This document shows, in pieces, positions 1-64,000 of a DNA stretch of 64,000 nt (position 1 is its first letter; each line of letters starts with the position of its first letter). Where the stretch lies: NCBI GenBank assembly GCA_009914755.4, contig CP086569.2, positions 61,472,001 to 61,536,000 on the forward strand. Reading direction: 5' to 3'. This DNA comes from the human T2T-CHM13v2.0 reference genome, Homo sapiens. A program made the translations under genes and the position numbers. The notes under the pieces are model-generated. The model made no database searches. It saw only the letters and a program-made list of their open reading frames with translations, and had not been told where the DNA came from.

Positions 1-3000
1 GGAATGGACTGGAAAGCAATGGACTGGAATGGAACTTTCTTGAATGGACTGGAATCAAACGGAATGGAATGCAATGCAATCAAATGGCATGGAATAAAAT
101 AGAATGAAAGAGAATCAAATGGAATTGAATCGAATGGAATCGAATGGATTGGAAAGGAATCGAATGGAATGGAAAGGAATTGACTCAAATGGAATGGACT
201 AGAATGGAATGGATTCGAATGGAAGGCAAAGGAATGGAATCTATTGGAATGGACTGTAATGGAATGGAATGGAAGGGATTGGAATGGACTCGAATGGAAT
301 GGACTGCAATAGAAAGGATTCGAATGGAATGAAAAAGAATTGAATGGAATAGAACAGAATGGAATCAAATCGAATGAAATGGAATGGAATAGACAGGAAT
401 GGAATGAAATGGAATGGAAAGGATTCGAATGGAATGCAATCGAATGGAATGGAATCGAACGGAATGGAATAAAATGGAAGAAAACTGGCAAGAAATGGAA
501 TCGAAATGAATGGAGTGTTATTGAACGGACTCAAAAAAATTGAATGTAATAGAATGGAGTGGAGTGGACTCGAATATAATGGACTGGAATGGAATGAAAT
601 CACATGGAATGGGAACGAATGGAATGGAATGGAAAGGAATGGAATCGAATGGAAAGGAATCGAATGGAAGGGAATGAAATTGAATCAACAGGAATGGAAA
701 GGAGTAGAATAGACGGTAATGGAATGGGCTCGAATAGAATGGACACGAATGCTCAAATTAAATGGACTCAAATGGAATGGAAACGAAAGGAATGTCATCG
801 AATGGAATTGAATCGATTGGAATGAAATCACATAGAATGGAGTGGAATCAAATGGAATTGAATCGAAAGGAAAGGAAGCGAATGGACTGAAATGAAATGG
901 AATGGAATTGAATGGAAATTAATGCAATGGAATAGAATGGAAAGAAATTTCACGGAATGGAATCAAACTGAATGGAATCAAATCAATGGAATATAATCAA
1001 ATGGAATGGAAAGGAATTGAATGGAGTAGATTGGATTGGATGGGATTGGAATGAAATGTACTGGAAAGGACTCGAATTTCAAGAAACGGAATGGAATGAA
1101 TTAGAACGGAATGGACTCGAATGGAATGGAATATCACGGAATGGCATCAAATGGAATGGCATCAATTGGAATGGAATCGAATGCAATGGAATGCTATGGA
1201 ATGGAATGGAATGCATTGGAATGGAATGTCCTCTAATGGAATGGAATCGAGTGGAATGGAATCGAATATAATGGAGTCTAATGAAATGGAATTGAAAGGA
1301 ATGGGATCCAATACAATGGAATATACTGGAATGTAATGTAATGAACTCGAATGTAATTGACTGGAATGGAATGTACATGAATGGAATGTAATCGAATGGA
1401 AAGTAATCCAATGGAATAGAATCTAATGCAATAAAATCGACTCAAGTAGAGTAGAATGTAATGGAATGGAGTGCAGTGCAATGGAATGGAATGGAATGGA
1501 ATGCAATGGAATGGAATGGAATGGAATGGAATGGAATGGGATGGAATGGTATGGGATGGATAGTAATGGACTGGAGTGAAATGGACTGGAAAGGAATGGA
1601 CTCAAATTGAAAGGGCTCGAAAGGAATGGAGTCAAATGGAATGGTCTGGAATGGAATGAACACGAATGTAATGCAATCCAATAGAATGGAATCGAATGGC
1701 ATGGAATATAAAGAAATGGAATCGAAGAGAATGGAAACAAATGGAATGGAATTGAATGGAATGGAATTGAATGGAATGGGAACGAATGGAGTGAAATTGT
1801 ATGCAGTAGAAGAGAATAGAATGGAATGCAAGCGAAAGGAAAGGAATGGATTGGAATGGAATGGAATTCATTGGAATGGAAGGGAATGTAGTGTAATGGA
1901 CAGGCCTGGAATAAAGTGGAATGCTACGGTCTCGAATGGAATAAAAATGTATGGAATGGAATGCAATGAAACGGAACCGAATGTCATAGAATGTAATGGA
2001 ATGCAAAAAAATGGAATCCAAAATCATTGACTGGAAAGGCTGGGTGTCGAAAGGAATTGACTCCAATGGAATGGAATCGAATGGAATGGAAGTGAATAGA
2101 CTCGAACTAAATCGAATGGAATGGAATTGATAGGAACGGAATGGAAAGGAATGCAATGATTTGGCATGGAATGGAATCGAATGGCATCGAATGGAATGGA
2201 ATGGAATGCAATGGAATGGAATGTATTAGAATGTAATGAACTTTAATGGAATGTACTCGAATGGATTCGACTGGAATGGAATGTTCTGGAAGTGAATGGA
2301 CTCCAATGGAATGGATTCGAAAGGAATGGAATCTAATGGAATGGAATTAAGTGGAAATGAATCAAATTGAATAGAACGGAATTGAATTGAATGGAATCGA
2401 AAGCAATGGAATCTAATGAAACGGAAAGGAAAGGAATGGAATGGATTGGAATGGAATGGGCTTGAATGGAATGGAATCGAAACGAATGGAATGGTATCGA
2501 ACTGAAGAGACTGGAATGGAATGCACTGGAATGGAAGGGAATGTAATGGAAGGTTCTCAAGAAAAATGGAATCGAAAGGAATGGAATTGAATGGAACGGA
2601 ATAGAGTCGAATGGAATTCAATGGAATGGAATGGACTAGAGTGAAATGGAATCGAACCACAAGGAATGGACAGGAATAGAATGGTCTCGAATTGAATGGA
2701 ATCGTATGGAATGGCATCAAACGGAATGGAATGGACAGCCACGGAATGGAATGCACTCGAATGCAATGGAGTCGACACTAACGGACTGGAATAGAATGGA
2801 CTCGACTGGTACGGACTCCAATGGAATGGAATCGAATGGAAGGGTATCGAACGGAATGGACTCGAAGGGAAAAGACTGCAATGGAAAGGTCTCGAATGGA
2901 ATGGAAATTAATGGAATGGAATGGAGTCGAATGAAATGGAGTCAAAAGGAATGGAATCGAATGGCAAGAAATCGAATGTAATGGAATCGCAAGGAATTGA

Positions 3001-3538
3001 AGTGAACGGAACGGAATGGAATGGAATCCAAAGGAATGGAATAGAATGGAATGGAATCGAATGGAAAGGACTCGAATGGAAATCACTCGAATAGAATGCA
3101 ATTTAATAAAATAGGATCAAATGTAATGGAATGGAATGGAAAGGAATCGAAACGAAAGGAATGGAGACAGATGGAATGGAATGGAACAGAGAGCAATGGT
3201 ATAGAATGGAATGGAATCATCTGGAATGGAATTGAATGGAATGGAATAATATGAAATGGAATGGAATGGAATGGAATGCCCTTGAATTAAATGGACTGGA
3301 ATGGAATGGACTCGAACAGAGTGTAATGGAAAGTGTTGAAATAGAATGGAATGGACTCGTTTGGAATGGTCTAGTATGCAATGCAATCGACTGGCAGGGA
3401 ATCAAAAGGAATGTAATCGAATGGATTGGACTGGAATGCAATGGACTCGAATAGATTGGAAACGGAAAGCAAAGGAATGGAATGGAATAGTATGGAATGG
3501 AATGGAAAGGAATGGAGTGGAATAGACTAGAGTGGAAT
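1..3538 (+). repeat. HOR unit 1 (3538 bp)
   Basis: Anchor ggaatggact(g/c)gaaagcaatgga at position 1; next anchor at 3539. Confidence 0.85.
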
Positions 3539-6500
3539 GGAATGGACTGGAAAGCAATGGACTGGAATGGAACTTTCTTGAATGGACTGGAATCAAACGG
3601 AATGGAATGCAATGCAATCAAATGGCATGGAATAAAATAGAATGAAAGAGAATCAAATGGAATTGAATCGAATGGAATCGAATGGATTGGAAAGGAATAG
3701 AATGGAATGGAACGGAATTGACTCAAATGGAATGGACTAGAATGGAATGGATTCGAATGGAAGGCAAAGGAATGGAATCTATTGGAATGGACTGTAATGG
3801 AATGGAATGGAAGGGATTGGAATGGACTCGAATGGAATGGACTGCAATAGAAAGGATTCGAATGGAATGAAAAAGAATTGAATGGAATAGAACAGAATGG
3901 AATCAAATCGAATGAAATGGAATGGAATAGAAAGGAATGGAATGAAATGAAATGGAAAGGATTCGAATGGAATGCAATCGAATGGAATGTAATCGAATGG
4001 AATGGAATCGAACGGAATGGAATAAAATGGAAGAAAACTGGCAAGAAATGGAGTCGAAATGAATGGAGTGTTATGGAACGGACTCAAAAGGAATTGAATG
4101 TAATAGAATGGAGTGGAGTGGACTCGAATATAATGGACTGGAATTGAATGAAATCACATGGAATGGGAACGAATGGAATGGAATGGAAAGGAATGGAATG
4201 GAATGGAAAGGAATCGAATGGAAGGGAATGAAATTGAATCAACAGGAATGGAAGGGAGTAGAATAGACGGTAATGGAATGGACTCGAATAGAATGGACAC
4301 GAATGCTCAAATTGAATGGACTCGAATGGAATGGAAACGAAAGGAATGTCATCGAATGGAATTGAATCGATTGGAATGAAATCACATAGAATGGAGTGGA
4401 ATCAAATGGAATTGAATCGAAAGGAAAGGAAGCGAATGGACTGAAATGAAATGGAATGGAATTGAATGGAAATTAATGCAATGGAATAGAATGGAACGAA
4501 ATTTCACGGAATGGAATCAAACTGAATGGAATCAAATCAATGGAATATAATCAAATGGAATGGAAAGGAATTGAATGGAGTAGATTGGATTGGATGGGAT
4601 TGGAATGAAATGTACTGGAAAGGACTCGAATTTCATGAAACGGAATGGAATGAATTAGAACGGAATGGACTCAAATGGAATGGAATGTCATGGAATGGCA
4701 TCTAATGGAATGGAATCGAATGCGATGGAATGCTATGGAATGGAATGGAATGCATTGGAATGGAATGTCCTCTAATGGAATGTATTCGAGTGGAATGGAA
4801 TCGAATATAATGGAGTCTAATGAAATGGAATTGAAAGGAATAGGACCGAATACAATGGAATATACTGGAATGTAATGTAATGAACTCGAATGTAATTGAC
4901 TGGAATGGAATGTACATGAATGGAATGTAATCGAATGGAAAGCAATCCAATGGAATAGAATCTAATGCAATAAAATCGACTCAAATAGAGTAGAATGTAA
5001 TGGAATGGAGTGCAGTGCAATGGAATGGAATGGAATGGAATGCAATGGAATGGAATGGAATGGAATGGAATGGTATGGAATGGATAGTAATGGACTGGAG
5101 TGAAATGGACTGGAAAAGAATGGACTCAAATTGAAAGGGCTCGAAAGGAATGGAGTCAAATGGAATGGTCTGGAATGGAATGAACACGAATGCAATGCAA
5201 TCCAATAGAATGGAATCGAATGGCATGGAATATAAAGAAATGGAATCGAAGAGAATGGAAACAAATGGAATGGAATTGAATGGAATGGAATTGAATGCAA
5301 TGGGAACGAATGGAGTGAAATTGTATGCAGTAGAAGAGAATAGAATGGAATGCAAGCGAAAGGAAAGGAATGGATTGGAATGGAATGGAATTCATTGGAA
5401 TGGAAGGGAATGTAGTGTAATGGACAGGCCTGGAATAAAGTGGAATGCTACGGTCTCGAATGGAATAAAAATGTATGGAATGGAATGCAATGAAACGGAA
5501 TCGAATGTCATAGAATGTAGTGGAATGCAAAAAAATGGACTCCAAAATCATTGACTGGAAAGGCTGGGTGTCGAAAGGAATTGACTCCAATGGAATGGAA
5601 TCGAATGGAATGGAAGTGAATAGAATCGAACTAAATCGAATGGAATGGAATTGATTGGAATGGAATTGTTAGGAACGGAATGGAAAGGAATGCAATGATT
5701 TGGCATGGAATGGAATCGAATGGCATCGAATGGATTGGAATGGAATGCAATGGAATGGAATGTATTAGAATGTAATGAACTTTAATGGAATGTACTCGAA
5801 TGGATTCGACTGGAATGGAATGTTCTCGAAGTGAATGGACTCCAATGGAATGGATTCGAAAGGAATGGAATCTAATGGAATGGAATTAAATGGAAATGAA
5901 TCAAATTGAATAGAACGGAATTGAATTGAATGGAATCGAATGCAATGGAATCTAATGAAACGGAAAGGAAAGGAATGGAATGGATTGGAATGGAATGGGC
6001 TGGAATGGAATGGAATCGAAACGAATGGAATGGAATCGAACTGAAGAGACTGGAATGGAATGCACTGGAATGGAAGGGAATGTAATGGAAGGTTCTCGAA
6101 AAAAATGGAATCGAAAGGAATGGAATTGAATGGAACGGAATAGAGTCGAATGGAATTCAATGGAATGGAATGGACTAGAGTGAAATGGAATCGAACCACA
6201 AGGAATGGACAGGAATAGAATGGTCTCGAATTGAATGGAATCGTATGGAATGGCATCAATCGGAATGGAATGGACAGCCACGGAATGGAATGGACAGCCA
6301 CGGAATGGAATGCACTCGAATGCAATGGAGTCGACACTAATGGACTGGAATAGAATGGACTCGACTGATACGGACTCCAATGGAATGGAATCGAATGGAA
6401 GGGAATCGAACGGAATGGACTCGAAGGGAAAAGACTGCAATGGAAAGGTCTCCAATGGAATGGAAATTAATGGAATGGAATGGAATCGAATGAAATGGAG

Positions 6501-7097
6501 TCAAAAGGAATGGAATCGAATGGCAAGAAATCGAATGTAATGGAATCGCAAGGAATTGATGTGAACGGAACGGAATGGAATGGAATCCAAAGGAATGGAA
6601 TAGAATGGAATGGAATCGAATGGAAAGGACTCGAATGGAAATCACTCGAATAGAATGCAATTTAATAAAATAGGATCAAATGTAATGGAATGGAATGGAA
6701 AGGAATCGAAACGAAAGGAATGGAGACAGATGGAATGGAATGGAACAGAGAGCAATGGTATAGAATGGAATGGAATCATCTGGAATGGAATTGAATGGAA
6801 TGGAATAATATGAAATGGAAAGGAATGGAATGGAATGCCCTTGAATTAAATGGACTGGAATGGAATGGACTCGAACAGAGTGGAATGGAAAGTGTTGAAA
6901 TAGAATGGAATGGACTCGTTTGGAATGGTCTAGTATGCAATGCAATCGACTGGCAGGGAATCAAAAGGAATGTAATAGAATGGATTGAACTGGAATGCAA
7001 TGGACTCGAATAGATTGGAAACGGAAAGCAAAGGAATGGAATGGAATAGTATGGAATGGAATGGAAAGGAATGGAGTGGAATAGACTAGAGTGGAAT
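3539..7097 (+). repeat. HOR unit 2 (3559 bp). Carries a 22-bp duplication ggaatggaatggacagccac (around 6265–6310).
   Basis: Anchor at 3539; next anchor at 7098. The extra length is explained by a tandem 22-bp duplication not present in unit 1. Confidence 0.85.
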
Positions 7098-10000
7098 GGA
7101 ATGGACTCGAAAGCAATGGAGTGGAATGGAACTTTCTTGAATGGACTGGAATCAAACGGAATGGAATGCAATGCAATCAAATGGCATGGAATAAAATAGA
7201 ATGAAAGAGAATCAAATGGAATTGAATCGAATGGAATCGAATGGATTGGAAAGGAATAGAATGGAATGGAATGGAATTGACTCAAATGGAATGGACTAGA
7301 ATGGAATGGATTCGAATGGAAGGCAAAGGAATGGAATCTATTGGAATGGACTGTAATGGAATGGAATGGAAGGGATTGGAATGGACTCGAATGGAATGGA
7401 GTGCAATAGAAAGGATTCGAATGGAAGGAAAAAGAATTGAATGGAATAGAACAGAATGGAATCAAATCGAATGAAATGGAATGGAATAGAAAGAAATGGA
7501 ATGAAATGGAATGGAAAGGATTCGAATGGAATGCAATCAAATGGAATGGAATCGAACGGAATGGAATAAAATGGAAGAAAACTGGCAAGAAATGGAGTCG
7601 AAATGAATGGAGTGTTATGGAACCGACTCAAAAGGAATTGAATGTAATAGAATGGAGTGGAGTGGACTCGAATATAATGGACTGGAATGGAATGAAATCA
7701 CATGGAATGGGAACGAATGGAATGGAATGGAAAGGAATGGAATCCAATGGAAAGGAATCGAATGGAAGGGAATGAAATTGAATCAACAGGAATGGAAGGG
7801 AGTAGAATAGACGGTAATGGAATGGACTCGAATAGAATGGACACGAATGCTCAAATTGAATGGACTCGAATGGAATGGAAACGAAAGGAATGTCATCGAA
7901 TGGAATTGAATCGATTGGAATGAAATCACATAGAATGGAGTGGAATCAAATGGAATTGAATCGAAAGGAAAGGAAGCGAATGGACTGAAATGAAATGGAA
8001 TGGAATTGAATGGAAAGTAATGCAATGGAATAGAATGGAACGAAATTTCACGGAATGGAATCAAACTGAATGGAATCAAATCAATGGAATCAAATCAAAT
8101 GGAATGGAAAGGAATTGAATGGAGTAGATTGGATTGGATGGGATTGGAATGAAATGTACTGGAAAGGACTCGAATTTCATGAAACGGAATGGAGTGAATT
8201 AGAACGGAATGGACTCGAATGGAATGGAATGTCATGGAATGGCATCAAATGGAATGGAATCGAATGCGATGGAATGCTATGGAATGGAATGGAATGCATT
8301 GGAATGGAATGTCCTCTAATGGAATGTATTCGAGTGGAATGGAATCGAATATAATGGAGTCTAATGAAATGGAATTGAAAGGAATGGGACCGAATACAAT
8401 GGAATATACTGGAATGTAATGTAATGAACTCGAATGTAATTGACTGGAATGGAATGTACATGAATGGAATGTAATCGAATGGAAAGCAATCCAATGGAAT
8501 AGAATCTAATGCAATAAAATCGACTCAAATAGAGTAGAATGTAATGGAATGGAGTGCAGTGCAATGGAATGGAATGGAATGGAATGCAATGGAATGGAAT
8601 GGAATGGAATGGAATGGGATGGAATGGTGTGGAATGGATAGTAATGGACTGGAGTGAAATGGACTGGAAAAGAATGGACTCAAATTGAAAGGGCTCGAAA
8701 GGAATGGAGTCAAATGGAATGGTCTGGAATGGAATGAACACGAATGTAATGCAATCCAATAGAATGGAATCGAATGGCATGGAATATAAAGAAATGGAAT
8801 CGAAGAGATTGGAAACAAATGGAATGGAATTGAATGGAATGGAATTGAATGGAATGGGAACGAATGGAGTGAAATTGTATGCAGTAGAAGAGAATAGAAT
8901 GGAATGCAAGCGAAAGGAAAGGAATGGATTGGAATGGAATGGAATTCATTGGAATGGAAGGGAATGTAGTGTAATGGACAGGCCTGGAATAAAGTGGAAT
9001 GCTACGGTCTCGAATGGAATAAAAATGTATGGAATGGAATGCAATGAAACGGAATCGAATGTCATAGAATGTAATGCAATGCAAAAAAATGGACTCCAAA
9101 ATCATTGACTGGAAAGGCTGGGTGTCGAAAGGAATTGACTCCAATGGAATGGAATCGAATGGAATGGAAGTGAATAGAATGGAACTAAATCGAATGGAAT
9201 GGAATTGATAGGAACGGAATGGAAAGGAATGCAATGATTTGGCATGGAATGGAATCGAATGGCATCGAATGGAATGGAATGGAATGCAATGGAATGGAAT
9301 GTATTAGAATGTAATGAACTTTAATGGAATGTACTCGAATGGATTCGACTGGAATGGAATGTTCTCGAAGTGAATGGACTCCAATGGAATGGATTCGAAA
9401 GGAATGGAATCTAATTGAATGGAATTAAATGGAAATGAATCAAATTGAATAGAACGGAATTGAATTGAATGGAATCGAATGCAATGGAATCTAATGAAAC
9501 GGAAAGGAAAGGAATGGAATGGATTGGAATGGAATGGGCTGGAATGGAATGGAATCGAAACGAATGGAATGGAATCGAACTGAAGAGACTGGAATGGAAT
9601 GCACTGGAATGGAAGGGAATATAATGGAAGGTTCTCGAAAAAAATGGAATCGAAAGGAATGGAATTGAATGGAACGGAATAGAGTCGAATGGAATTCAAT
9701 GGAATGGAATGGACTAGAGTGAAATGGAATCGAACCACAAGGAATTGACAGGAATAGAATGGTCTCGAATTGAATGGAATCATATGGAATGGCATCAAAC
9801 GGAATGGAATGGACAGCCACGGAATGGAATGGACACCCACGGAATGGAATGCACTCGAATGCAATGGAGTCGACACTAATGGACTGGAATAGAATGGACT
9901 CGACTGGTACGGACTCCAATGGAATGGAATCGAATGGAAGGGAATCGAACGGAATGGACTCGAAGGGAAAAGACTGCAATGGAAAGGTCTCCAATGGAAT

Positions 10001-10636
10001 GGAAATTAATGGAATGGAATGGAATCGAATGAAATGGAGTCAAAAGGAATGGAATCGAATGGCAAGAAATCGAATGTAATGGAATCGCAAGGAATTGATG
10101 TGAACGGAACGGAATGGAATGGAATCCAAAGGAATGGAATAGAATGGAATGGAATCGAATGGAAAGGACTCGAATGGAAATCACTCGAATAGAATGCAAT
10201 TTAATAAAATAGGATCAAATGTAATGGAATGGAATGGAAAGGAATCGAAACGAAAGGAATGGAGACAGATGGAATGGAATGGAACAGAGAGCAATGGTAT
10301 AGAATGGAATGGAATCATCTGGAATGGAATTGAATGGAATGGAATAATATGAAATGGAATGGAATGGAATGGAATGCCCTTGAATTAAATGGACTGGAAT
10401 GGAATGGACTCGAACAGAGTGGAATGGAAAGTGTTGAAATAGAATGGAATGGACTCGTTTGGAATGGTCTAGTATGCAATGCAATCGACTGGCAGGGAAT
10501 CAAAAGGAATGTAATCGAATGGATTGGACTGGAATGCAATGGACTCGAATAGATTGGAAACGGAAAGCAAAGGAATGGAATGGAATAGTATGGAATGGAA
10601 TGGAAAGGAATGGAGTGGAATAGACTAGAGTGGAAT
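7098..10636 (+). repeat. HOR unit 3 (3539 bp)
   Basis: Anchor at 7098; next at 10637. Shares the 22-bp duplication (around 9805–9845; second copy has ggacacccac). Confidence 0.85.
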
Positions 10637-13600
10637 GGAATGGACTCGAAAGCAATGGACTGGAATGGAACTTTCTTGAATGGACTGGAATCAAACGGAA
10701 TGGAATGCAATGCAATCAAATGGCATGGAATAAAATAGAATGAAAGAGAATGAAATGGAATTGAATCGAATGGAATCGAATGGATTGGAAAGGAATAGAA
10801 TGGAATGGAATGGAATTGACTCAAATGGAATGGACTAGAATGGAATGGATTCGAATGGAAGGCAAAGGAATGGAATCTATTGGAATGGACTGTAATGGAA
10901 TGGAATGGAAGGGATTGGAATGGACTCGAATGGAATGGACTGCAATAGAAAGGATTCGAATGGAATGAAAAAGAATTGAATGGAATAAAACAGAATGGAA
11001 TCAAATCGAATGAAATGGAATGGAATAGAAAGGAATGGAATGAAATGGAATGGAAAGGATTCGAATGGAATGCAATCGAATGGAATGCAATCGAATGGAA
11101 TGGAATCGAACGGAATGGAATAAAATGGAAGAAAACTGGCAAGAAATGGAATCGAAATGAATGGAGTGTTATGGAACGGACTCAAAAGGAATTGAATGTA
11201 ATAGAATGGAGTGGAGTGGACTCGAATATAATGGACTGGAATGGAATGAAATCACATGGAATGGGAACGAATGGAATGGAATGGAAAGGAATGGAATCGA
11301 ATGGAAAGGAATCGAATGGAAGGGAATGAAATTGAATCAACAGGAATGGAAGGGAGTAGAATAGACGGTAATGGAATGGACTCGAATAGAATGGACACGA
11401 ATGCTCAAATTGAATGGACTCGAATGGAATGGAAACGAAAGGAATGTCATCGAATGGAATTGAATCGATTGGAATGAAATCACATAGAATGGAGTGGAAT
11501 CAAATGGAATTGAATCGAAAGGAAAGGAAGCGAATGGACTGAAATGAAATGGAATGTAATTGAATGGAAATTAATGCAATGGAATAGAATGGAACGAAAT
11601 TTCACGGAATGGAATCAAACTGAATGGAATCAAATCAATGGAATATAATCAAATGGAATGGAAAGGAATTGAATGGAGTAGATTGGATTGGATGGGATTG
11701 GAATGAAATGTACTGGAAATGACTCGAATTTCATGAAACGGAATGGAATGAATTAGAATGGAATGGACTCGAATGGAATGGAATGTCATGGAATGGCATC
11801 AAATGGAATGGAATCGAATGCGATGGAATGCTATGGAATGGAATGGAATGCATTGGAATGGAATGTCCCCTAATGGAATGTATTCGAGTGGAATGGAATC
11901 GAATATAATGGAGTCTAATGAAAGGGAATTGAAAGGAATGGGACCGAATACAATGGAATATACTGGAATGTAATGTAATGAACTCGAATGTAATTGACTG
12001 GAATGGAATGTACATGAATGGAATGTAATCGAATGGAAAGCAATCCAATGGAATAGAATCTAATGCAATAAAATCGACTCAAATATAGTAGAATGTAATG
12101 GAATGGAGTGCAGTGCAATGGAATGGAATGGAATGGAATGCAATGGAATGGAATGGAATGGAATGGAATGGGATTGAATGGTATGGAATGGATAGTAATG
12201 GACTGGAGTGAAATGGACTGGAAAAGAATGGACACAAATTGAAAGGGCTCGAAAGGAATGGAGTCAAATGGAATGGTCTGGAATGGAATGAACACGAATG
12301 TAATGCAATCCAATAGAATGGAATCGAATGGCATGGAATATAAAGAAATGGAATCGAAGAGAATGGAAACAAATGGAATGGAATTGAATGGAATGGAATT
12401 GAATGGAATGGGAACGAATGGAGTGAAATTGTATGCAGTAGAAGAGAATAGAATGGAATGCAAGCGAAAGGAAAGGAATGGATTGGAATGGAATGGAATT
12501 CATTGGAATGGAAGGGAATGTAGTGTAATGGACAGGCCTGGAATAAAGTGGAATGCTACGGTCTCGAATGGAATAAAAATGTATGGAATGGAATGCAATG
12601 AAACGGAATCGAATGTCATAGAATGTAATGGAATGCAAAAAAATGGACTCCAAAATCATTGACTGGAAAGGCTGGGTGTCGAAAGCAATTGACTCCAATG
12701 GAATGGAATCGAAAGGAATGGAAGTGAATAGAATGGAACTAAACCGAATGGAATGGAATTGATAGGAACGGAATGGAAAGGAATGCAATGATTTGGCATG
12801 GAATGGAATCGAATGGCATCGAATGGAATGGAATGGAATGCAATGGAATGGAATGTATTAGAATGTAATGAACTTTAATGGAATGTACTCGAATGGATTC
12901 GACTGGAATGGAATGTTCTCGAAGTGAATGGACTCCAATGGAATGGATTCGAAAGGAATGGAATCTAATGGAATGGAATTAAATGGAAATGAATCAAATT
13001 GAATAGAACGGAATTGAATTGAATGGAATCGAATGCAATGGAATCTAATGAAACGGAAAGGAAAGGAATGGAATGGATTGGAATGGAATGGGCTGGAATG
13101 GAATGGAATCGAAACGAATGGAATGGAATCGAACTGAAGAGACTGGAATGGAATGCACTGGAATGGAAGGGAATGTAATGGAAGGTTCTCGAAAAAAATG
13201 GAATCGAAAGGAATGGAATTGAATGGAACGGAATAGAGTCGAATGGAATTCAATGGAATGGAATGGACTAGAGTGAAATGGAATCGTACCACAAGGAATG
13301 GACAGGAATAGAATGTTCTCGAATTGAATGGAATCGTATGGAATGGCATCAGTCGGAATGGAATGGACAGCCACGGAATGGAATGGACACCCACGGAATG
13401 GAATGCACTCGAATGCAATGTAGTCGACACTAATGGACTGGAATAGAATGGACTCGACTGATACGGACTCCAATGGAATGGAATCGAATGGAAGGGAATC
13501 GAACGGAATGGACTCGAAGGGAAAAGACTGCAATGGAAAGGTCTCCAATGGAATGGAAATTAATGGAATGGAATGGAATCGAATGAAATGGAGTCAAAAG

Positions 13601-14190
13601 GAATGGAATCGAATGGCAAGAAATCGAATGTAATGGAATCGCAAGGAATTGATGTGAACGGAACGGAATGGAATGGAATCCAAAGGAATGGAATAGAATG
13701 GAATGGAATCGAATGGAAAGGACTCGAATGGAAATCACTCGAATAGAATGCAATTTAATAAAATAGGATCAAATGTAATGGAATGGAATGGAAAGGAATC
13801 GAAACGAAAGGAATGGAGACAGATGGAATGGAATGGAACAGAGAGCAATGGTATAGAATGGAATGGAATCATCTGGAATGGAATTGAATGGAATGGAATA
13901 ATATGAAATGGAAAGGAATGGAATGGAATGCCCTTGAATTAAATGGACTGGAATGGAATGGACTCGAACAGAGTGGAATGGAAAGTGTTGAAATAGAATG
14001 GAATGGACTCGTTTGGAATGGTCTAGTATGCAATGCAATCGACTGGCAGGGAATCAAAAGGAATGTAATCGAATGGATTGGACTGGAATGCAATGGACTC
14101 GAATAGATTGGAAACGGAAAGCAAAGGAATGGAATGGAATAGTATGGAATGGAATGGAAAGGAATGGAGTGGAATAGACTAGAGTGGAAT
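10637..14190 (+). repeat. HOR unit 4 (3554 bp)
   Basis: Anchor at 10637; next at 14191. Shares the 22-bp duplication (around 13355–13395). Confidence 0.85.
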
Positions 14191-17100
14191 GGAATGGACT
14201 CGAAAGCAATGGAGTGGAATGGAACTTTCTTGAATGGACTGGAATCAAACGGAATGGAATGCAATGCAATCAAATGGCATGGAATAAAATAGAATGAAAG
14301 AGAATGAAATGGAATTGAATCGAATGGAATCGAATGGATTGGAAAGGAATAGAATGGAATGGAATGGAATTGACTCAAATGGAATGGACTAGAATGGAAT
14401 GGATTCGAATGGAAGGCAAAGGAATGGAATCTATTGGAATGGACTGTAATGGAATGGAATGGAAGGGATTGGAATGGACTCGAATGGAATGGACTGCAAT
14501 AGAAAGGATTCGAATGGAATGAAAAAGAATTGAATGGAATAGAACAGAATGGAATCAAATCGAATGAAATGGAATGGAATAGAAAGAAATGGAATGAAAT
14601 GAAATGGAAAGGATTCGAATGGAATGCAATCGAATGGAATGCAATCGAATGGAATGGAATCGAACGGAATGGAATAAAATGGAAGAAAACTGGCAAGAAA
14701 TGGAGTCGAAATGAATGGAGTGTTATGGAACCGAGTCAAAAGGAATTGAATGTAATAGAATGGAGTGGAGTGGACTCGAATATAATGGACTGGAATGGAA
14801 TGAAATCACATGGAATGGGAACGAATGGAATGGAATGGAAAGGAATGGAAACGAATGGAAAGGAATCGAATGGAAGGGAGTGAAATTGAATCAACAGGAA
14901 TGGAAGGGAGTAGAATAGACGGTAATGGAATGGACTCGAATAGAATGGACACGAATGCTCAAATTGAATGGACTCGAATGGAATGGAAACGAAAGGAATG
15001 TCATCGAATGGAATTGAATCGATTGGAATGAAATCGCATAGAATGGAGTGGAATCAAATGGAATTGAATCGAAAGGAAAGGAAGCGAATGGACTGAAATG
15101 AAATGGAATGGAATTGAATGGAAATTAATGCAATGGAATAGAATGGAACGAAATTTCACGGAATGGAATCAAACTGAATGGAATCAAATCAATGGAATAT
15201 AATCAAATGGAATGGAAAGGAATTGAATGGAGTAGATTGGATTGGATGGGATTGGAATGAAATGTACTGGAAAGGACTCGAATTTCACGAAACGGAATGG
15301 AATGAATTAGAACGGAATGGACTCGAATGGAATGGAATATCACGGAATGGCATCAAATGGAATGGAATCGAATGCGATGGAATGCTATGGAATGGAATGG
15401 AATGCATTGGAATGGAATGTCCTCTAATGGAATGTATTCGAGTGGAATGGAATCGAATATAATGGAGTCTAATGAAAGGGAATTGAAAGGAATGGGACCG
15501 AATACAATGGAATATACTGGAATGTAATGTAATGAACTCGAATGTAATTGACTGGAATGGAATGTACATGAATGGAATGTAATCGAATGGAAAGCAATCC
15601 AATGGAATAGAATCTAATGCAATAAAATCGACTCAAATAGAGTAGAATGTAATGGAATGGAGTGCAGTGCAATGGAATGGAATGGAATGTAATGCAATGG
15701 AATGGAATGGAATGGAATGGAATGGGATGGAATGGTATGGAATGGATAGTAATGGACTGGAGTGAAATGGACTGGAAAAGAATGGACTCAAATTGAAAGG
15801 GCTCGAAAGGAATGGAGTCAAATGGAATGGTCTGGAATGGAATGAACACGAATGTAATGCAATCCAATAGAATGGAATCGAATGGCATGGAATATAAAGA
15901 AATGGAATCGAAGAGAATGGAAACAAATGGAATGGAATTGAATGGAATGGAATTGAATGGAATGGGAACGAATGGAGTGAAATTGTATGCAGTAGAAGAG
16001 AATAGAATGGAATGCAAGCGAAAGGAAAGGAATGGATTGGAATGGAATGGAATTCATTGGAATGGAAGGGAATGTAGTGTAATGGACAGGCCTGGAATAA
16101 AGTGGAATGCTACGGTCTCGAATGGAATAAAAATGTATGGAATGGAATGCAATGAAACGGAATCGAATGTCATAGAATGTAATGGAATGCAAAAAAATGG
16201 ACTCCAAAATCATTGACTGGAAAGGCTGGGTGTCGAAAGGAATTGACTCCAATGGAATGGAATCGAATGGAATGGAAGTGAATAGAATGGAACTAAATCG
16301 AATGGAATGGAATTGATAGGAACGGAATGGAAAGGAATGCAATGATTTGGCATGGAATGGAATCGAATGGCATCGAATGGAATGGAATGGAATGCAATGG
16401 AATGGAATGTATTAGAATGTAATGAACTTTAATGGAATGAACTCGAATGGATTCGACTGGAATGGAATGTTCTCGAAGTGAATGGACTCCAATGGAATGG
16501 ATTCGAAAGGAATGGAATCTAATGGAATGGAATTAAATGGAAATGAATCAAATTGAATAGAACGGAATTGAATTGAATGGAATCGAATGCAATGGAATCT
16601 AATGAAACGGAAAGGAAAGGAATGGAATGGATTGGAATGGAATGGGCTGGAATGGAATGGAATCGAAACGAATGGAATGGAATCGAACTGAAGAGACTGG
16701 AATGGAATGCACTGGAATGGAAGGGAATGTAATGGAAGGTTCTCGAAAAAAATGGAATCGAAAGGAATGGAATTGAATGGAACGGAATAGAGTCGAATGG
16801 AATTCAATGGAATGGAATGGACTAGAGTGAAATGGAATCGAACCACAAGGAATGGACAGGAATAGAATGGTCTCGAATTGAATGGAATCGTATGGAATGG
16901 CATCAAACGGAATGGAATGGACAGCCACGGAATGGAATGCACTCGAATGCAATGGAGTCGACACTAATGGACTGGAATAGAATGGACTCGACTGGTACGG
17001 ACTCCAATGGAATGGAATCGAATGGAAGGGAATCGAACGGAATGGACTCGAAGGGAAAAGACTGCAATGGAAAGGTCTCGAATGGAATGGAAATTAATGG

Positions 17101-17724
17101 AATGGAATGGAATCGAATGAAATGGAGTCAAAAGGAATGGAATCGAATGGCAAGAAATCGAATGTAATGGAATCACAAGGAATGGATGGGAATGGAACGG
17201 AATGGAATGGAATCCAAAGGAATGGAATAGAATGGAATGGAATCGAATGGAAAGGACTCGAATGGAAATCACTCGAATAGAATGCAATTTAATAAAATAG
17301 GATCAAATGTAATGGAATGGAATGGAAAGGAATCGAAACGAAAGGAATGGAGACAGATGGAATGGAATGGAACAGAGAGCAATGGTATAGAATGGAATGG
17401 AATCATCTGGAATGGAATTGAATGGAATGGAATAATATGAAATGGAATGGAATGGAATGGAATGCCCTTGAATTAAATGGACTGGAATGGAATGGACTCG
17501 AACAGAGTGGAATGGAAAGTGTTGAAATAGAATGGAATGGACTCCTTTGGAATGGTCTAGTATGCAATGCAATCGACTGGCAGAGAATCAAGAGGAATGT
17601 AATCGAATGGAAAGGACTGGAATGCAATGGAATCGAATAGATTGGAAACGGAATGCAAAGGAATGGAATGGAATAGTATGGAATGGAATGGAAAGGAATG
17701 GAGTGGAATAGACTAGAGTGGAAT
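14191..17724 (+). repeat. HOR unit 5 (3534 bp)
   Basis: Anchor at 14191; next at 17725. Confidence 0.85.
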
Positions 17725-20700
17725 GGAATGGACTCGAAAGCAATGGACTGGAATGGAACTTTCTTGAATGGACTGGAATCAAACGGAATGGAATGCAATG
17801 CAATCAAATGGCATGGAATAAAATAGAATGAAAGAGAATCAAACGGAATTGAATCGAATGGAATCGAATGGATTGGAAAGGAATAGAATGGAATGGAATG
17901 GAATTGACTCAAATGGAATGGACTAGAATGGAATGGATTCGAATGGAAGGCAAAGGAATGGAATCTATTGGAATGGACTGTAATGGAATGGAATGTAAGG
18001 GATTGGAATGGACTCAAATGGAATGGACTGCAATAGAAAGGATTCGAATGGAATGAAAAAGAATTGAATGGAATAAAACAGAATGGAATCAAATCGAATG
18101 AAATGGAATGGAATAGAAAGGAATGGAAAGGATTCGAATGGAATGCAATCGAATGGAATGCAATCGAATGGAATGGAATCGAACGGAATGGAATAAAATG
18201 GAAGAAAACTGGCAAGAAATGGAATCGAAATGAATGGAAGTGTTATGGAACGGACTCATAAGGAATTGAATGTAATAGAATGGAGTGGAGTGGACTCGAA
18301 TATAATGGACTGGAATGGAATGAAATCACATGGAATGGGAACGAATGGAATGGAATGGAAAGGAATGGAATCGAATGGAAAGGAATTGAATGGAAGGGAA
18401 TGAAATTGAATCAACAGGAATGGAAGGGAATAGAATAGACGGTAATGGAATGGACTCGAATAGAATGGACACGAATGCTCAAATTTAATGGACTCGAATG
18501 GAATGGAAACGAAAGGAATGTCATCGAATGGAATTGAATCGATTGGAATGAAATGGCATAGAATGGAGTGGAATCAAATGGAATTGAATCGAAAGGAAAG
18601 GAAGCGAATGGACTGAAATGAAATGGAATGGAATGGAATAGAAAGTAATGCAGTGGAATAGAATGGAACGAAATTTCACGGAATGGAATCAAACTGAATG
18701 GAATCAAATCAATGGAATATAATCAAATGGAATGGAAAGGAATTGAATGGAGTAGATTGGATTGGATGGGATTGGAATGAAATTTACTGGACAGGACTCG
18801 AATTTCATGAAACGGAATGGAATGAATTGGAATGGAATGGACTCGAATGGAATGGAATGTCACGGAATGGCATCAAATGGAATGGAATCGAATGCAATGG
18901 AATGCTATGGAATGGAATGGAATGCATTGGAATGGAATGTCCTCTAATGGAATGGATTCGAGTGGAATGGAATCGAATATAATGGAGTCGAATGAAATGG
19001 AATTGAAAGGAATGGGATCCAATACAATGGAATATACTGGAATGTAATGTAATGAACTCGAATGTAATTGACTGGAATGGAATGTACATGAATGGTATGT
19101 AATCGAATGGAAAGTAATCCAATGGAATAAAATCTAATGCAATAAAATCGACTCATATAGAATAGAATGTAATGGAATGGAGTGCAGTGCAATGGAATGG
19201 AATGGAATGGAACGCAATGGAATGGAATGGAATTGAATGGAATGGGATGGAATGGTATGGAATGGATAGTAATGGACTGGAGTGAAATGGACTGGAAAGG
19301 AATGGACTTAAATTGAAAGGGCTCGAAAGGAATGGAGTCAAATGGAATGGTCTGGAATGGAGTGAATACGAATGTAATGCAATCCAATAGAATGGAATCG
19401 AATGGCATGGAATATAAAGAAATGGAATCGAAGAGAATGGAAACAAATGGAATGGAATTGAATGGAATGGAATTGAATGGAATGGGAACGAATGGAGTGA
19501 AATTGTATGCAGTAGAAGAGAATAGAATGGAATACAAGCGAAAGGAAAGGAATGGATAGGAATGGAATGGAATTCATTGGAATGGAAGGGAATGTAGTGT
19601 AATGGACAGGCCTGGAATAAAGTGGAATGCTACGGTCTCGAATGGAATAAAAATGTATGGAATGGAATGCAATGAAACGGAATCGAATGTCATAGAATGT
19701 AATGGAATGCAGAAAAATGGAATCCAAAATCATTGACTGGAAAGGCTGGGTGTCGAAAGGAATTGACTCCAATGGAATGGAATCGGATGGAATGGAAGTG
19801 AATAGAATCGAACTAAATCGAATGGAATTGAATTGATAGGAACGGAATACAAAGGAATGCAATGATTTGGCATGGAATGGAATCGAATGGCATCGAATGG
19901 AATGGAATGGAATGCAATGGAATGGAATGTACTAGAATGTAATGAACATTAATGGAATCTACTCGAATGGATTCTACTGGAATGGAATGTTCTGGAAGTG
20001 AATGGACTCCAATGGAATGGATTCGAAAGGAATGGAATCGAACGGAATGGAATCTAATGCAATGGAATTAAATGGAAAGGAATCAAATTGAATAGCACGG
20101 AATTGAATTGAATGGAATCGAATGCAATGGAATCTATTGAAACGGAAAGGAAAGGAATGGAATGGAATGGAATGGGCTGGAATGGAATGGAATCGAAACG
20201 AATGGAATGGAATCGAACTGAAGAGAATGGAAAGGAATGCACTGGAATGGAAGGGAGTGTAATGGAAGGTTCTCGAAAAAAATGGAATCGAAAGGAATGG
20301 AATTGAATGGAACGGAATAGAGTCGAATGGAATTCAATGGAATGGAATGGACTAGAGTGAAATGGAATCGAACCACAAGGAATGGACAGGAATAGAATGG
20401 TCTCGAATTGAATGGAATCGTATGGAATGGCATCAAACGGAATGGAATGGACAGCCACGGAATGGAATGCACTCGAATGCAATGGAGTCGACACTAATGG
20501 ACTGGAATAGAATGGACTCGACTGGTACGGACTCCAATGGAATGGAATCGAATGGAAGGGAATCGATCGGAATGGACTCGAAGGGAAAAGACTGCAATGG
20601 AAAGGTCTCGAATGGAATGGAAATTAATGGAATGGAATGGAATCGAATGAAATGGAGTCAAAAGGAATGGAATCGAATGGCAAGAAATCGAATGTAATGG

Positions 20701-21254
20701 AATCACAAGGAATGGATGTGAACGGAACGGAATGGAATGGAATCCAAAGGAATGGAATAGAATGGAATGGAATCGAATGGAAAGGACTCGAATGGAAATC
20801 ACTCGAATAGAATGCAATTTAATAAAATAGGATCAAATGTAATGGAATGGAATGGAAAGGAATCGAAACGAAAGGAATGGAGACAGATGGAATGGAATGG
20901 AACAGAGAGCAATGGTATAGAATGGAATGGAATCATCTGGAATGGAATTGAATGGAATGGAATAATATGAAATGGAATGGAATGGAATGGAATGCCCTTG
21001 AATTAAATGGACTGGAATGGAATGGACTCGAACAGAGTGGAATGGAAAGTGTTGAAATAGAATGGAATGGACTCCTTTGGAATGGTCTAGTATGCAATGC
21101 AATCGACTGGCAGAGAATCAAGAGGAATGTAATCGAATGGAAAGGACTGGAATGCAATGGAATCGAATAGATTGGAAACGGAATGCAAAGGAATGGAATG
21201 GAATAGTATGGAATGGAATGGAAAGGAATGGAGTGGAATAGACTAGAGTGGAAT
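17725..21254 (+). repeat. HOR unit 6 (3530 bp). First of three near-identical units.
   Basis: Anchor at 17725; next at 21255. Shares private variants with units 7 and 8: actcataagg in place of actcaaaagg around 18250, and a 15-bp deletion around 18120. Confidence 0.85.
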
Positions 21255-24200
21255 GGAATGGACTCGAAAGCAATGGACTGGAATGGAACTTTCTTGAATG
21301 GACTGGAATCAAACGGAATGGAATGCAATGCAATCAAATGGCATGGAATAAAATAGAATGAAAGAGAATCAAACGGAATTGAATCGAATGGAATCGAATG
21401 GATTGGAAAGGAATAGAATGGAATGGAATGGAATTGACTCAAATGGAATGGACTAGAATGGAATGGATTCGAATGGAAGGCAAAGGAATGGAATCTATTG
21501 GAATGGACTGTAATGGAATGGAATGTAAGGGATTGGAATGGACTCAAATGGAATGGACTGCAATAGAAAGGATTCGAATGGAATGAAAAAGAATTGAATG
21601 GAATAAAACAGAATGGAATCAAATCGAATGAAATGGAATGGAATAGAAAGGAATGGAAAGGATTCGAATGGAATGCAATCGAATGGAATGCAATCGAATG
21701 GAATGGAATCGAACGGAATGGAATAAAATGGAAGAAAACTGGCAAGAAATGGAATCGAAATGAATGGAAGTGTTATGGAACGGACTCATAAGGAATTGAA
21801 TGTAATAGAATGGAGTGGAGTGGACTCGAATATAATGGACTGGAATGGAATGAAATCACATGGAATGGGAACGAATGGAATGGAATGGAAAGGAATGGAA
21901 TCGAATGGAAAGGAATTGAATGGAAGGGAATGAAATTGAATCAACAGGAATGGAAGGGAATAGAATAGACGGTAATGGAATGGACTCGAATAGAATGGAC
22001 ACGAATGCTCAAATTTAATGGACTCGAATGGAATGGAAACGAAAGGAATGTCATCGAATGGAATTGAATCGATTGGAATGAAATGGCATAGAATGGAGTG
22101 GAATCAAATGGAATTGAATCGAAAGGAAAGGAAGCGAATGGACTGAAATGAAATGGAATGGAATGGAATAGAAAGTAATGCAATGGAATAGAATGGAACG
22201 AAATTTCACGGAATGGAATCAAACTGAATGGAATCAAATCAATGGAATATAATCAAATGGAATGGAAAGGAATTGAATGGAGTAGATTGGATTGGATGGG
22301 ATTGGAATGAAATTTACTGGACAGGACTCGAATTTCATGAAACGGAATGGAATGAATTGGAATGGAATGGACTCGAATGGAATGGAATGTCACGGAATGG
22401 CATCAAATGGAATGGAATCGAATGCAATGGAATGCTATGGAATGGAATGGAATGCATTGGAATGGAATGTCCTCTAATGGAATGGATTCGAGTGGAATGG
22501 AATCGAATATAATGGAGTCGAATGAAATGGAATTGAAAGGAATGGGATCCAATACAATGGAATATACTGGAATGTAATGTAATGAACTCGAATGTAATTG
22601 ACTGGAATGGAATGTCCATGAATGGTATGTAATCGAATGGAAAGTAATCCAATGGAATAAAATCTAATGCAATAAAATCGACTCAAATAGAATAGAATGT
22701 AATGGAATGGAGTGCAGTGCAATGGAATGGAATGGAATGGAACGCAATGGAATGGAATGGGATGGAATGGTATGGAATGGATAGTAATGGACTGGAGTGA
22801 AATGGACTGGAAAGGAATGGACTTAAATTGAAAGGGCTCGAAAGGAATGGAGTCAAATGGAATGGTCTGGAATGGAGTGAACACGAATGTAATGCAATCC
22901 AATAGAATGGAATCGAATGGCATGGAATATAAAGAAATGGAATCGAAGAGAATGGAAACAAATGGAATGGAATTGAATGGAATGGAATTGAATGGAATGG
23001 GAACGAATGGAGTGAAATTGTATGCAGTAGAAGAGAATAGAATGGAATACAAGCGAAAGGAGAGGAATGGATAGGAATGGAATGGAATTCATTGGAATGG
23101 AAGGGAATGTAGTGTAATGGACAGGCCTGGAATAAAGTGGAATGCTACGGTCTCGAATGGAATAAAAATGTATGGAATGGAATGCAATGAAACGGAATCG
23201 AATGTCATAGAATGTAATGGAATGCAGAAAAATGGAATCCAAAATCATTGACTGGAAAGGCTGGGTGTCGAAAGGAATTGACTCCAATGGAATGGAATCG
23301 GATGGAATGGAAGTGAATAGAATCGAACTAAATCGAATGGAATTGAATTGATAGGAACGGAATGCAAAGGAATGCAATGATTTGGCATGGAATGGAATCG
23401 AATGGCATCGAATGGAATGGAATGGAATGCAATGGAATGGAATGTACTAGAATGTAATGAACATTAATGGAATCTACTCGAATGGATTCTACTGGAATGG
23501 AATGTTCTGGAAGTGAATGGACTCCAATGGAATGGATTCGAAAGGAATGGAATCGAACGGAATGGAATCTAATGCAATGGAATTAAATGGAAAGGAATCA
23601 AATTGAATAGCACGGAATTGAATTGAATGGAATCGAATGCAATGGAATCTAATGAAACGGAAAGGAAAGGAATGGAATGGAATGGAATGGGCTGGAATGG
23701 AATGGAATCGAAACGAATGGAATGGAATCGAACTGAAGAGAATGGAATGGAATGCACTGGAATGGAAGGGAGTGTAATGGAAGGTTCTCGAAAAAAATGG
23801 AATCGAAAGGAATGGAATTGAATGGAACGGAATAGAGTCGAATGGAATTCAATGGAATGGAATGGAATAGAGTGAAATGGAATCGAACCACAAGGAATGG
23901 ACAGGAATAGAATGGTCTCGAATTGAATGGAATCGTATGGAATGGCATCAAACGGAATGGAATGGACAGCCACGGAATGGAATGCACTCGAATGCAATGG
24001 AGTCGACACTAATGGACTGGAATAGAATGGACTCGACTGGTACGGACTCCAATGGAATGGAATCGAATGGAAGGGAATCGAACGGAATGGACTCGAAGGG
24101 AAAAGACTGCAATGGAAAGGTCTCGAATGGAATGGAAATTAATGGAATGGAATGGAATCGAATGAAATGGAGTCAAAAGGAATGGAATCGAATGGCAAGA

Positions 24201-24769
24201 AATCGAATGTAATGGAATCACAAGGAATGGATGTGAACGGAACGGAATGGAATGGAATCCAAAGGAATGGAATAGAATGGAATGGAATCGAATGGAAAGG
24301 ACTCGAATGGAAATCACTCGAATAGAATGCAATTTAATAAAATAGGATCAAATGTAATGGAATGGAATGGAAAGGAATCGAAATGAAAGGAATGGAGACA
24401 GATGGAATGGAATGGAAGAGAGAGCAATGGTATAGAATGGAATGGAATCATCTGGAATGGAATTGAATGGAATGGAATAATATGAAATGGAATGGAATGG
24501 AATGGAATGCCCTTGAATTAAATGGACTGGAATGGAATGGACTCGAACAGAGTGGAATGGAAAGTGTTGAAATAGAATGGAATGGACTCCTTTGGAATGG
24601 TCTAGTATGCAATGCAATCGACTGGCAGAGAATCAAGAGGAATGTAATCGAATGGAAAGGACTGGAATGCAATGGAATCGAATAGATTGGAAACGGAATG
24701 CAAAGGAATGGAATGGAATAGTATGGAATGGAATGGAAAGGAATGGAGTGGAATAGACTAGAGTGGAAT
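21255..24769 (+). repeat. HOR unit 7 (3515 bp). Near-identical to units 6 and 8.
   Basis: Anchor at 21255; next at 24770. The extra 15 bp of shortening comes from contraction of the pure pentamer tract around 22735–22770. Confidence 0.85.
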
Positions 24770-27700
24770 GGAATGGACTCGAAAGCAATGGACTGGAATG
24801 GAACTTTCTTGAATGGACTGGAATCAAACGGAATGGAATGCAATGCAATCAAATGGCATGGAATAAAATAGAATGAAAGAGAATCAAACGGAATTGAATC
24901 GAATGGAATCGAATGGATTGGAAAGGAATAGAATGGAATGGAATGGAATTGACTCAAATGGAATGGACTAGAATGGAATGGATTCGAATGGAAGGCAAAG
25001 AAATGGAATCTAGTGGAATGGACTGTAATGGAATGGAATGTAAGGGATTGGAATGGACTCAAATGGAATGGACTGCAATAGAAAGGATTCGAATGGAATG
25101 AAAAAGAATTGAATGGAATAAAACAGAATGGAATCAAATCGAATGAAATGGAATGGAATAGAAAGGAATGGAAAGGATTCGAATGGAATGCAATCGAATG
25201 GAATGCAATCGAATGGAATGGAATCGAACGGAATGGAATAAAATGGAAGAAAACTGGCAAGAAATGGAATCGAAATGAATGGAAGTGTTATGGAACGGAC
25301 TCATAAGGAATTGAATGTAATAGAATGGAGTGGAGTGGACTCGAATATAATGGACTGGAATGGAATGAAATCACATGGAATGGGAACGAATGGAATGGAA
25401 TGGAAAGGAATGGAATCGAATGGAAAGGAATTGAATGGAAGGGAATGAAATTGAATCAACAGGAATGGAAGGGAATAGAATAGACGGTAATGGAATGGAC
25501 TCGAATAGAATGGACACGAATGCTCAAATTTAATGGACTCGAATGGAATGGAAACGAAAGGAATGTCATCGAATGGAATTGAATCGATTGGAATGAAATG
25601 GCATAGAATGGAGTGGAATCAAATGGAATTGAATCGAAAGGAAAGGAAGCGAATGGACTGAAATGAAATGGAATGGAATGGAATAGAAAGTAATGCAATG
25701 GAATAGAATGGAACGAAATTTCACGGAATGGAATCAAACTGAATGGAATCAAATCAATGGAATATAATCAAATGGAATGGAAAGGAATTGAATGGAGTAG
25801 ATTGGATTGGATGGGATTGGAATGAAATTTACTGGACAGGACTCGAATTTCATGAAACGGAATGGAATGAATTGGAATGGAATGGACTCGAATGGAATGG
25901 AATGTCACGGAATGGCATCAAATGGAATGGAATCGAATGCAATGGAATGCTATGGAATGGAATGGAATGCATTGGAATGGAATGTCCTCTAATGGAATGG
26001 ATTCGAGTGGAATGGAATCGAATATAATGGAGTCGAATGAAATGGAATTGAAAGGAATGGGATCCAATACAATGGAATATACTGGAATGTAATGTAATGA
26101 ACTCGAATGTAATTGACTGGAATGGAATGTACATGAATGGTATGTAATCGAATGGAAAGTAATCCAATGGAATAAAATCTAATGCAATAAAATCGACTCA
26201 AATAGAATAGAATGTAATGGAATGGAGTGCAGTGCAATGGAATGGAATGGAATGGAACGCAATGGAATGGAATGGAATTGAATGGAATGGGATGGAATGG
26301 TATGGAATGGATAGTAATGGACTGGAGTGAAATGGACTGGAAAGGAATGGACTTAAATTGAAAGGGCTCGAAAGGAATGGAGTCAAATGGAATGGTCTGG
26401 AATGGAGTGAATACGAATGTAATGCAATCCAATAGAATGGAATCGAATGGCATGGAATATAAAGAAATGGAATCGAAGAGAATGGAAACAAATGGAATGG
26501 AATTGAATGGAATGGAATTGAATGGAATGGGAACGAATGGAGTGAAATTGTATGCAGTAGAAGAGAATAGAATGGAATACAAGCGAAAGGAGAGGAATGG
26601 ATAGGAATGGAATGGAATTCATTGGAATGGAAGGGAATGTAGTGTAATGGACAGGCCTGGAATAAAGTGGAATGCTACGGTCTCGAATGGAATAAAAATG
26701 TATGGAATGGAATGCAATGAAACGGAATCGAATGTCATAGAATGTAATGGAATGCAGAAAAATGGAATCCAAAATCATTGACTGGAAAGGCTGGGTGTCG
26801 AAAGGAATTGACTCCAATGGAATGGAATCGGATGGAATGGAAGTGAATAGAATCGAACTAAATCGAATGGAATTGAATTGATAGGAACGGAATGCAAAGG
26901 AATGCAATGATTTGGCATGGAATGGAATCGAATGGCATCGAATGGAATGGAATGGAATGCAATGGAATGGAATGTACTAGAATGTAATGAACATTAATGG
27001 AATCTACTCGAATGGATTCTACTGGAATGGAATGTTCTGGAAGTGAATGGACTCCAATGGAATGGATTCGAAAGGAATGGAATCGAACGGAATGGAATCT
27101 AATGCAATGGAATTAAATGGAAAGGAATGAAATTGAATAGCACGGAATTGAATTGAATGGAATCGAATGCAATGGAATCTAATGAAACGGAAAGGAAAGG
27201 AATGGAATGGAATGGAATGGGCTGGAATGGAATGGAATCGAAACGAATGGAATGGAATCGAACTGAAGAGAATGGAATGGAATGCACTGGAATGGAAGGG
27301 AGTGTAATGGAAGGTTCTCGAAAAAAATGGAATCGAAAGGAATGGAATTGAATGGAACGGAATAGAGTCGAATGGAATTCAATGGAATGGAATGGACTAG
27401 AGTGAAATGGAATCGAACCACAAGGAATGGACAGGAATAGAATGGTCTCGAATTGAATGGAATCGTATGGAATGGCATCAAACGGAATGGAATGGACAGC
27501 CACGGAATGGAATGCACTCGAATGCAATGGAGTCGACACTAATGGACTGGAATAGAATGGACTCGACTGGTACGGACTCCAATGGAATGGAATCGAATGG
27601 AAGGGAATCGAACGGAATGGACTCGAAGGGAAAAGACTGCAATGGAAAGGTCTCGAATGGAATGGAAATTAATGGAATGGAATGGAATCGAATGAAATGG

Positions 27701-28299
27701 AGTCAAAAGGAATGGAATCGAATGGCAAGAAATCGAATGTAATGGAATCACAAGGAATGGATGTGAACGGAACGGAATGGAATGGAATCCAAAGGAATGG
27801 AATAGAATGGAATGGAATCGAATGGAAAGGACTCGAATGGAAATCACTCGAATAGAATGCAATTTAATAAAATACGATCAAATGTAATGGAATGGAATGG
27901 AAAGGAATCGAAACGAAAGGAATGGAGACAGATGGAATGGAATGGAACAGAGAGCAATGGTATAGAATGGAATGGAATCATCTGGAATGGAATTGAATGG
28001 AATGGAATAATATGAAATGGAATGGAATGGAATGGAATGCCCTTGAATTAAATGGACTGGAATGGAATGGACTCGAACAGAGTGGAATGGAAAGTGTTGA
28101 AATAGAATGGAATGGACTCCTTTGGAATGGTCTAGTATGCAATGCAATCGACTGGCAGAGAATCAAGAGGAATGTAATCGAATGGAAAGGACTGGAATGC
28201 AATGGAATCGAATAGATTGGAAACGGAATGCAAAGGAATGGAATGGAATAGTATGGAATGGAATGGAAAGGAATGGAGTGGAATAGACTAGAGTGGAAT
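24770..28299 (+). repeat. HOR unit 8 (3530 bp). Near-identical to units 6 and 7.
   Basis: Anchor at 24770; next at 28300. Confidence 0.85.
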
Positions 28300-31200
28300 G
28301 GAATGGACTCGAAAGCAATGGACTGGAATGGAACTTTCTTGAATGGACTGGAATCAAACGGAATGGAATGCAATGCAATCAAATGGCATGGAATAAAATA
28401 GAATGAAAGAGAATCAAACGGAATTGAATCGAATGGAATCGAATGGATTGGAAAGGAATAGAATGGAATGGAATTGACTCAAATGGAATGGACTAGAATG
28501 GAATGGATTCGAATGGAAGGCAAAGGAATGGAATCTATTGGAATGGACTGTAATGGAATGGAATGTAAGGGATTGGAATGGACTCAAATGGAATGGACTG
28601 CAATAGAAAGGATTCGAATGGAATGAAAAAGAATTGAATGGAATAAAACAGAATGGAATCAAATCGAATGAAATGGAATGGAATAGAAAGGAATGGAATG
28701 AAATGGAATGGAAAGGATTCGAATGGAATGCAATCGAATGGAATGCAATCGAATGGAATGGAATCGAACGGAATGTAATAAAATGGAAGAAAACTGGCAA
28801 GAAATGGAATCGAAATGAATGGAGTGTTATGGAACGGACTCAAAAGGAATTGAATGTAATAGAATGGAGTGGAGTGGACTCGAATATAATGGACTGGAAT
28901 GGAATGAAATCACATGGAATGGGAACGAATGGAATGGAATGGAAAGGAATGGAATCGAATGGAAAGGAATCGAATGGAAAGGAATCGAATGGAAGGGAAT
29001 GAAATTGAATCAACAGGAATGGAAGGAAGTAGAATAGACGGTAATGGAATGGACTCGAATAGAATGGACACGAATGTTCAAATTGAGTGGACTCGAATGG
29101 AATGGAAACGAAAGGAATGTCGTCGAATGGAATTGAGTCGATTGGAATGAAATCGCATAGAATGGAGTGGAATCAAATGGAATTGAATCGAAAGGAAAGG
29201 AAGCGAATGGTCTGAAATGAAATGGAATGGAATTGAATGGAAAGTAATGCAAGGGAATAGAATGGAACGAAATTTCACGGAATGGAATCAAACTGAATGG
29301 AATCAAATCAATGGAATATAATCAAATGGCATGGAAAGGAATTGAATGGAGTAGATTGGATAGGATGGGATTGGAATGAAATGTACTGGAAAGGACTCGA
29401 ATTTCATGAAATGGAATGGAATGAACTGGAACGGAATGGACTCGAATGGAATGGAATGTCATGGAATGGCATCAAATGGAATGGCATCAAATGGAATGCT
29501 ATGGAATGGAATGGAATGCATTGGAATGGAATGTCCCCTAATGGAATGGATTCGAGTGGAATGGAATCGAATATAATGGAGTCGAATGAAATGGAATTGA
29601 AAGGAAAGGGATCGAATACAATGGAATATACTGGAATGTAATGTAATGAACTCGAATGTAATTGACTAGAATGGAATGTACATGAATGGAATGCAACCGA
29701 ATGGAAAATAATCCCATGGAATAGAATCTAATGCAATAAAATCGACTCAAATAGAATAGAATGGAATGGAATGGAGTGCAGTGCAATGGAATGGAATGGA
29801 ATGGAATGCAATGGAATGGAATGGAATGGGATGGAATGGTATGGGATGGATAGAAATGGACTGGAGTGAAATGGACTGGAAAGTAATGGACTCAAATTGA
29901 AAGAGCTCGAAAGAATGGAGTCAAATGGAATGGTCTGGAATGGAATGAACACGAATGTAATGCAATCCAATAGAATGGAATCGAATGGCATGGAATATAA
30001 AGAAATGGAATCGAAGAGAATGGAAACGAATGGAATGGAATTGAATGGAATGGAATTGAATGGAATGGGAACGAATGGAGTGAAATTGTATGCAGTAGAA
30101 GAGAATAGAATGGAATGCAAGCGAAAGGAAAGGAATGGATTGGAATGGAATGGAATTCATTGGAATGGAAGGGAATGTATTGCAATGGACAGGCCTTTAA
30201 TAAAGTGGAATGCTACGGTCTCGAATGGAATAAAAATGTATGGAATGGAATTCAATGAAACGGAATCGAATGTCATAGAATGTAATGGAATGCAATAAAA
30301 TGGAATCCAAAATCATTGACTGGAAAGGCTGGGTGTAGAAAGGAATTGACTCCAATGGAATGGAATCGAATGGAATGGAAGTGAATAGAATCGAAGTAAA
30401 TCGAATGGAATGGAATTCTTAGGAACGGAATGGAAAGGAGTGCAATGATTTGGCATGGAATGGAATCGAATGGCATCGAATGGAGTGGAATGGAATGCAA
30501 TGGAATGGAATGTATTAGAATGTAATGAACATTAATGGAATGTACTCTAATGGATTCGACTGGAATGGAATGTTCTGGAAGTGAAAGGACTCCAATGGAA
30601 TGGATTTGAAAGGAATGGAATCTAATGGAATGGAATTAAATGGAAACGAATCAAATTGAATAGCACGGAATTGAATTGAATGGAATCGAATGCAATGGAA
30701 TCTAATGAAATGGAAAGGAAAGGAATGGAATGGAATGGAATGGGCTGGAGTTGAATGGAATCGATACGAATGGAATGGAATAGAACTGAAGAGACTGGAA
30801 TGGAATTCACTGGAATGGAAGGGAGTGTAATGGAAGGATCTCGAAAAAAATGGAATCGAATGGAATGGAATTGAATGGAACGGAATAGAGTCGAATGGAA
30901 TTCAATGGAATTGAATGGACTAGAGTGAAATGGAATCGAACCACAAGGAATGGACAGGAATAGAATGGTCTCGAATTGAATGGAATCGTATGGAATGGCA
31001 TCAAACGGAATGGAATGGACAGCCACGGAATGGAATGCACTCGAATGCAATGGAATCGAAACTAATGGACTGGAATAGAATGGACTCGACTGGTACGGAC
31101 TCCAATGGAATGGAATCGAAAGGAAGGGAATCGAACGGAATGGACTCGAAGGGAAAAGACTGCAATGGAAAGGTCTCGAATGGAATGGAAATTAATGGAA

Positions 31201-31822
31201 TGGAATGGAATCGAATGAAATGGAGTCAAAAGGAATGGAATCGAATGGCAAGAAATCGAATGTAATGGAATCGCAAGGAATTGATGTGAACGGAACGGAA
31301 TGGAATGGAATCCAAAGGAATGGAATAGAATGGAATGGAATCGAATGGAAAGGACTCGAATGGAAATCACTCGAATAGAATGCAATTTAATAAAATAGGA
31401 TCAAATGTAATGGAATGGAATGGAAAGGAATCGAAACGAAAGGAATGGAGACAGATGGAATGGAATGGAACAGAGAGCAATGGTATAGAATGGAATGGAA
31501 TCATCTGGAATGGAATTGAATGGAATGGAATAACATGAAATGGAATGGAATGGAATGGAATGCCCTTGAATTAAATGGACTGGAATGGAATGGACTCGAA
31601 CAGAGTGTAATGGAAAGTGTTGAAATAGAATGGAATGGACTCCTTTGGAATGGTCTAGTATGCAATGCAATCGACCGGCAGGGAATCAAAAGGAATGTAA
31701 TCGAATGGATTGGACTGGAATGCAATGGACTCGAATAGATTGGAAACGGAATGCAAAGGAATGGAATGGAATAGTATGGAATGGAATGGAAAGGAATGGA
31801 GTGGAATAGACTAGAGTGGAAT
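28300..31822 (+). repeat. HOR unit 9 (3523 bp)
   Basis: Anchor at 28300; next at 31823. Confidence 0.85.
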
Positions 31823-34800
31823 GGAATGGACTGGAAAGCAATGGACTGGAATGGAACTTTCCTGAATGGACTGGAATCAAACGGAATGGAATGCAATGCA
31901 ATCAAATGGCATGGAATAAGATAGAATGAAAGAGAATCAAATGGAATTGAATGGAATGGAATCGAATGGATTGGAAAGGAATAGAATGGAATGGAATGGA
32001 ATTGACTCAAATGGAATGGACTAGAATGGAATGGATTCGAATGGAAGGCAAAGGAATGGAATCTATTGGAATGGACTGTAATGGAATGGAATGGAAGGGA
32101 TTGGAATGGACTCGAATGGAATGGACTGCAATAGAAAGGATTCGAATGGAATGAAAAAGAATTGAATGGAATAGAACAGAATGGAATCAAATCGAATGAA
32201 ATGGAATGGAATAGAAAGGAATGGAATGAAATGGAATGGAAAGGATTCGAATGGAATGCAATCGAATGGAATGGAATCGAACGGAATGGAATAAAATGGA
32301 AGAAAACTGGCAAGAAATGGAATCGAAATGAATGGAGTGTTATGGAACGGACTCAAAAGGAATTGAATGTAATAGAATGGAGTGGAGTGGACTCGAATAT
32401 AATGGACTGGATTGGAATGAAATCACATGGAATGGGAACGAATGGAATGGAATGGAAAGGAATGGAATCGAATGGAAAGGAATCGAATGGAAGAGAATGA
32501 AATTGAATCAACAGGAATGGAAGGGAATAGAATAGACGGTAATGGAATGGACTCGAATAGAATGGACACGAATGCTCAAATTGAATGGACTCGAATGGAA
32601 TGGAAACGAAAGGAATGTCATCGAATGGAATTGAATCGATTGGAATGAAATCGCATAGAATGGAGTGGAATCAAATGGAATTGAATCGAAAGGAAAGGAA
32701 GCGAATGGACTGAAATGAAATGGAATGGAATTGAATGGAAAGTAATGCAATGGAATAGAATGGAACGAAATTTCACGGAATGGAATGAAACTGAATGGAA
32801 TCAAATCAATGGAATCTAATCAAGTGGAATGGAAAGGAATTGAATGGAGTAGATTGGATTGGATGGGATTGGAATGAAATGTACTGGAAAGGACTCGAGT
32901 TTCATGAAACGGAATGGAATGAATTGGAACGGAATGGACTCGAATGGAATGGAATGTCATGGAATGGCATCAAATGGAATGGCATCAAACGGAATGGAAT
33001 CGAATGCAATGGAATGCTATGGAATGGAATGGAATGCATTGGAATGGAATGTCCTCTAATGGAATGGATTCGAGTGGAATGGAATCGAATATAATGGAGT
33101 CGAATGAAATGGAATTGAAAGGAATGGGATCGAATACAATGGAATATACTGGAATGTAATGTAATGAACTCGAATGTAATTGACTGGAATGGAATGTACA
33201 TGAATGGAATGTAATCGAATGGAAAGTAATCCAATGGAATAGAATCTAATGCAATAAAATCGACTCAGATAGAGTAGAATGTAATGGAATGGAGTGCAGT
33301 GCAAAGGAATGGAATGGAATGGAATGCAATGGAATGGAATGGAATGGAATGGAATGGAATGGGATGGAATGGTATGGAATGGATCGTAATGGACTGGAGT
33401 GAAATGGACTGGAAATGAATGGAGTCAAATTGAAAGGGCTCGAAAGGAATGGAGTCAAAAGGAATGGTCTGGAATGGAATGAACACGAATGTAATGCAAT
33501 CCAATAGAATGGAATCGAATGGCATGGAATATAAAGAAATGGAATCGAAGAGAATGGAAACAAATGGAATGGAATTGAATGGAATGGAATTGAATGGAAT
33601 GGGAACGAATGGAGTGAAATTGTATGCAGTAGAAGAGAATAGAATGGAATGCAAGCGAAAGGAAAGGAATGGATTGGAATGGAATGGAATTCATTGGAAT
33701 GGAAGGGAATGTAGTGTAATGGACAGGCCTGGAATAAAGTGGAATGCTACGGTCTCAAATGGAATAAAAATATATGGAATGGAATGCAATGAAACGGAAT
33801 CGAATGTCATAGAATGTAATGGAATGCAAAAAAATGGAATCCAAAATCATTGACTGGAAAGGCTGGGTGTCGAAAGGAATTGACTCCAATGGAATGGAAT
33901 CGGATGGAATGGAAGTGAATAGAATCGAACTAAATCGAATGGAATGGAATTGATAGGAACGGAATGGAAAGGAATGCAATGATTTGGCATGGAATGGAAT
34001 CGAATGGCATCGAATGGAATGGAATGGAATGCAATGGAATGGAATGTATTAGAATCTAATGAACTTTAATGGAATGTACTCGAATGGATTCGACTGGAAT
34101 GGAATGTTCTGGAAGTGAATGGACTCCAATGGAATGGATTCAAAAGGAATGGAGTCGTACGGAATGGAATCTAATGGAATGGAATTAAATGGAAATGAAT
34201 CAAATTGAATAGAACGGAATTGAATTGAATGGAATCGAATGCAATGGAATCTAATGAAACGGAAAGGAAAGGAATGGAATGGAATGGAATGGGCTGGAAT
34301 GGAAAGGAATCGAAACGAATGGAATGGAATCGAACTGAAGAGACTGGAATGGAATGCACTGGAATGGAAGGGAGTGTAATGGAAGGTTCTCGAAAAAAAT
34401 GGAATCGAATGGAATGGAATTGAGTGGAACGGAATAGAGTCGAATGGAATTGAATGGAATGGAATGGACTAGAGTGAAATGGAATCGAACCACAAGGAAT
34501 GGACAGGAATAGAATGGTCTCGAATTTAATGGAATCGTATGGAATGGCGTCAAAGGGAATGGAATGGACAGCCACGGAATGGAATGCACTCGAATGCAAT
34601 GGAGTCGAAACTAATGGACTGGAATAGAATGGACTCGACTGGTACGGACTCCAATGGAATGGAATCGAATGGAAGGGAATCGAACGGAATGGACTCGAAG
34701 GGAAAAGACTGCAATGGAAAGGTCTCGAATGGAATGGAAATTAATGGAATGGAATGGAATCGAATGAAATGGAGTCAAAAGGAATGGAATCGAATGGCAA

Positions 34801-35371
34801 GAAATCGAATGCAATGGAATCGCAAGGAATTGATGTGAACGGAACGGAATGGAATGGAATCCAAAGGAATGGAATAGAATGGAATGGAATCGAATGGAAA
34901 GGACTCGAATGGAAATCACTCGAATAGAATGCAATTTAATAAAATAGGATCAAATGTAATGGAATGGAATGGAAAGGAATCGAAACGAAAGGAATGGAGA
35001 CAGATGGAATGGAATGGAACAGAGAGCAATGGTATAGAATGGAATGGAATCATCTGGAATGGAATTGAATGGAATGGAATAATATGAAATGGAATGGAAT
35101 GGAATGGAATGCCCTTGAATTAAATGGACTGGAATGGAATGGACTCAAACAGAGTGGAATGGAAAGTGTGGAGATAGAATGGAATGAACTCCTTTGGAAT
35201 GGTCTAGTAGACAATGCAATCGACTGGCAGGGAATCAAAAGGAATGTAATCGAATGGATTGGACTGGAATGCAATGGACCCGAATAGATTGGAAACGGAA
35301 TGCAAAGGAATGGAATGGAATAGTATGGAATGGAATGGAAAGGAATGGAGTGGAATAGACTAGAGTGGAAT
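31823..35371 (+). repeat. HOR unit 10 (3549 bp)
   Basis: Anchor at 31823; next at 35372. Confidence 0.85.
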
Positions 35372-38300
35372 GGAATGGACTGGAAAGCAATGGACTGGAA
35401 TGGAACATTCTTGAATGGACTGGAATCAAACGGAATGGAATGCAATGCAATCAAACGGCATGGAATAAAATAGAATGAAAGAGAATGAAATGGAATTGAA
35501 TCGAATGGAATCGAATGGATTGGAAAGGAATAGAATGGAATGGAATGGAATTGACTCAAATGGAATGGACTAGAATGGAATGGATTCGAATGGAAGGCAA
35601 AGGAATGGAATCTATTGCAATGGACTGTAATGGAATGGAATGGAAGGGATTGGAATGGACTCGAATGGAATGGACTGCAATAGAAAGGATTCGAATGGAA
35701 TGAAAAAGAATTGAATGGAATAGAACAGAATGGAATCAAATCGAATGAAATGGAATGGAATAGAAAGGAATGGAATGAAATGGAATGGAAAGGATTCGAA
35801 TGGAATGCAATCGAATGGAATGGAATCGAACGGAATGGAATAAAATGGAAGAAAACTGGCAAGAAATGGAATCGAAAGGAATGGAGTGTTATGGAACGGA
35901 CTCAAAAGGAATTGAATGTAATAGAATGGAGTGGAGTGGACTCGAATATAATGGACTGGAATGGAATGAAATCACATGGAATGGGAACGAATGGAATGGA
36001 ATGGAAAGGAATGGAATCGAATGGAAAGGGAACGAATGGAAGGGAATGAAATTGAATCAATAGGAATGGAAGGGAATAGAATAGACGGTAATGGAATGGA
36101 CTCGAATAGAATGGACACGAACGCTCAAATTGAATGGACTCGAATGGAATGGAAACGAAAGGAATGTCATCGAATGGAATTGAATCGATTGGAATGAAAT
36201 CGCATAGAATGGAGTGGAATCAAATGGAATTGAATCGAAAGGAAAGGAAGCCAATGGACTGAAATGAAATGGAATGGAATTGAATGGAAAGTAATGCAAT
36301 GGAATAGAATGGAACGAAATTTCACGGAATGGAATGAAACTGAATGGAATCAAATCAATGGAATCTAATCAAGTGGAATGGAAAGGAATTGAATGGAGTA
36401 GATTGGATTGGATGGGATTGGAATGAAATGTACTGGAAAGGACTCGAATTTCATGAAACGGAATGGAATGAATTGGAACGGAATGGACTCGAATGGAATG
36501 GAATGTCATGGAATGGCATCAAATGGAATGGCATCAAATGGAATGGAATCGAATGCAATGGAATGCTATGGAATGGAATGGAATGCATTGGAATGGAATG
36601 TCCTCTAATGGAATGGATTCGAGTGGAATGGAATCGAATATAATGGAGTCGAATGAAATGGAATTGAAAGGAATGGGATCGAATACAATGGAATATACTG
36701 GAATGTAATGTAATGAACTTGAATGTAATTGACTGGAATGGAATGTACATGAATGGAATGTAATCGAATGGAAAGTAATCCAATGGAATAGAATCTAATG
36801 CAATAAAATCGACTCAGATAGAGTAGAATGTAATGGAATGGAGTGCAGTGCAATGGAATGGAATGGAATGGAATGCAATGGAATGGAATGGAATGGAATG
36901 GAATGGAATGGAATGGTGTGGAATGGATAGTAATGGACTGGAGTGAAATGGACTGGAAATGAATGGAGTCAAATTGAAAGGGCTCGAAAGGAATGGAGTC
37001 AAATGGAATGGTCTGGAATGGAATGAACACGAATGTAATGCAATCCAATAGAACGGAATCGAATGGCATGGAATATAAAGAAATGGAATCGAAGAGAATG
37101 GAAACAAATGGAATGGAATTGAATGGAATGGAATTGAATGGAATGGGAACGAATGGAGTGAAATTGTATGCAGTAGAAGAGAATAGAATGGAATGCAAGC
37201 GAAAGGAAAGGAATGGATTGGAATGGAATGGAATTCATTGGAATGGAAGGGAATGTAGTGTAATGGACAGGCCTGGAATAAAGTGGAATGCTATGGTCTC
37301 GAATGGAATAAAAATGTATGGAATGGAATGCAATGAAACGGAATCGAATGTCATAGAATGTAATGGAATGCAAAAAAATGGAATCCAAAATCATTGACTG
37401 GAAAGGCTGGATGTCGAAAGGAATTGACTCCAATGGAATGGAATCGAATGGAATGGAAGTGAATAGAATCGAACTAAATCGAATGGAATGGAATTGATAG
37501 GAACGGAATGGAAAGGAATGCAATGATTTGGCATGGAATGGAAACGAATGGTATCTAATGGAATGGAATGTAATGTAATGGAATGGAATGTATTAGAATG
37601 TAATGAACTTTAATGGAATGTACTCGAATGGATTCGACTGGAATGGAATGTTCTGGAAGTGAATGGACTCCAATGGAATGGATTCAAACGGAATGGAATC
37701 GTACGGAATGGAATCTAATGGAATGGAATTAAATGGAAATGAATCAAATTGAATAGAACGGAATTGAATTGAATGGAATGGAATGCAATGGAATCTAATG
37801 AAACCGAAAGGAAAGGAATGGAATGGAATGGAATGGGCTGGAATGGAAAGGAATCGAAACGAATGGAATGGAATCGAACTGAAGAGACTGGAATGGAATG
37901 CACTGGAATGGAAGGGAGTGTAATGGAAGGTTCTCGAAAAAAATGGAATCGAATGGAATGGAATTGAGTGGAACGGAATAGAGTCGAATGGAATTGAATG
38001 GAATGGAATGGACTAGAGTGAAATGGAATCGAACCACAAGGAATGGACAGGAATAGAATGGTCTCGAATTGAATGGAATCGTATGGAATGGCATCAAACG
38101 GAATGGAATGGACAGCCACGGAATGGAATGCACTCGAATGCAATGGAGTCGAAACTAATGGACTGGAATAGAATGGACTCGACTGGTACGGACTCCAATG
38201 GAATGGAATCGAATGGAAGGGAATCGAACGGAATGGACTCGAAGGGAAAAGACTGCAATGGAACGGTCTCGAATGGAATGGAAATTAATGGAATGGAATG

Positions 38301-38909
38301 GAATCGAATGAAATGGAGTCAAAAGGAATGGAATCGAATGGCAAGAAATCGAATGTAATGGAATCACAAGGAATTGATGTGAACGGAACGGAATGGAATG
38401 GAATCCAAAGGAATGGAATAGAATGGAATGGAATCGAATGGAAAGGACTCGAATGGAAATCACTCGAATAGAATGCAATTTAATAAAATAGGATCAAATG
38501 TAATGGAATGGAATGGAAAGGAATCGAAACGAAAGGAATGGAGACAGATGGAATGGAATGCAACAGAGAGCAATGGTATAGAATGGAATGGAATCATCTG
38601 GAATGGAATAGAATGGAATGGAATAATATGAAATGGAATGGAATGGAATGGAATGGAATGCCCTTGAATTAAATGGACTGGACTCGAACAGAGTGGAATG
38701 GAAAGTGTTGAGATAGAATGGAATGGACTCTTTGGAATGGTCTAGTATGCAATGCAATCGACTGGCAGGGAATCAAAAGGAATGTAATGGAATGGATTGG
38801 ACTGGAATGCAATGGACTCGAATAGATTGGAAACGGAATGCAAAGGAATGGAATGGAATAGTATGGAATGGAATGGAAAGGAATGGAGTGGAATAGACTA
38901 GAGTGGAAT
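35372..38909 (+). repeat. HOR unit 11 (3538 bp)
   Basis: Anchor at 35372; next at 38910. Confidence 0.85.
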
Positions 38910-41900
38910 GGAATGGACTGGAAAGCAATGGACTGGAATGGAACTTTCTTGAATGGACTGGAATCAAACGGAATGGAATGCAATGCAATCAAATGGCATG
39001 GAATAAGATAGAATGAAAGAGAATCAAATGGAATTGAATGGAATGGAATCGAATGGATTGGAAAGGAATAGAATGGAATGGAATGGAATTGACTCAAATG
39101 GAATGGACTAGAATGGAATGGATTCGAATGGAAGGCAAAGGAATGGAATCTATTGGAATGGACTGTAATGGAATGGAATGGAAGGGATTGGAATGGACTC
39201 GAATGGAATGGACTGCAATAGAAAGGATTCGAATGGAATGAAAAAGAATTGAATGGAATAGAACAGAATGGAATCAAATCGAATGAAATTGAATGGAATA
39301 GAAAGGAATGGAATGAAATGGAATGGAAAGGATTCGAATGGAATGCAATCGAATGGAATGGAATCGAACGGAATGGAATAAAATGGAAGAAAACTGGCAA
39401 GAAATGGAATCGAAATGAATGGAGTGTTATGGAACGGACTCAAAAGGAATTGAATGTAATAGAATGGAGTGGAGTGGACTCGAATATAATGGACTGGAAT
39501 GGAATGAAATCACATGGAATGGGAACGAATGGAATGGAATGGAAAGGAATGGAATCGAATGGAAAGGAATCGAACGGAAGGGAATGAAATTGAATCAACA
39601 GGAATGGAAGGGAATAGAATAGACGGTAATGGAATGGACTCGAATAGAATGGACACGAATGCTCAAATTGAATGGACTCGAATGGAATGGAAACGAAAGG
39701 TATGTCATCAAATGGAATTGAATCGATTGGAATGAAATCGCATAGAATGGAGTGGAATCAAATGGAATTGAATCGAAAGGAAAGGAAGCGAATGGACTGA
39801 AATGAAATGGAATGGAATTGAATGGAAAGTAATGCAATGGAATAGAATGGAACGAAATTTCACGGAATGGAATCAAACTGAATGGAATCAAATCAATGGA
39901 ATCAAATCAAATGGAATGGAAAGGAATTGAATGGAGTAGATTGGATTGGATGGGATTGGAATGAAATGTACTGGAAAGGACTCGAATTTCATGAAACGGA
40001 ATGGAATGAATTGGAACGGAATGGACTCGAATGGAATGGAATGTCATGGAATGGCATCAAATGGAATGGCATCAAATGGAATGGAATCGAATGCAATGGA
40101 ATGCTATGGAATGGAATGGAATGCATTGGAATGGAATGTCCTCTAATGGAATGGATTCGAGTGGAATGGAATCGAATATAATGGAGACGAATGAAATGGA
40201 ATTGGAAGGAATGGGATCGAATACAATGGAATATACTGGAATGTAATGTAATGAACTAGAATGTAATTGACTGGAATGGAATGTACATGAATGGAATGTA
40301 ATCGAATGGAAAGTAATCCAATGGAATAGAATCTAATGCAATAAAATCGACTCAGATAGAGTAGAATGTAATGGAATGGAGTGCAGTGCAATGGAATGGA
40401 ATGGAATGGAATGGAATGCAATGGAATGGAATGGAATGGAATGGAATGCAATGGAATGGAATGGAATGGAATGGAATGGAATGGGATGGAATGGTATGCA
40501 ATGGATAGTAATGGACTGGAGTGAAATGGACTGGAAAGGAATGGACTCAAATTGAAAGGGCTCGAAAGGAATGGAGACAAATGGAATGGTCTGGAATGGA
40601 ATGAACACGAATGTAATGCAATCCAATAGAATGGAGTCGAATGGCATGGAATATAAAGAAATGGAATCGAAGAGATTGGAAACAAATGGAATGGAATTGA
40701 ATGGAATGGAATTGAATGGAATGGGAACGAATGGAGTGAAATTGTATGCAGTAGAAGAGAATAGAATGGAATGCAAGCGAAAGGAAAGGAATGGATTGGA
40801 ATGGAATGGAATTCATTGGAATGGAAGGGAATGTAGTGTAATGGACAGACCTGGAATAAAGTGGAATGCTACGGTCTCGAATGGAATAAAAATGTATGGA
40901 ATGGAATGCAATGAAACGGAATCGAATGTCATAGAATGTAATGGAATGCAACAAAATGGAATCCAAAATCATTGACTGGAAAGGCTGGGTGTCGATAGGA
41001 ATTGACTGCAATGGAATGGAATCGAATGGAATGGAAGTGAATAGAATCGAACTAAATCGAATGGAATGGAATTGATAGTAACGGAATGGAAAGGAATGCA
41101 ATGATTTGGCATGGAATGGAATCGAATGGCATCGAATGGAATGGAATGGAATGCAATGGAATGGAATGTATTAGAATGTAATGAACTTTAATGGAATGTA
41201 CTCGAATGGAATCGACTGGAATGGAATGTACATGAATGGAATGTAATCGAATGGAAAGTAATCCAATGGAATAGAATCTAATGCAATAAAATCGACTCAG
41301 ATTGAGTATAATGTAATGGAATGGAGTGCAGTGCAATGGAATGGAATGGAATGGAATGCAATGGAATGGAATGGAATGGAATGGAATGGGATGGAATGGT
41401 GTGGAATGGATAGTAATGGACTGGAGTGAAATGGACTGGAAAGGAATGGACTCAAATTGAAAGGGCTTGAAAGGAATGGAGTCAAATGGAATGGTCTGGA
41501 ATGGAGTGAACACGAATGTAATGCAATCCAATAGAATGGAATCGAATGGCATGGAATATAAAGAAATGGAATCGAAGAGAATGGAAACAAATGGAATGGA
41601 ATTGAATGCAATGGAATTGAATGGAATGGGAAGGAATGGAGTGAAATTGTATGCAGTAGAAGAGAATAGAATGGAATGCAAGCGAAAGGAAAGGAATGGA
41701 TTGGAATGGAATGGAATTCATTGGAATGGAAGGGAATGTAGTGTAATGGACAGGCCTGGAATAAAGTGGAATGCTACGGTCTCGAATGGAATAAAAATGT
41801 ATGGAATGGAATGCAATGAAACGGAATCGAATGTCATAGAATGTAATGGAATGCAAAAAAATGGAATCCAAAATCATTGACTGGAAAGGCTGGGTGTCGA

Positions 41901-43403
41901 AAGGAATTGACTCCAATGGAATGGAATCGAATGGAATGGAAGTGAATAGAATCGAACTAAATCGAATGGAATGGAATTGATAGGAACGGAATGGAAAGGA
42001 ATGCAATGATTTGGCATGCAATGGAATCGAATGGAATCGAATGGAATGGAATGGAATGCAATGGAACGGAATGTATTAGAATGTAATGAACTTTAATGGA
42101 ATGTACTCGAATGGATTCGACTGGAATGGAATGTTCTGGAAGTGAATGGACTCCAATGGAATGGATTCAAAAGGAATGGAATCGTACGGAATGGAATCTA
42201 ATGGAATGGAATTAAATGGAAATGAATCAAATTGAATACCACGGAATTGACTTGAATGGAATGGAATGCAATGGAATCTAATGAAACGGAAAGGAAAGGA
42301 ATGGAATGGAATGGAATGGGCTGGAATGGAAAGGAATCGAAACGAATGGAATGGAATCGAACTGAAGAGACTGGAATGGAATGCACTGGAATGGAAGGGA
42401 GTGTACTGGAAGGTTGTCGAAAATAATGGAATCGAATGGAATGGAATTGAATGGAACGGAATAGAGTCGAATGGAATTGAATGGAATGGAATGGACTAGA
42501 GTGAAATGGAATCGAACCACAAGGAATGGACAGGAATAGAATGGTCTCGAATTGAATGGAATCGTATGGAATGGCATCAAACGGAATGGAATGGACAGCC
42601 ACGGAATGGAATGCACTCGAATGCAATGGAGTCGAAACTAATGGACTGGAATAGAATGGAATCGACTGGTACGGACTCCAATGGAATGGAATCGAATGGA
42701 AGGGAATCGAACGGAATGGACTCGAAGGGAAAAGACTGCAATGGAAAGGTCTCGAATGGAATGGAAATTAATGGAATGGAATGGAATCGAATGAAATGGA
42801 GTCAAAAGGAATGGAATCGAATGGCAAGAAATCGAATGTAATGGAATCGCAAGGAATTGATGTGAACGGAACGGAATGGAATGGAATCCAAAGGAATGGA
42901 ATAGAATGGAATGGAATCGAATGGAAAGGACTCGAATGGAAATCACTCGAATAGAATGCAATTTAATAAAATAGGATCAAATGTAATGGAATGGAATGGA
43001 AAGGAATCGAAACGAAAGGAATGGAGACAGATGGAATGGAATGGAACAGAGAGCAATGGTATAGAATGGAATGGAATCATCTGGAATGGAATTGAATGGA
43101 ATGGAATAATATGAAATGGAATGGAATGGAATGGAATGGAATGCCCTTGAATTAAATGGACTGGAATGGACTGGACTCGAACGGAGTGGAATGGAAAGTG
43201 TTGAGATAGAATGGAATGGACTCCTTTGGAATGGTGTAGTATGCAATGCAATCGACTGGCAGGGAATCAAAAGGAATGTAATCGAATGGATTGGACTGGA
43301 ATGCAATGGACTCGAATAGATTGGAAACGGAATGCAAAAGAATGGAATGGAATAGTATGGAATGGAATGGAAAGGAATGGAGTGGAATAGACTAGAGTGG
43401 AAT
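38910..43403 (+). repeat. HOR unit 12, aberrant length of 4494 bp; contains an internal ~0.9 kb tandem duplication.
   Basis: Anchor at 38910; next at 43404. The unit-internal segment beginning gactggaatggaatgtacatga occurs twice (40269 and 41214). Confidence 0.85.
40269..42118 (+). repeat. Intra-unit tandem duplication. Copy A is ~40269–41213 (945 bp, includes a 40-bp pentamer-tract expansion). Copy B is ~41214–42118 (905 bp).
   Basis: At ~41201–41235 the sequence ctcgaatggaatcgactggaatggaatgt switches into acatgaatggaatgtaatcgaatggaaagtaatcc, which normally lies ~945 bp upstream (40286 onward). The breakpoint falls inside a 16-bp motif gactggaatggaatgt present at both positions. The ORF-track proteins MHSILFSSTAYNFTPF... 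and M(E/K..)SNGMVWNG... are each present twice in this unit. Confidence 0.8.
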
Positions 43404-46400
43404 GGAATGGACTGGAAAGCAATGGAATGGAATGGAACTTTCTTGAATGGACTGGAATCAAACGGAATGGAATGCAATGCAATCAAATGGCATGGAATAA
43501 AATAGAATGAAAGAGAATCAAATGGAATTGAATCGAATGGAATCGAATGGATTGGAGAGGAATAGAATGGAATGGAATGGAATTGACTCAAATGGAATGG
43601 ACTAGAATGGAATGGATTCGAATGGAAGGCAAAGGAATGGAATCTATTGGAATGGACTGTAATGGAATGGAATGGAAGGGATTGGAATGGACTCGAATGG
43701 AATGGACTGCAATAGAAAGGATTCGAATGGAATGAAAAAGAATTGAATGGAATAGAACAGAATGGAATCAAATCGAATGAAATGGAATGGAATAGAAAGG
43801 AATGGAATGAAATGGAATGGAAAGGATTCGAATGGAATGCAATCGAATGGAATGGAATCGAACGGAATGGAATAAAATGGAAGAAAACTGGCAAGAAATG
43901 GAATCGAAATGAATGGAGTGTTATGGAACGGACTCAAAAGGAATTGAATGTAATAGAATGGAGTGGAGTGGACTCGAATATAATGGACTGGAATGGAATG
44001 AAATCACATGGAATGGGAACGAATGGAATGGAATGGAAAGGAATGGAATCGAATGGAAAGGAATCGAATGGAAGGGAATGAAATTGAATCAACAGGAATG
44101 GAAGGGAATAGAATAGACGGTAATGGAATGGACTCGAATAGAATGGACACGAATGCTCAAATTGAATGGACTCGAAAGGAATGGAAAGGAAAGGAATGTC
44201 ATCGAATGGAATTGAATCGATTGGAATGAAATCGCATAGAATGGAGTGGAATCAAATGGAATTGAATCGAAAGGAAAGGAAGCGAATGGACTGAAATGTA
44301 ATGGAATGGAATTGAATGGAAATTAATGCAATGGAATAGAATGGAACGAAATTTCACGGAATGGAATCAAACTGAATGGAATCAAATCAATGGAATCTAA
44401 TCAAATGGAATGGAAAGGAATTGAATGGAGTAGATTGGATTGGATGGGATTGGAATGAAATGTACTGGAAAGGACTCGAATTTCATGAAACGGAATGGAA
44501 TGAATTGGAACGGAATGGACTCGAATGGAATGGAATGTCATGGAATGGCATCAAATGGAATGGCATCAAATGGAATGGAATCGAATGCAATGGAATGCTA
44601 TGGAATGGAATGGAATGCATTGGAATGGAATGTCCTCTAATGGAATGGATTCGAGTGGAATGGAATCGAATATAATGGAGTCGAATGAAATGGAATTGAA
44701 AGGAATGGGATCGAATACAATGGAATATACTGGAATGTAATGTAATGAACTCGAATGTAATTGACTGGAATGGAATGTACATGAATGGAATGTAATCGAA
44801 TGGAAAGTAATCCAATGGAATAGAATCTAATGCAATAAAATCGACTCAAATAGAGTAGAATGTAATGGAATGGAGTGCAGTGCAATGGAATGGAATGGAA
44901 TGGAATGCAATGGAATGGAATGGAATGGAATGGAATGGGATGGAATGGTATGGAATGGATAGTAATGGACTGGAGTGAAATGGACTGGAAAGGAATGGAC
45001 TCAAATTGAAAGGGCTCGAAAGGAATGGAGTCAAATGGAATGGTCTGGAATGGAATGAACACGAATGTAATGCAATCCAATAGAATGGAATCGAATGGCA
45101 TGGAATATAAAGAAATGGAATCGAAGAGAATGGAAACAAATGGAGTGGAATTGAATGGAATGGAATTGATTGGAATGGGAACGAATGGAGTGAAATTGTA
45201 TGCAGTAGAAGAGAATAGAATGGAATGCAAGCGAAAGGAATGGAATGGATTGGAATGGAATGGAATTCATTGGAATGGAAGGGAATGTAGTGTAATGGAC
45301 AGGCCTGGAATAAAGTGGAATGCTACGGTCTCGAATGGAATAAAAATGTATGGAATGGAATGCAATGAAACGGAATCAAATGTCATAGAATGTAATGGAA
45401 TGCAAAAAATGGAATCCAAAATCATTGACTGGAAAGGCTGGGTGTCGAAAGGAATTGACTCCAATGGAATGGAATCGAATGGAATGGAAGTGAATAGAAT
45501 CGAACTAAATCGAATGGAATGGAATTGATAGGAACGGAATGGAAAGGAATGCAATGATTTGGCATGGAATGGAATCGAATGGCATCGAATGGAATGGAAT
45601 GGAATGCAATGGAATGGAATGTGTTAGAATGTAATGAACTTTAATGGAATGTACTCGAATGGATTCGACTGGAATGGAATGTTCTGGAAGTGAATGGACT
45701 CCAATGGAATGGATTCAAAAGGAATGGAATCGTACGGAATGGAATCTAATGGAATGGAATTAAATGGAAATGAATCAAATGGAATAGCACGGAATTGAAT
45801 TGAATGGAATCGAATGCAATGGAATCTAATGAAACGGAAAGGAAAGGAATGGAATGGAATGGAATGGGCTGGAATGGAAAGGAATCGAAATGAATGGAAT
45901 GGAATCGAACTGAAGAGACTGGAATGGAATGCACTGGAATGGAAGGGAGTGTAATGGAAGGTTCTCGAAAAAAATGGAATCGAATGGAATGGAATTGAAT
46001 GGAACGGAATAGAGTCGAATGGAATTGAATGGAATGGAATGGACTAGAGTGAAATGGAATAGAACCACAAGGAATGGACAGGAATAGAATAGTCTCGAAT
46101 TGAATGGAATCGTATGGAATGGCATCAAACGGAATGGAATGGATAGCCACGGAATGGAATGCACTCGAATGCAATGGAGTCGAAACTAATGGACTGGAAT
46201 AGAATGGACTCGACTGGTACGGACTCCAATGGAATGGAATCGAATGGAAGGGAATCGAATGGAATGGACTCGAAGGGAAAAGACTGCAATGGAAAGGTCT
46301 CGAATGGAATGGAAATTAATGGAATGGAATGGAATCGAATGAAATGGAGTCAAAAGGAATGGAATCGAATGGCAAGAAATCGAATGTAATGGAATCGCAA

Positions 46401-46951
46401 GGAATTGATGTGAACGGAACAGAATGGAATGGAATCCAAAGGAATGGAATAGAATGGAATGGAATCGAATGGAAAGGACTCGAATGGAAATCACTCGAAT
46501 AGAATGCAATTTAATAAAATAGGATCAAATGTAATGGAATGGAATGGAAAGGAATCGAAACGAAAGGAATGGAGACAGATGGAATGGAATGGAACAGAGA
46601 GCAATGGTATAGAATGGAATGGAATCATGTGGAAGGGAATTGAATGGAATGGAATAATATGAAATGGAATGGAATGGAATGGAATGGAATGCCCTTGAAT
46701 TAAATGGACTGGAAGGGAATGGACTCGAACAGAGTGGAATGGAAAGTGTTGAGATAGAATGGAATGGACTCCTTTGGAATGGTGTAGTATGCAATGCAAT
46801 CGACTGGCAGGGAATCAAAAGGAATGTAATGGAATGGATTGGACTGGAATGCAATGGACTCGAATAGATTGGAAACGGAATGCAAAGGAATGGAATGGAA
46901 TAGTATGGAATGGAATGGAAAGGAATGGAGTGGAATAGACTAGAGTGGAAT
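43404..46951 (+). repeat. HOR unit 13 (3548 bp)
   Basis: Anchor at 43404; next at 46952. Confidence 0.85.
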
Positions 46952-49900
46952 GGAATGAACTGGAAAGCAATGGACTGGAATGGAACTTTCTTGAATGGAC
47001 TGGAATCAAACGGAATGGAATGCAATGCAATCAAATGGCATGGAATAAAATAGAATGAAAGAGAATCAAATGGAATTGAATCGAATGGAATCGAATGGAT
47101 TGGAAAGGAATAGAATGGAATGGAATGGAATTGACTCAAATGGAATGGACTAGAATGGAATTTATTCGAATGGAAGGCAAAGGAATGGAATCTATTGGAA
47201 TGGACTGTAATGGAATGGAATGGAAGGGATTGGAATGGACTCGAATGGAATGGACTGCAATAGAAAGGATTCGAATGGAATGAAAAAGAATTGAATGGAA
47301 TAGAACAGAATGGAATCAAATCGAATGAAATGGAATGGAATAGAAAGGAATGGAATGAAATGGAATGGAAAGGATTCGAATGGAATGCAATCGAATGGAA
47401 TGGAATCGAACGGAATGGAATAAAATGGAAGAAAACTGGCAAGAAATGGAATCGAAATGAATGGAGTGTTATGGAACGGACTCAAAAGGAATTGAATGTA
47501 ATAGAATGGAGTGGAGTGGACTCGAATATAATGGACTGGAATGGAATGAAATCACATGGAATGGGAACGAATGGAATGGAATGGAAAGGAATGGAATCGA
47601 ATGGAAAGGAATCGAATGGAAGGGAATGAAATTGAATCAACAGGAATGGAAGGGAATAGAATAGACGGTAATGGAATGGACTCGAATAGAATGGACACGA
47701 ATGCTCAAATTGAATGGACTCGAAAGGAATGGAAAGGAAAGGAATGTCATCGAATGGAATTGAATCGATTGGAATGAAATCGCATAGAATGGAGTGGAAT
47801 CAAATGGAATTGAATCGAAAGGAAAGGAAGCGAATGGACTGAAATGAAATGGAATGGAATTGAATGGAAATTAATGCAATGGAATAGAATGGAACGAAAT
47901 TTCACGGAATGGAATCAAACTGAATGGAATCAAATCAATGGAATCTAATCAAATGGAATGGAAAGGAATTGAATGGAGTAGATTGGATTGGATGGGATTG
48001 GAATGAAATGTACTGGAAAGGACTCGAATTTCATGAAACGGAATGGAATGAATTGGAACGGAATGGACTCGAATGGAATGGAATGTCATGGAATGGCATC
48101 AAATGGAATGGCATCAAATGGAATGGAATCGAATGCAATGGAATGCTATGGAATGGAATGGAATGCATTGGAATGGAATGTCCTCTAATGGAATGGATTC
48201 GAGTGGAATGGAATCGAATATAATGGAGTCGAATGAAATGGAATTGAAAGGAATGGGATCGAATACAATGGAATATACTGGAATGTAATGTAATGAACTC
48301 GAATGTAATTGACTGGAATGGAATGTACATGAATGGAATGTAATCGAATGGAAAGTAATCCAATGGAATAGAATCTAATGCAATAAAATCGACTCAAATA
48401 GAGTAGAATATAATGGAATGGAGTGCAGTGCAATGGAATGGAATGGAATGGAATGCAATGGAATGGAATGGAATGGAATGGAATGGGATGGAATGGTATG
48501 GAATGGATAGTAATGGACTGGAGTGAAATGGACTGGAAAGGAATGGACTCAAATTGAAAGGGCTCGAAAGGAATGGAGTCAAATGGAATGGTCTGGAATG
48601 GAATGAACAGGAATGTAATGCAATCCAATAGAATGGAATCGAATGGCATGGAATATAAAGAAATGGAATCGAAGAGAATGGAAACAAATGGAATGGAATT
48701 GAATGGAATGGAATTGAATGGAATGGGAACGAATGGAGTGAAATTGTATGCAGTAGAAGAGAATAGAATGGAATGCAAGCGAAAGGAAAGGAATGGATTG
48801 GAATGGAATGGAATTCATTGGAATGGAAGGGAATGTAGTGTAATGGACAGGCCTGGAATAAAGTGGAATGCTACGGTCTCGAATGGAATAAAAATGTATG
48901 GAATGGAATGCAATGAAACGGAATCGAATGTCATAGAATGTACTGGAATGCAAAAAATGGAATCCAAAATCATTGACTGGAAAGGCTGGGTGTTGAAAGG
49001 AATTGACTCCAATGGAATGGAATCGAATGGAATGGAAGTGAATAGAATCGAACTAAATCGAATGGAATGGAATTGATAGGAACGGAATGGAAAGGAATGC
49101 AATGATTTGGCATGGAATGGAATCGAATGGCATCGAATGGAATGGAATGGAATGCAATGGAATGGAATGTGTTAGAATGTAATGAACTTTAATGGAATGT
49201 ACTCGAATGGATTCGACTGGAATGGAATGTTCTGGAAGTGAATGGACTCCAATGGAATGGATTCAAAAGGAATGGAATCGTACGGAATGGAATCTAATGG
49301 AATGGAATTAAATGGAAATGAATCAAATGGAATAGCACGGAATTGAATTGAATGGAATCGAATGCAATGGAATCTAATGAAACGGAAAGGAAAGGAATGG
49401 AATGGAATGGAATGGGCTGGAATGGAAAGGAATGGAAATGAATGGAATGGAATCGAACTGAAGAGACTGGAATGGAATGCACTGGAATGGAAGGGAGTGT
49501 AATGGAAGGTTCTCGAAAAAAATGGAATCGAATGGAATGGAATTGAATGGAACGGAATAGAGTCGAATGGAATTGAATGGAATGGAATGGACTAGAGTGA
49601 AATGGAATAGAACCACAAGGAATGGACAGGAATAGAATAGTCTCGAATTGAATGGAATCGTATGGAATGGCATCAAACGGAATGGAATGGATAGCCACGG
49701 AATGGAATGCACTCGAATGCAATGGAGTCGAAACTAATGGACTGGAATAGAATGAACTCGACTGGTACGGACTCCAATGGAATGGAATCGAATGGAATGG
49801 AATCGAATGGAATGGACTCGAAGGGAAAAGACTGCAATGGAAAGGTCTCGAATGGAATGGAAATTAATGGAATGGAATGGAATCGAATGAAATGGAGTCA

Positions 49901-50514
49901 AAAGGAATGGAATCGAATGGCAAGAAATCGAATGTAATGGAATGGCAAGGAATTGATGTGAACGGAACGGAATGGAATGGAATCCAAAGGAATGGAATAG
50001 AATGGAATGGAATCGAATGGAAAGGACTCGAATGGAAATCACTCGAATAGAATGCAATTTAATAAAATAGGATCAAATGGAATGGATTGGAATGGAAAGG
50101 AATCGAAACGAAAGGAATGGAGACAGATGGAATGGAATGGAACAGAGAGCAATGGTATAGAATGGAATGGAATCATCTGGAATGGAATTGAATGGAATGG
50201 AATAATATGAAATGGAATGGAATGGAATGGAATGGAATGGAATGGAATGGAATGCCCTTGAATTAAATGGACTGGAATGGAATGGCCTCGAACAGAGTGG
50301 AATGGAAAGTGTTGAGACAGAATGCAATGGACTCCTTCGGAATGGTGTAGTATGCAATGCAATCGACTGGCAGGGAATCAAATGGAATGTAATCGAATGG
50401 ATTGGACTGGAATGCAATGGACTCGAATAGATTGGAAACGGAATGCAAAGGAATGGAATGGAATAGTATGGAATGGAATGGAAAGGAATGGAGTGGAATA
50501 GACTAGAGTGGAAT
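46952..50514 (+). repeat. HOR unit 14 (3563 bp). Contains an expanded pure pentamer run at ~50206–50256.
   Basis: Anchor at 46952 (variant ggaatgaact); next at 50515. Confidence 0.8.
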
Positions 50515-53500
50515 GGAATGGACTGGAAAGCAATGGACTGGAATGGAACTTTCTTGAATGGACTGGAATCAAACGGAATGGAATGCAATGCAATCAAATG
50601 GCATGGAATAAAATAGAATGAAAGAGAATCAAATGGAATTGAATCGAATGGAATCGAATGGATTGGAAAGGAATAGAATGGAATGGAATGGAATTGACTC
50701 AAATGGAATGGACTAGAATGGAATGGATTCGAATGGAAGGCAAAGGAATGGAATCTATTGGAATGGACTGTAATGGAATGGAATGGAAGGGATTGGAATG
50801 GAGTCGAATGGAATGGACTGCAATAGAAAGGATTCGAATGGAATGAAAAAGAATTGAATGGAATAGAACAGAATGGAATCAAATCGAATGAAATGGAATG
50901 GAATAGAAAGGAATGGAATGAAATGGAACGGAAAGGATTCGAATGGAATGCAATCGAATTTAATGGAATCGAACGGAATGGAATAAAATGGAAGAAAACT
51001 GGCAAGAAATGGAATCGAAATGGATGGAGTGTTATGGAACGGACTCAAAAGGAATTGAATGTAATAGAATGGAGTGGAGTGGACTCGAATATAATGGACT
51101 GGAATGGAATGAAATCACATGGAATGGGAACGAATGGAATGGAATGGAAAGGAATGGAATCGAATGGAAAGGAATCGAATGGAAGGGAATGAAATTGAAT
51201 CAACAGGATTGGAAGGGAATAGAATAGACGGTAATGGAATGGACTCGAATAGAATGGACACGAATGCTCAAATTGAATGGACTCCAATGCAATGGAAACG
51301 AAAGGAATGTCATCGAATGGAATTGAATCGATTGGAATGAAATCGCAAGAATGGAGTGGAATCAAATGAAATTGAATCGAAAGGAAAGGAAGCGAATGGA
51401 CTGAAATGAAATGGAATGGAATTGAATGGAAAGTAATGCAATGGAATAGAATGGAACGAAATTTCACGGAATGGAATCAAACTGAAAGGAATCAAATCAA
51501 TGGAATCTAATCAAATGGAATGGAAAGGAATTGAATGGAGTAGATTGGATTGGATGGGATTGGAGTGAAATGTACTGGAAAGGACTCGAATTTCATGAAA
51601 CGGAATGGAATGAATTGGAACGGAATGGACTCGAATGGAATGGAATGTCATGGAATGGCATCAAATGGAATGGCATCAAATGGAATGGAATCGAATGCAA
51701 TGGAATGCTATGGAATGGAATGGAATGCATTGGAATGGAATGTCCTCTAATGGAATGGATTCGAGTGGAATGGAATCGAATATAATGGAGTCGAATGAAA
51801 TGGAATTGAAAGGAATGGGATCGAATACAATGGAATATACTGGAATGTAATGTAATGAACTCGAATGTAATTGACTGGAATGGAATGTACATGAATGGAA
51901 TGTAATCGAATGGAAAGTAATCCAATGGAATAGAATCTAATGCAATAAAATCGACTCAGATAGAGTAGAATGTAATGGAATGGAGTGCAGTGGAATGGAA
52001 TGGAATGGAATGGAATGCAATGGAATGGAATGGAATGGAATGGAATGGGATGGAATGGTATGGAATGGATAGTAATGGACTGGAGTGAAATGGACTGGAA
52101 AGGAATGGACTCAAATTGAAAGGGCTCGAAAGGAATGGAGTCAAATGGAATGGTCTGGAATGGAATGAACACGAATGTAATGCAATCCAATAGAATGGAA
52201 TCGAATGGCATGGAATATAAAGAAATGGAATCGAAGAGAATGGAAACAAATGGAATGGAATTGAATGGAATGGAATTGAATGGAATGGGAACGAATGGAG
52301 TGAAATTGTATGCAGTAGAAGAGAATAGAATGGAATGCAAGCGAAAGGAAAGGAATGGATTAGAATGGAATGGAATTCATTGGAATGGAAGGGAATGTAG
52401 TGTAATGGACAGGCCTGGAATAAAGTGGAATGCTACGGTCTCGAATGGAATAAAAATGTATGGAATGGAATGCAATGAAACGGAATCGAATGTCATAGAA
52501 TGTAATGGAATGCAAAGAAATGGAATCCAAAAACATTGACTGGAAAGGCTGGGTGTCGAAAGGAATTGACTCCAATGGAATGGAATCGAATGGAATGGAA
52601 GTGAATAGAATCGAAGTAAATCGAATGGAATGGAATTGATAGGAACGGAATGGAAAGGAATGCAATGATTTGGCATGGAATGGAATCGAATGGCATCGAA
52701 TGGAATGGAATGGAATGCAATGGAATGGAATGTATTAGAAAGTAATGAACTTTAATGGAATGTACTCGAATGGATTCGACTGGAATGGAATGTTCTGGAA
52801 GTGAATGGACTCTAATGGAATGGATTCAAAAGGAATGGAATCGTACGGAATGGAATCTAATGGAATGGAATTAAATGGAAATGAATCAAATTGAATAGCA
52901 CGGAATTGAATTGAATGGAATGGAATGCAATGGAATCTAATGAAACGGAAAGGAAAGGAATGGAATGGAATGGAATGGGCTGGAATGGAAAGGAATCGAA
53001 ACGAATGGAATGGAATCGAACTGAAGAGACTGGAATGGAATGCACTGGAATGGAAGGGAGTGTAATGGAAGGTTCTCGAAAAAAATGGAATCGAATGGAA
53101 TGTAATTGAATGGAACGGAATAGAGTCGAATGGAATTGAATGGAATGGAATGGACTAGAGTGAAATGGAATCGAACCACAAGGAATGGACAGGAATAGAA
53201 TGGTCTCGAATTGAATGGAATCGTATGGAATGGCATCAAACGGAATGGAATGGACAGCCACGGAATGGAATGCACTCGAATGCAATGGAGTCGAAACTAA
53301 TGGACTGGAATAGAATGGACTCGACTGGTACGGACTCCAATGGAATGGAATCGAATGGAAGGGAATCGAACGGAATGGACTCGAGGGGAAAAGACTGCAA
53401 TGGAAAGGTCTCGAATGGAATGGAAATTAATGGAATGGAATGGAATCGAATGAAATGGAGTCAAAAGGAATGGAATCGAATGGCAAGAAATCGAATGTAA

Positions 53501-54047
53501 TGGAATCGCAAGGAATTGATGTGAATGGAGCGGAATGGAATGGAATCCAAAGGAATGGAATAGAATGGAAAGGACTCGAATGGAAATCACTCGAATAGAA
53601 TGCAATTTAATAAAATAGGATCAAATGTAATGGAATGGAATGGAAAGGAATCGAAACGAAAGGAATGGAGACAGATGGAATGGAATGGAACAGAGAGCAA
53701 TGGTATAGAATGGAATGGAATCATCTGGAATGGAATTGAATGGAATGGAATAATATGAAATGGAATGGAATGGAATGGAATGGAATGCCCTTGAATTAAA
53801 TGGACTGGAATGGAATGGACTCGAACAGAGTGGAATGGAAAGTGTTGAGATAGAATGGAATGGACTCCTTTGGAATGGTGTAGTATGCAATGCAATCGAC
53901 TGGCAGGGAATCAAAAGGAATGTAATGGAATGGATTGGACTGGAATGCAATGGACTCGAATAGATTGGAAACGGAATGCAAAGGAATGGAATGGAATAGT
54001 ATGGAATGGAATGGAAAGGAATGGAGTGGAATAGACTAGAGTGGAAT
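50515..54047 (+). repeat. HOR unit 15 (3533 bp). Has a 15-bp deletion at ~53521–53580.
   Basis: Anchor at 50515; next at ~54048 (variant ggagtggact). Confidence 0.8.
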
Positions 54048-57000
54048 GGAGTGGACTGGAAAGCAATGGACTGGAATGGAACTTTCTTGAGTGGACTGGA
54101 ATCAAACGGAATAGAATGCAATGCAATCAAATGGCATGGAATAAAATAGAATGAAAGAGAATCAAATGGAATTGAATCGAATGGAATCGAATGGATTGGA
54201 AAGGAATAGAATGGAATGGAATGGAATTGACTCAGATGGAATGGATTCGAATGGAATGGATTCGAATGGAAGGCAAAGGAATGGAATCTATTGGAATGGA
54301 CTGTAATGGAATGGAAGGGAATGGAATGGAAAGGATTGGAATGGACTCGAATGGAATGGACTGCAATAGAAAGGATTCGAATGGAATGAAAAAGAATTGA
54401 ATGGAATAGAACAGAATGGAATCAAATCGAATGAAATGGAATGGAATAGAAAGGAATGGAATGAAATGGAATGGAAAGGATTCGAATGGAATGCAATCGA
54501 ATGGAATGGAATCGAACGGAATGGAATAAAATGGAAGAAAACTGGCAAGAAATGGAATCGAAATGAATGGAGTGTTATGGAACGGACTCAAAAGGAATTG
54601 AATGTAATAGAATGGAGTGGAGTGGACTCGAATATAATGGACTGGAATGGAATGAAATCACATGGAATGGGAACGAATGGAATGGAATGGAAAGGAATGG
54701 AATCGAATGGAAAGGAATCGAATGGAAGGGAATGAAATTGAATCAACAGGAATGGAAGGGAATAGAATAGACGGTAATGGAATGGACTCGAATAGAATGG
54801 ACACGAATGCTGAAATTGAATGGACTCGAATGGAACGGAAACGAAAGGAATGTCATCGAATGGAATTGAATCGATTGGAATGAAATCGCATAGAATGGAG
54901 TGGAATCAAATGGAATTGAATCGAAAGGAAAGGGAGCGAATGGACTGAAATGAAATGGAATGGAATTGAATGGAAAGTAATGCAGTGGAATAGAATGGAA
55001 CGAAATTTCACGGAATGGAATCAAACTGAATGGAATCAAATCAATGGAATCTAATCAAATGGAATGGAAAGGAATTGAATGGAGTAGATTGGATTGGATG
55101 GGATTGGAATGAAATGTACTGGAAAGGACTCGAATTTCATGAAACGGAATGGAATGAATTGGAACGGAATGGACTCGAATGGAATGGAATGTCATGGAAT
55201 GGCATCAAATGGAATGGCATCAAATGGAATGGAATCGAATGCAATGGAATGCTATGGAATGGAATGGAATGCATTGGAATGGAATGTCCTCTAATGGAAT
55301 GGATTCGAGTGGAATGGAATCGAATATAATGGTGTCGAATGAAATGGAATTGAAAAGAATGGGATCGAATACAATGGAATATACTGGAATGTAATGTAAT
55401 GAACTCGAATGTAACTGACTGGAATGGAATTTACATGAATGGAATGTAATCGAATGGAAAGTAATCCAATGGAATAGAATCTAATGCAATAAAATCGACT
55501 CAGATAGAGTAGAATGTAATGGAATGGAGTGCAGTGCAATGGAATGGAATGGAATGGAATGCAATGGAATGGAATGGAATGGAATGGAATGGGATGGAAT
55601 GGTATGGAATGGATAGTAATGGACTGGAGTGAAATGGACTGGAAAGGTATGGACTCAAATTGAAAGGGCTCGAAAGGAATGGAGTCAAATGGAATGGTCT
55701 GGAATGGAATGAACACGAATGTAATGCAATCCAATAGAATGGAATCGAATGGCATGGAATATAAAGAAATGGAATCGAAGAGAATGGAAACAAATGGAAT
55801 GGAAGTGAATGGAATGGAATTGAATGGAATGGGAACGAATGGAGTGAAATTGTATGCAGTAGAAGAGAATAGAATGGAATGCAAGCGAAAGGAAAGGAAT
55901 GGATTGGAATGGAATGGAATTCATTGGAATGGAAGGGAATGTAGTTTAATGGACAGGCCTGGAATAAAGTGGAATGCTACGGTCTCGAATGGAATAAAAA
56001 TGTATGGAATGGAATGCAATGAAACGGAATCGAATGTCATAGAATGTAATGGAATGCAAAAAAATGGAATCCAAAATCATTGACTGGAAAGGCTGGGTGT
56101 CGAAAGGAATTGACTCCAATGGAATGGAATCGAATGGAATGGAAGTGAATAGAATCGAACTAAATCGAATGGAATGGAATTGATAGGAACGGAATGGAAA
56201 GGAATGCAATGATTTGGCATGGAATGGAATCGAATGGCATCGAATGGAATGGAATGGAATGCAATGGAATGGAATGTATTAGAATGTAATGAACTTTAAT
56301 GGAATGTACTCGAATGGATTCGACTGGAATGGAATGTTCTGGAAGTGAATGGACTCCAATGGAATGGATTCAAAAGGAATGGAATCGTACGGAATGGAAA
56401 CTAATGGAATGGAATTAAATGGAAATGAATCAAATTGAATAGCACGGAATAGAATTGAATGGAATCGAATGCAATGGAATCTAATGAAACGGAAAGGAAA
56501 GGAATGCAATGGAATGGAATGGGCTGGAATGGAACGGAATCGAAACGAATGGAATGGAATCGAACTGAAGAGACTGGAATGGAATCCACTGGAATGGAAG
56601 GGAGTGTAATGGAAGGTTCTCGAAAAAAATGGAATCGAATGGAATGGAATTGAATGGAACGGAATAGAGTCGAATGGAATTGAATGGAATGGAATGGACT
56701 AGAGTGAAATGGAATCGAACCACAAGGAATGGACAGGAATAGAATGGTCTCGAATTGAATGGAATCGTATGGAATGGCATCAAACGGAATGGAATGGACA
56801 GCCACGGAATGGAATGCACTCGAATGCAATGGAGTCGAAACTAAAGGACTGGAATAGAATGGACTCGACTGGTACGGACTCCAATGGAATGGAATCGAAT
56901 GGAAGGGAATCGAACGGAATGGACTCGAAGGGATAAGATTGCAATGGAAAGGTCTCGAATGGAGTGGAAATTAATGGAATGGAATGGAATCGAATGAAAT

Positions 57001-57606
57001 GGAGTCAAAAGGAATGGAATCGAATGGCAAGAAATCGAATGTAATGGAATCGCAAGGAATTGATGTGAACGGAACGGAATGGAATGGAATCCAAAGGAAT
57101 GGAATAGAATGGAATGGAATCGAATGGAAAGGACTCGAATGGAAATCACTCGAATAGAATGCAATTTAATAAAATAGGATCAAATGTAATGGAATGGAAT
57201 GGAAAGGAATCGAAACGAAAGGAATGGAGACAGATGGAATGGAATGGAACAGAGAGCAATGGTATAGAATGGAATGGAATCATCTGGAATGGAATTGAAT
57301 GGAATGGAATAATATGAAATGGAATGGAATGGAATGGAATGGAATGCCCTTGAATTAAATGGACTGGAATGGACTGGACTCGAACAGAGTGGAATGGAAA
57401 GTGTTGAGATAGAATGGAATGGACTCCTTTGGAATGGTCTAGTATGCAATGCAATCGACTGGCAGGGAATCAAAAGGAATGTAATGGAATGGATTGGACT
57501 GGAATGCAATGGACTCGAATAGATTGGAAACGGAATACAAAGGAATGGAATGGAATAGTATGGAATGGAATGGAAAGGAATGGAGTGGAATAGACTAGAG
57601 TGGAAT
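54048..57606 (+). repeat. HOR unit 16 (3559 bp). Has a small local rearrangement at ~54236–54330.
   Basis: Anchor at ~54048; next at 57607. Confidence 0.8.
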
Positions 57607-60600
57607 GGAATGGACTGGAAAGCAATGGACTGGAATGGAACTTTCTTGAATGGACTGTAATCAAACGGAATGGAATGCAATGCAATCAAATGGCATGGAA
57701 TAAAATAGAATGAAAGAGAATCAAATGGAATTGAATCGAATGGAATCGAATGGATTGGAAAGGAATAGAATGGAATGGAATGGAATTGACTCAAATGGAA
57801 TGGACTAGAATGGAATGGATTCGAATGGAAGGCAAAGGAATGGAATCTATTGGAATGGACTGTAATGGAATGGAACGGAAGGGATTGGAATGGACTCGAA
57901 TGGAATGGACTGCAATAGAAAGGATTCGAATGGAATGAAAAAGAATTGAATGGAATAGAACAGAATGGAATCAAATCGAATGAAATGGAATGGAAGAGAA
58001 AGGAATGGAATGAAATGGAATGGAAAGGATTCGAATGGAATGCAATCGAATGGAATGCAATCGAATGGAATGGAATCGAACGGAATGGAATAAAATGGAA
58101 GAAAACTGGCAAGATATGGAATCGAAATGAATGGAGTGTTATGGAACGGACTCAAAAGGAATTGAATGTAATAGAATGGAGTGGAGTGGACTCGAATATA
58201 ATGGACTGGAATGGAATGAAATCACATGGAATGGGAACGAATGGAATGGAATGGAAAGGAATGGAATCGAATGGAAAGGAATCGAATGGAAGGGAATGAA
58301 ATTGAATCAAAAGGAATGGAAGGGAATAGAATAGACGGTAATGGAATGGACTCGAATAGAATGGACACGAATGCTCAAATTGAATGGACTCGAATGGAAT
58401 GGAAACGAAAGGAATGTCATCGAATGGAATTGAATCGATTGGAATGAAATCGCATAGAATGGAGTGGAATCAAATGGAATTGAATCGAAAGGAAAGGAAG
58501 CGAATGGACTGAAATGAAATGGAATGGAATTGAATGGAAAGTAATGCAATGGAATAGAATGGAACGAAATTTCACGGAATGGAATCAAACTGAATGGAAT
58601 CAAATCAATGGAATCAAATCAAATGGAATGGAAAGGAATTGAATGGAGTAGTTTGGATTGGATGGGATTGGAATGAAATGTACTGGAAAGGACTCGAATT
58701 TCATGAAACGGAATGGAATGAATTGGAACGGAATGCACTCGAATGGAATGGAATGTCATGGAATGGCATCAAATGGAATGGCATCAAATGGAATGGAATC
58801 GAATGCAATGGAATGCTATGGAATGGAATGGAATGCATTGGAATGGAATGTCCTCTAATGGAATGGATTCGAGTGGAATGGAATCGAATATAATGGAGTC
58901 GAATGAAATGGAATTGAAAGGAATGGGATCGAATACAATGGAATATACTGGAATGTAATGTAATGAACTCGAATGTAATTGACTGGAATGGAATGTACAT
59001 GAATGGAATGTAATCGAATGGAAAGTAATCCAATGGAATAGAATCTAATGCAATAAAATCGACTCAGATAGAGTAGAATGTAATGGAATGGAGTGCAGTG
59101 CAATGGAATGGAATGGAATGGAATGCAATGGAATGGAATGGAATGGAATGGAATGGAATGGAATGGGATGGGATGGAATGGTATGGAATGGATAGTAATG
59201 GACTGGAGTGAAATGGACTGGAAAGGAATGGACTCAAATTGAAAGGGCTCGAAAGGAATGGAGTCAAATGGAATGGTCTGGAATGGAATGAACACGAATG
59301 TAATGCAATCCAATAGAATGGAATCGAATGGCATGGAATATAAAGAAATGGAATCGAAGAGAATGGAAACAAATGGAATGGAATTGAATGGAATGCGAAC
59401 GAATGGAGTGAAATTGTATACAGTAGAAGGGAATAGAATGGAATGCAAGTGAAAGGAAAGGAATGGATTGGAATGGAATGGAATTCATTGGAATGGAAGG
59501 GAATGTAGTGTAATGGACAGGCCTGGAATAAAGTGGAATGCTACGGTCTCGAATGGAATAAAAATGTATGGAATGGAATGCAATGAAACGGAATCGAATG
59601 TCATAGAATGTAATGGAATGCAAAAAAATGGAATCCAAAATCATTGACTGGAAAGGCTGGGTGTCGAAAGGAATTGACTCCAATGGAATGGAATCGAATG
59701 GAATGGAAGTGAATAGAATCGAACTAAATCGAATGGAATGGAATTGATAGGAACGGAATGGAAAGGAATGCAATGATTTGGCATGGAATGGAATCGAATG
59801 GCATCGAATGGAATGGAATGGAATGCAATGGAATGGAATGTATTAGAATGTAATGAACTTTAATGGAATGTACTCGAATGGATTCGACTGGAATGGAATG
59901 TTCTGGAAGTGAATGGACTCCAATGGAATGGATTCAAAAGGAATGGAATCGTACGGAATGGAATCTAATGGAATGGAATTAAATGGAAATGAATCAAATT
60001 GAATAGCACGGAATTGAATTGAATGGAATGGAATGCAATGGAATCTAATGAAACGGAAAGGAAAGGAATGGAATGGAATGGAATGGGCTGGAATGGAAAG
60101 GAATCGAAACGAATGGAATGGAATCGAACTGAAGAGACTGGAATGGAATGCACTGGAATGGAAGGGAGTGTAATGGAAGGTTCTCGAAAAAAATGGAATC
60201 GAATGGAATGGAATTGAATGGAACGGAATAGAGTCGAATGGAATTGAATGGAATGGAATGGACTAGAGTGAAATGGAATCGAACCACAAGGAATGGACAG
60301 GAATAGAATGGTCTCGAATTGAATGGAATCGTATGGAATGGCATCAAACGGAATGGAATGGACAGCCACGGAATGGAATGCACTCGAATGCAATGGAGTC
60401 GAAACTAATGGACTGGAATAGAATGGACTCGACTGGTACGGACTCCAATGGAATGGAATCGAATGGAAGGGAATCGATCGGAATGGACTCGAAGGGAAAA
60501 GACTGCAATGTAAAGGTCTCGAATGGAATGGAAATTAATGGAATGGAATGGAATCGAATGAAATGGAGTCAAAAGGAATGGAATCAAATGGCAAGAAATC

Positions 60601-61180
60601 GAATGTAATGGAATCGCAAGGAATTGATGTGAACGGAACGGAATGGAATGGAATCCAAAGGAATGGAATAGAATGGAATGGAATCGAATGGAAAGGACTC
60701 GAATGGAAATCACTCGAATAGAATGCAATTTAATAAAATAGGATGAAATGTAATGGAATGGAATGGAAAGGAATCGAAACGAAAGGAATGGAGACAGATG
60801 GAATGGAATGAAACAGAGAGCAATGGTATAGAATGGAATGGAATCATCTGGAATGGAATTGAATGGAATGGAATAATATGAAATGGAATGGAATGGAATG
60901 GAATGGAATGCCCTTGAATTAAATGGACTGGAATGGAATGGACTCGAACAGAGTGGAATGGAAAGTGTTGAGATAGAATGGGATGGACTCCTTTGGAATG
61001 GTGTAGTATGCAATGCAATCGACTGGCAGGGAATCAAAAGGAATGTAATCGAATGGATTGGACTGGAATGCAATGGACTCGAATAGATTGGAAACGGAAT
61101 GCAAAGGAATGGAATGGAATAGTATGGAATGGAATGGAAAGGAATGGAGTGGAATAGACTAGAGTGGAATGGAATGGACT
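57607..61180 (+). repeat. HOR unit 17 (3574 bp)
   Basis: Anchor at 57607; next at 61181. Confidence 0.85.
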
Positions 61181-64000
61181 GGAAAGCAATGGACTGGAAT
61201 GGAACTTTCTTGAATGGACTGGAATCAAACGGAATGGAATGCAATGCAATCAAATGGCATGGAATAAAATAGAATGAAAGAGAATCAAATGGAATTGAAT
61301 CGAATGGAATCGAATGGATTGGAAAGGATTAGAATGGAATGGAATGGAATTGACTCAAATGGAATGGACTAGAATGGAATGGATTCGAATGGAAGGCAAA
61401 GGAATGGAATCTATTGGAATGGACTGTAATGGAATGGAATGGAAGGGATTGGAATGGACTCGAATGGAATGGACTGCAATAGAAAGGATTCGAATGGAAT
61501 GAAAAAGAATTGAATGGAATAGAACAGAATGGAATCAAATCGAATGAAATGGAATGGAATAGAAAGGAATGGAATGAAATGGAATGGAAAGGATTCGAAT
61601 GGAATGCAATCGAATGGAATGGAATCGAACGGAATGGAATAAAATGGAAGAAAACTGGCAAGAAATGGAATCGAAATGAACGGAGTGTTATGGAACGGAC
61701 TCAAAAGGAATTGAATATAATAGAATGGAGTGGAGTGGACTCGAATATAATGGACTGGAATGGAATGAAATCACATGGAATGGGAACGAATGGAATGGAA
61801 TGGAAAGGAATGGAATCGAATGGAAAGGAATCGAATGGAAGGGAATGAAATTGAATCAACAGGAATGGAAGGGAATAGAATAGACGGTAATGGAATGGAC
61901 TCGAATAGAATGGACACGAATGCTCAAATTGAATGGACTCGAATGGAATGGAAACGAAAGGAATGTCATCGAATGGAATTGAATCGATTGGAATGAAATC
62001 GCATAGAATGGAGTGGAATCAAATGGAATTGAATCGAAAGGAAAGGAAGCGAATGGACTGAAATGAAATGGAATGGAATTGAATGGAAAGTAATGCAATG
62101 GAATAGAATGGAACGAAATTTCACGGAATGGAATCAAACTGAATGGAATCAAATCAATGGAATCAAATCAAATGGAATGGAAAGGAATTGAATGGAGTAG
62201 ATTGGATTGGATGGGATTGGAATGAAATGTACTGGAAAGGACTCGAATTTCATGAAACGGAATGGAATGAATTGGAACGGAATGGACTCGAATGGAATGG
62301 AATGTCATGGAATGGCATCAAATGGAATGGCATCAAATGGAATGGAATCGAATGCAATGGAATGCTATGGAATGGAATGGAATGCATTGGAATGGAATGT
62401 CCTCTAATGGAATGGATTCGAGTGGAATGGAATCGAATATAATGGAGTCGAATGAAATGGAATTGAAAGGAATGGGATCGAATACAATGGAATATACTGG
62501 AATGAAATGTAATGAACTCGAATGTAATTGACTGGAATGGAATGTACATGAATGGAATGTAATCGAATGGAAAGTAATCCAATGGAATAGAATCTAATGC
62601 AATAAAATCGACTCAGATAGAGTAGAATGTAATGGAATGGAGTGCAGTGCAATGGAATGGAATGGAATGGAATGCGATGGAATGGAATGGAATGGAATGG
62701 AATGGAATGGAATGGGATGGGATGGAATGGTATGGAATGGATAGTAATGGACTGGAGTGAAATGGACTGGAAAGGAATGGACTCAAATTGAAAGGGCTCG
62801 AAAGGAATGGAGTCAAATGGAATGGTCTGGAATGGAATGAACACGAATGTAATGCAATCCAATAGAATGGAATCGAATGGCATGGAATATAAAGAAATGG
62901 AATCGAAAAGAATGGAAACAAATGGAATGGAATTGAATGGAATGGAATTGAATGGATTGGGAACGAATGGAGTGAAATTGTATGCAGTAGAAGGGAATAG
63001 AATGGAATGCAAGCGAAAGGAAAGGAATGGATTGGAATGGAATGGAATTCATTGGAATGGAAGGGAATGTAGTGTAATGGACAGGCCTGGAATAAAGTGG
63101 AATGCTACGGTCTCGAATGGAGTAAAATTGTATGGAATGGAATGCAATGAAATGGAATCGAATGTCATAGAATGTAATGGAATGCAAAAAAATGGAATCC
63201 AAAATCATTGACTGGAAAGGCTGGGTGTCGAAAGGAATTGACTCCAATGGAATGGAATCGAATGGAATGGAAGTGAATAGAATCGAACTAAATCGAATGG
63301 AATGGAATTGATAGGAACGGAATGGAAAGGAATGCAATGATTTGGCATGGAATGGAATCGAATGGCATCGAATGGGATGGAATGGAATGCAATGGAATGG
63401 AATGTATTAGAATGTAATGAACTTTAATGGAATGTACTCGAATGGATTCGACTGGAATGGAATGTTCTGGAAGTGAATGGACTCCAATGGAATGGATTCA
63501 AAAGGAATGGAATCGTACGGAATGGAATCCAATGGAATGGAATTAAATGGAAATGAATCAAATTGAATAGCACGGAATTGAATTGAATGGAATCGAATGC
63601 AATGGAATCTAATGAAACGGAAAGGAAAGGAATAGAATGGAATGGAATGGGTTGGAATGGAAAGGAATCGAAACGAATGGAATGGAATCGAACTGAAGAG
63701 ACTGGAATGGAATGCACTGGAATGGAAGGGAGTGTAATGGAAGGTTCTCGAAAAAAATGGAATCGAATGGAATGGAATTGAATGGAACGGAATAGAGTCG
63801 AATGGAATTGAATGGAATGGAATGGACTAGAGTGAAATGGAATCGAACCACAAGGAATGGACAGGAATAGAATGGTCTCGAATTGAATGGAATCGTATGG
63901 AATGGCATCAAACGGAATGGAATGGACAGCCACGGAATGGAATGCACTCGAATGCAATGGAGTCGAAACTAATGGACTGGAATAGAATGGACTCGACTGG
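61181..64000 (+). repeat. HOR unit 18, partial (2820 bp, truncated by the window end).
   Basis: Anchor at 61181. The sequence continues in register with earlier units to the window end. Confidence 0.85.

What the first reader, a model, noticed from the sequence alone, without database searches (positions are those of the whole stretch)
1..64000. Approximately 3.54 kb higher-order repeat with one HaeIII site per unit; candidate DYZ1 (Yq12) array.
There are 18 in-register HOR copies with periods of 3515–3574 bp (one is 4494 bp). GGCC occurs essentially once per unit in the motif ggacaggcctggaataaag (e.g. ~1903, ~5430, ~8980). A HaeIII digest would therefore give a ~3.5 kb ladder. That is exactly how the male-specific DYZ1 3.56 kb repeat was originally defined, and DYZ1 is known to be built from TTCCA/GGAAT pentamers. 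This supports an origin from Yq12 heterochromatin. Other HSat3 subfamilies on acrocentric chromosomes, chr1, chr9 or chr16 have different HOR lengths, but I cannot exclude them without a database comparison.
Basis: partly seen in the sequence, partly recalled or inferred. Interest (0 to 1): 0.6.

Follow-up and report, generated by a model that had tools for sequence, protein, structure and literature searches.

The report
Human Y-chromosome DYZ1 satellite array

Summary
Observation confirmed. The window is uninterrupted GGAAT-type pentameric satellite. It holds 17 full higher-order units (3515-3578 bp), one 905-bp truncated unit and two partial end units. Full units are 97.2-99.7% identical to each other.

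HaeIII (GGCC) cuts once per unit inside GGACAGGCCTGGAATAAAG. The digest gives 15 fragments of 3515-3564 bp. It also gives one 4483-bp fragment (lost site plus truncated unit) and one unit split into 1434+2128 bp by a private new site.

Interpretation supported by four tests:
- Window units are 98.0-99.4% identical to a published 3564-bp DYZ1 HaeIII unit. One aligns with no gaps and 22 mismatches.
- Published DYZ1 primers map once per unit at or within 15 bp of the published coordinates.
- The diagnostic 24-mer of the Y subfamily HSat3A6 occurs 22 times exactly. The diagnostic 24-mers of the other 13 HSat2/3 subfamilies never occur.
- GC (38.7%) and CpG density (1 per 35.5 bp) match published DYZ1 values.

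Physical location on Yq12 could not be tested, because no human reference assembly is available in these tools.

Variation between units looks like unequal exchange, pentamer-register slippage and gene conversion. This is already known biology and of low interest.

The parts
1..64000 (-). Continuous DYZ1 (HSat3A6) satellite array segment. The published TTCCA orientation is on the - strand and GGAAT is on the + strand. It contains 17 full units, 1 truncated unit and 2 partial end units. There are no inversions, no interruptions and no DYZ2.
   Evidence: TRF period 5 over 1-63991. ATTCC count is 0 on the + strand. Lag-5 self-match never falls below 0.50 in any 200-bp window. Units are 97.2-99.7% identical.
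1..1904 (-). Partial DYZ1 unit at the window start, running up to the first HaeIII cut.
   Evidence: 97.3-98.5% identical to full units.
1905..5428 (-). HaeIII unit, 3524 bp.
   Evidence: 98.52% identical to published DYZ1 MZT1a.
5429..8982 (-). HaeIII unit, 3554 bp.
   Evidence: 98.66% identical to published DYZ1.
8983..12536 (-). HaeIII unit, 3554 bp.
   Evidence: 98.58%.
12537..16090 (-). HaeIII unit, 3554 bp.
   Evidence: 98.43%.
16091..19610 (-). HaeIII unit, 3520 bp.
   Evidence: 98.24%.
19611..23125 (-). HaeIII unit, 3515 bp. It is 99.66% identical to the next unit, the most recent duplication in the window.
   Evidence: 98.01% to published DYZ1. Pairwise matrix.
23126..26655 (-). HaeIII unit, 3530 bp.
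   Evidence: 97.99%.
26656..30193 (-). HaeIII unit, 3538 bp. This is the last unit of the U1-U8 variant block.
   Evidence: 97.98%. Block-diagnostic columns.
30194..33727 (-). HaeIII unit, 3534 bp. It is a mosaic between the two variant types. 23 of its 42 differences from the consensus lie in 30197-30912, and it has three extra EcoRI sites.
   Evidence: 98.50%. Substitution list and EcoRI sites. Mosaic columns.
33728..37271 (-). HaeIII unit, 3544 bp.
   Evidence: 99.01%.
37272..41754 (-). 4483-bp HaeIII fragment, made of a 3578-bp unit plus the 905-bp truncated unit. They are joined in the digest because the intervening site is mutated.
   Evidence: The motif copy at 40843 reads GGACAGACCTGG....
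40848..40851 (.). Lost HaeIII site (GGCC>GACC).
   Evidence: 1-mismatch motif copy at 40843-40861.
40843..41747 (-). Truncated DYZ1 unit. Unit positions 1-367 are joined to 3012-3564, a 2.64-kb internal deletion. The junction lies inside the 16-nt repeat GACTGGAATGGAATGT, which is present at both breakpoints.
   Evidence: Window-by-window best matches. Gapped alignment blocks and breakpoint sequences. The pieces are 98.1-98.6% identical to unit U18.
41755..45303 (-). HaeIII unit, 3549 bp.
   Evidence: 99.10%.
45304..48851 (-). HaeIII unit, 3548 bp.
   Evidence: 99.13%.
48852..52413 (-). Unit of 3562 bp, split into 1434 + 2128 bp by an extra HaeIII site.
   Evidence: 98.82%. Digest.
50284..50287 (.). 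Extra GGCC created by a private A>C change (GGACT>GGCCT) found in this unit only.
   Evidence: Alignment column across all 17 units.
52414..55957 (-). HaeIII unit, 3544 bp.
   Evidence: 98.92%.
55958..59521 (-). HaeIII unit, exactly 3564 bp.
   Evidence: 99.18%.
59522..63085 (-). HaeIII unit, exactly 3564 bp. It aligns gaplessly with the published DYZ1 unit with 22 mismatches.
   Evidence: 99.38%, 0 gaps.
63086..64000 (-). Partial DYZ1 unit at the window end.
   Evidence: 99.1% identical to U18.
1898..30186 (-). Local variant block U1-U8. These units share a 15-bp deletion. Each has a second EcoRI site and a SalI site that are absent from U10-U18.

Best explanation
The window is an internal piece of one block of DYZ1 (HSat3 subfamily A6). 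[quoted passage not shown]

**Shown here**
- The sequence is a diverged (TTCCA)n array organised into ~3.55-kb units that match published DYZ1.
- Neighbouring units form locally homogenised sub-blocks.
- Length differences between units are almost all multiples of 5 bp.
- One unit carries a 2.64-kb deletion between two copies of a 16-nt internal repeat.

**Inferred**
- The array grows, shrinks and homogenises by unequal sister-chromatid exchange, pentamer-register replication slippage and intra-array gene conversion. These are the mechanisms proposed for Yq12 in the T2T-Y and pedigree papers.
- The array has no coding function.
- It is packaged as CpG-methylated constitutive heterochromatin.
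- Its one-stranded run of about 44 GGAATG motifs per kb makes it a potential platform or sink for TEAD-family and other HSat3-binding factors.
- Low-level testis and stress-induced lncRNAs have been reported from DYZ1.
For: **Identity as DYZ1**
- Period-5 GGAAT array across the whole window.
- One HaeIII site per ~3.55-kb unit.
- 98.0-99.4% identity to the published 3564-bp DYZ1 unit, including one gapless alignment.
- DYZ1 primers C, D, E and F match exactly once per unit. Primers A, B and G match with 1-2 mismatches. B, E, G and A sit at the published coordinates; C, D and F are offset by 15 bp.
- The HSat3A6 diagnostic 24-mer occurs 22 times; the other 13 subfamily 24-mers occur 0 times.
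- GC is 38.7% and CpG density is 1 per 35.5 bp, against published 38% and 1 per 35 bp.
- TTCCA occurs 218-231 times per unit, against 235 in the published clone counted the same way. The paper's own Table 1 gives 184-235.
- The literature states that DYZ1/HSat3A6 is Y-specific, has a ~3.5-3.6 kb unit and has units >98% identical.

**Mechanism**
- Indels are 5, 10, 15, 20 or 40 bp.
- Identity is structured into blocks, with U6/U7 at 99.66%.
- The truncated unit has a microhomology junction.
- The transition/transversion ratio among unit variants is 0.73-0.75, and CpG transitions are 3 times more frequent per site than non-CpG transitions. This fits the published gene-conversion-driven hypermutability and methylation of Yq12.
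- GGAATG occurs 2847 times on the + strand and never on the - strand. TEAD binding to HSat3 is published.
Against: - No direct mapping to a human assembly was possible, so Y linkage is inherited from the literature.
- Altemose 2014 Table 1 lists a minor chromosome 7 localisation for HSat3A6 alongside Y.
- No DYZ2 (HSat1B) is present in the window to show the characteristic Yq12 alternation. This is expected, because DYZ1 blocks are 50 kb to 3.6 Mb long.
- The modal HaeIII fragment reported for 6 of 7 complete Y assemblies is 3569 bp. No fragment of that length occurs here; the longest regular fragments are 3564 bp.
- TEAD binding, methylation and transcription were not tested for this sequence. 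The published TEAD imaging was done mainly in XX cells.
Confidence: 0.95

Rival explanations
1. An autosomal or acrocentric HSat3 array (subfamilies A1-A5 or B1-B5, for example on 9q12, 15p, chr1 or chr20) that happens to have a ~3.5-kb higher-order period.
For: It would share the GGAAT pentamer base. Some other-subfamily 24-mers match at 2 mismatches (HSat3A2 38, B3 34, A4 26, A1 17, B5 12), as expected from common ancestry.
Against: There are no exact matches to any of the 13 other subfamily-diagnostic 24-mers, against 22 for HSat3A6. The units are 98-99.4% identical to a DYZ1 unit amplified with DYZ1 primers from male DNA, with primer sites at the published coordinates.
Confidence: 0.02
2. 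The DYZ1-derived 2.7-kb repeat array (or the 3.1-kb/DYZ18 arrays) at the Yq11/Yq12 transition, and not DYZ1 proper.
For: Hallast et al. report a 2.7-kb unit of which 77% is 97% identical to DYZ1, so DYZ1-like sequence does exist outside the DYZ1 blocks.
Against: The unit length here is 3515-3578 bp, not 2.7 or 3.1 kb. The units are collinear with the full 3564-bp DYZ1 unit, one of them gaplessly, so no DYZ18-derived part is present.
Confidence: 0.01
3. Genuine DYZ1 sequence that is not at its normal place. Either it is Yq12 heterochromatin translocated to an autosome or acrocentric short arm, or it is a DYZ1-like array in a non-human ape genome.
For: Sequence alone cannot give location. Y-autosome translocations of Yq heterochromatin in healthy carriers are mentioned in the literature.
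Against: The prior is low. Identity to human DYZ1 clones (up to 99.4%) is as high as identity between units inside the window, which leaves no room for species-level divergence. The review cited describes the Yq heterochromatin as evolving after human speciation.
Confidence: 0.02

Closest known systems
DYZ1 / HSat3A6 (human Yq12 3.56-kb HaeIII repeat; published clone MZT1a, GenBank KF941192 as listed in PMC3925983)
   Same: - Pentamer base and strand asymmetry.
- One HaeIII site per unit, with two units exactly 3564 bp long.
- 98.0-99.4% sequence identity and matching primer-site coordinates.
- The HSat3A6 diagnostic 24-mer is present.
- 38.7% GC and 1 CpG per 35.5 bp.
- Units are about 98% identical to each other.
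   Different: - Only normal within-family variation was seen: unit lengths of 3515-3578 bp from indels that are multiples of 5 bp.
- No 3569-bp fragments occur, although that is the modal size in 6 of 7 complete Y assemblies.
- There is a local block (U1-U8) with an extra EcoRI site and a SalI site.
- There is one truncated unit.
Other HSat3 subfamilies (for example HSat3B5 on 9q12, HSat3A5 on chr15, HSat3A4 on the acrocentrics)
   Same: They derive from the same (GGAAT)n/(CATTC)n ancestor, have dense GGAATG/TEAD motifs and form constitutive heterochromatin.
   Different: Their diagnostic 24-mers are absent from the window. By published description they have different or no higher-order period.
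DYZ18-region 2.7-kb repeat (Yq11/Yq12 boundary)
   Same: It is partly derived from DYZ1 (77% of its unit is 97% identical).
   Different: It has a 2.7-kb unit with a DYZ18-derived part. The window has full-length 3.5-kb DYZ1 units.

Membership tests
DYZ1 / HSat3A6 | Built from diverged tandem TTCCA/GGAAT pentamers, all in one orientation. | tested here: met
   TRF gives period 5 with consensus GGAAT over 1-63991. There are 4213 GGAAT and 0 ATTCC on the + strand.
DYZ1 / HSat3A6 | Higher-order unit of ~3.56 kb defined by one HaeIII site per unit. | tested here: met
   15 fragments are 3515-3564 bp long, and two are exactly 3564 bp. The exceptions are explained by one lost site, one gained site and one truncated unit.
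DYZ1 / HSat3A6 | Full-length collinearity and high identity with a published DYZ1 unit. | tested here: met
   97.98-99.38% identity to the 3564-bp MZT1a clone. Unit 59522-63085 aligns without gaps.
DYZ1 / HSat3A6 | Published DYZ1 PCR primer sites present at the published positions. | tested here: met
   Primers C, D, E and F match exactly in 15-17 units. A, B and G match with 1-2 mismatches. B (763-782), E (861-880), G (2638-2656) and A (16-35 upstream) sit at the published coordinates. C, F and D are offset by 15 bp. Primer H as printed lacks one G and matches nowhere.
DYZ1 / HSat3A6 | HSat3A6 subfamily-specific 24-mer present and those of other subfamilies absent. | tested here: met
   TCGTTTCGATTCCTTTCCATTCCA has 22 exact hits. 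The 13 other diagnostic 24-mers have 0 exact hits. Only the single most common 24-mer per subfamily was available.
DYZ1 / HSat3A6 | Composition of about 38% GC and about 1 CpG per 35 bp. | tested here: met
   38.7% GC and 1804 CpG in 64 kb, which is 1 per 35.5 bp, against the published values.
DYZ1 / HSat3A6 | Male-specific, physically located in Yq12. | not testable with these tools
   No human reference assembly or sex-stratified read data is available here. Y-specificity is taken from the literature. Altemose 2014 also lists a minor chr7 signal.
DYZ1 / HSat3A6 | Blocks alternate with DYZ2 (HSat1B, 2.4-kb AT-rich/Alu-containing unit). | tested here: inconclusive
   No DYZ2 or any non-pentameric sequence is present in the 64 kb. 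Published DYZ1 blocks are 50 kb to 3.6 Mb long, so a window wholly inside one block is expected.
Other HSat2/HSat3 subfamilies (A1-A5, B1-B5, HSat2A1/A2/B) | Presence of the subfamily-specific 24-mer. | tested here: not met
   0 exact matches for all 13.
DYZ18-region 2.7-kb / 3.1-kb repeats | Unit length of 2.7 or 3.1 kb with a DYZ18-derived portion. | tested here: not met
   Units are 3515-3578 bp long and collinear with full-length DYZ1.

The most novel reading that the evidence does not exclude
The most novel reading the evidence leaves open has two forms. In the first, this DYZ1 block is not at Yq12, for example Yq heterochromatin moved to an autosome or acrocentric short arm. In the second, the U1-U8 block (extra EcoRI and SalI sites, shared 15-bp deletion), together with the absence of the modal 3569-bp unit, marks a haplogroup-specific or peripheral DYZ1 variant block that has not been described. 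Either would be a modest addition to a well-described family.
Probability: 0.03. Interest if true: 0.25.

Novelty: already known. Interest (0 to 1): 0.07.

Why it matters
The finding matters little beyond correct annotation. DYZ1 has been described as a male-specific repeat since 1976, and it has been mapped base by base in T2T-Y and in dozens of further Y assemblies. Recognising it has three practical uses:

- It prevents its stop-poor "ORFs" from being mistaken for genes.
- It identifies the window as human Y heterochromatin.
- It flags DYZ1 as a common contaminant. Six "bacterial" contigs in the public genome collection turned out to be pure DYZ1.

The pattern of variation within the window is a clean small-scale illustration of how Yq12 evolves. 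It shows indels that are multiples of 5 bp, block homogenisation, a microhomology deletion and a low transition/transversion ratio.

Tried and rejected
- **Classic sex-typing primers.** I searched the literature for a primer pair recalled from memory (TCCACTTTATTCCAGGCCTGTCC / TTGAATGGAATGGGAACGAATGG). No paper in the library holds them. They do match the window 154 bp apart, with one site pair per unit. I do not use this as evidence, because the sequences are unverified.
- **Key papers not held.** The original 1986 DYZ1 sequence paper (PubMed 3774538) and the paper I looked up as PMC9233505 are not in the library.
- **Megablast filter.** Megablast with a 93% identity filter missed the truncated unit, because alignments extend through the pentamer background and fall below the filter. 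This was resolved with window-wise matching and a gapped alignment.
- **Whole-window autocorrelation.** It gave only weak peaks at 3544-3564 bp (0.51-0.52), because unit lengths vary.
- **Rfam.** No family reached its gathering score.
- **ORFs.** There are 92 mechanical ORFs of >=120 aa, up to 310 aa and mostly on the - strand with TTG or GTG starts. I rejected them as genes. The TTCCA strand is poor in stop codons, and ORF lengths differ between otherwise 98%-identical units.
- **HSF1-type motifs.** GAAnnTTC is sparse, 72 in 64 kb, so a heat-shock element array is not a feature that stands out here.
- **Not run.** Protein-homology, structure-prediction and phage/plasmid/E. coli searches were not run, because they cannot bear on a human satellite.


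Full report
**1. Checking the observation**

The window is 40.5% A, 30.2% G, 20.8% T and 8.4% C. Tandem Repeats Finder describes it as a single period-5 array with consensus GGAAT from 1 to 63991, at 64% match. Exact GGAAT occurs 4213 times on the + strand. Its complement ATTCC never occurs there, so the whole window is one uninterrupted, single-orientation pentameric satellite. No 200-bp window loses the 5-bp periodicity.

GGCC occurs 19 times. Eighteen of these sites lie inside the 19-mer GGACAGGCCTGGAATAAAG. That motif has 19 copies at up to 2 mismatches, against none in shuffled sequence. The number of GGCC sites is what composition alone predicts (18.4 expected). It is their in-register spacing that is non-random.

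The in-silico HaeIII digest gives 15 internal fragments of 3515-3564 bp, one of 4483 bp, and one unit split into 1434 + 2128 bp.

The 17 full units are 97.2-99.7% identical pairwise, mean 98.0%.
- The long interval is a 3578-bp unit followed by a 905-bp truncated unit. The site between them is mutated to GACC.
- One extra site at 50284 is a private A>C change.
- The copy count is 17 full units, 1 truncated unit and 2 partial end units.

**2. What it is**

I tested the DYZ1 hypothesis against published, labelled sequence, not against memory.

*Published unit.* Additional file 1 of PMC3925983 prints a 3564-bp DYZ1 HaeIII unit, clone MZT1a (the paper lists GenBank KF941192). It was amplified with DYZ1 primers from male DNA. 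The reverse complements of the window's HaeIII units are 97.98-99.38% identical to it. Unit 59522-63085 is exactly 3564 bp and aligns with no gaps and 22 mismatches. The window units are thus as close to this independent DYZ1 clone as they are to each other.

*Primers.* The eight DYZ1 primers in Table 5 of that paper map as follows:
- C, D, E and F match exactly, once per unit.
- A, B and G match with 1-2 mismatches.
- H as printed lacks a G and matches nowhere.
- Measured from the HaeIII cut, B (763-782), E (861-880), G (2638-2656) and A (16-35 upstream) fall on the published coordinates.
- C, F and D are offset by one 15-bp indel.

*Subfamily marker.* Table 1 of Altemose et al. [quoted passage not shown] The HSat3A6 (chromosome Y) 24-mer occurs 22 times exactly. 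None of the other 13 occurs exactly.

*Composition.* Hallast et al. (10.1101/2022.12.01.518658) give DYZ1 as about 3.5 kb, 38% GC and 1 CpG per 35 bp. The window has 38.7% GC and 1 CpG per 35.5 bp.

*Pentamer count.* TTCCA occurs 218-231 times per unit, against 235 in the published clone counted the same way. The paper's own table gives 184-235.

*Literature.* The T2T-Y paper describes DYZ1 as a Y-specific HSat3 subfamily of ~3.6-kb nested repeats with units mostly >98% identical. A 2025 preprint likewise calls HSat3A6 the chromosome Y-specific subfamily.

**3. Related sequences elsewhere**

I scanned the bacterial/archaeal genome collection for a 32-mer spanning the HaeIII motif. It found six contigs, labelled Actinomadura, Streptomyces (two), Streptosporangium, Senimuribacter and a Polyangiaceae MAG. 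Each is DYZ1 over its entire length, 98.6-99.5% identical to window unit U18. These are human male DNA contaminants, as the T2T-Y paper predicted for HSat3. They also show that independent DYZ1 copies from other people differ from this window no more than its own units differ from each other.

**4. Anatomy and how it evolves**

- **Indels.** Length differences between units are almost all 5, 10, 15, 20 or 40 bp. This indicates gain and loss of whole pentamers. Self-similarity is higher at lag 15 than at lag 5 (0.686 against 0.639), which matches the frequent 15-bp indels.
- **Blocks.** Identity is structured in blocks. U1-U4, U5-U8 and U10-U18 are more similar within than between, and U6/U7 are 99.66% identical.
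- **U1-U8 variant.** These units share a 15-bp deletion. Each carries a second EcoRI site and a SalI site that U10-U18 lack.
- **U9 mosaic.** U9 is a mosaic of the two types. More than half of its differences from the consensus are concentrated in its first 730 bp.
- **Truncated unit.** It joins unit position 367 to position 3012, inside a 16-nt sequence (GACTGGAATGGAATGT) present at both sites. This is a microhomology-mediated or out-of-register exchange deletion.
- **Substitution pattern.** Among variant sites the transition/transversion ratio is only 0.73-0.75, even away from indels. CpG transitions are about 3 times more frequent per site than other transitions.

These features fit published conclusions:
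- Yq12 evolves by unequal exchange, with sister-chromatid exchanges seen in Strand-seq.
- Units are homogenised locally.
- Yq12 is about 30 times more mutable than euchromatin.
- A substantial share of new variants come from intra-array gene conversion.
- DYZ1 is methylated.

The mechanisms themselves are inferred from these patterns. They were not observed here.

**5. Function**

Nothing in the window looks like a gene. Rfam finds nothing. The 92 long "ORFs" are artefacts of a stop-poor repeat and are not conserved in length between units.

The + strand carries 2847 GGAATG motifs (44.5 per kb) and the - strand none. GGAATG is the TEAD core motif, and TEAD1 and other factors have been shown to bind HSat3 arrays. 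A role as a transcription-factor platform or sink is therefore plausible but untested for DYZ1.

Testis-specific and radiation-induced lncRNAs from DYZ1 have been reported. The review evidence is that Yq12 heterochromatin is largely dispensable for male development.

My best account is a non-coding, constitutively heterochromatic satellite. Its structure is maintained by recombination-based turnover and not by selection on sequence.

**6. Rivals**

- **Autosomal or acrocentric HSat3.** Contradicted by the diagnostic 24-mers and by the identity to DYZ1 clones.
- **The DYZ1-derived 2.7-kb array at the Yq11/Yq12 boundary.** Excluded by unit length and full-length collinearity.
- **A translocated or non-human copy.** Sequence alone cannot exclude this. 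The prior is low, and there is no divergence beyond within-array levels.

Two caveats remain. Altemose 2014 lists a minor chromosome 7 signal for HSat3A6. The modal 3569-bp HaeIII fragment of most complete Y assemblies is absent here.

**7. Verdict**

The feature is a textbook DYZ1 array. It is already known and of low interest. The one decisive test I could not run is direct mapping to T2T-Y against the CHM13 autosomes.

Noticed in passing
L001-L006 (genome contigs: BMRF01000076.1, CALPCJ010000043.1, NZ_JBFAJD010000109.1, BNBB01000077.1, BMTN01000077.1, CAYVXY010000078.1): Six contigs deposited as bacterial genome sequence are pure human DYZ1 over their whole length. They are labelled Actinomadura, Senimuribacter, Streptomyces (two), Streptosporangium and a Polyangiaceae MAG, and are 98.6-99.5% identical to window unit U18. 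This is human male DNA contamination.
   Followed up: partly
window 40843-41747: A 905-bp truncated DYZ1 unit. Unit positions 1-367 are joined to 3012-3564 within a shared 16-nt GACTGGAATGGAATGT. The motif copy at its start carries the lost HaeIII site at 40848.
   Followed up: yes
window 30187-30912 (start of unit U9): 23 of U9's 42 differences from the consensus lie in its first ~730 bp (about 3.2% against 0.7% elsewhere). They create three extra EcoRI sites. U9 is also a mosaic of the markers that distinguish U1-U8 from U10-U18. This may be a gene-conversion patch or an old exchange junction.
   Followed up: partly
window 1898-30186 versus 33721-63078: There are two local DYZ1 variant types. 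Units U1-U8 each have a second EcoRI site about 750-765 bp from the first, a SalI site and a shared 15-bp deletion. U10-U18 lack all three.
   Followed up: partly
whole window (17-unit alignment): The transition/transversion ratio among unit variants is only 0.73-0.75, where about 2 is usual for human point mutation. CpG transitions are 3 times more frequent per site than non-CpG transitions, and CpG observed/expected is 1.1. This is consistent with the published gene-conversion-driven mutation of Yq12, but it is not explained in detail here.
   Followed up: partly
whole window: Self-similarity is higher at lag 15 (0.686) and lag 30 (0.663) than at lag 5 (0.639), and 15-bp indels are the commonest length variant. 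This suggests a three-pentamer sub-periodicity.
   Followed up: no
whole window, - strand: Mechanical ORFs reach 310 aa (for example 50073-51005 and 57180-58112) because the TTCCA strand is poor in stop codons. Their lengths differ between near-identical units, so they are not genes.
   Followed up: partly
whole window: No HaeIII fragment of 3569 bp occurs, although that is the modal DYZ1 size reported for 6 of 7 complete Y assemblies. The two longest regular units here are exactly 3564 bp, the length of the published DYZ1 clone used for comparison.
   Followed up: no

What the first reader, a model, noticed from the sequence alone, without database searches (positions are those of the whole stretch)
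17725..28299. Block of three almost identical consecutive HOR units, indicating a recent local amplification.
Units 6, 7 and 8 (periods 3530, 3515, 3530 bp) share private variants absent from the flanking units 5 and 9. The first is an A-to-T change giving actcataagg (~18250, ~21780, ~25295), which produces identical truncated 65-aa artefact ORFs at 18064, 21594 and 25109. The second is a 15-bp deletion (gaatgaaatggaatg) in the nearby nrkew...kgfew region. Long artefact ORFs (270 aa at 17403, 20933 and 24448; 98 aa at 18411, 21941 and 25456) are letter-for-letter identical between these units. Their identity to each other is visibly higher than to other units. This suggests a recent tandem triplication by unequal crossing-over, which is the expected homogenisation mechanism in satellite arrays.
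Basis: seen in the sequence. Interest (0 to 1): 0.5.

Follow-up and report, generated by a model that had tools for sequence, protein, structure and literature searches.

The report
Local triplication inside human Y satellite DYZ1
Three neighbouring 3.5-kb repeat units in a human Y-chromosome-type satellite array (DYZ1/HSat3) are near-identical copies of one diverged unit. This is a real but ordinary trace of the unequal exchange already known to reshape such arrays.

Summary
The whole 64-kb window is one (GGAAT)n-derived satellite with a ~3.55-kb nested period. It matches published descriptions of human DYZ1/HSat3A6 (Yq12).

Three consecutive units are 99.6-99.8% identical to each other and 97.0-97.7% identical to every other unit. 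The closest pair elsewhere in the window is 99.3% identical. The three form a neighbour-joining clade with 100% bootstrap support.

They share 35 derived variants: 33 substitutions, a 1-bp insertion and a 15-bp deletion. These are absent from the other 12 units and almost absent from 54 independent DYZ1 contigs.

- The block is 11.4-12.0 kb, or 3.2-3.4 periods, running from about 16,728/17,184 to 28,586/28,689. It is not exactly three units.
- One of the three 270-aa artefact ORFs differs by 2 residues.
- On the male-specific Y, the exchange must be between sister chromatids or within one chromatid.
- "Recent" means 0.23-0.40% divergence. That is roughly 90-155 kyr at the pedigree-measured Yq12 mutation rate.

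The best explanation is tandem amplification of one diverged unit by unequal sister-chromatid exchange, plus one further event that produced the fractional edge. This process is already documented for Yq12. Interest is low.

The parts
1..64000 (+). Continuous DYZ1/HSat3A6-type satellite array. GGAAT is on the + strand, with 18 units of 3,513-3,564 bp and one of 4,494 bp.
   Evidence: TRF reports a single GGAAT array. GC and GC skew are constant along the window. There is one HaeIII site per unit, GC is 38.7% and there is 1 CpG per 35.5 bp. These match the published DYZ1 description.
17184..28586 (+). Minimal extent of the near-identical block, from the first to the last block-private variant. 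The maximal extent is 16,728-28,689, giving 3.23-3.39 periods.
   Evidence: Carrier table of private variants. Differences between copies. The last non-block state on the left is at about 16,727. The first non-block state on the right is at 28,690.
17115..20644 (+). Block copy I (3,530 bp, block register).
   Evidence: Differs by 12 and 14 substitutions from copies II and III. Is 97.0-97.6% identical to units outside the block.
20645..24159 (+). Block copy II (3,515 bp). It has its own 15-bp deletion after 22,749.
24160..27689 (+). Block copy III (3,530 bp).
   Evidence: Differs by 8 substitutions from copy II. Bootstrap support for the I+II+III clade is 100%.
27690..28586 (+). Partial fourth copy. 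It carries the nine private variants of unit offsets ~2,440-3,270 and has its own 5-bp deletion after 28,469. It lacks the 15-bp deletion, the +A insertion and the A>T change.
   Evidence: Alignment columns 3459-4321 are carried by four consecutive units. Columns 4425-4579 are carried by only three.
18254..18263 (+). ACTCATAAGG, with the private A>T at 18,259. It recurs at 21,784 and 25,299 and creates the TAA stop that ends the 65-aa artefact ORFs.
18119..18120 (+). Site of the private 15-bp deletion. It recurs after 21,649 and 25,164. A private 1-bp A insertion lies at 18,238, 21,768 and 25,283.
29027..30912 (+). Unusually diverged 1.9-kb segment of the unit just downstream of the block. It is context, not part of the amplification.
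   Evidence: It holds 47 singleton substitutions, 23-24 per kb against about 4 per kb elsewhere. The mutation spectrum is unremarkable.

Best explanation
The window is a stretch of human-type DYZ1 (HSat3A6), the ~3.5-kb nested pentamer satellite of Yq12.

One unit-length stretch of this array had accumulated about 35 private changes while it was effectively single-copy. It was then amplified in tandem, in quick succession relative to the mutation rate, to give a contiguous run of about 3.3 periods.

The most likely mechanism is out-of-register (unequal) sister-chromatid exchange by whole periods. Two or three such gains are needed. One further event explains the fractional edge. That could be a deletion-type exchange between a block copy and a flanking unit, leaving a hybrid edge unit, or a ~0.8-kb gene conversion.

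Afterwards each copy acquired a few changes of its own: 16 singleton substitutions, plus 15-bp and 5-bp slippage deletions.

What is shown: the array type, the tight clade, the derived shared variants, and the block's extent and continuity. What is inferred: the exchange mechanism, the order of events and the dating.

The ORFs are by-products of a pentamer repeat that has no stop codon in any frame. Nothing here is coding.
For: Array identity.
- The pentamer and the period are shown.
- There is one HaeIII site per unit, GC is 38.7% and there is 1 CpG per 35.5 bp. Published DYZ1 values are ~3.5 kb, single-cut HaeIII fragments, 38% GC and 1 CpG per 35 bp.
- The T2T-Y paper describes DYZ1 as a Y-specific HSat3 subfamily of ~3.6-kb nested repeats of CATTC.
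- Two DYZ1 primers recalled from memory each match about once per unit (19 near-exact sites for one; 14 exact plus 5 one-mismatch sites for the other). They sit 154 bp apart wherever both match exactly, which is at 12 units.
- The window consensus is 99.7-99.8% identical to contaminant contigs in unrelated metagenome and bacterial assemblies. Another such contig (L041, 98.1% identical) is labelled human gut metagenome.

Amplification.
- Identity is 99.6-99.8% within the block and 97.0-97.7% to other units, with 100% bootstrap support.
- The 35 shared variants are derived: block-state k-mers give 3 hits in 54 outside contigs, against 1,034 for the consensus state.
- The block is uninterrupted over 3.3 periods. 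All 35 fully shared variants are present in every copy the block spans. Three further variants are shared by only two copies (19,234/26,279; 19,367/26,412; 23,062/26,592).
- Differences between copies are almost all singletons, and the three-copy tree is unresolved at 52% versus 48%. That indicates rapid successive events.
- The block shares about 8 derived states with its left-hand neighbours, so it is of local origin.

Literature.
- Local expansion and contraction is said to homogenise DYZ1 units.
- De novo whole-unit structural variants in Yq12, all affecting DYZ2 units, arise about once per Y transmission.
Against: - The block is not a whole number of periods (3.23-3.39), so simple whole-period exchange alone does not produce it.
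- Two informative sites conflict: 19,367/26,412 group copies I and III, while 23,062/26,592 group copies II and III.
- Exchange leaves no novel junction, so the mechanism cannot be read from the sequence.
- Only 18 of the thousands of DYZ1 units on a Y are visible in the window. The outside contigs are mostly collapsed short-read consensus sequences, so a minor subfamily carrying the same variants elsewhere on the Y would have been missed.
- No reads are available to validate the assembly.
Confidence: 0.8

Rival explanations
1. Gene conversion without a change in copy number. One diverged unit overwrote its neighbours non-reciprocally, homogenising units that already existed.
For: Interlocus gene conversion is frequent in Yq12. 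29% of de novo SNVs there match non-orthologous sites, and 17% of events in a later pedigree analysis were classed as conversion. The fractional fourth copy (27,690-28,586) could be a ~0.8-kb conversion tract. Three of the 16 singleton differences match states seen in other window units.
Against: This would need at least two full-unit conversions (about 3.5 kb each) that abut exactly. No patch of recipient sequence is left at any of the 35 marker sites across 11.4 kb. From general knowledge, conversion tracts are usually well under 1 kb. The copies also share the block-specific unit length, set by the 15-bp deletion and the +1 bp.
Confidence: 0.08
2. Assembly artefact. The assembler over-expanded, or mis-joined, reads from one or two near-identical units.
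For: Yq12 is the hardest region of the Y to assemble. No reads are available here.
Against: The copies are distinguishable. Each pair differs by 8-14 substitutions, and there are separate 15-bp and 5-bp indels. A 15-20 kb read could therefore span the 11.5-kb block and anchor it uniquely. A false duplication would more likely give identical copies.
Confidence: 0.05
3. Remnant or import of a DYZ1 subfamily that is abundant elsewhere in Yq12. The 3.3 units would be a small domain of a widespread variant, not a local triplication of a unique founder.
For: The window shows only 18 units. It already contains distinct domains: units 1-5 against units 10-17, with 23 diagnostic sites. Duplications of up to 5 Mb move whole blocks around Yq12.
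Against: Block states are almost absent from 133 kb of independent DYZ1 contigs, with 3 hits against 1,034. The block shares derived states with its immediate left-hand neighbours. Within-block divergence is at least 2-3 times lower than for any other pair of units in the window.
Confidence: 0.06

Closest known systems
DYZ1 / HSat3A6 arrays of human Yq12 (Rhie et al. 2023, bioRxiv 10.1101/2022.12.01.518724; Hallast et al. 2023, bioRxiv 10.1101/2022.12.01.518658)
   Same: A pentamer (GGAAT/CATTC) satellite with a ~3.5-3.6 kb nested period. It has one HaeIII site per unit, 38% GC and 1 CpG per 35 bp. Units are mostly at least 98% alike. It evolves by unequal exchange, with local homogenisation.
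   Different: Nothing differs in kind. Units here are 3,513-3,564 bp, whereas the most common HaeIII fragment reported is 3,569 bp. The window shows no DYZ2 boundary, so its position on the Y cannot be confirmed.
Local expansion blocks in other Y satellites, for example the DYZ19 'rounds of mutation/expansion' and the ~80-kb duplication dated to ~36 kyr (Hallast et al. 2023)
   Same: Derived variants mark a subset of adjacent units that expanded recently within an older array.
   Different: The scale is about 11.5 kb and 3.3 units here, against tens of kb to Mb. No haplogroup comparison is available here to date the event.
Layered homogenisation of alpha-satellite HOR arrays in centromeres
   Same: Neighbouring units are more alike than distant ones. 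Young, near-identical units lie among older, diverged ones.
   Different: The base repeat is 5 bp, not a 171-bp monomer. There is no kinetochore role. 'HOR' applies only loosely.
Smith-type unequal crossover model of tandem-repeat evolution (general knowledge)
   Same: It predicts clusters of identical adjacent repeats, hybrid edge units and gains of whole periods.
   Different: On the male-specific Y, only sister-chromatid or intrachromatid exchange is available. The fractional block length here needs an extra step.

Membership tests
DYZ1 / HSat3A6 (human Yq12 satellite) | Derived from the pentamer GGAAT/CATTC. | tested here: met
   TRF gives a period-5 GGAAT consensus over 1..63,991. The top five 5-mers are rotations of GGAAT.
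DYZ1 / HSat3A6 (human Yq12 satellite) | Nested tandem period of ~3.5-3.6 kb. | tested here: met
   Units are 3,513-3,564 bp, plus one of 4,494 bp.
DYZ1 / HSat3A6 (human Yq12 satellite) | One HaeIII (GGCC) site per unit, about 38% GC, and about 1 CpG per 35 bp. | tested here: met
   There are 19 GGCC sites spaced 3,515-3,564 bp apart, with two exceptions. GC is 38.7% and there is 1 CpG per 35.5 bp.
DYZ1 / HSat3A6 (human Yq12 satellite) | High sequence identity to a reference DYZ1 consensus. | tested here: inconclusive
   No reference sequence was available. Indirect evidence: DYZ1 primers recalled from memory each match about once per unit and sit 154 bp apart where both match exactly. The window consensus is also 99.7-99.8% identical to contaminant contigs in metagenome and bacterial assemblies. 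The primer sequences could not be found in the paper library.
DYZ1 / HSat3A6 (human Yq12 satellite) | Located on Yq12, alternating with DYZ2/HSat1B arrays. | not testable with these tools
   The window has no DYZ2 and no array edge. No human genome collection was searchable.
Tandem amplification by unequal (sister-chromatid) exchange | The copies are contiguous, head-to-tail and in register. | tested here: met
   Lags are 3,530, 3,515 and 3,530 bp. The run of private variants is uninterrupted.
Tandem amplification by unequal (sister-chromatid) exchange | The copies are monophyletic and share derived variants. | tested here: met
   Bootstrap support is 100%. There are 35 shared variants, polarised as derived by the outside contigs.
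Tandem amplification by unequal (sister-chromatid) exchange | The gain is a whole number of periods. | tested here: not met
   The block spans 3.23-3.39 periods. One further event, an edge exchange or a conversion, is needed.
Tandem amplification by unequal (sister-chromatid) exchange | Copy number at the locus differs between related chromosomes. | not testable with these tools
   No other Y assemblies were accessible.
Higher-order repeat (HOR) in the alpha-satellite sense | Units are far more alike than the base repeats inside them. | tested here: met
   Units are 97-99.8% alike. Pentamers match their consensus at only 64%. The base repeat is 5 bp rather than a ~171-bp monomer, so the term is used loosely.

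The most novel reading that the evidence does not exclude
The amplification and the unusually diverged 1.9-kb segment immediately downstream (29,027-30,912; about 6 times the background density of private substitutions) could be two products of a single error-prone repair event, such as break-induced replication with template switching. In that case satellite expansion and bursts of divergence would be mechanistically coupled. The evidence neither supports nor excludes this. The two features are adjacent, and both long-branch stretches occupy the same part of the unit (offsets ~100-2,050). But the mutation spectrum is ordinary, and the block's own private variants are shared by all its copies, so they predate the amplification.
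Probability: 0.04. Interest if true: 0.4.

Novelty: already known. Interest (0 to 1): 0.1.

Why it matters
It matters little on its own. It is a clean, small-scale example of how Yq12 satellite arrays turn over: a diverged unit is amplified locally and then starts to diverge again.

Its practical value is as a marker. The block-private k-mers and the copy-specific variants could be used to find this locus in complete Y assemblies. One could then count its copies across haplogroups and calibrate the rate of unit gain and loss against the pedigree-measured Yq12 mutation rate.

It also shows that the long ORFs in such windows are artefacts of sequence composition.

Tried and rejected
- Coding potential. 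A perfect (GGAAT)n has no stop codon in any of the six frames. Pfam gave only sub-threshold hits to repeat families: Extensin_1 at 23.5 bits against a cut-off of 105, and Pentapeptide_4 at 20.3 against 38. An exact-product look-up of the 270-aa ORF found nothing. The ORFs are artefacts.
- Structured RNA. Rfam gave no match at gathering score anywhere in the window.
- Mutational signature. Block-private variants and the hyper-diverged neighbour both show a broad spectrum close to the window background. There is no excess of CpG transitions and no strand-coordinated pattern. APOBEC-type clustering was therefore rejected.
- Two-step doubling (1 to 2 to 4). This predicts that copies I and III, and copies II and IV, share variants. 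None do consistently.
- Citing the DYZ1 primers from the literature. Five look-ups failed, so the primer match rests on memory.
It was replaced by an exact-run scan.
- The 15-mer GAATGAAATGGAATG first seemed to show the deletion in other units too. Inspection showed those were point changes, and the 15-bp deletion is private to the block.
Full report
**What the window is**

Tandem Repeats Finder reports a single GGAAT array over 1..63,991. GC content (38-39%) and GC skew (+0.53 to +0.60) are flat along the window, so every unit has the same orientation. Distances between repeated 24-mers peak at 3,513-3,564 bp.

Cutting at a conserved 39-mer gives 17 complete units of 3,513-3,564 bp and one of 4,494 bp. 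There is one HaeIII GGCC site per unit, GC is 38.7% and there is 1 CpG per 35.5 bp.

These values match the published description of DYZ1/HSat3A6. Hallast et al. give a unit of ~3.5 kb, single-cut HaeIII fragments, 38% GC and 1 CpG per 35 bp (bioRxiv 10.1101/2022.12.01.518658). The T2T-Y paper calls DYZ1 a Y-specific HSat3 subfamily of ~3.6-kb nested repeats of CATTC (bioRxiv 10.1101/2022.12.01.518724).

Two DYZ1 sexing primers that I recalled from memory each match about once per unit. Wherever both match exactly, at 12 units, they sit 154 bp apart. I could not find them in the paper library.

A 37-nt pattern taken from the unit recovered 43 metagenome contigs and 11 contigs in bacterial or archaeal genome assemblies. 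The best of them are 99.7-99.8% identical to the window's non-block consensus. One, at 98.1%, is labelled human gut metagenome. That distribution is what human DNA contamination looks like.

I therefore treat the window as human DYZ1. Its position in Yq12 cannot be tested, because the window contains no DYZ2 boundary.

**Checking the observation**

In an alignment of all units, three consecutive units differ from each other by 11-14 substitutions. They differ from every other unit by 58-107.

I re-cut the array in a register where three whole units lie inside the block: 17,115-20,644, 20,645-24,159 and 24,160-27,689, with lengths 3,530, 3,515 and 3,530 bp. In that register they differ by 12, 14 and 8 substitutions, which is 99.6-99.8% identity. 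They are 97.0-97.7% identical to all other units. Among all other pairs, the minimum divergence is 0.70% and the median 2.14%.

A neighbour-joining tree puts the three together in 300 of 300 bootstrap replicates. The order within the trio is unresolved, at 52% versus 48%.

Without any alignment, the three longest exact matches one period apart (1,459, 1,117 and 716 bp) all fall in the block.

- ACTCATAAGG occurs only at 18,254, 21,784 and 25,299.
- The A>T change makes a TAA stop that ends three identical 65-aa ORFs.
- The 15-bp deletion is private to the same three copies.
- A private 1-bp insertion lies 21 bp upstream of the A>T site.

Two details were wrong. The 270-aa ORF at 24,448 differs from the other two by 2 residues. 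A 270-aa ORF also exists outside the block, at 31,501.

**Anatomy of the block**

In total, 35 variants are carried by all block copies and by none of the 12 units outside units 5-9. They are 33 substitutions, the 1-bp insertion and the 15-bp deletion. Two more variants are shared with the next unit downstream. Three are shared by only two copies.

The number of carriers depends on position within the period.
- Variants at unit offsets ~110-1,950 are in three copies.
- Nine variants at offsets ~2,440-3,270 are in four copies.
- The three variants at offsets ~3,370-3,515 are in three copies.

Read along the sequence, the block is (B-C-A)x3 followed by a fourth B. Here B, C and A are the segments at offsets ~2,440-3,270, ~3,370-3,515 and ~110-1,950.

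The first private variant is at 17,184 and the last at 28,586. The nearest non-block states are at 16,727 and 28,690. The block is therefore 11.4-12.0 kb, or 3.23-3.39 periods.

**Polarity and origin**

I made 25-mers for 33 of the private variants and counted them in the 54 outside contigs (133 kb). The block state was found 3 times and the consensus state 1,034 times. The block states are therefore derived, and the block haplotype is not a major DYZ1 variant. One caveat is that most of those contigs are collapsed short-read consensus sequences, which would hide a minor subfamily.

The window also has two domains, units 1-5 and units 10-17, separated by 23 diagnostic sites. The outside contigs show that the states of units 1-4 are the derived ones. 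The block shares about eight of these derived states with its left-hand neighbours, mostly at unit offsets above 2,000. That argues for a founder of local origin and against an import from a distant array.

**What happened after the amplification**

Differences between copies are almost all singletons against an otherwise uniform column. There are 16 such substitutions, plus a 15-bp deletion after 22,749 and a 5-bp deletion after 28,469. Both deletions are multiples of the pentamer, as slippage would give.

Only two sites are informative for the order of copying, and they conflict. The copies therefore arose in quick succession relative to the mutation rate.

Pairwise divergence is 0.23-0.40%. 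The pedigree-measured Yq12 rate is 3.86e-7 per bp per generation (PMC12240836). At that rate the copies separated about 2,900-5,200 generations ago, roughly 90-155 kyr at 30 years per generation. At a euchromatic Y rate near 3e-8, a figure I took from memory, the estimate would be 1.1-2.0 Myr. The dating is an inference with wide error, and some of the differences may be conversions rather than mutations.

**Mechanism**

The best reading is tandem amplification by unequal exchange in whole periods. For DYZ1 on the male-specific Y, this must be between sister chromatids or within one chromatid.

The literature already describes this process for Yq12.
- Local expansion and contraction homogenise units.
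- De novo whole-unit structural variants, all in DYZ2 units, arise about once per Y transmission.

Whole-period exchange cannot by itself give 3.3 periods of one haplotype. One more event is needed. It could be a deletion-type exchange between a block copy and a flanking unit, which leaves a hybrid edge unit. It could also be a ~0.8-kb conversion of the flank.

Conversion alone is a weak rival. It would need at least two full-length (about 3.5 kb) tracts that abut exactly, with no recipient sequence left at any of the 35 markers.

An assembly artefact cannot be excluded without reads. But each pair of copies differs by 8-14 substitutions and by distinct indels, so long reads should place the copies uniquely.

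**Other checks**

- The ORFs are artefacts. A perfect GGAAT array has no stop codon in any frame, and Pfam gives only sub-threshold hits to repeat families.
- Rfam finds nothing.
- The mutation spectra of the block-private variants and of the hyper-diverged neighbour resemble the background.

**Verdict**

This is a routine instance of a documented process in a documented satellite. The novelty rating is 'already known', and interest is low (0.1).

Noticed in passing
window 29027-30912: The unit immediately downstream of the block has a 1.9-kb stretch with 47 singleton substitutions. That is 23-24 per kb against about 4 per kb elsewhere. It covers the same part of the unit (offsets ~170-2,050) in which the block is most diverged. 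The spectrum is ordinary, and only 2 of unit 9's 52 singleton states occur in the outside DYZ1 contigs.
   Followed up: partly
window 39459-43952 (duplication about 40,240-42,140): One unit is 4,494 bp instead of ~3,550 bp because of an internal tandem duplication of about 0.9 kb. Identity at a lag of 905 bp is above 93% over 40,425-41,238. Both primer sites occur twice in this unit.
   Followed up: partly
window 43953-51063: Units 13 and 14 are the second-closest pair in the window, with 33 substitutions (99.3% identity) and 100% bootstrap support. This looks like an older local duplication of the same kind.
   Followed up: partly
window 549-18274 versus 32372-61719: The window has two sequence domains, units 1-5 and units 10-17, separated by 23 diagnostic sites. 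The outside contigs show that the states of units 1-4 are the derived ones. All 11 sites specific to units 1-5 lie at unit offsets 155-1,982. Sites shared by units 1-8 or 1-9 lie mostly beyond offset 2,000. The units are therefore mosaics of differently related segments.
   Followed up: partly
window 50284; window 30187-30209: There is an extra HaeIII (GGCC) site at 50,284, which splits one unit into fragments of 1,434 and 2,128 bp. One copy of the reverse primer site carries a CC>AA change, although its GGCC is kept.
   Followed up: no
loci L044-L054 (genome contigs) and L001-L043 (metagenome contigs): Contigs of this satellite, up to 99.8% identical to the window consensus, sit in 11 species-representative bacterial or archaeal genome assemblies. 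These include several Streptomyces and Actinomadura JCM strains, a Nitrosocosmicus MAG and a Polyangiaceae MAG. A further 43 are metagenome contigs. This is most likely human male DNA contamination in public assemblies. Many of the contigs are about 3.6 kb, meaning the array was collapsed to a single unit.
   Followed up: partly
window 19367/22882/26412 and 19547/23062/26592: Two variants 180 bp apart group the three copies in conflicting ways: copies I+III share T, while copies II+III share G. Neither site is a CpG. The conflict needs a short conversion, a recurrent change, or a recombinant third copy.
   Followed up: partly
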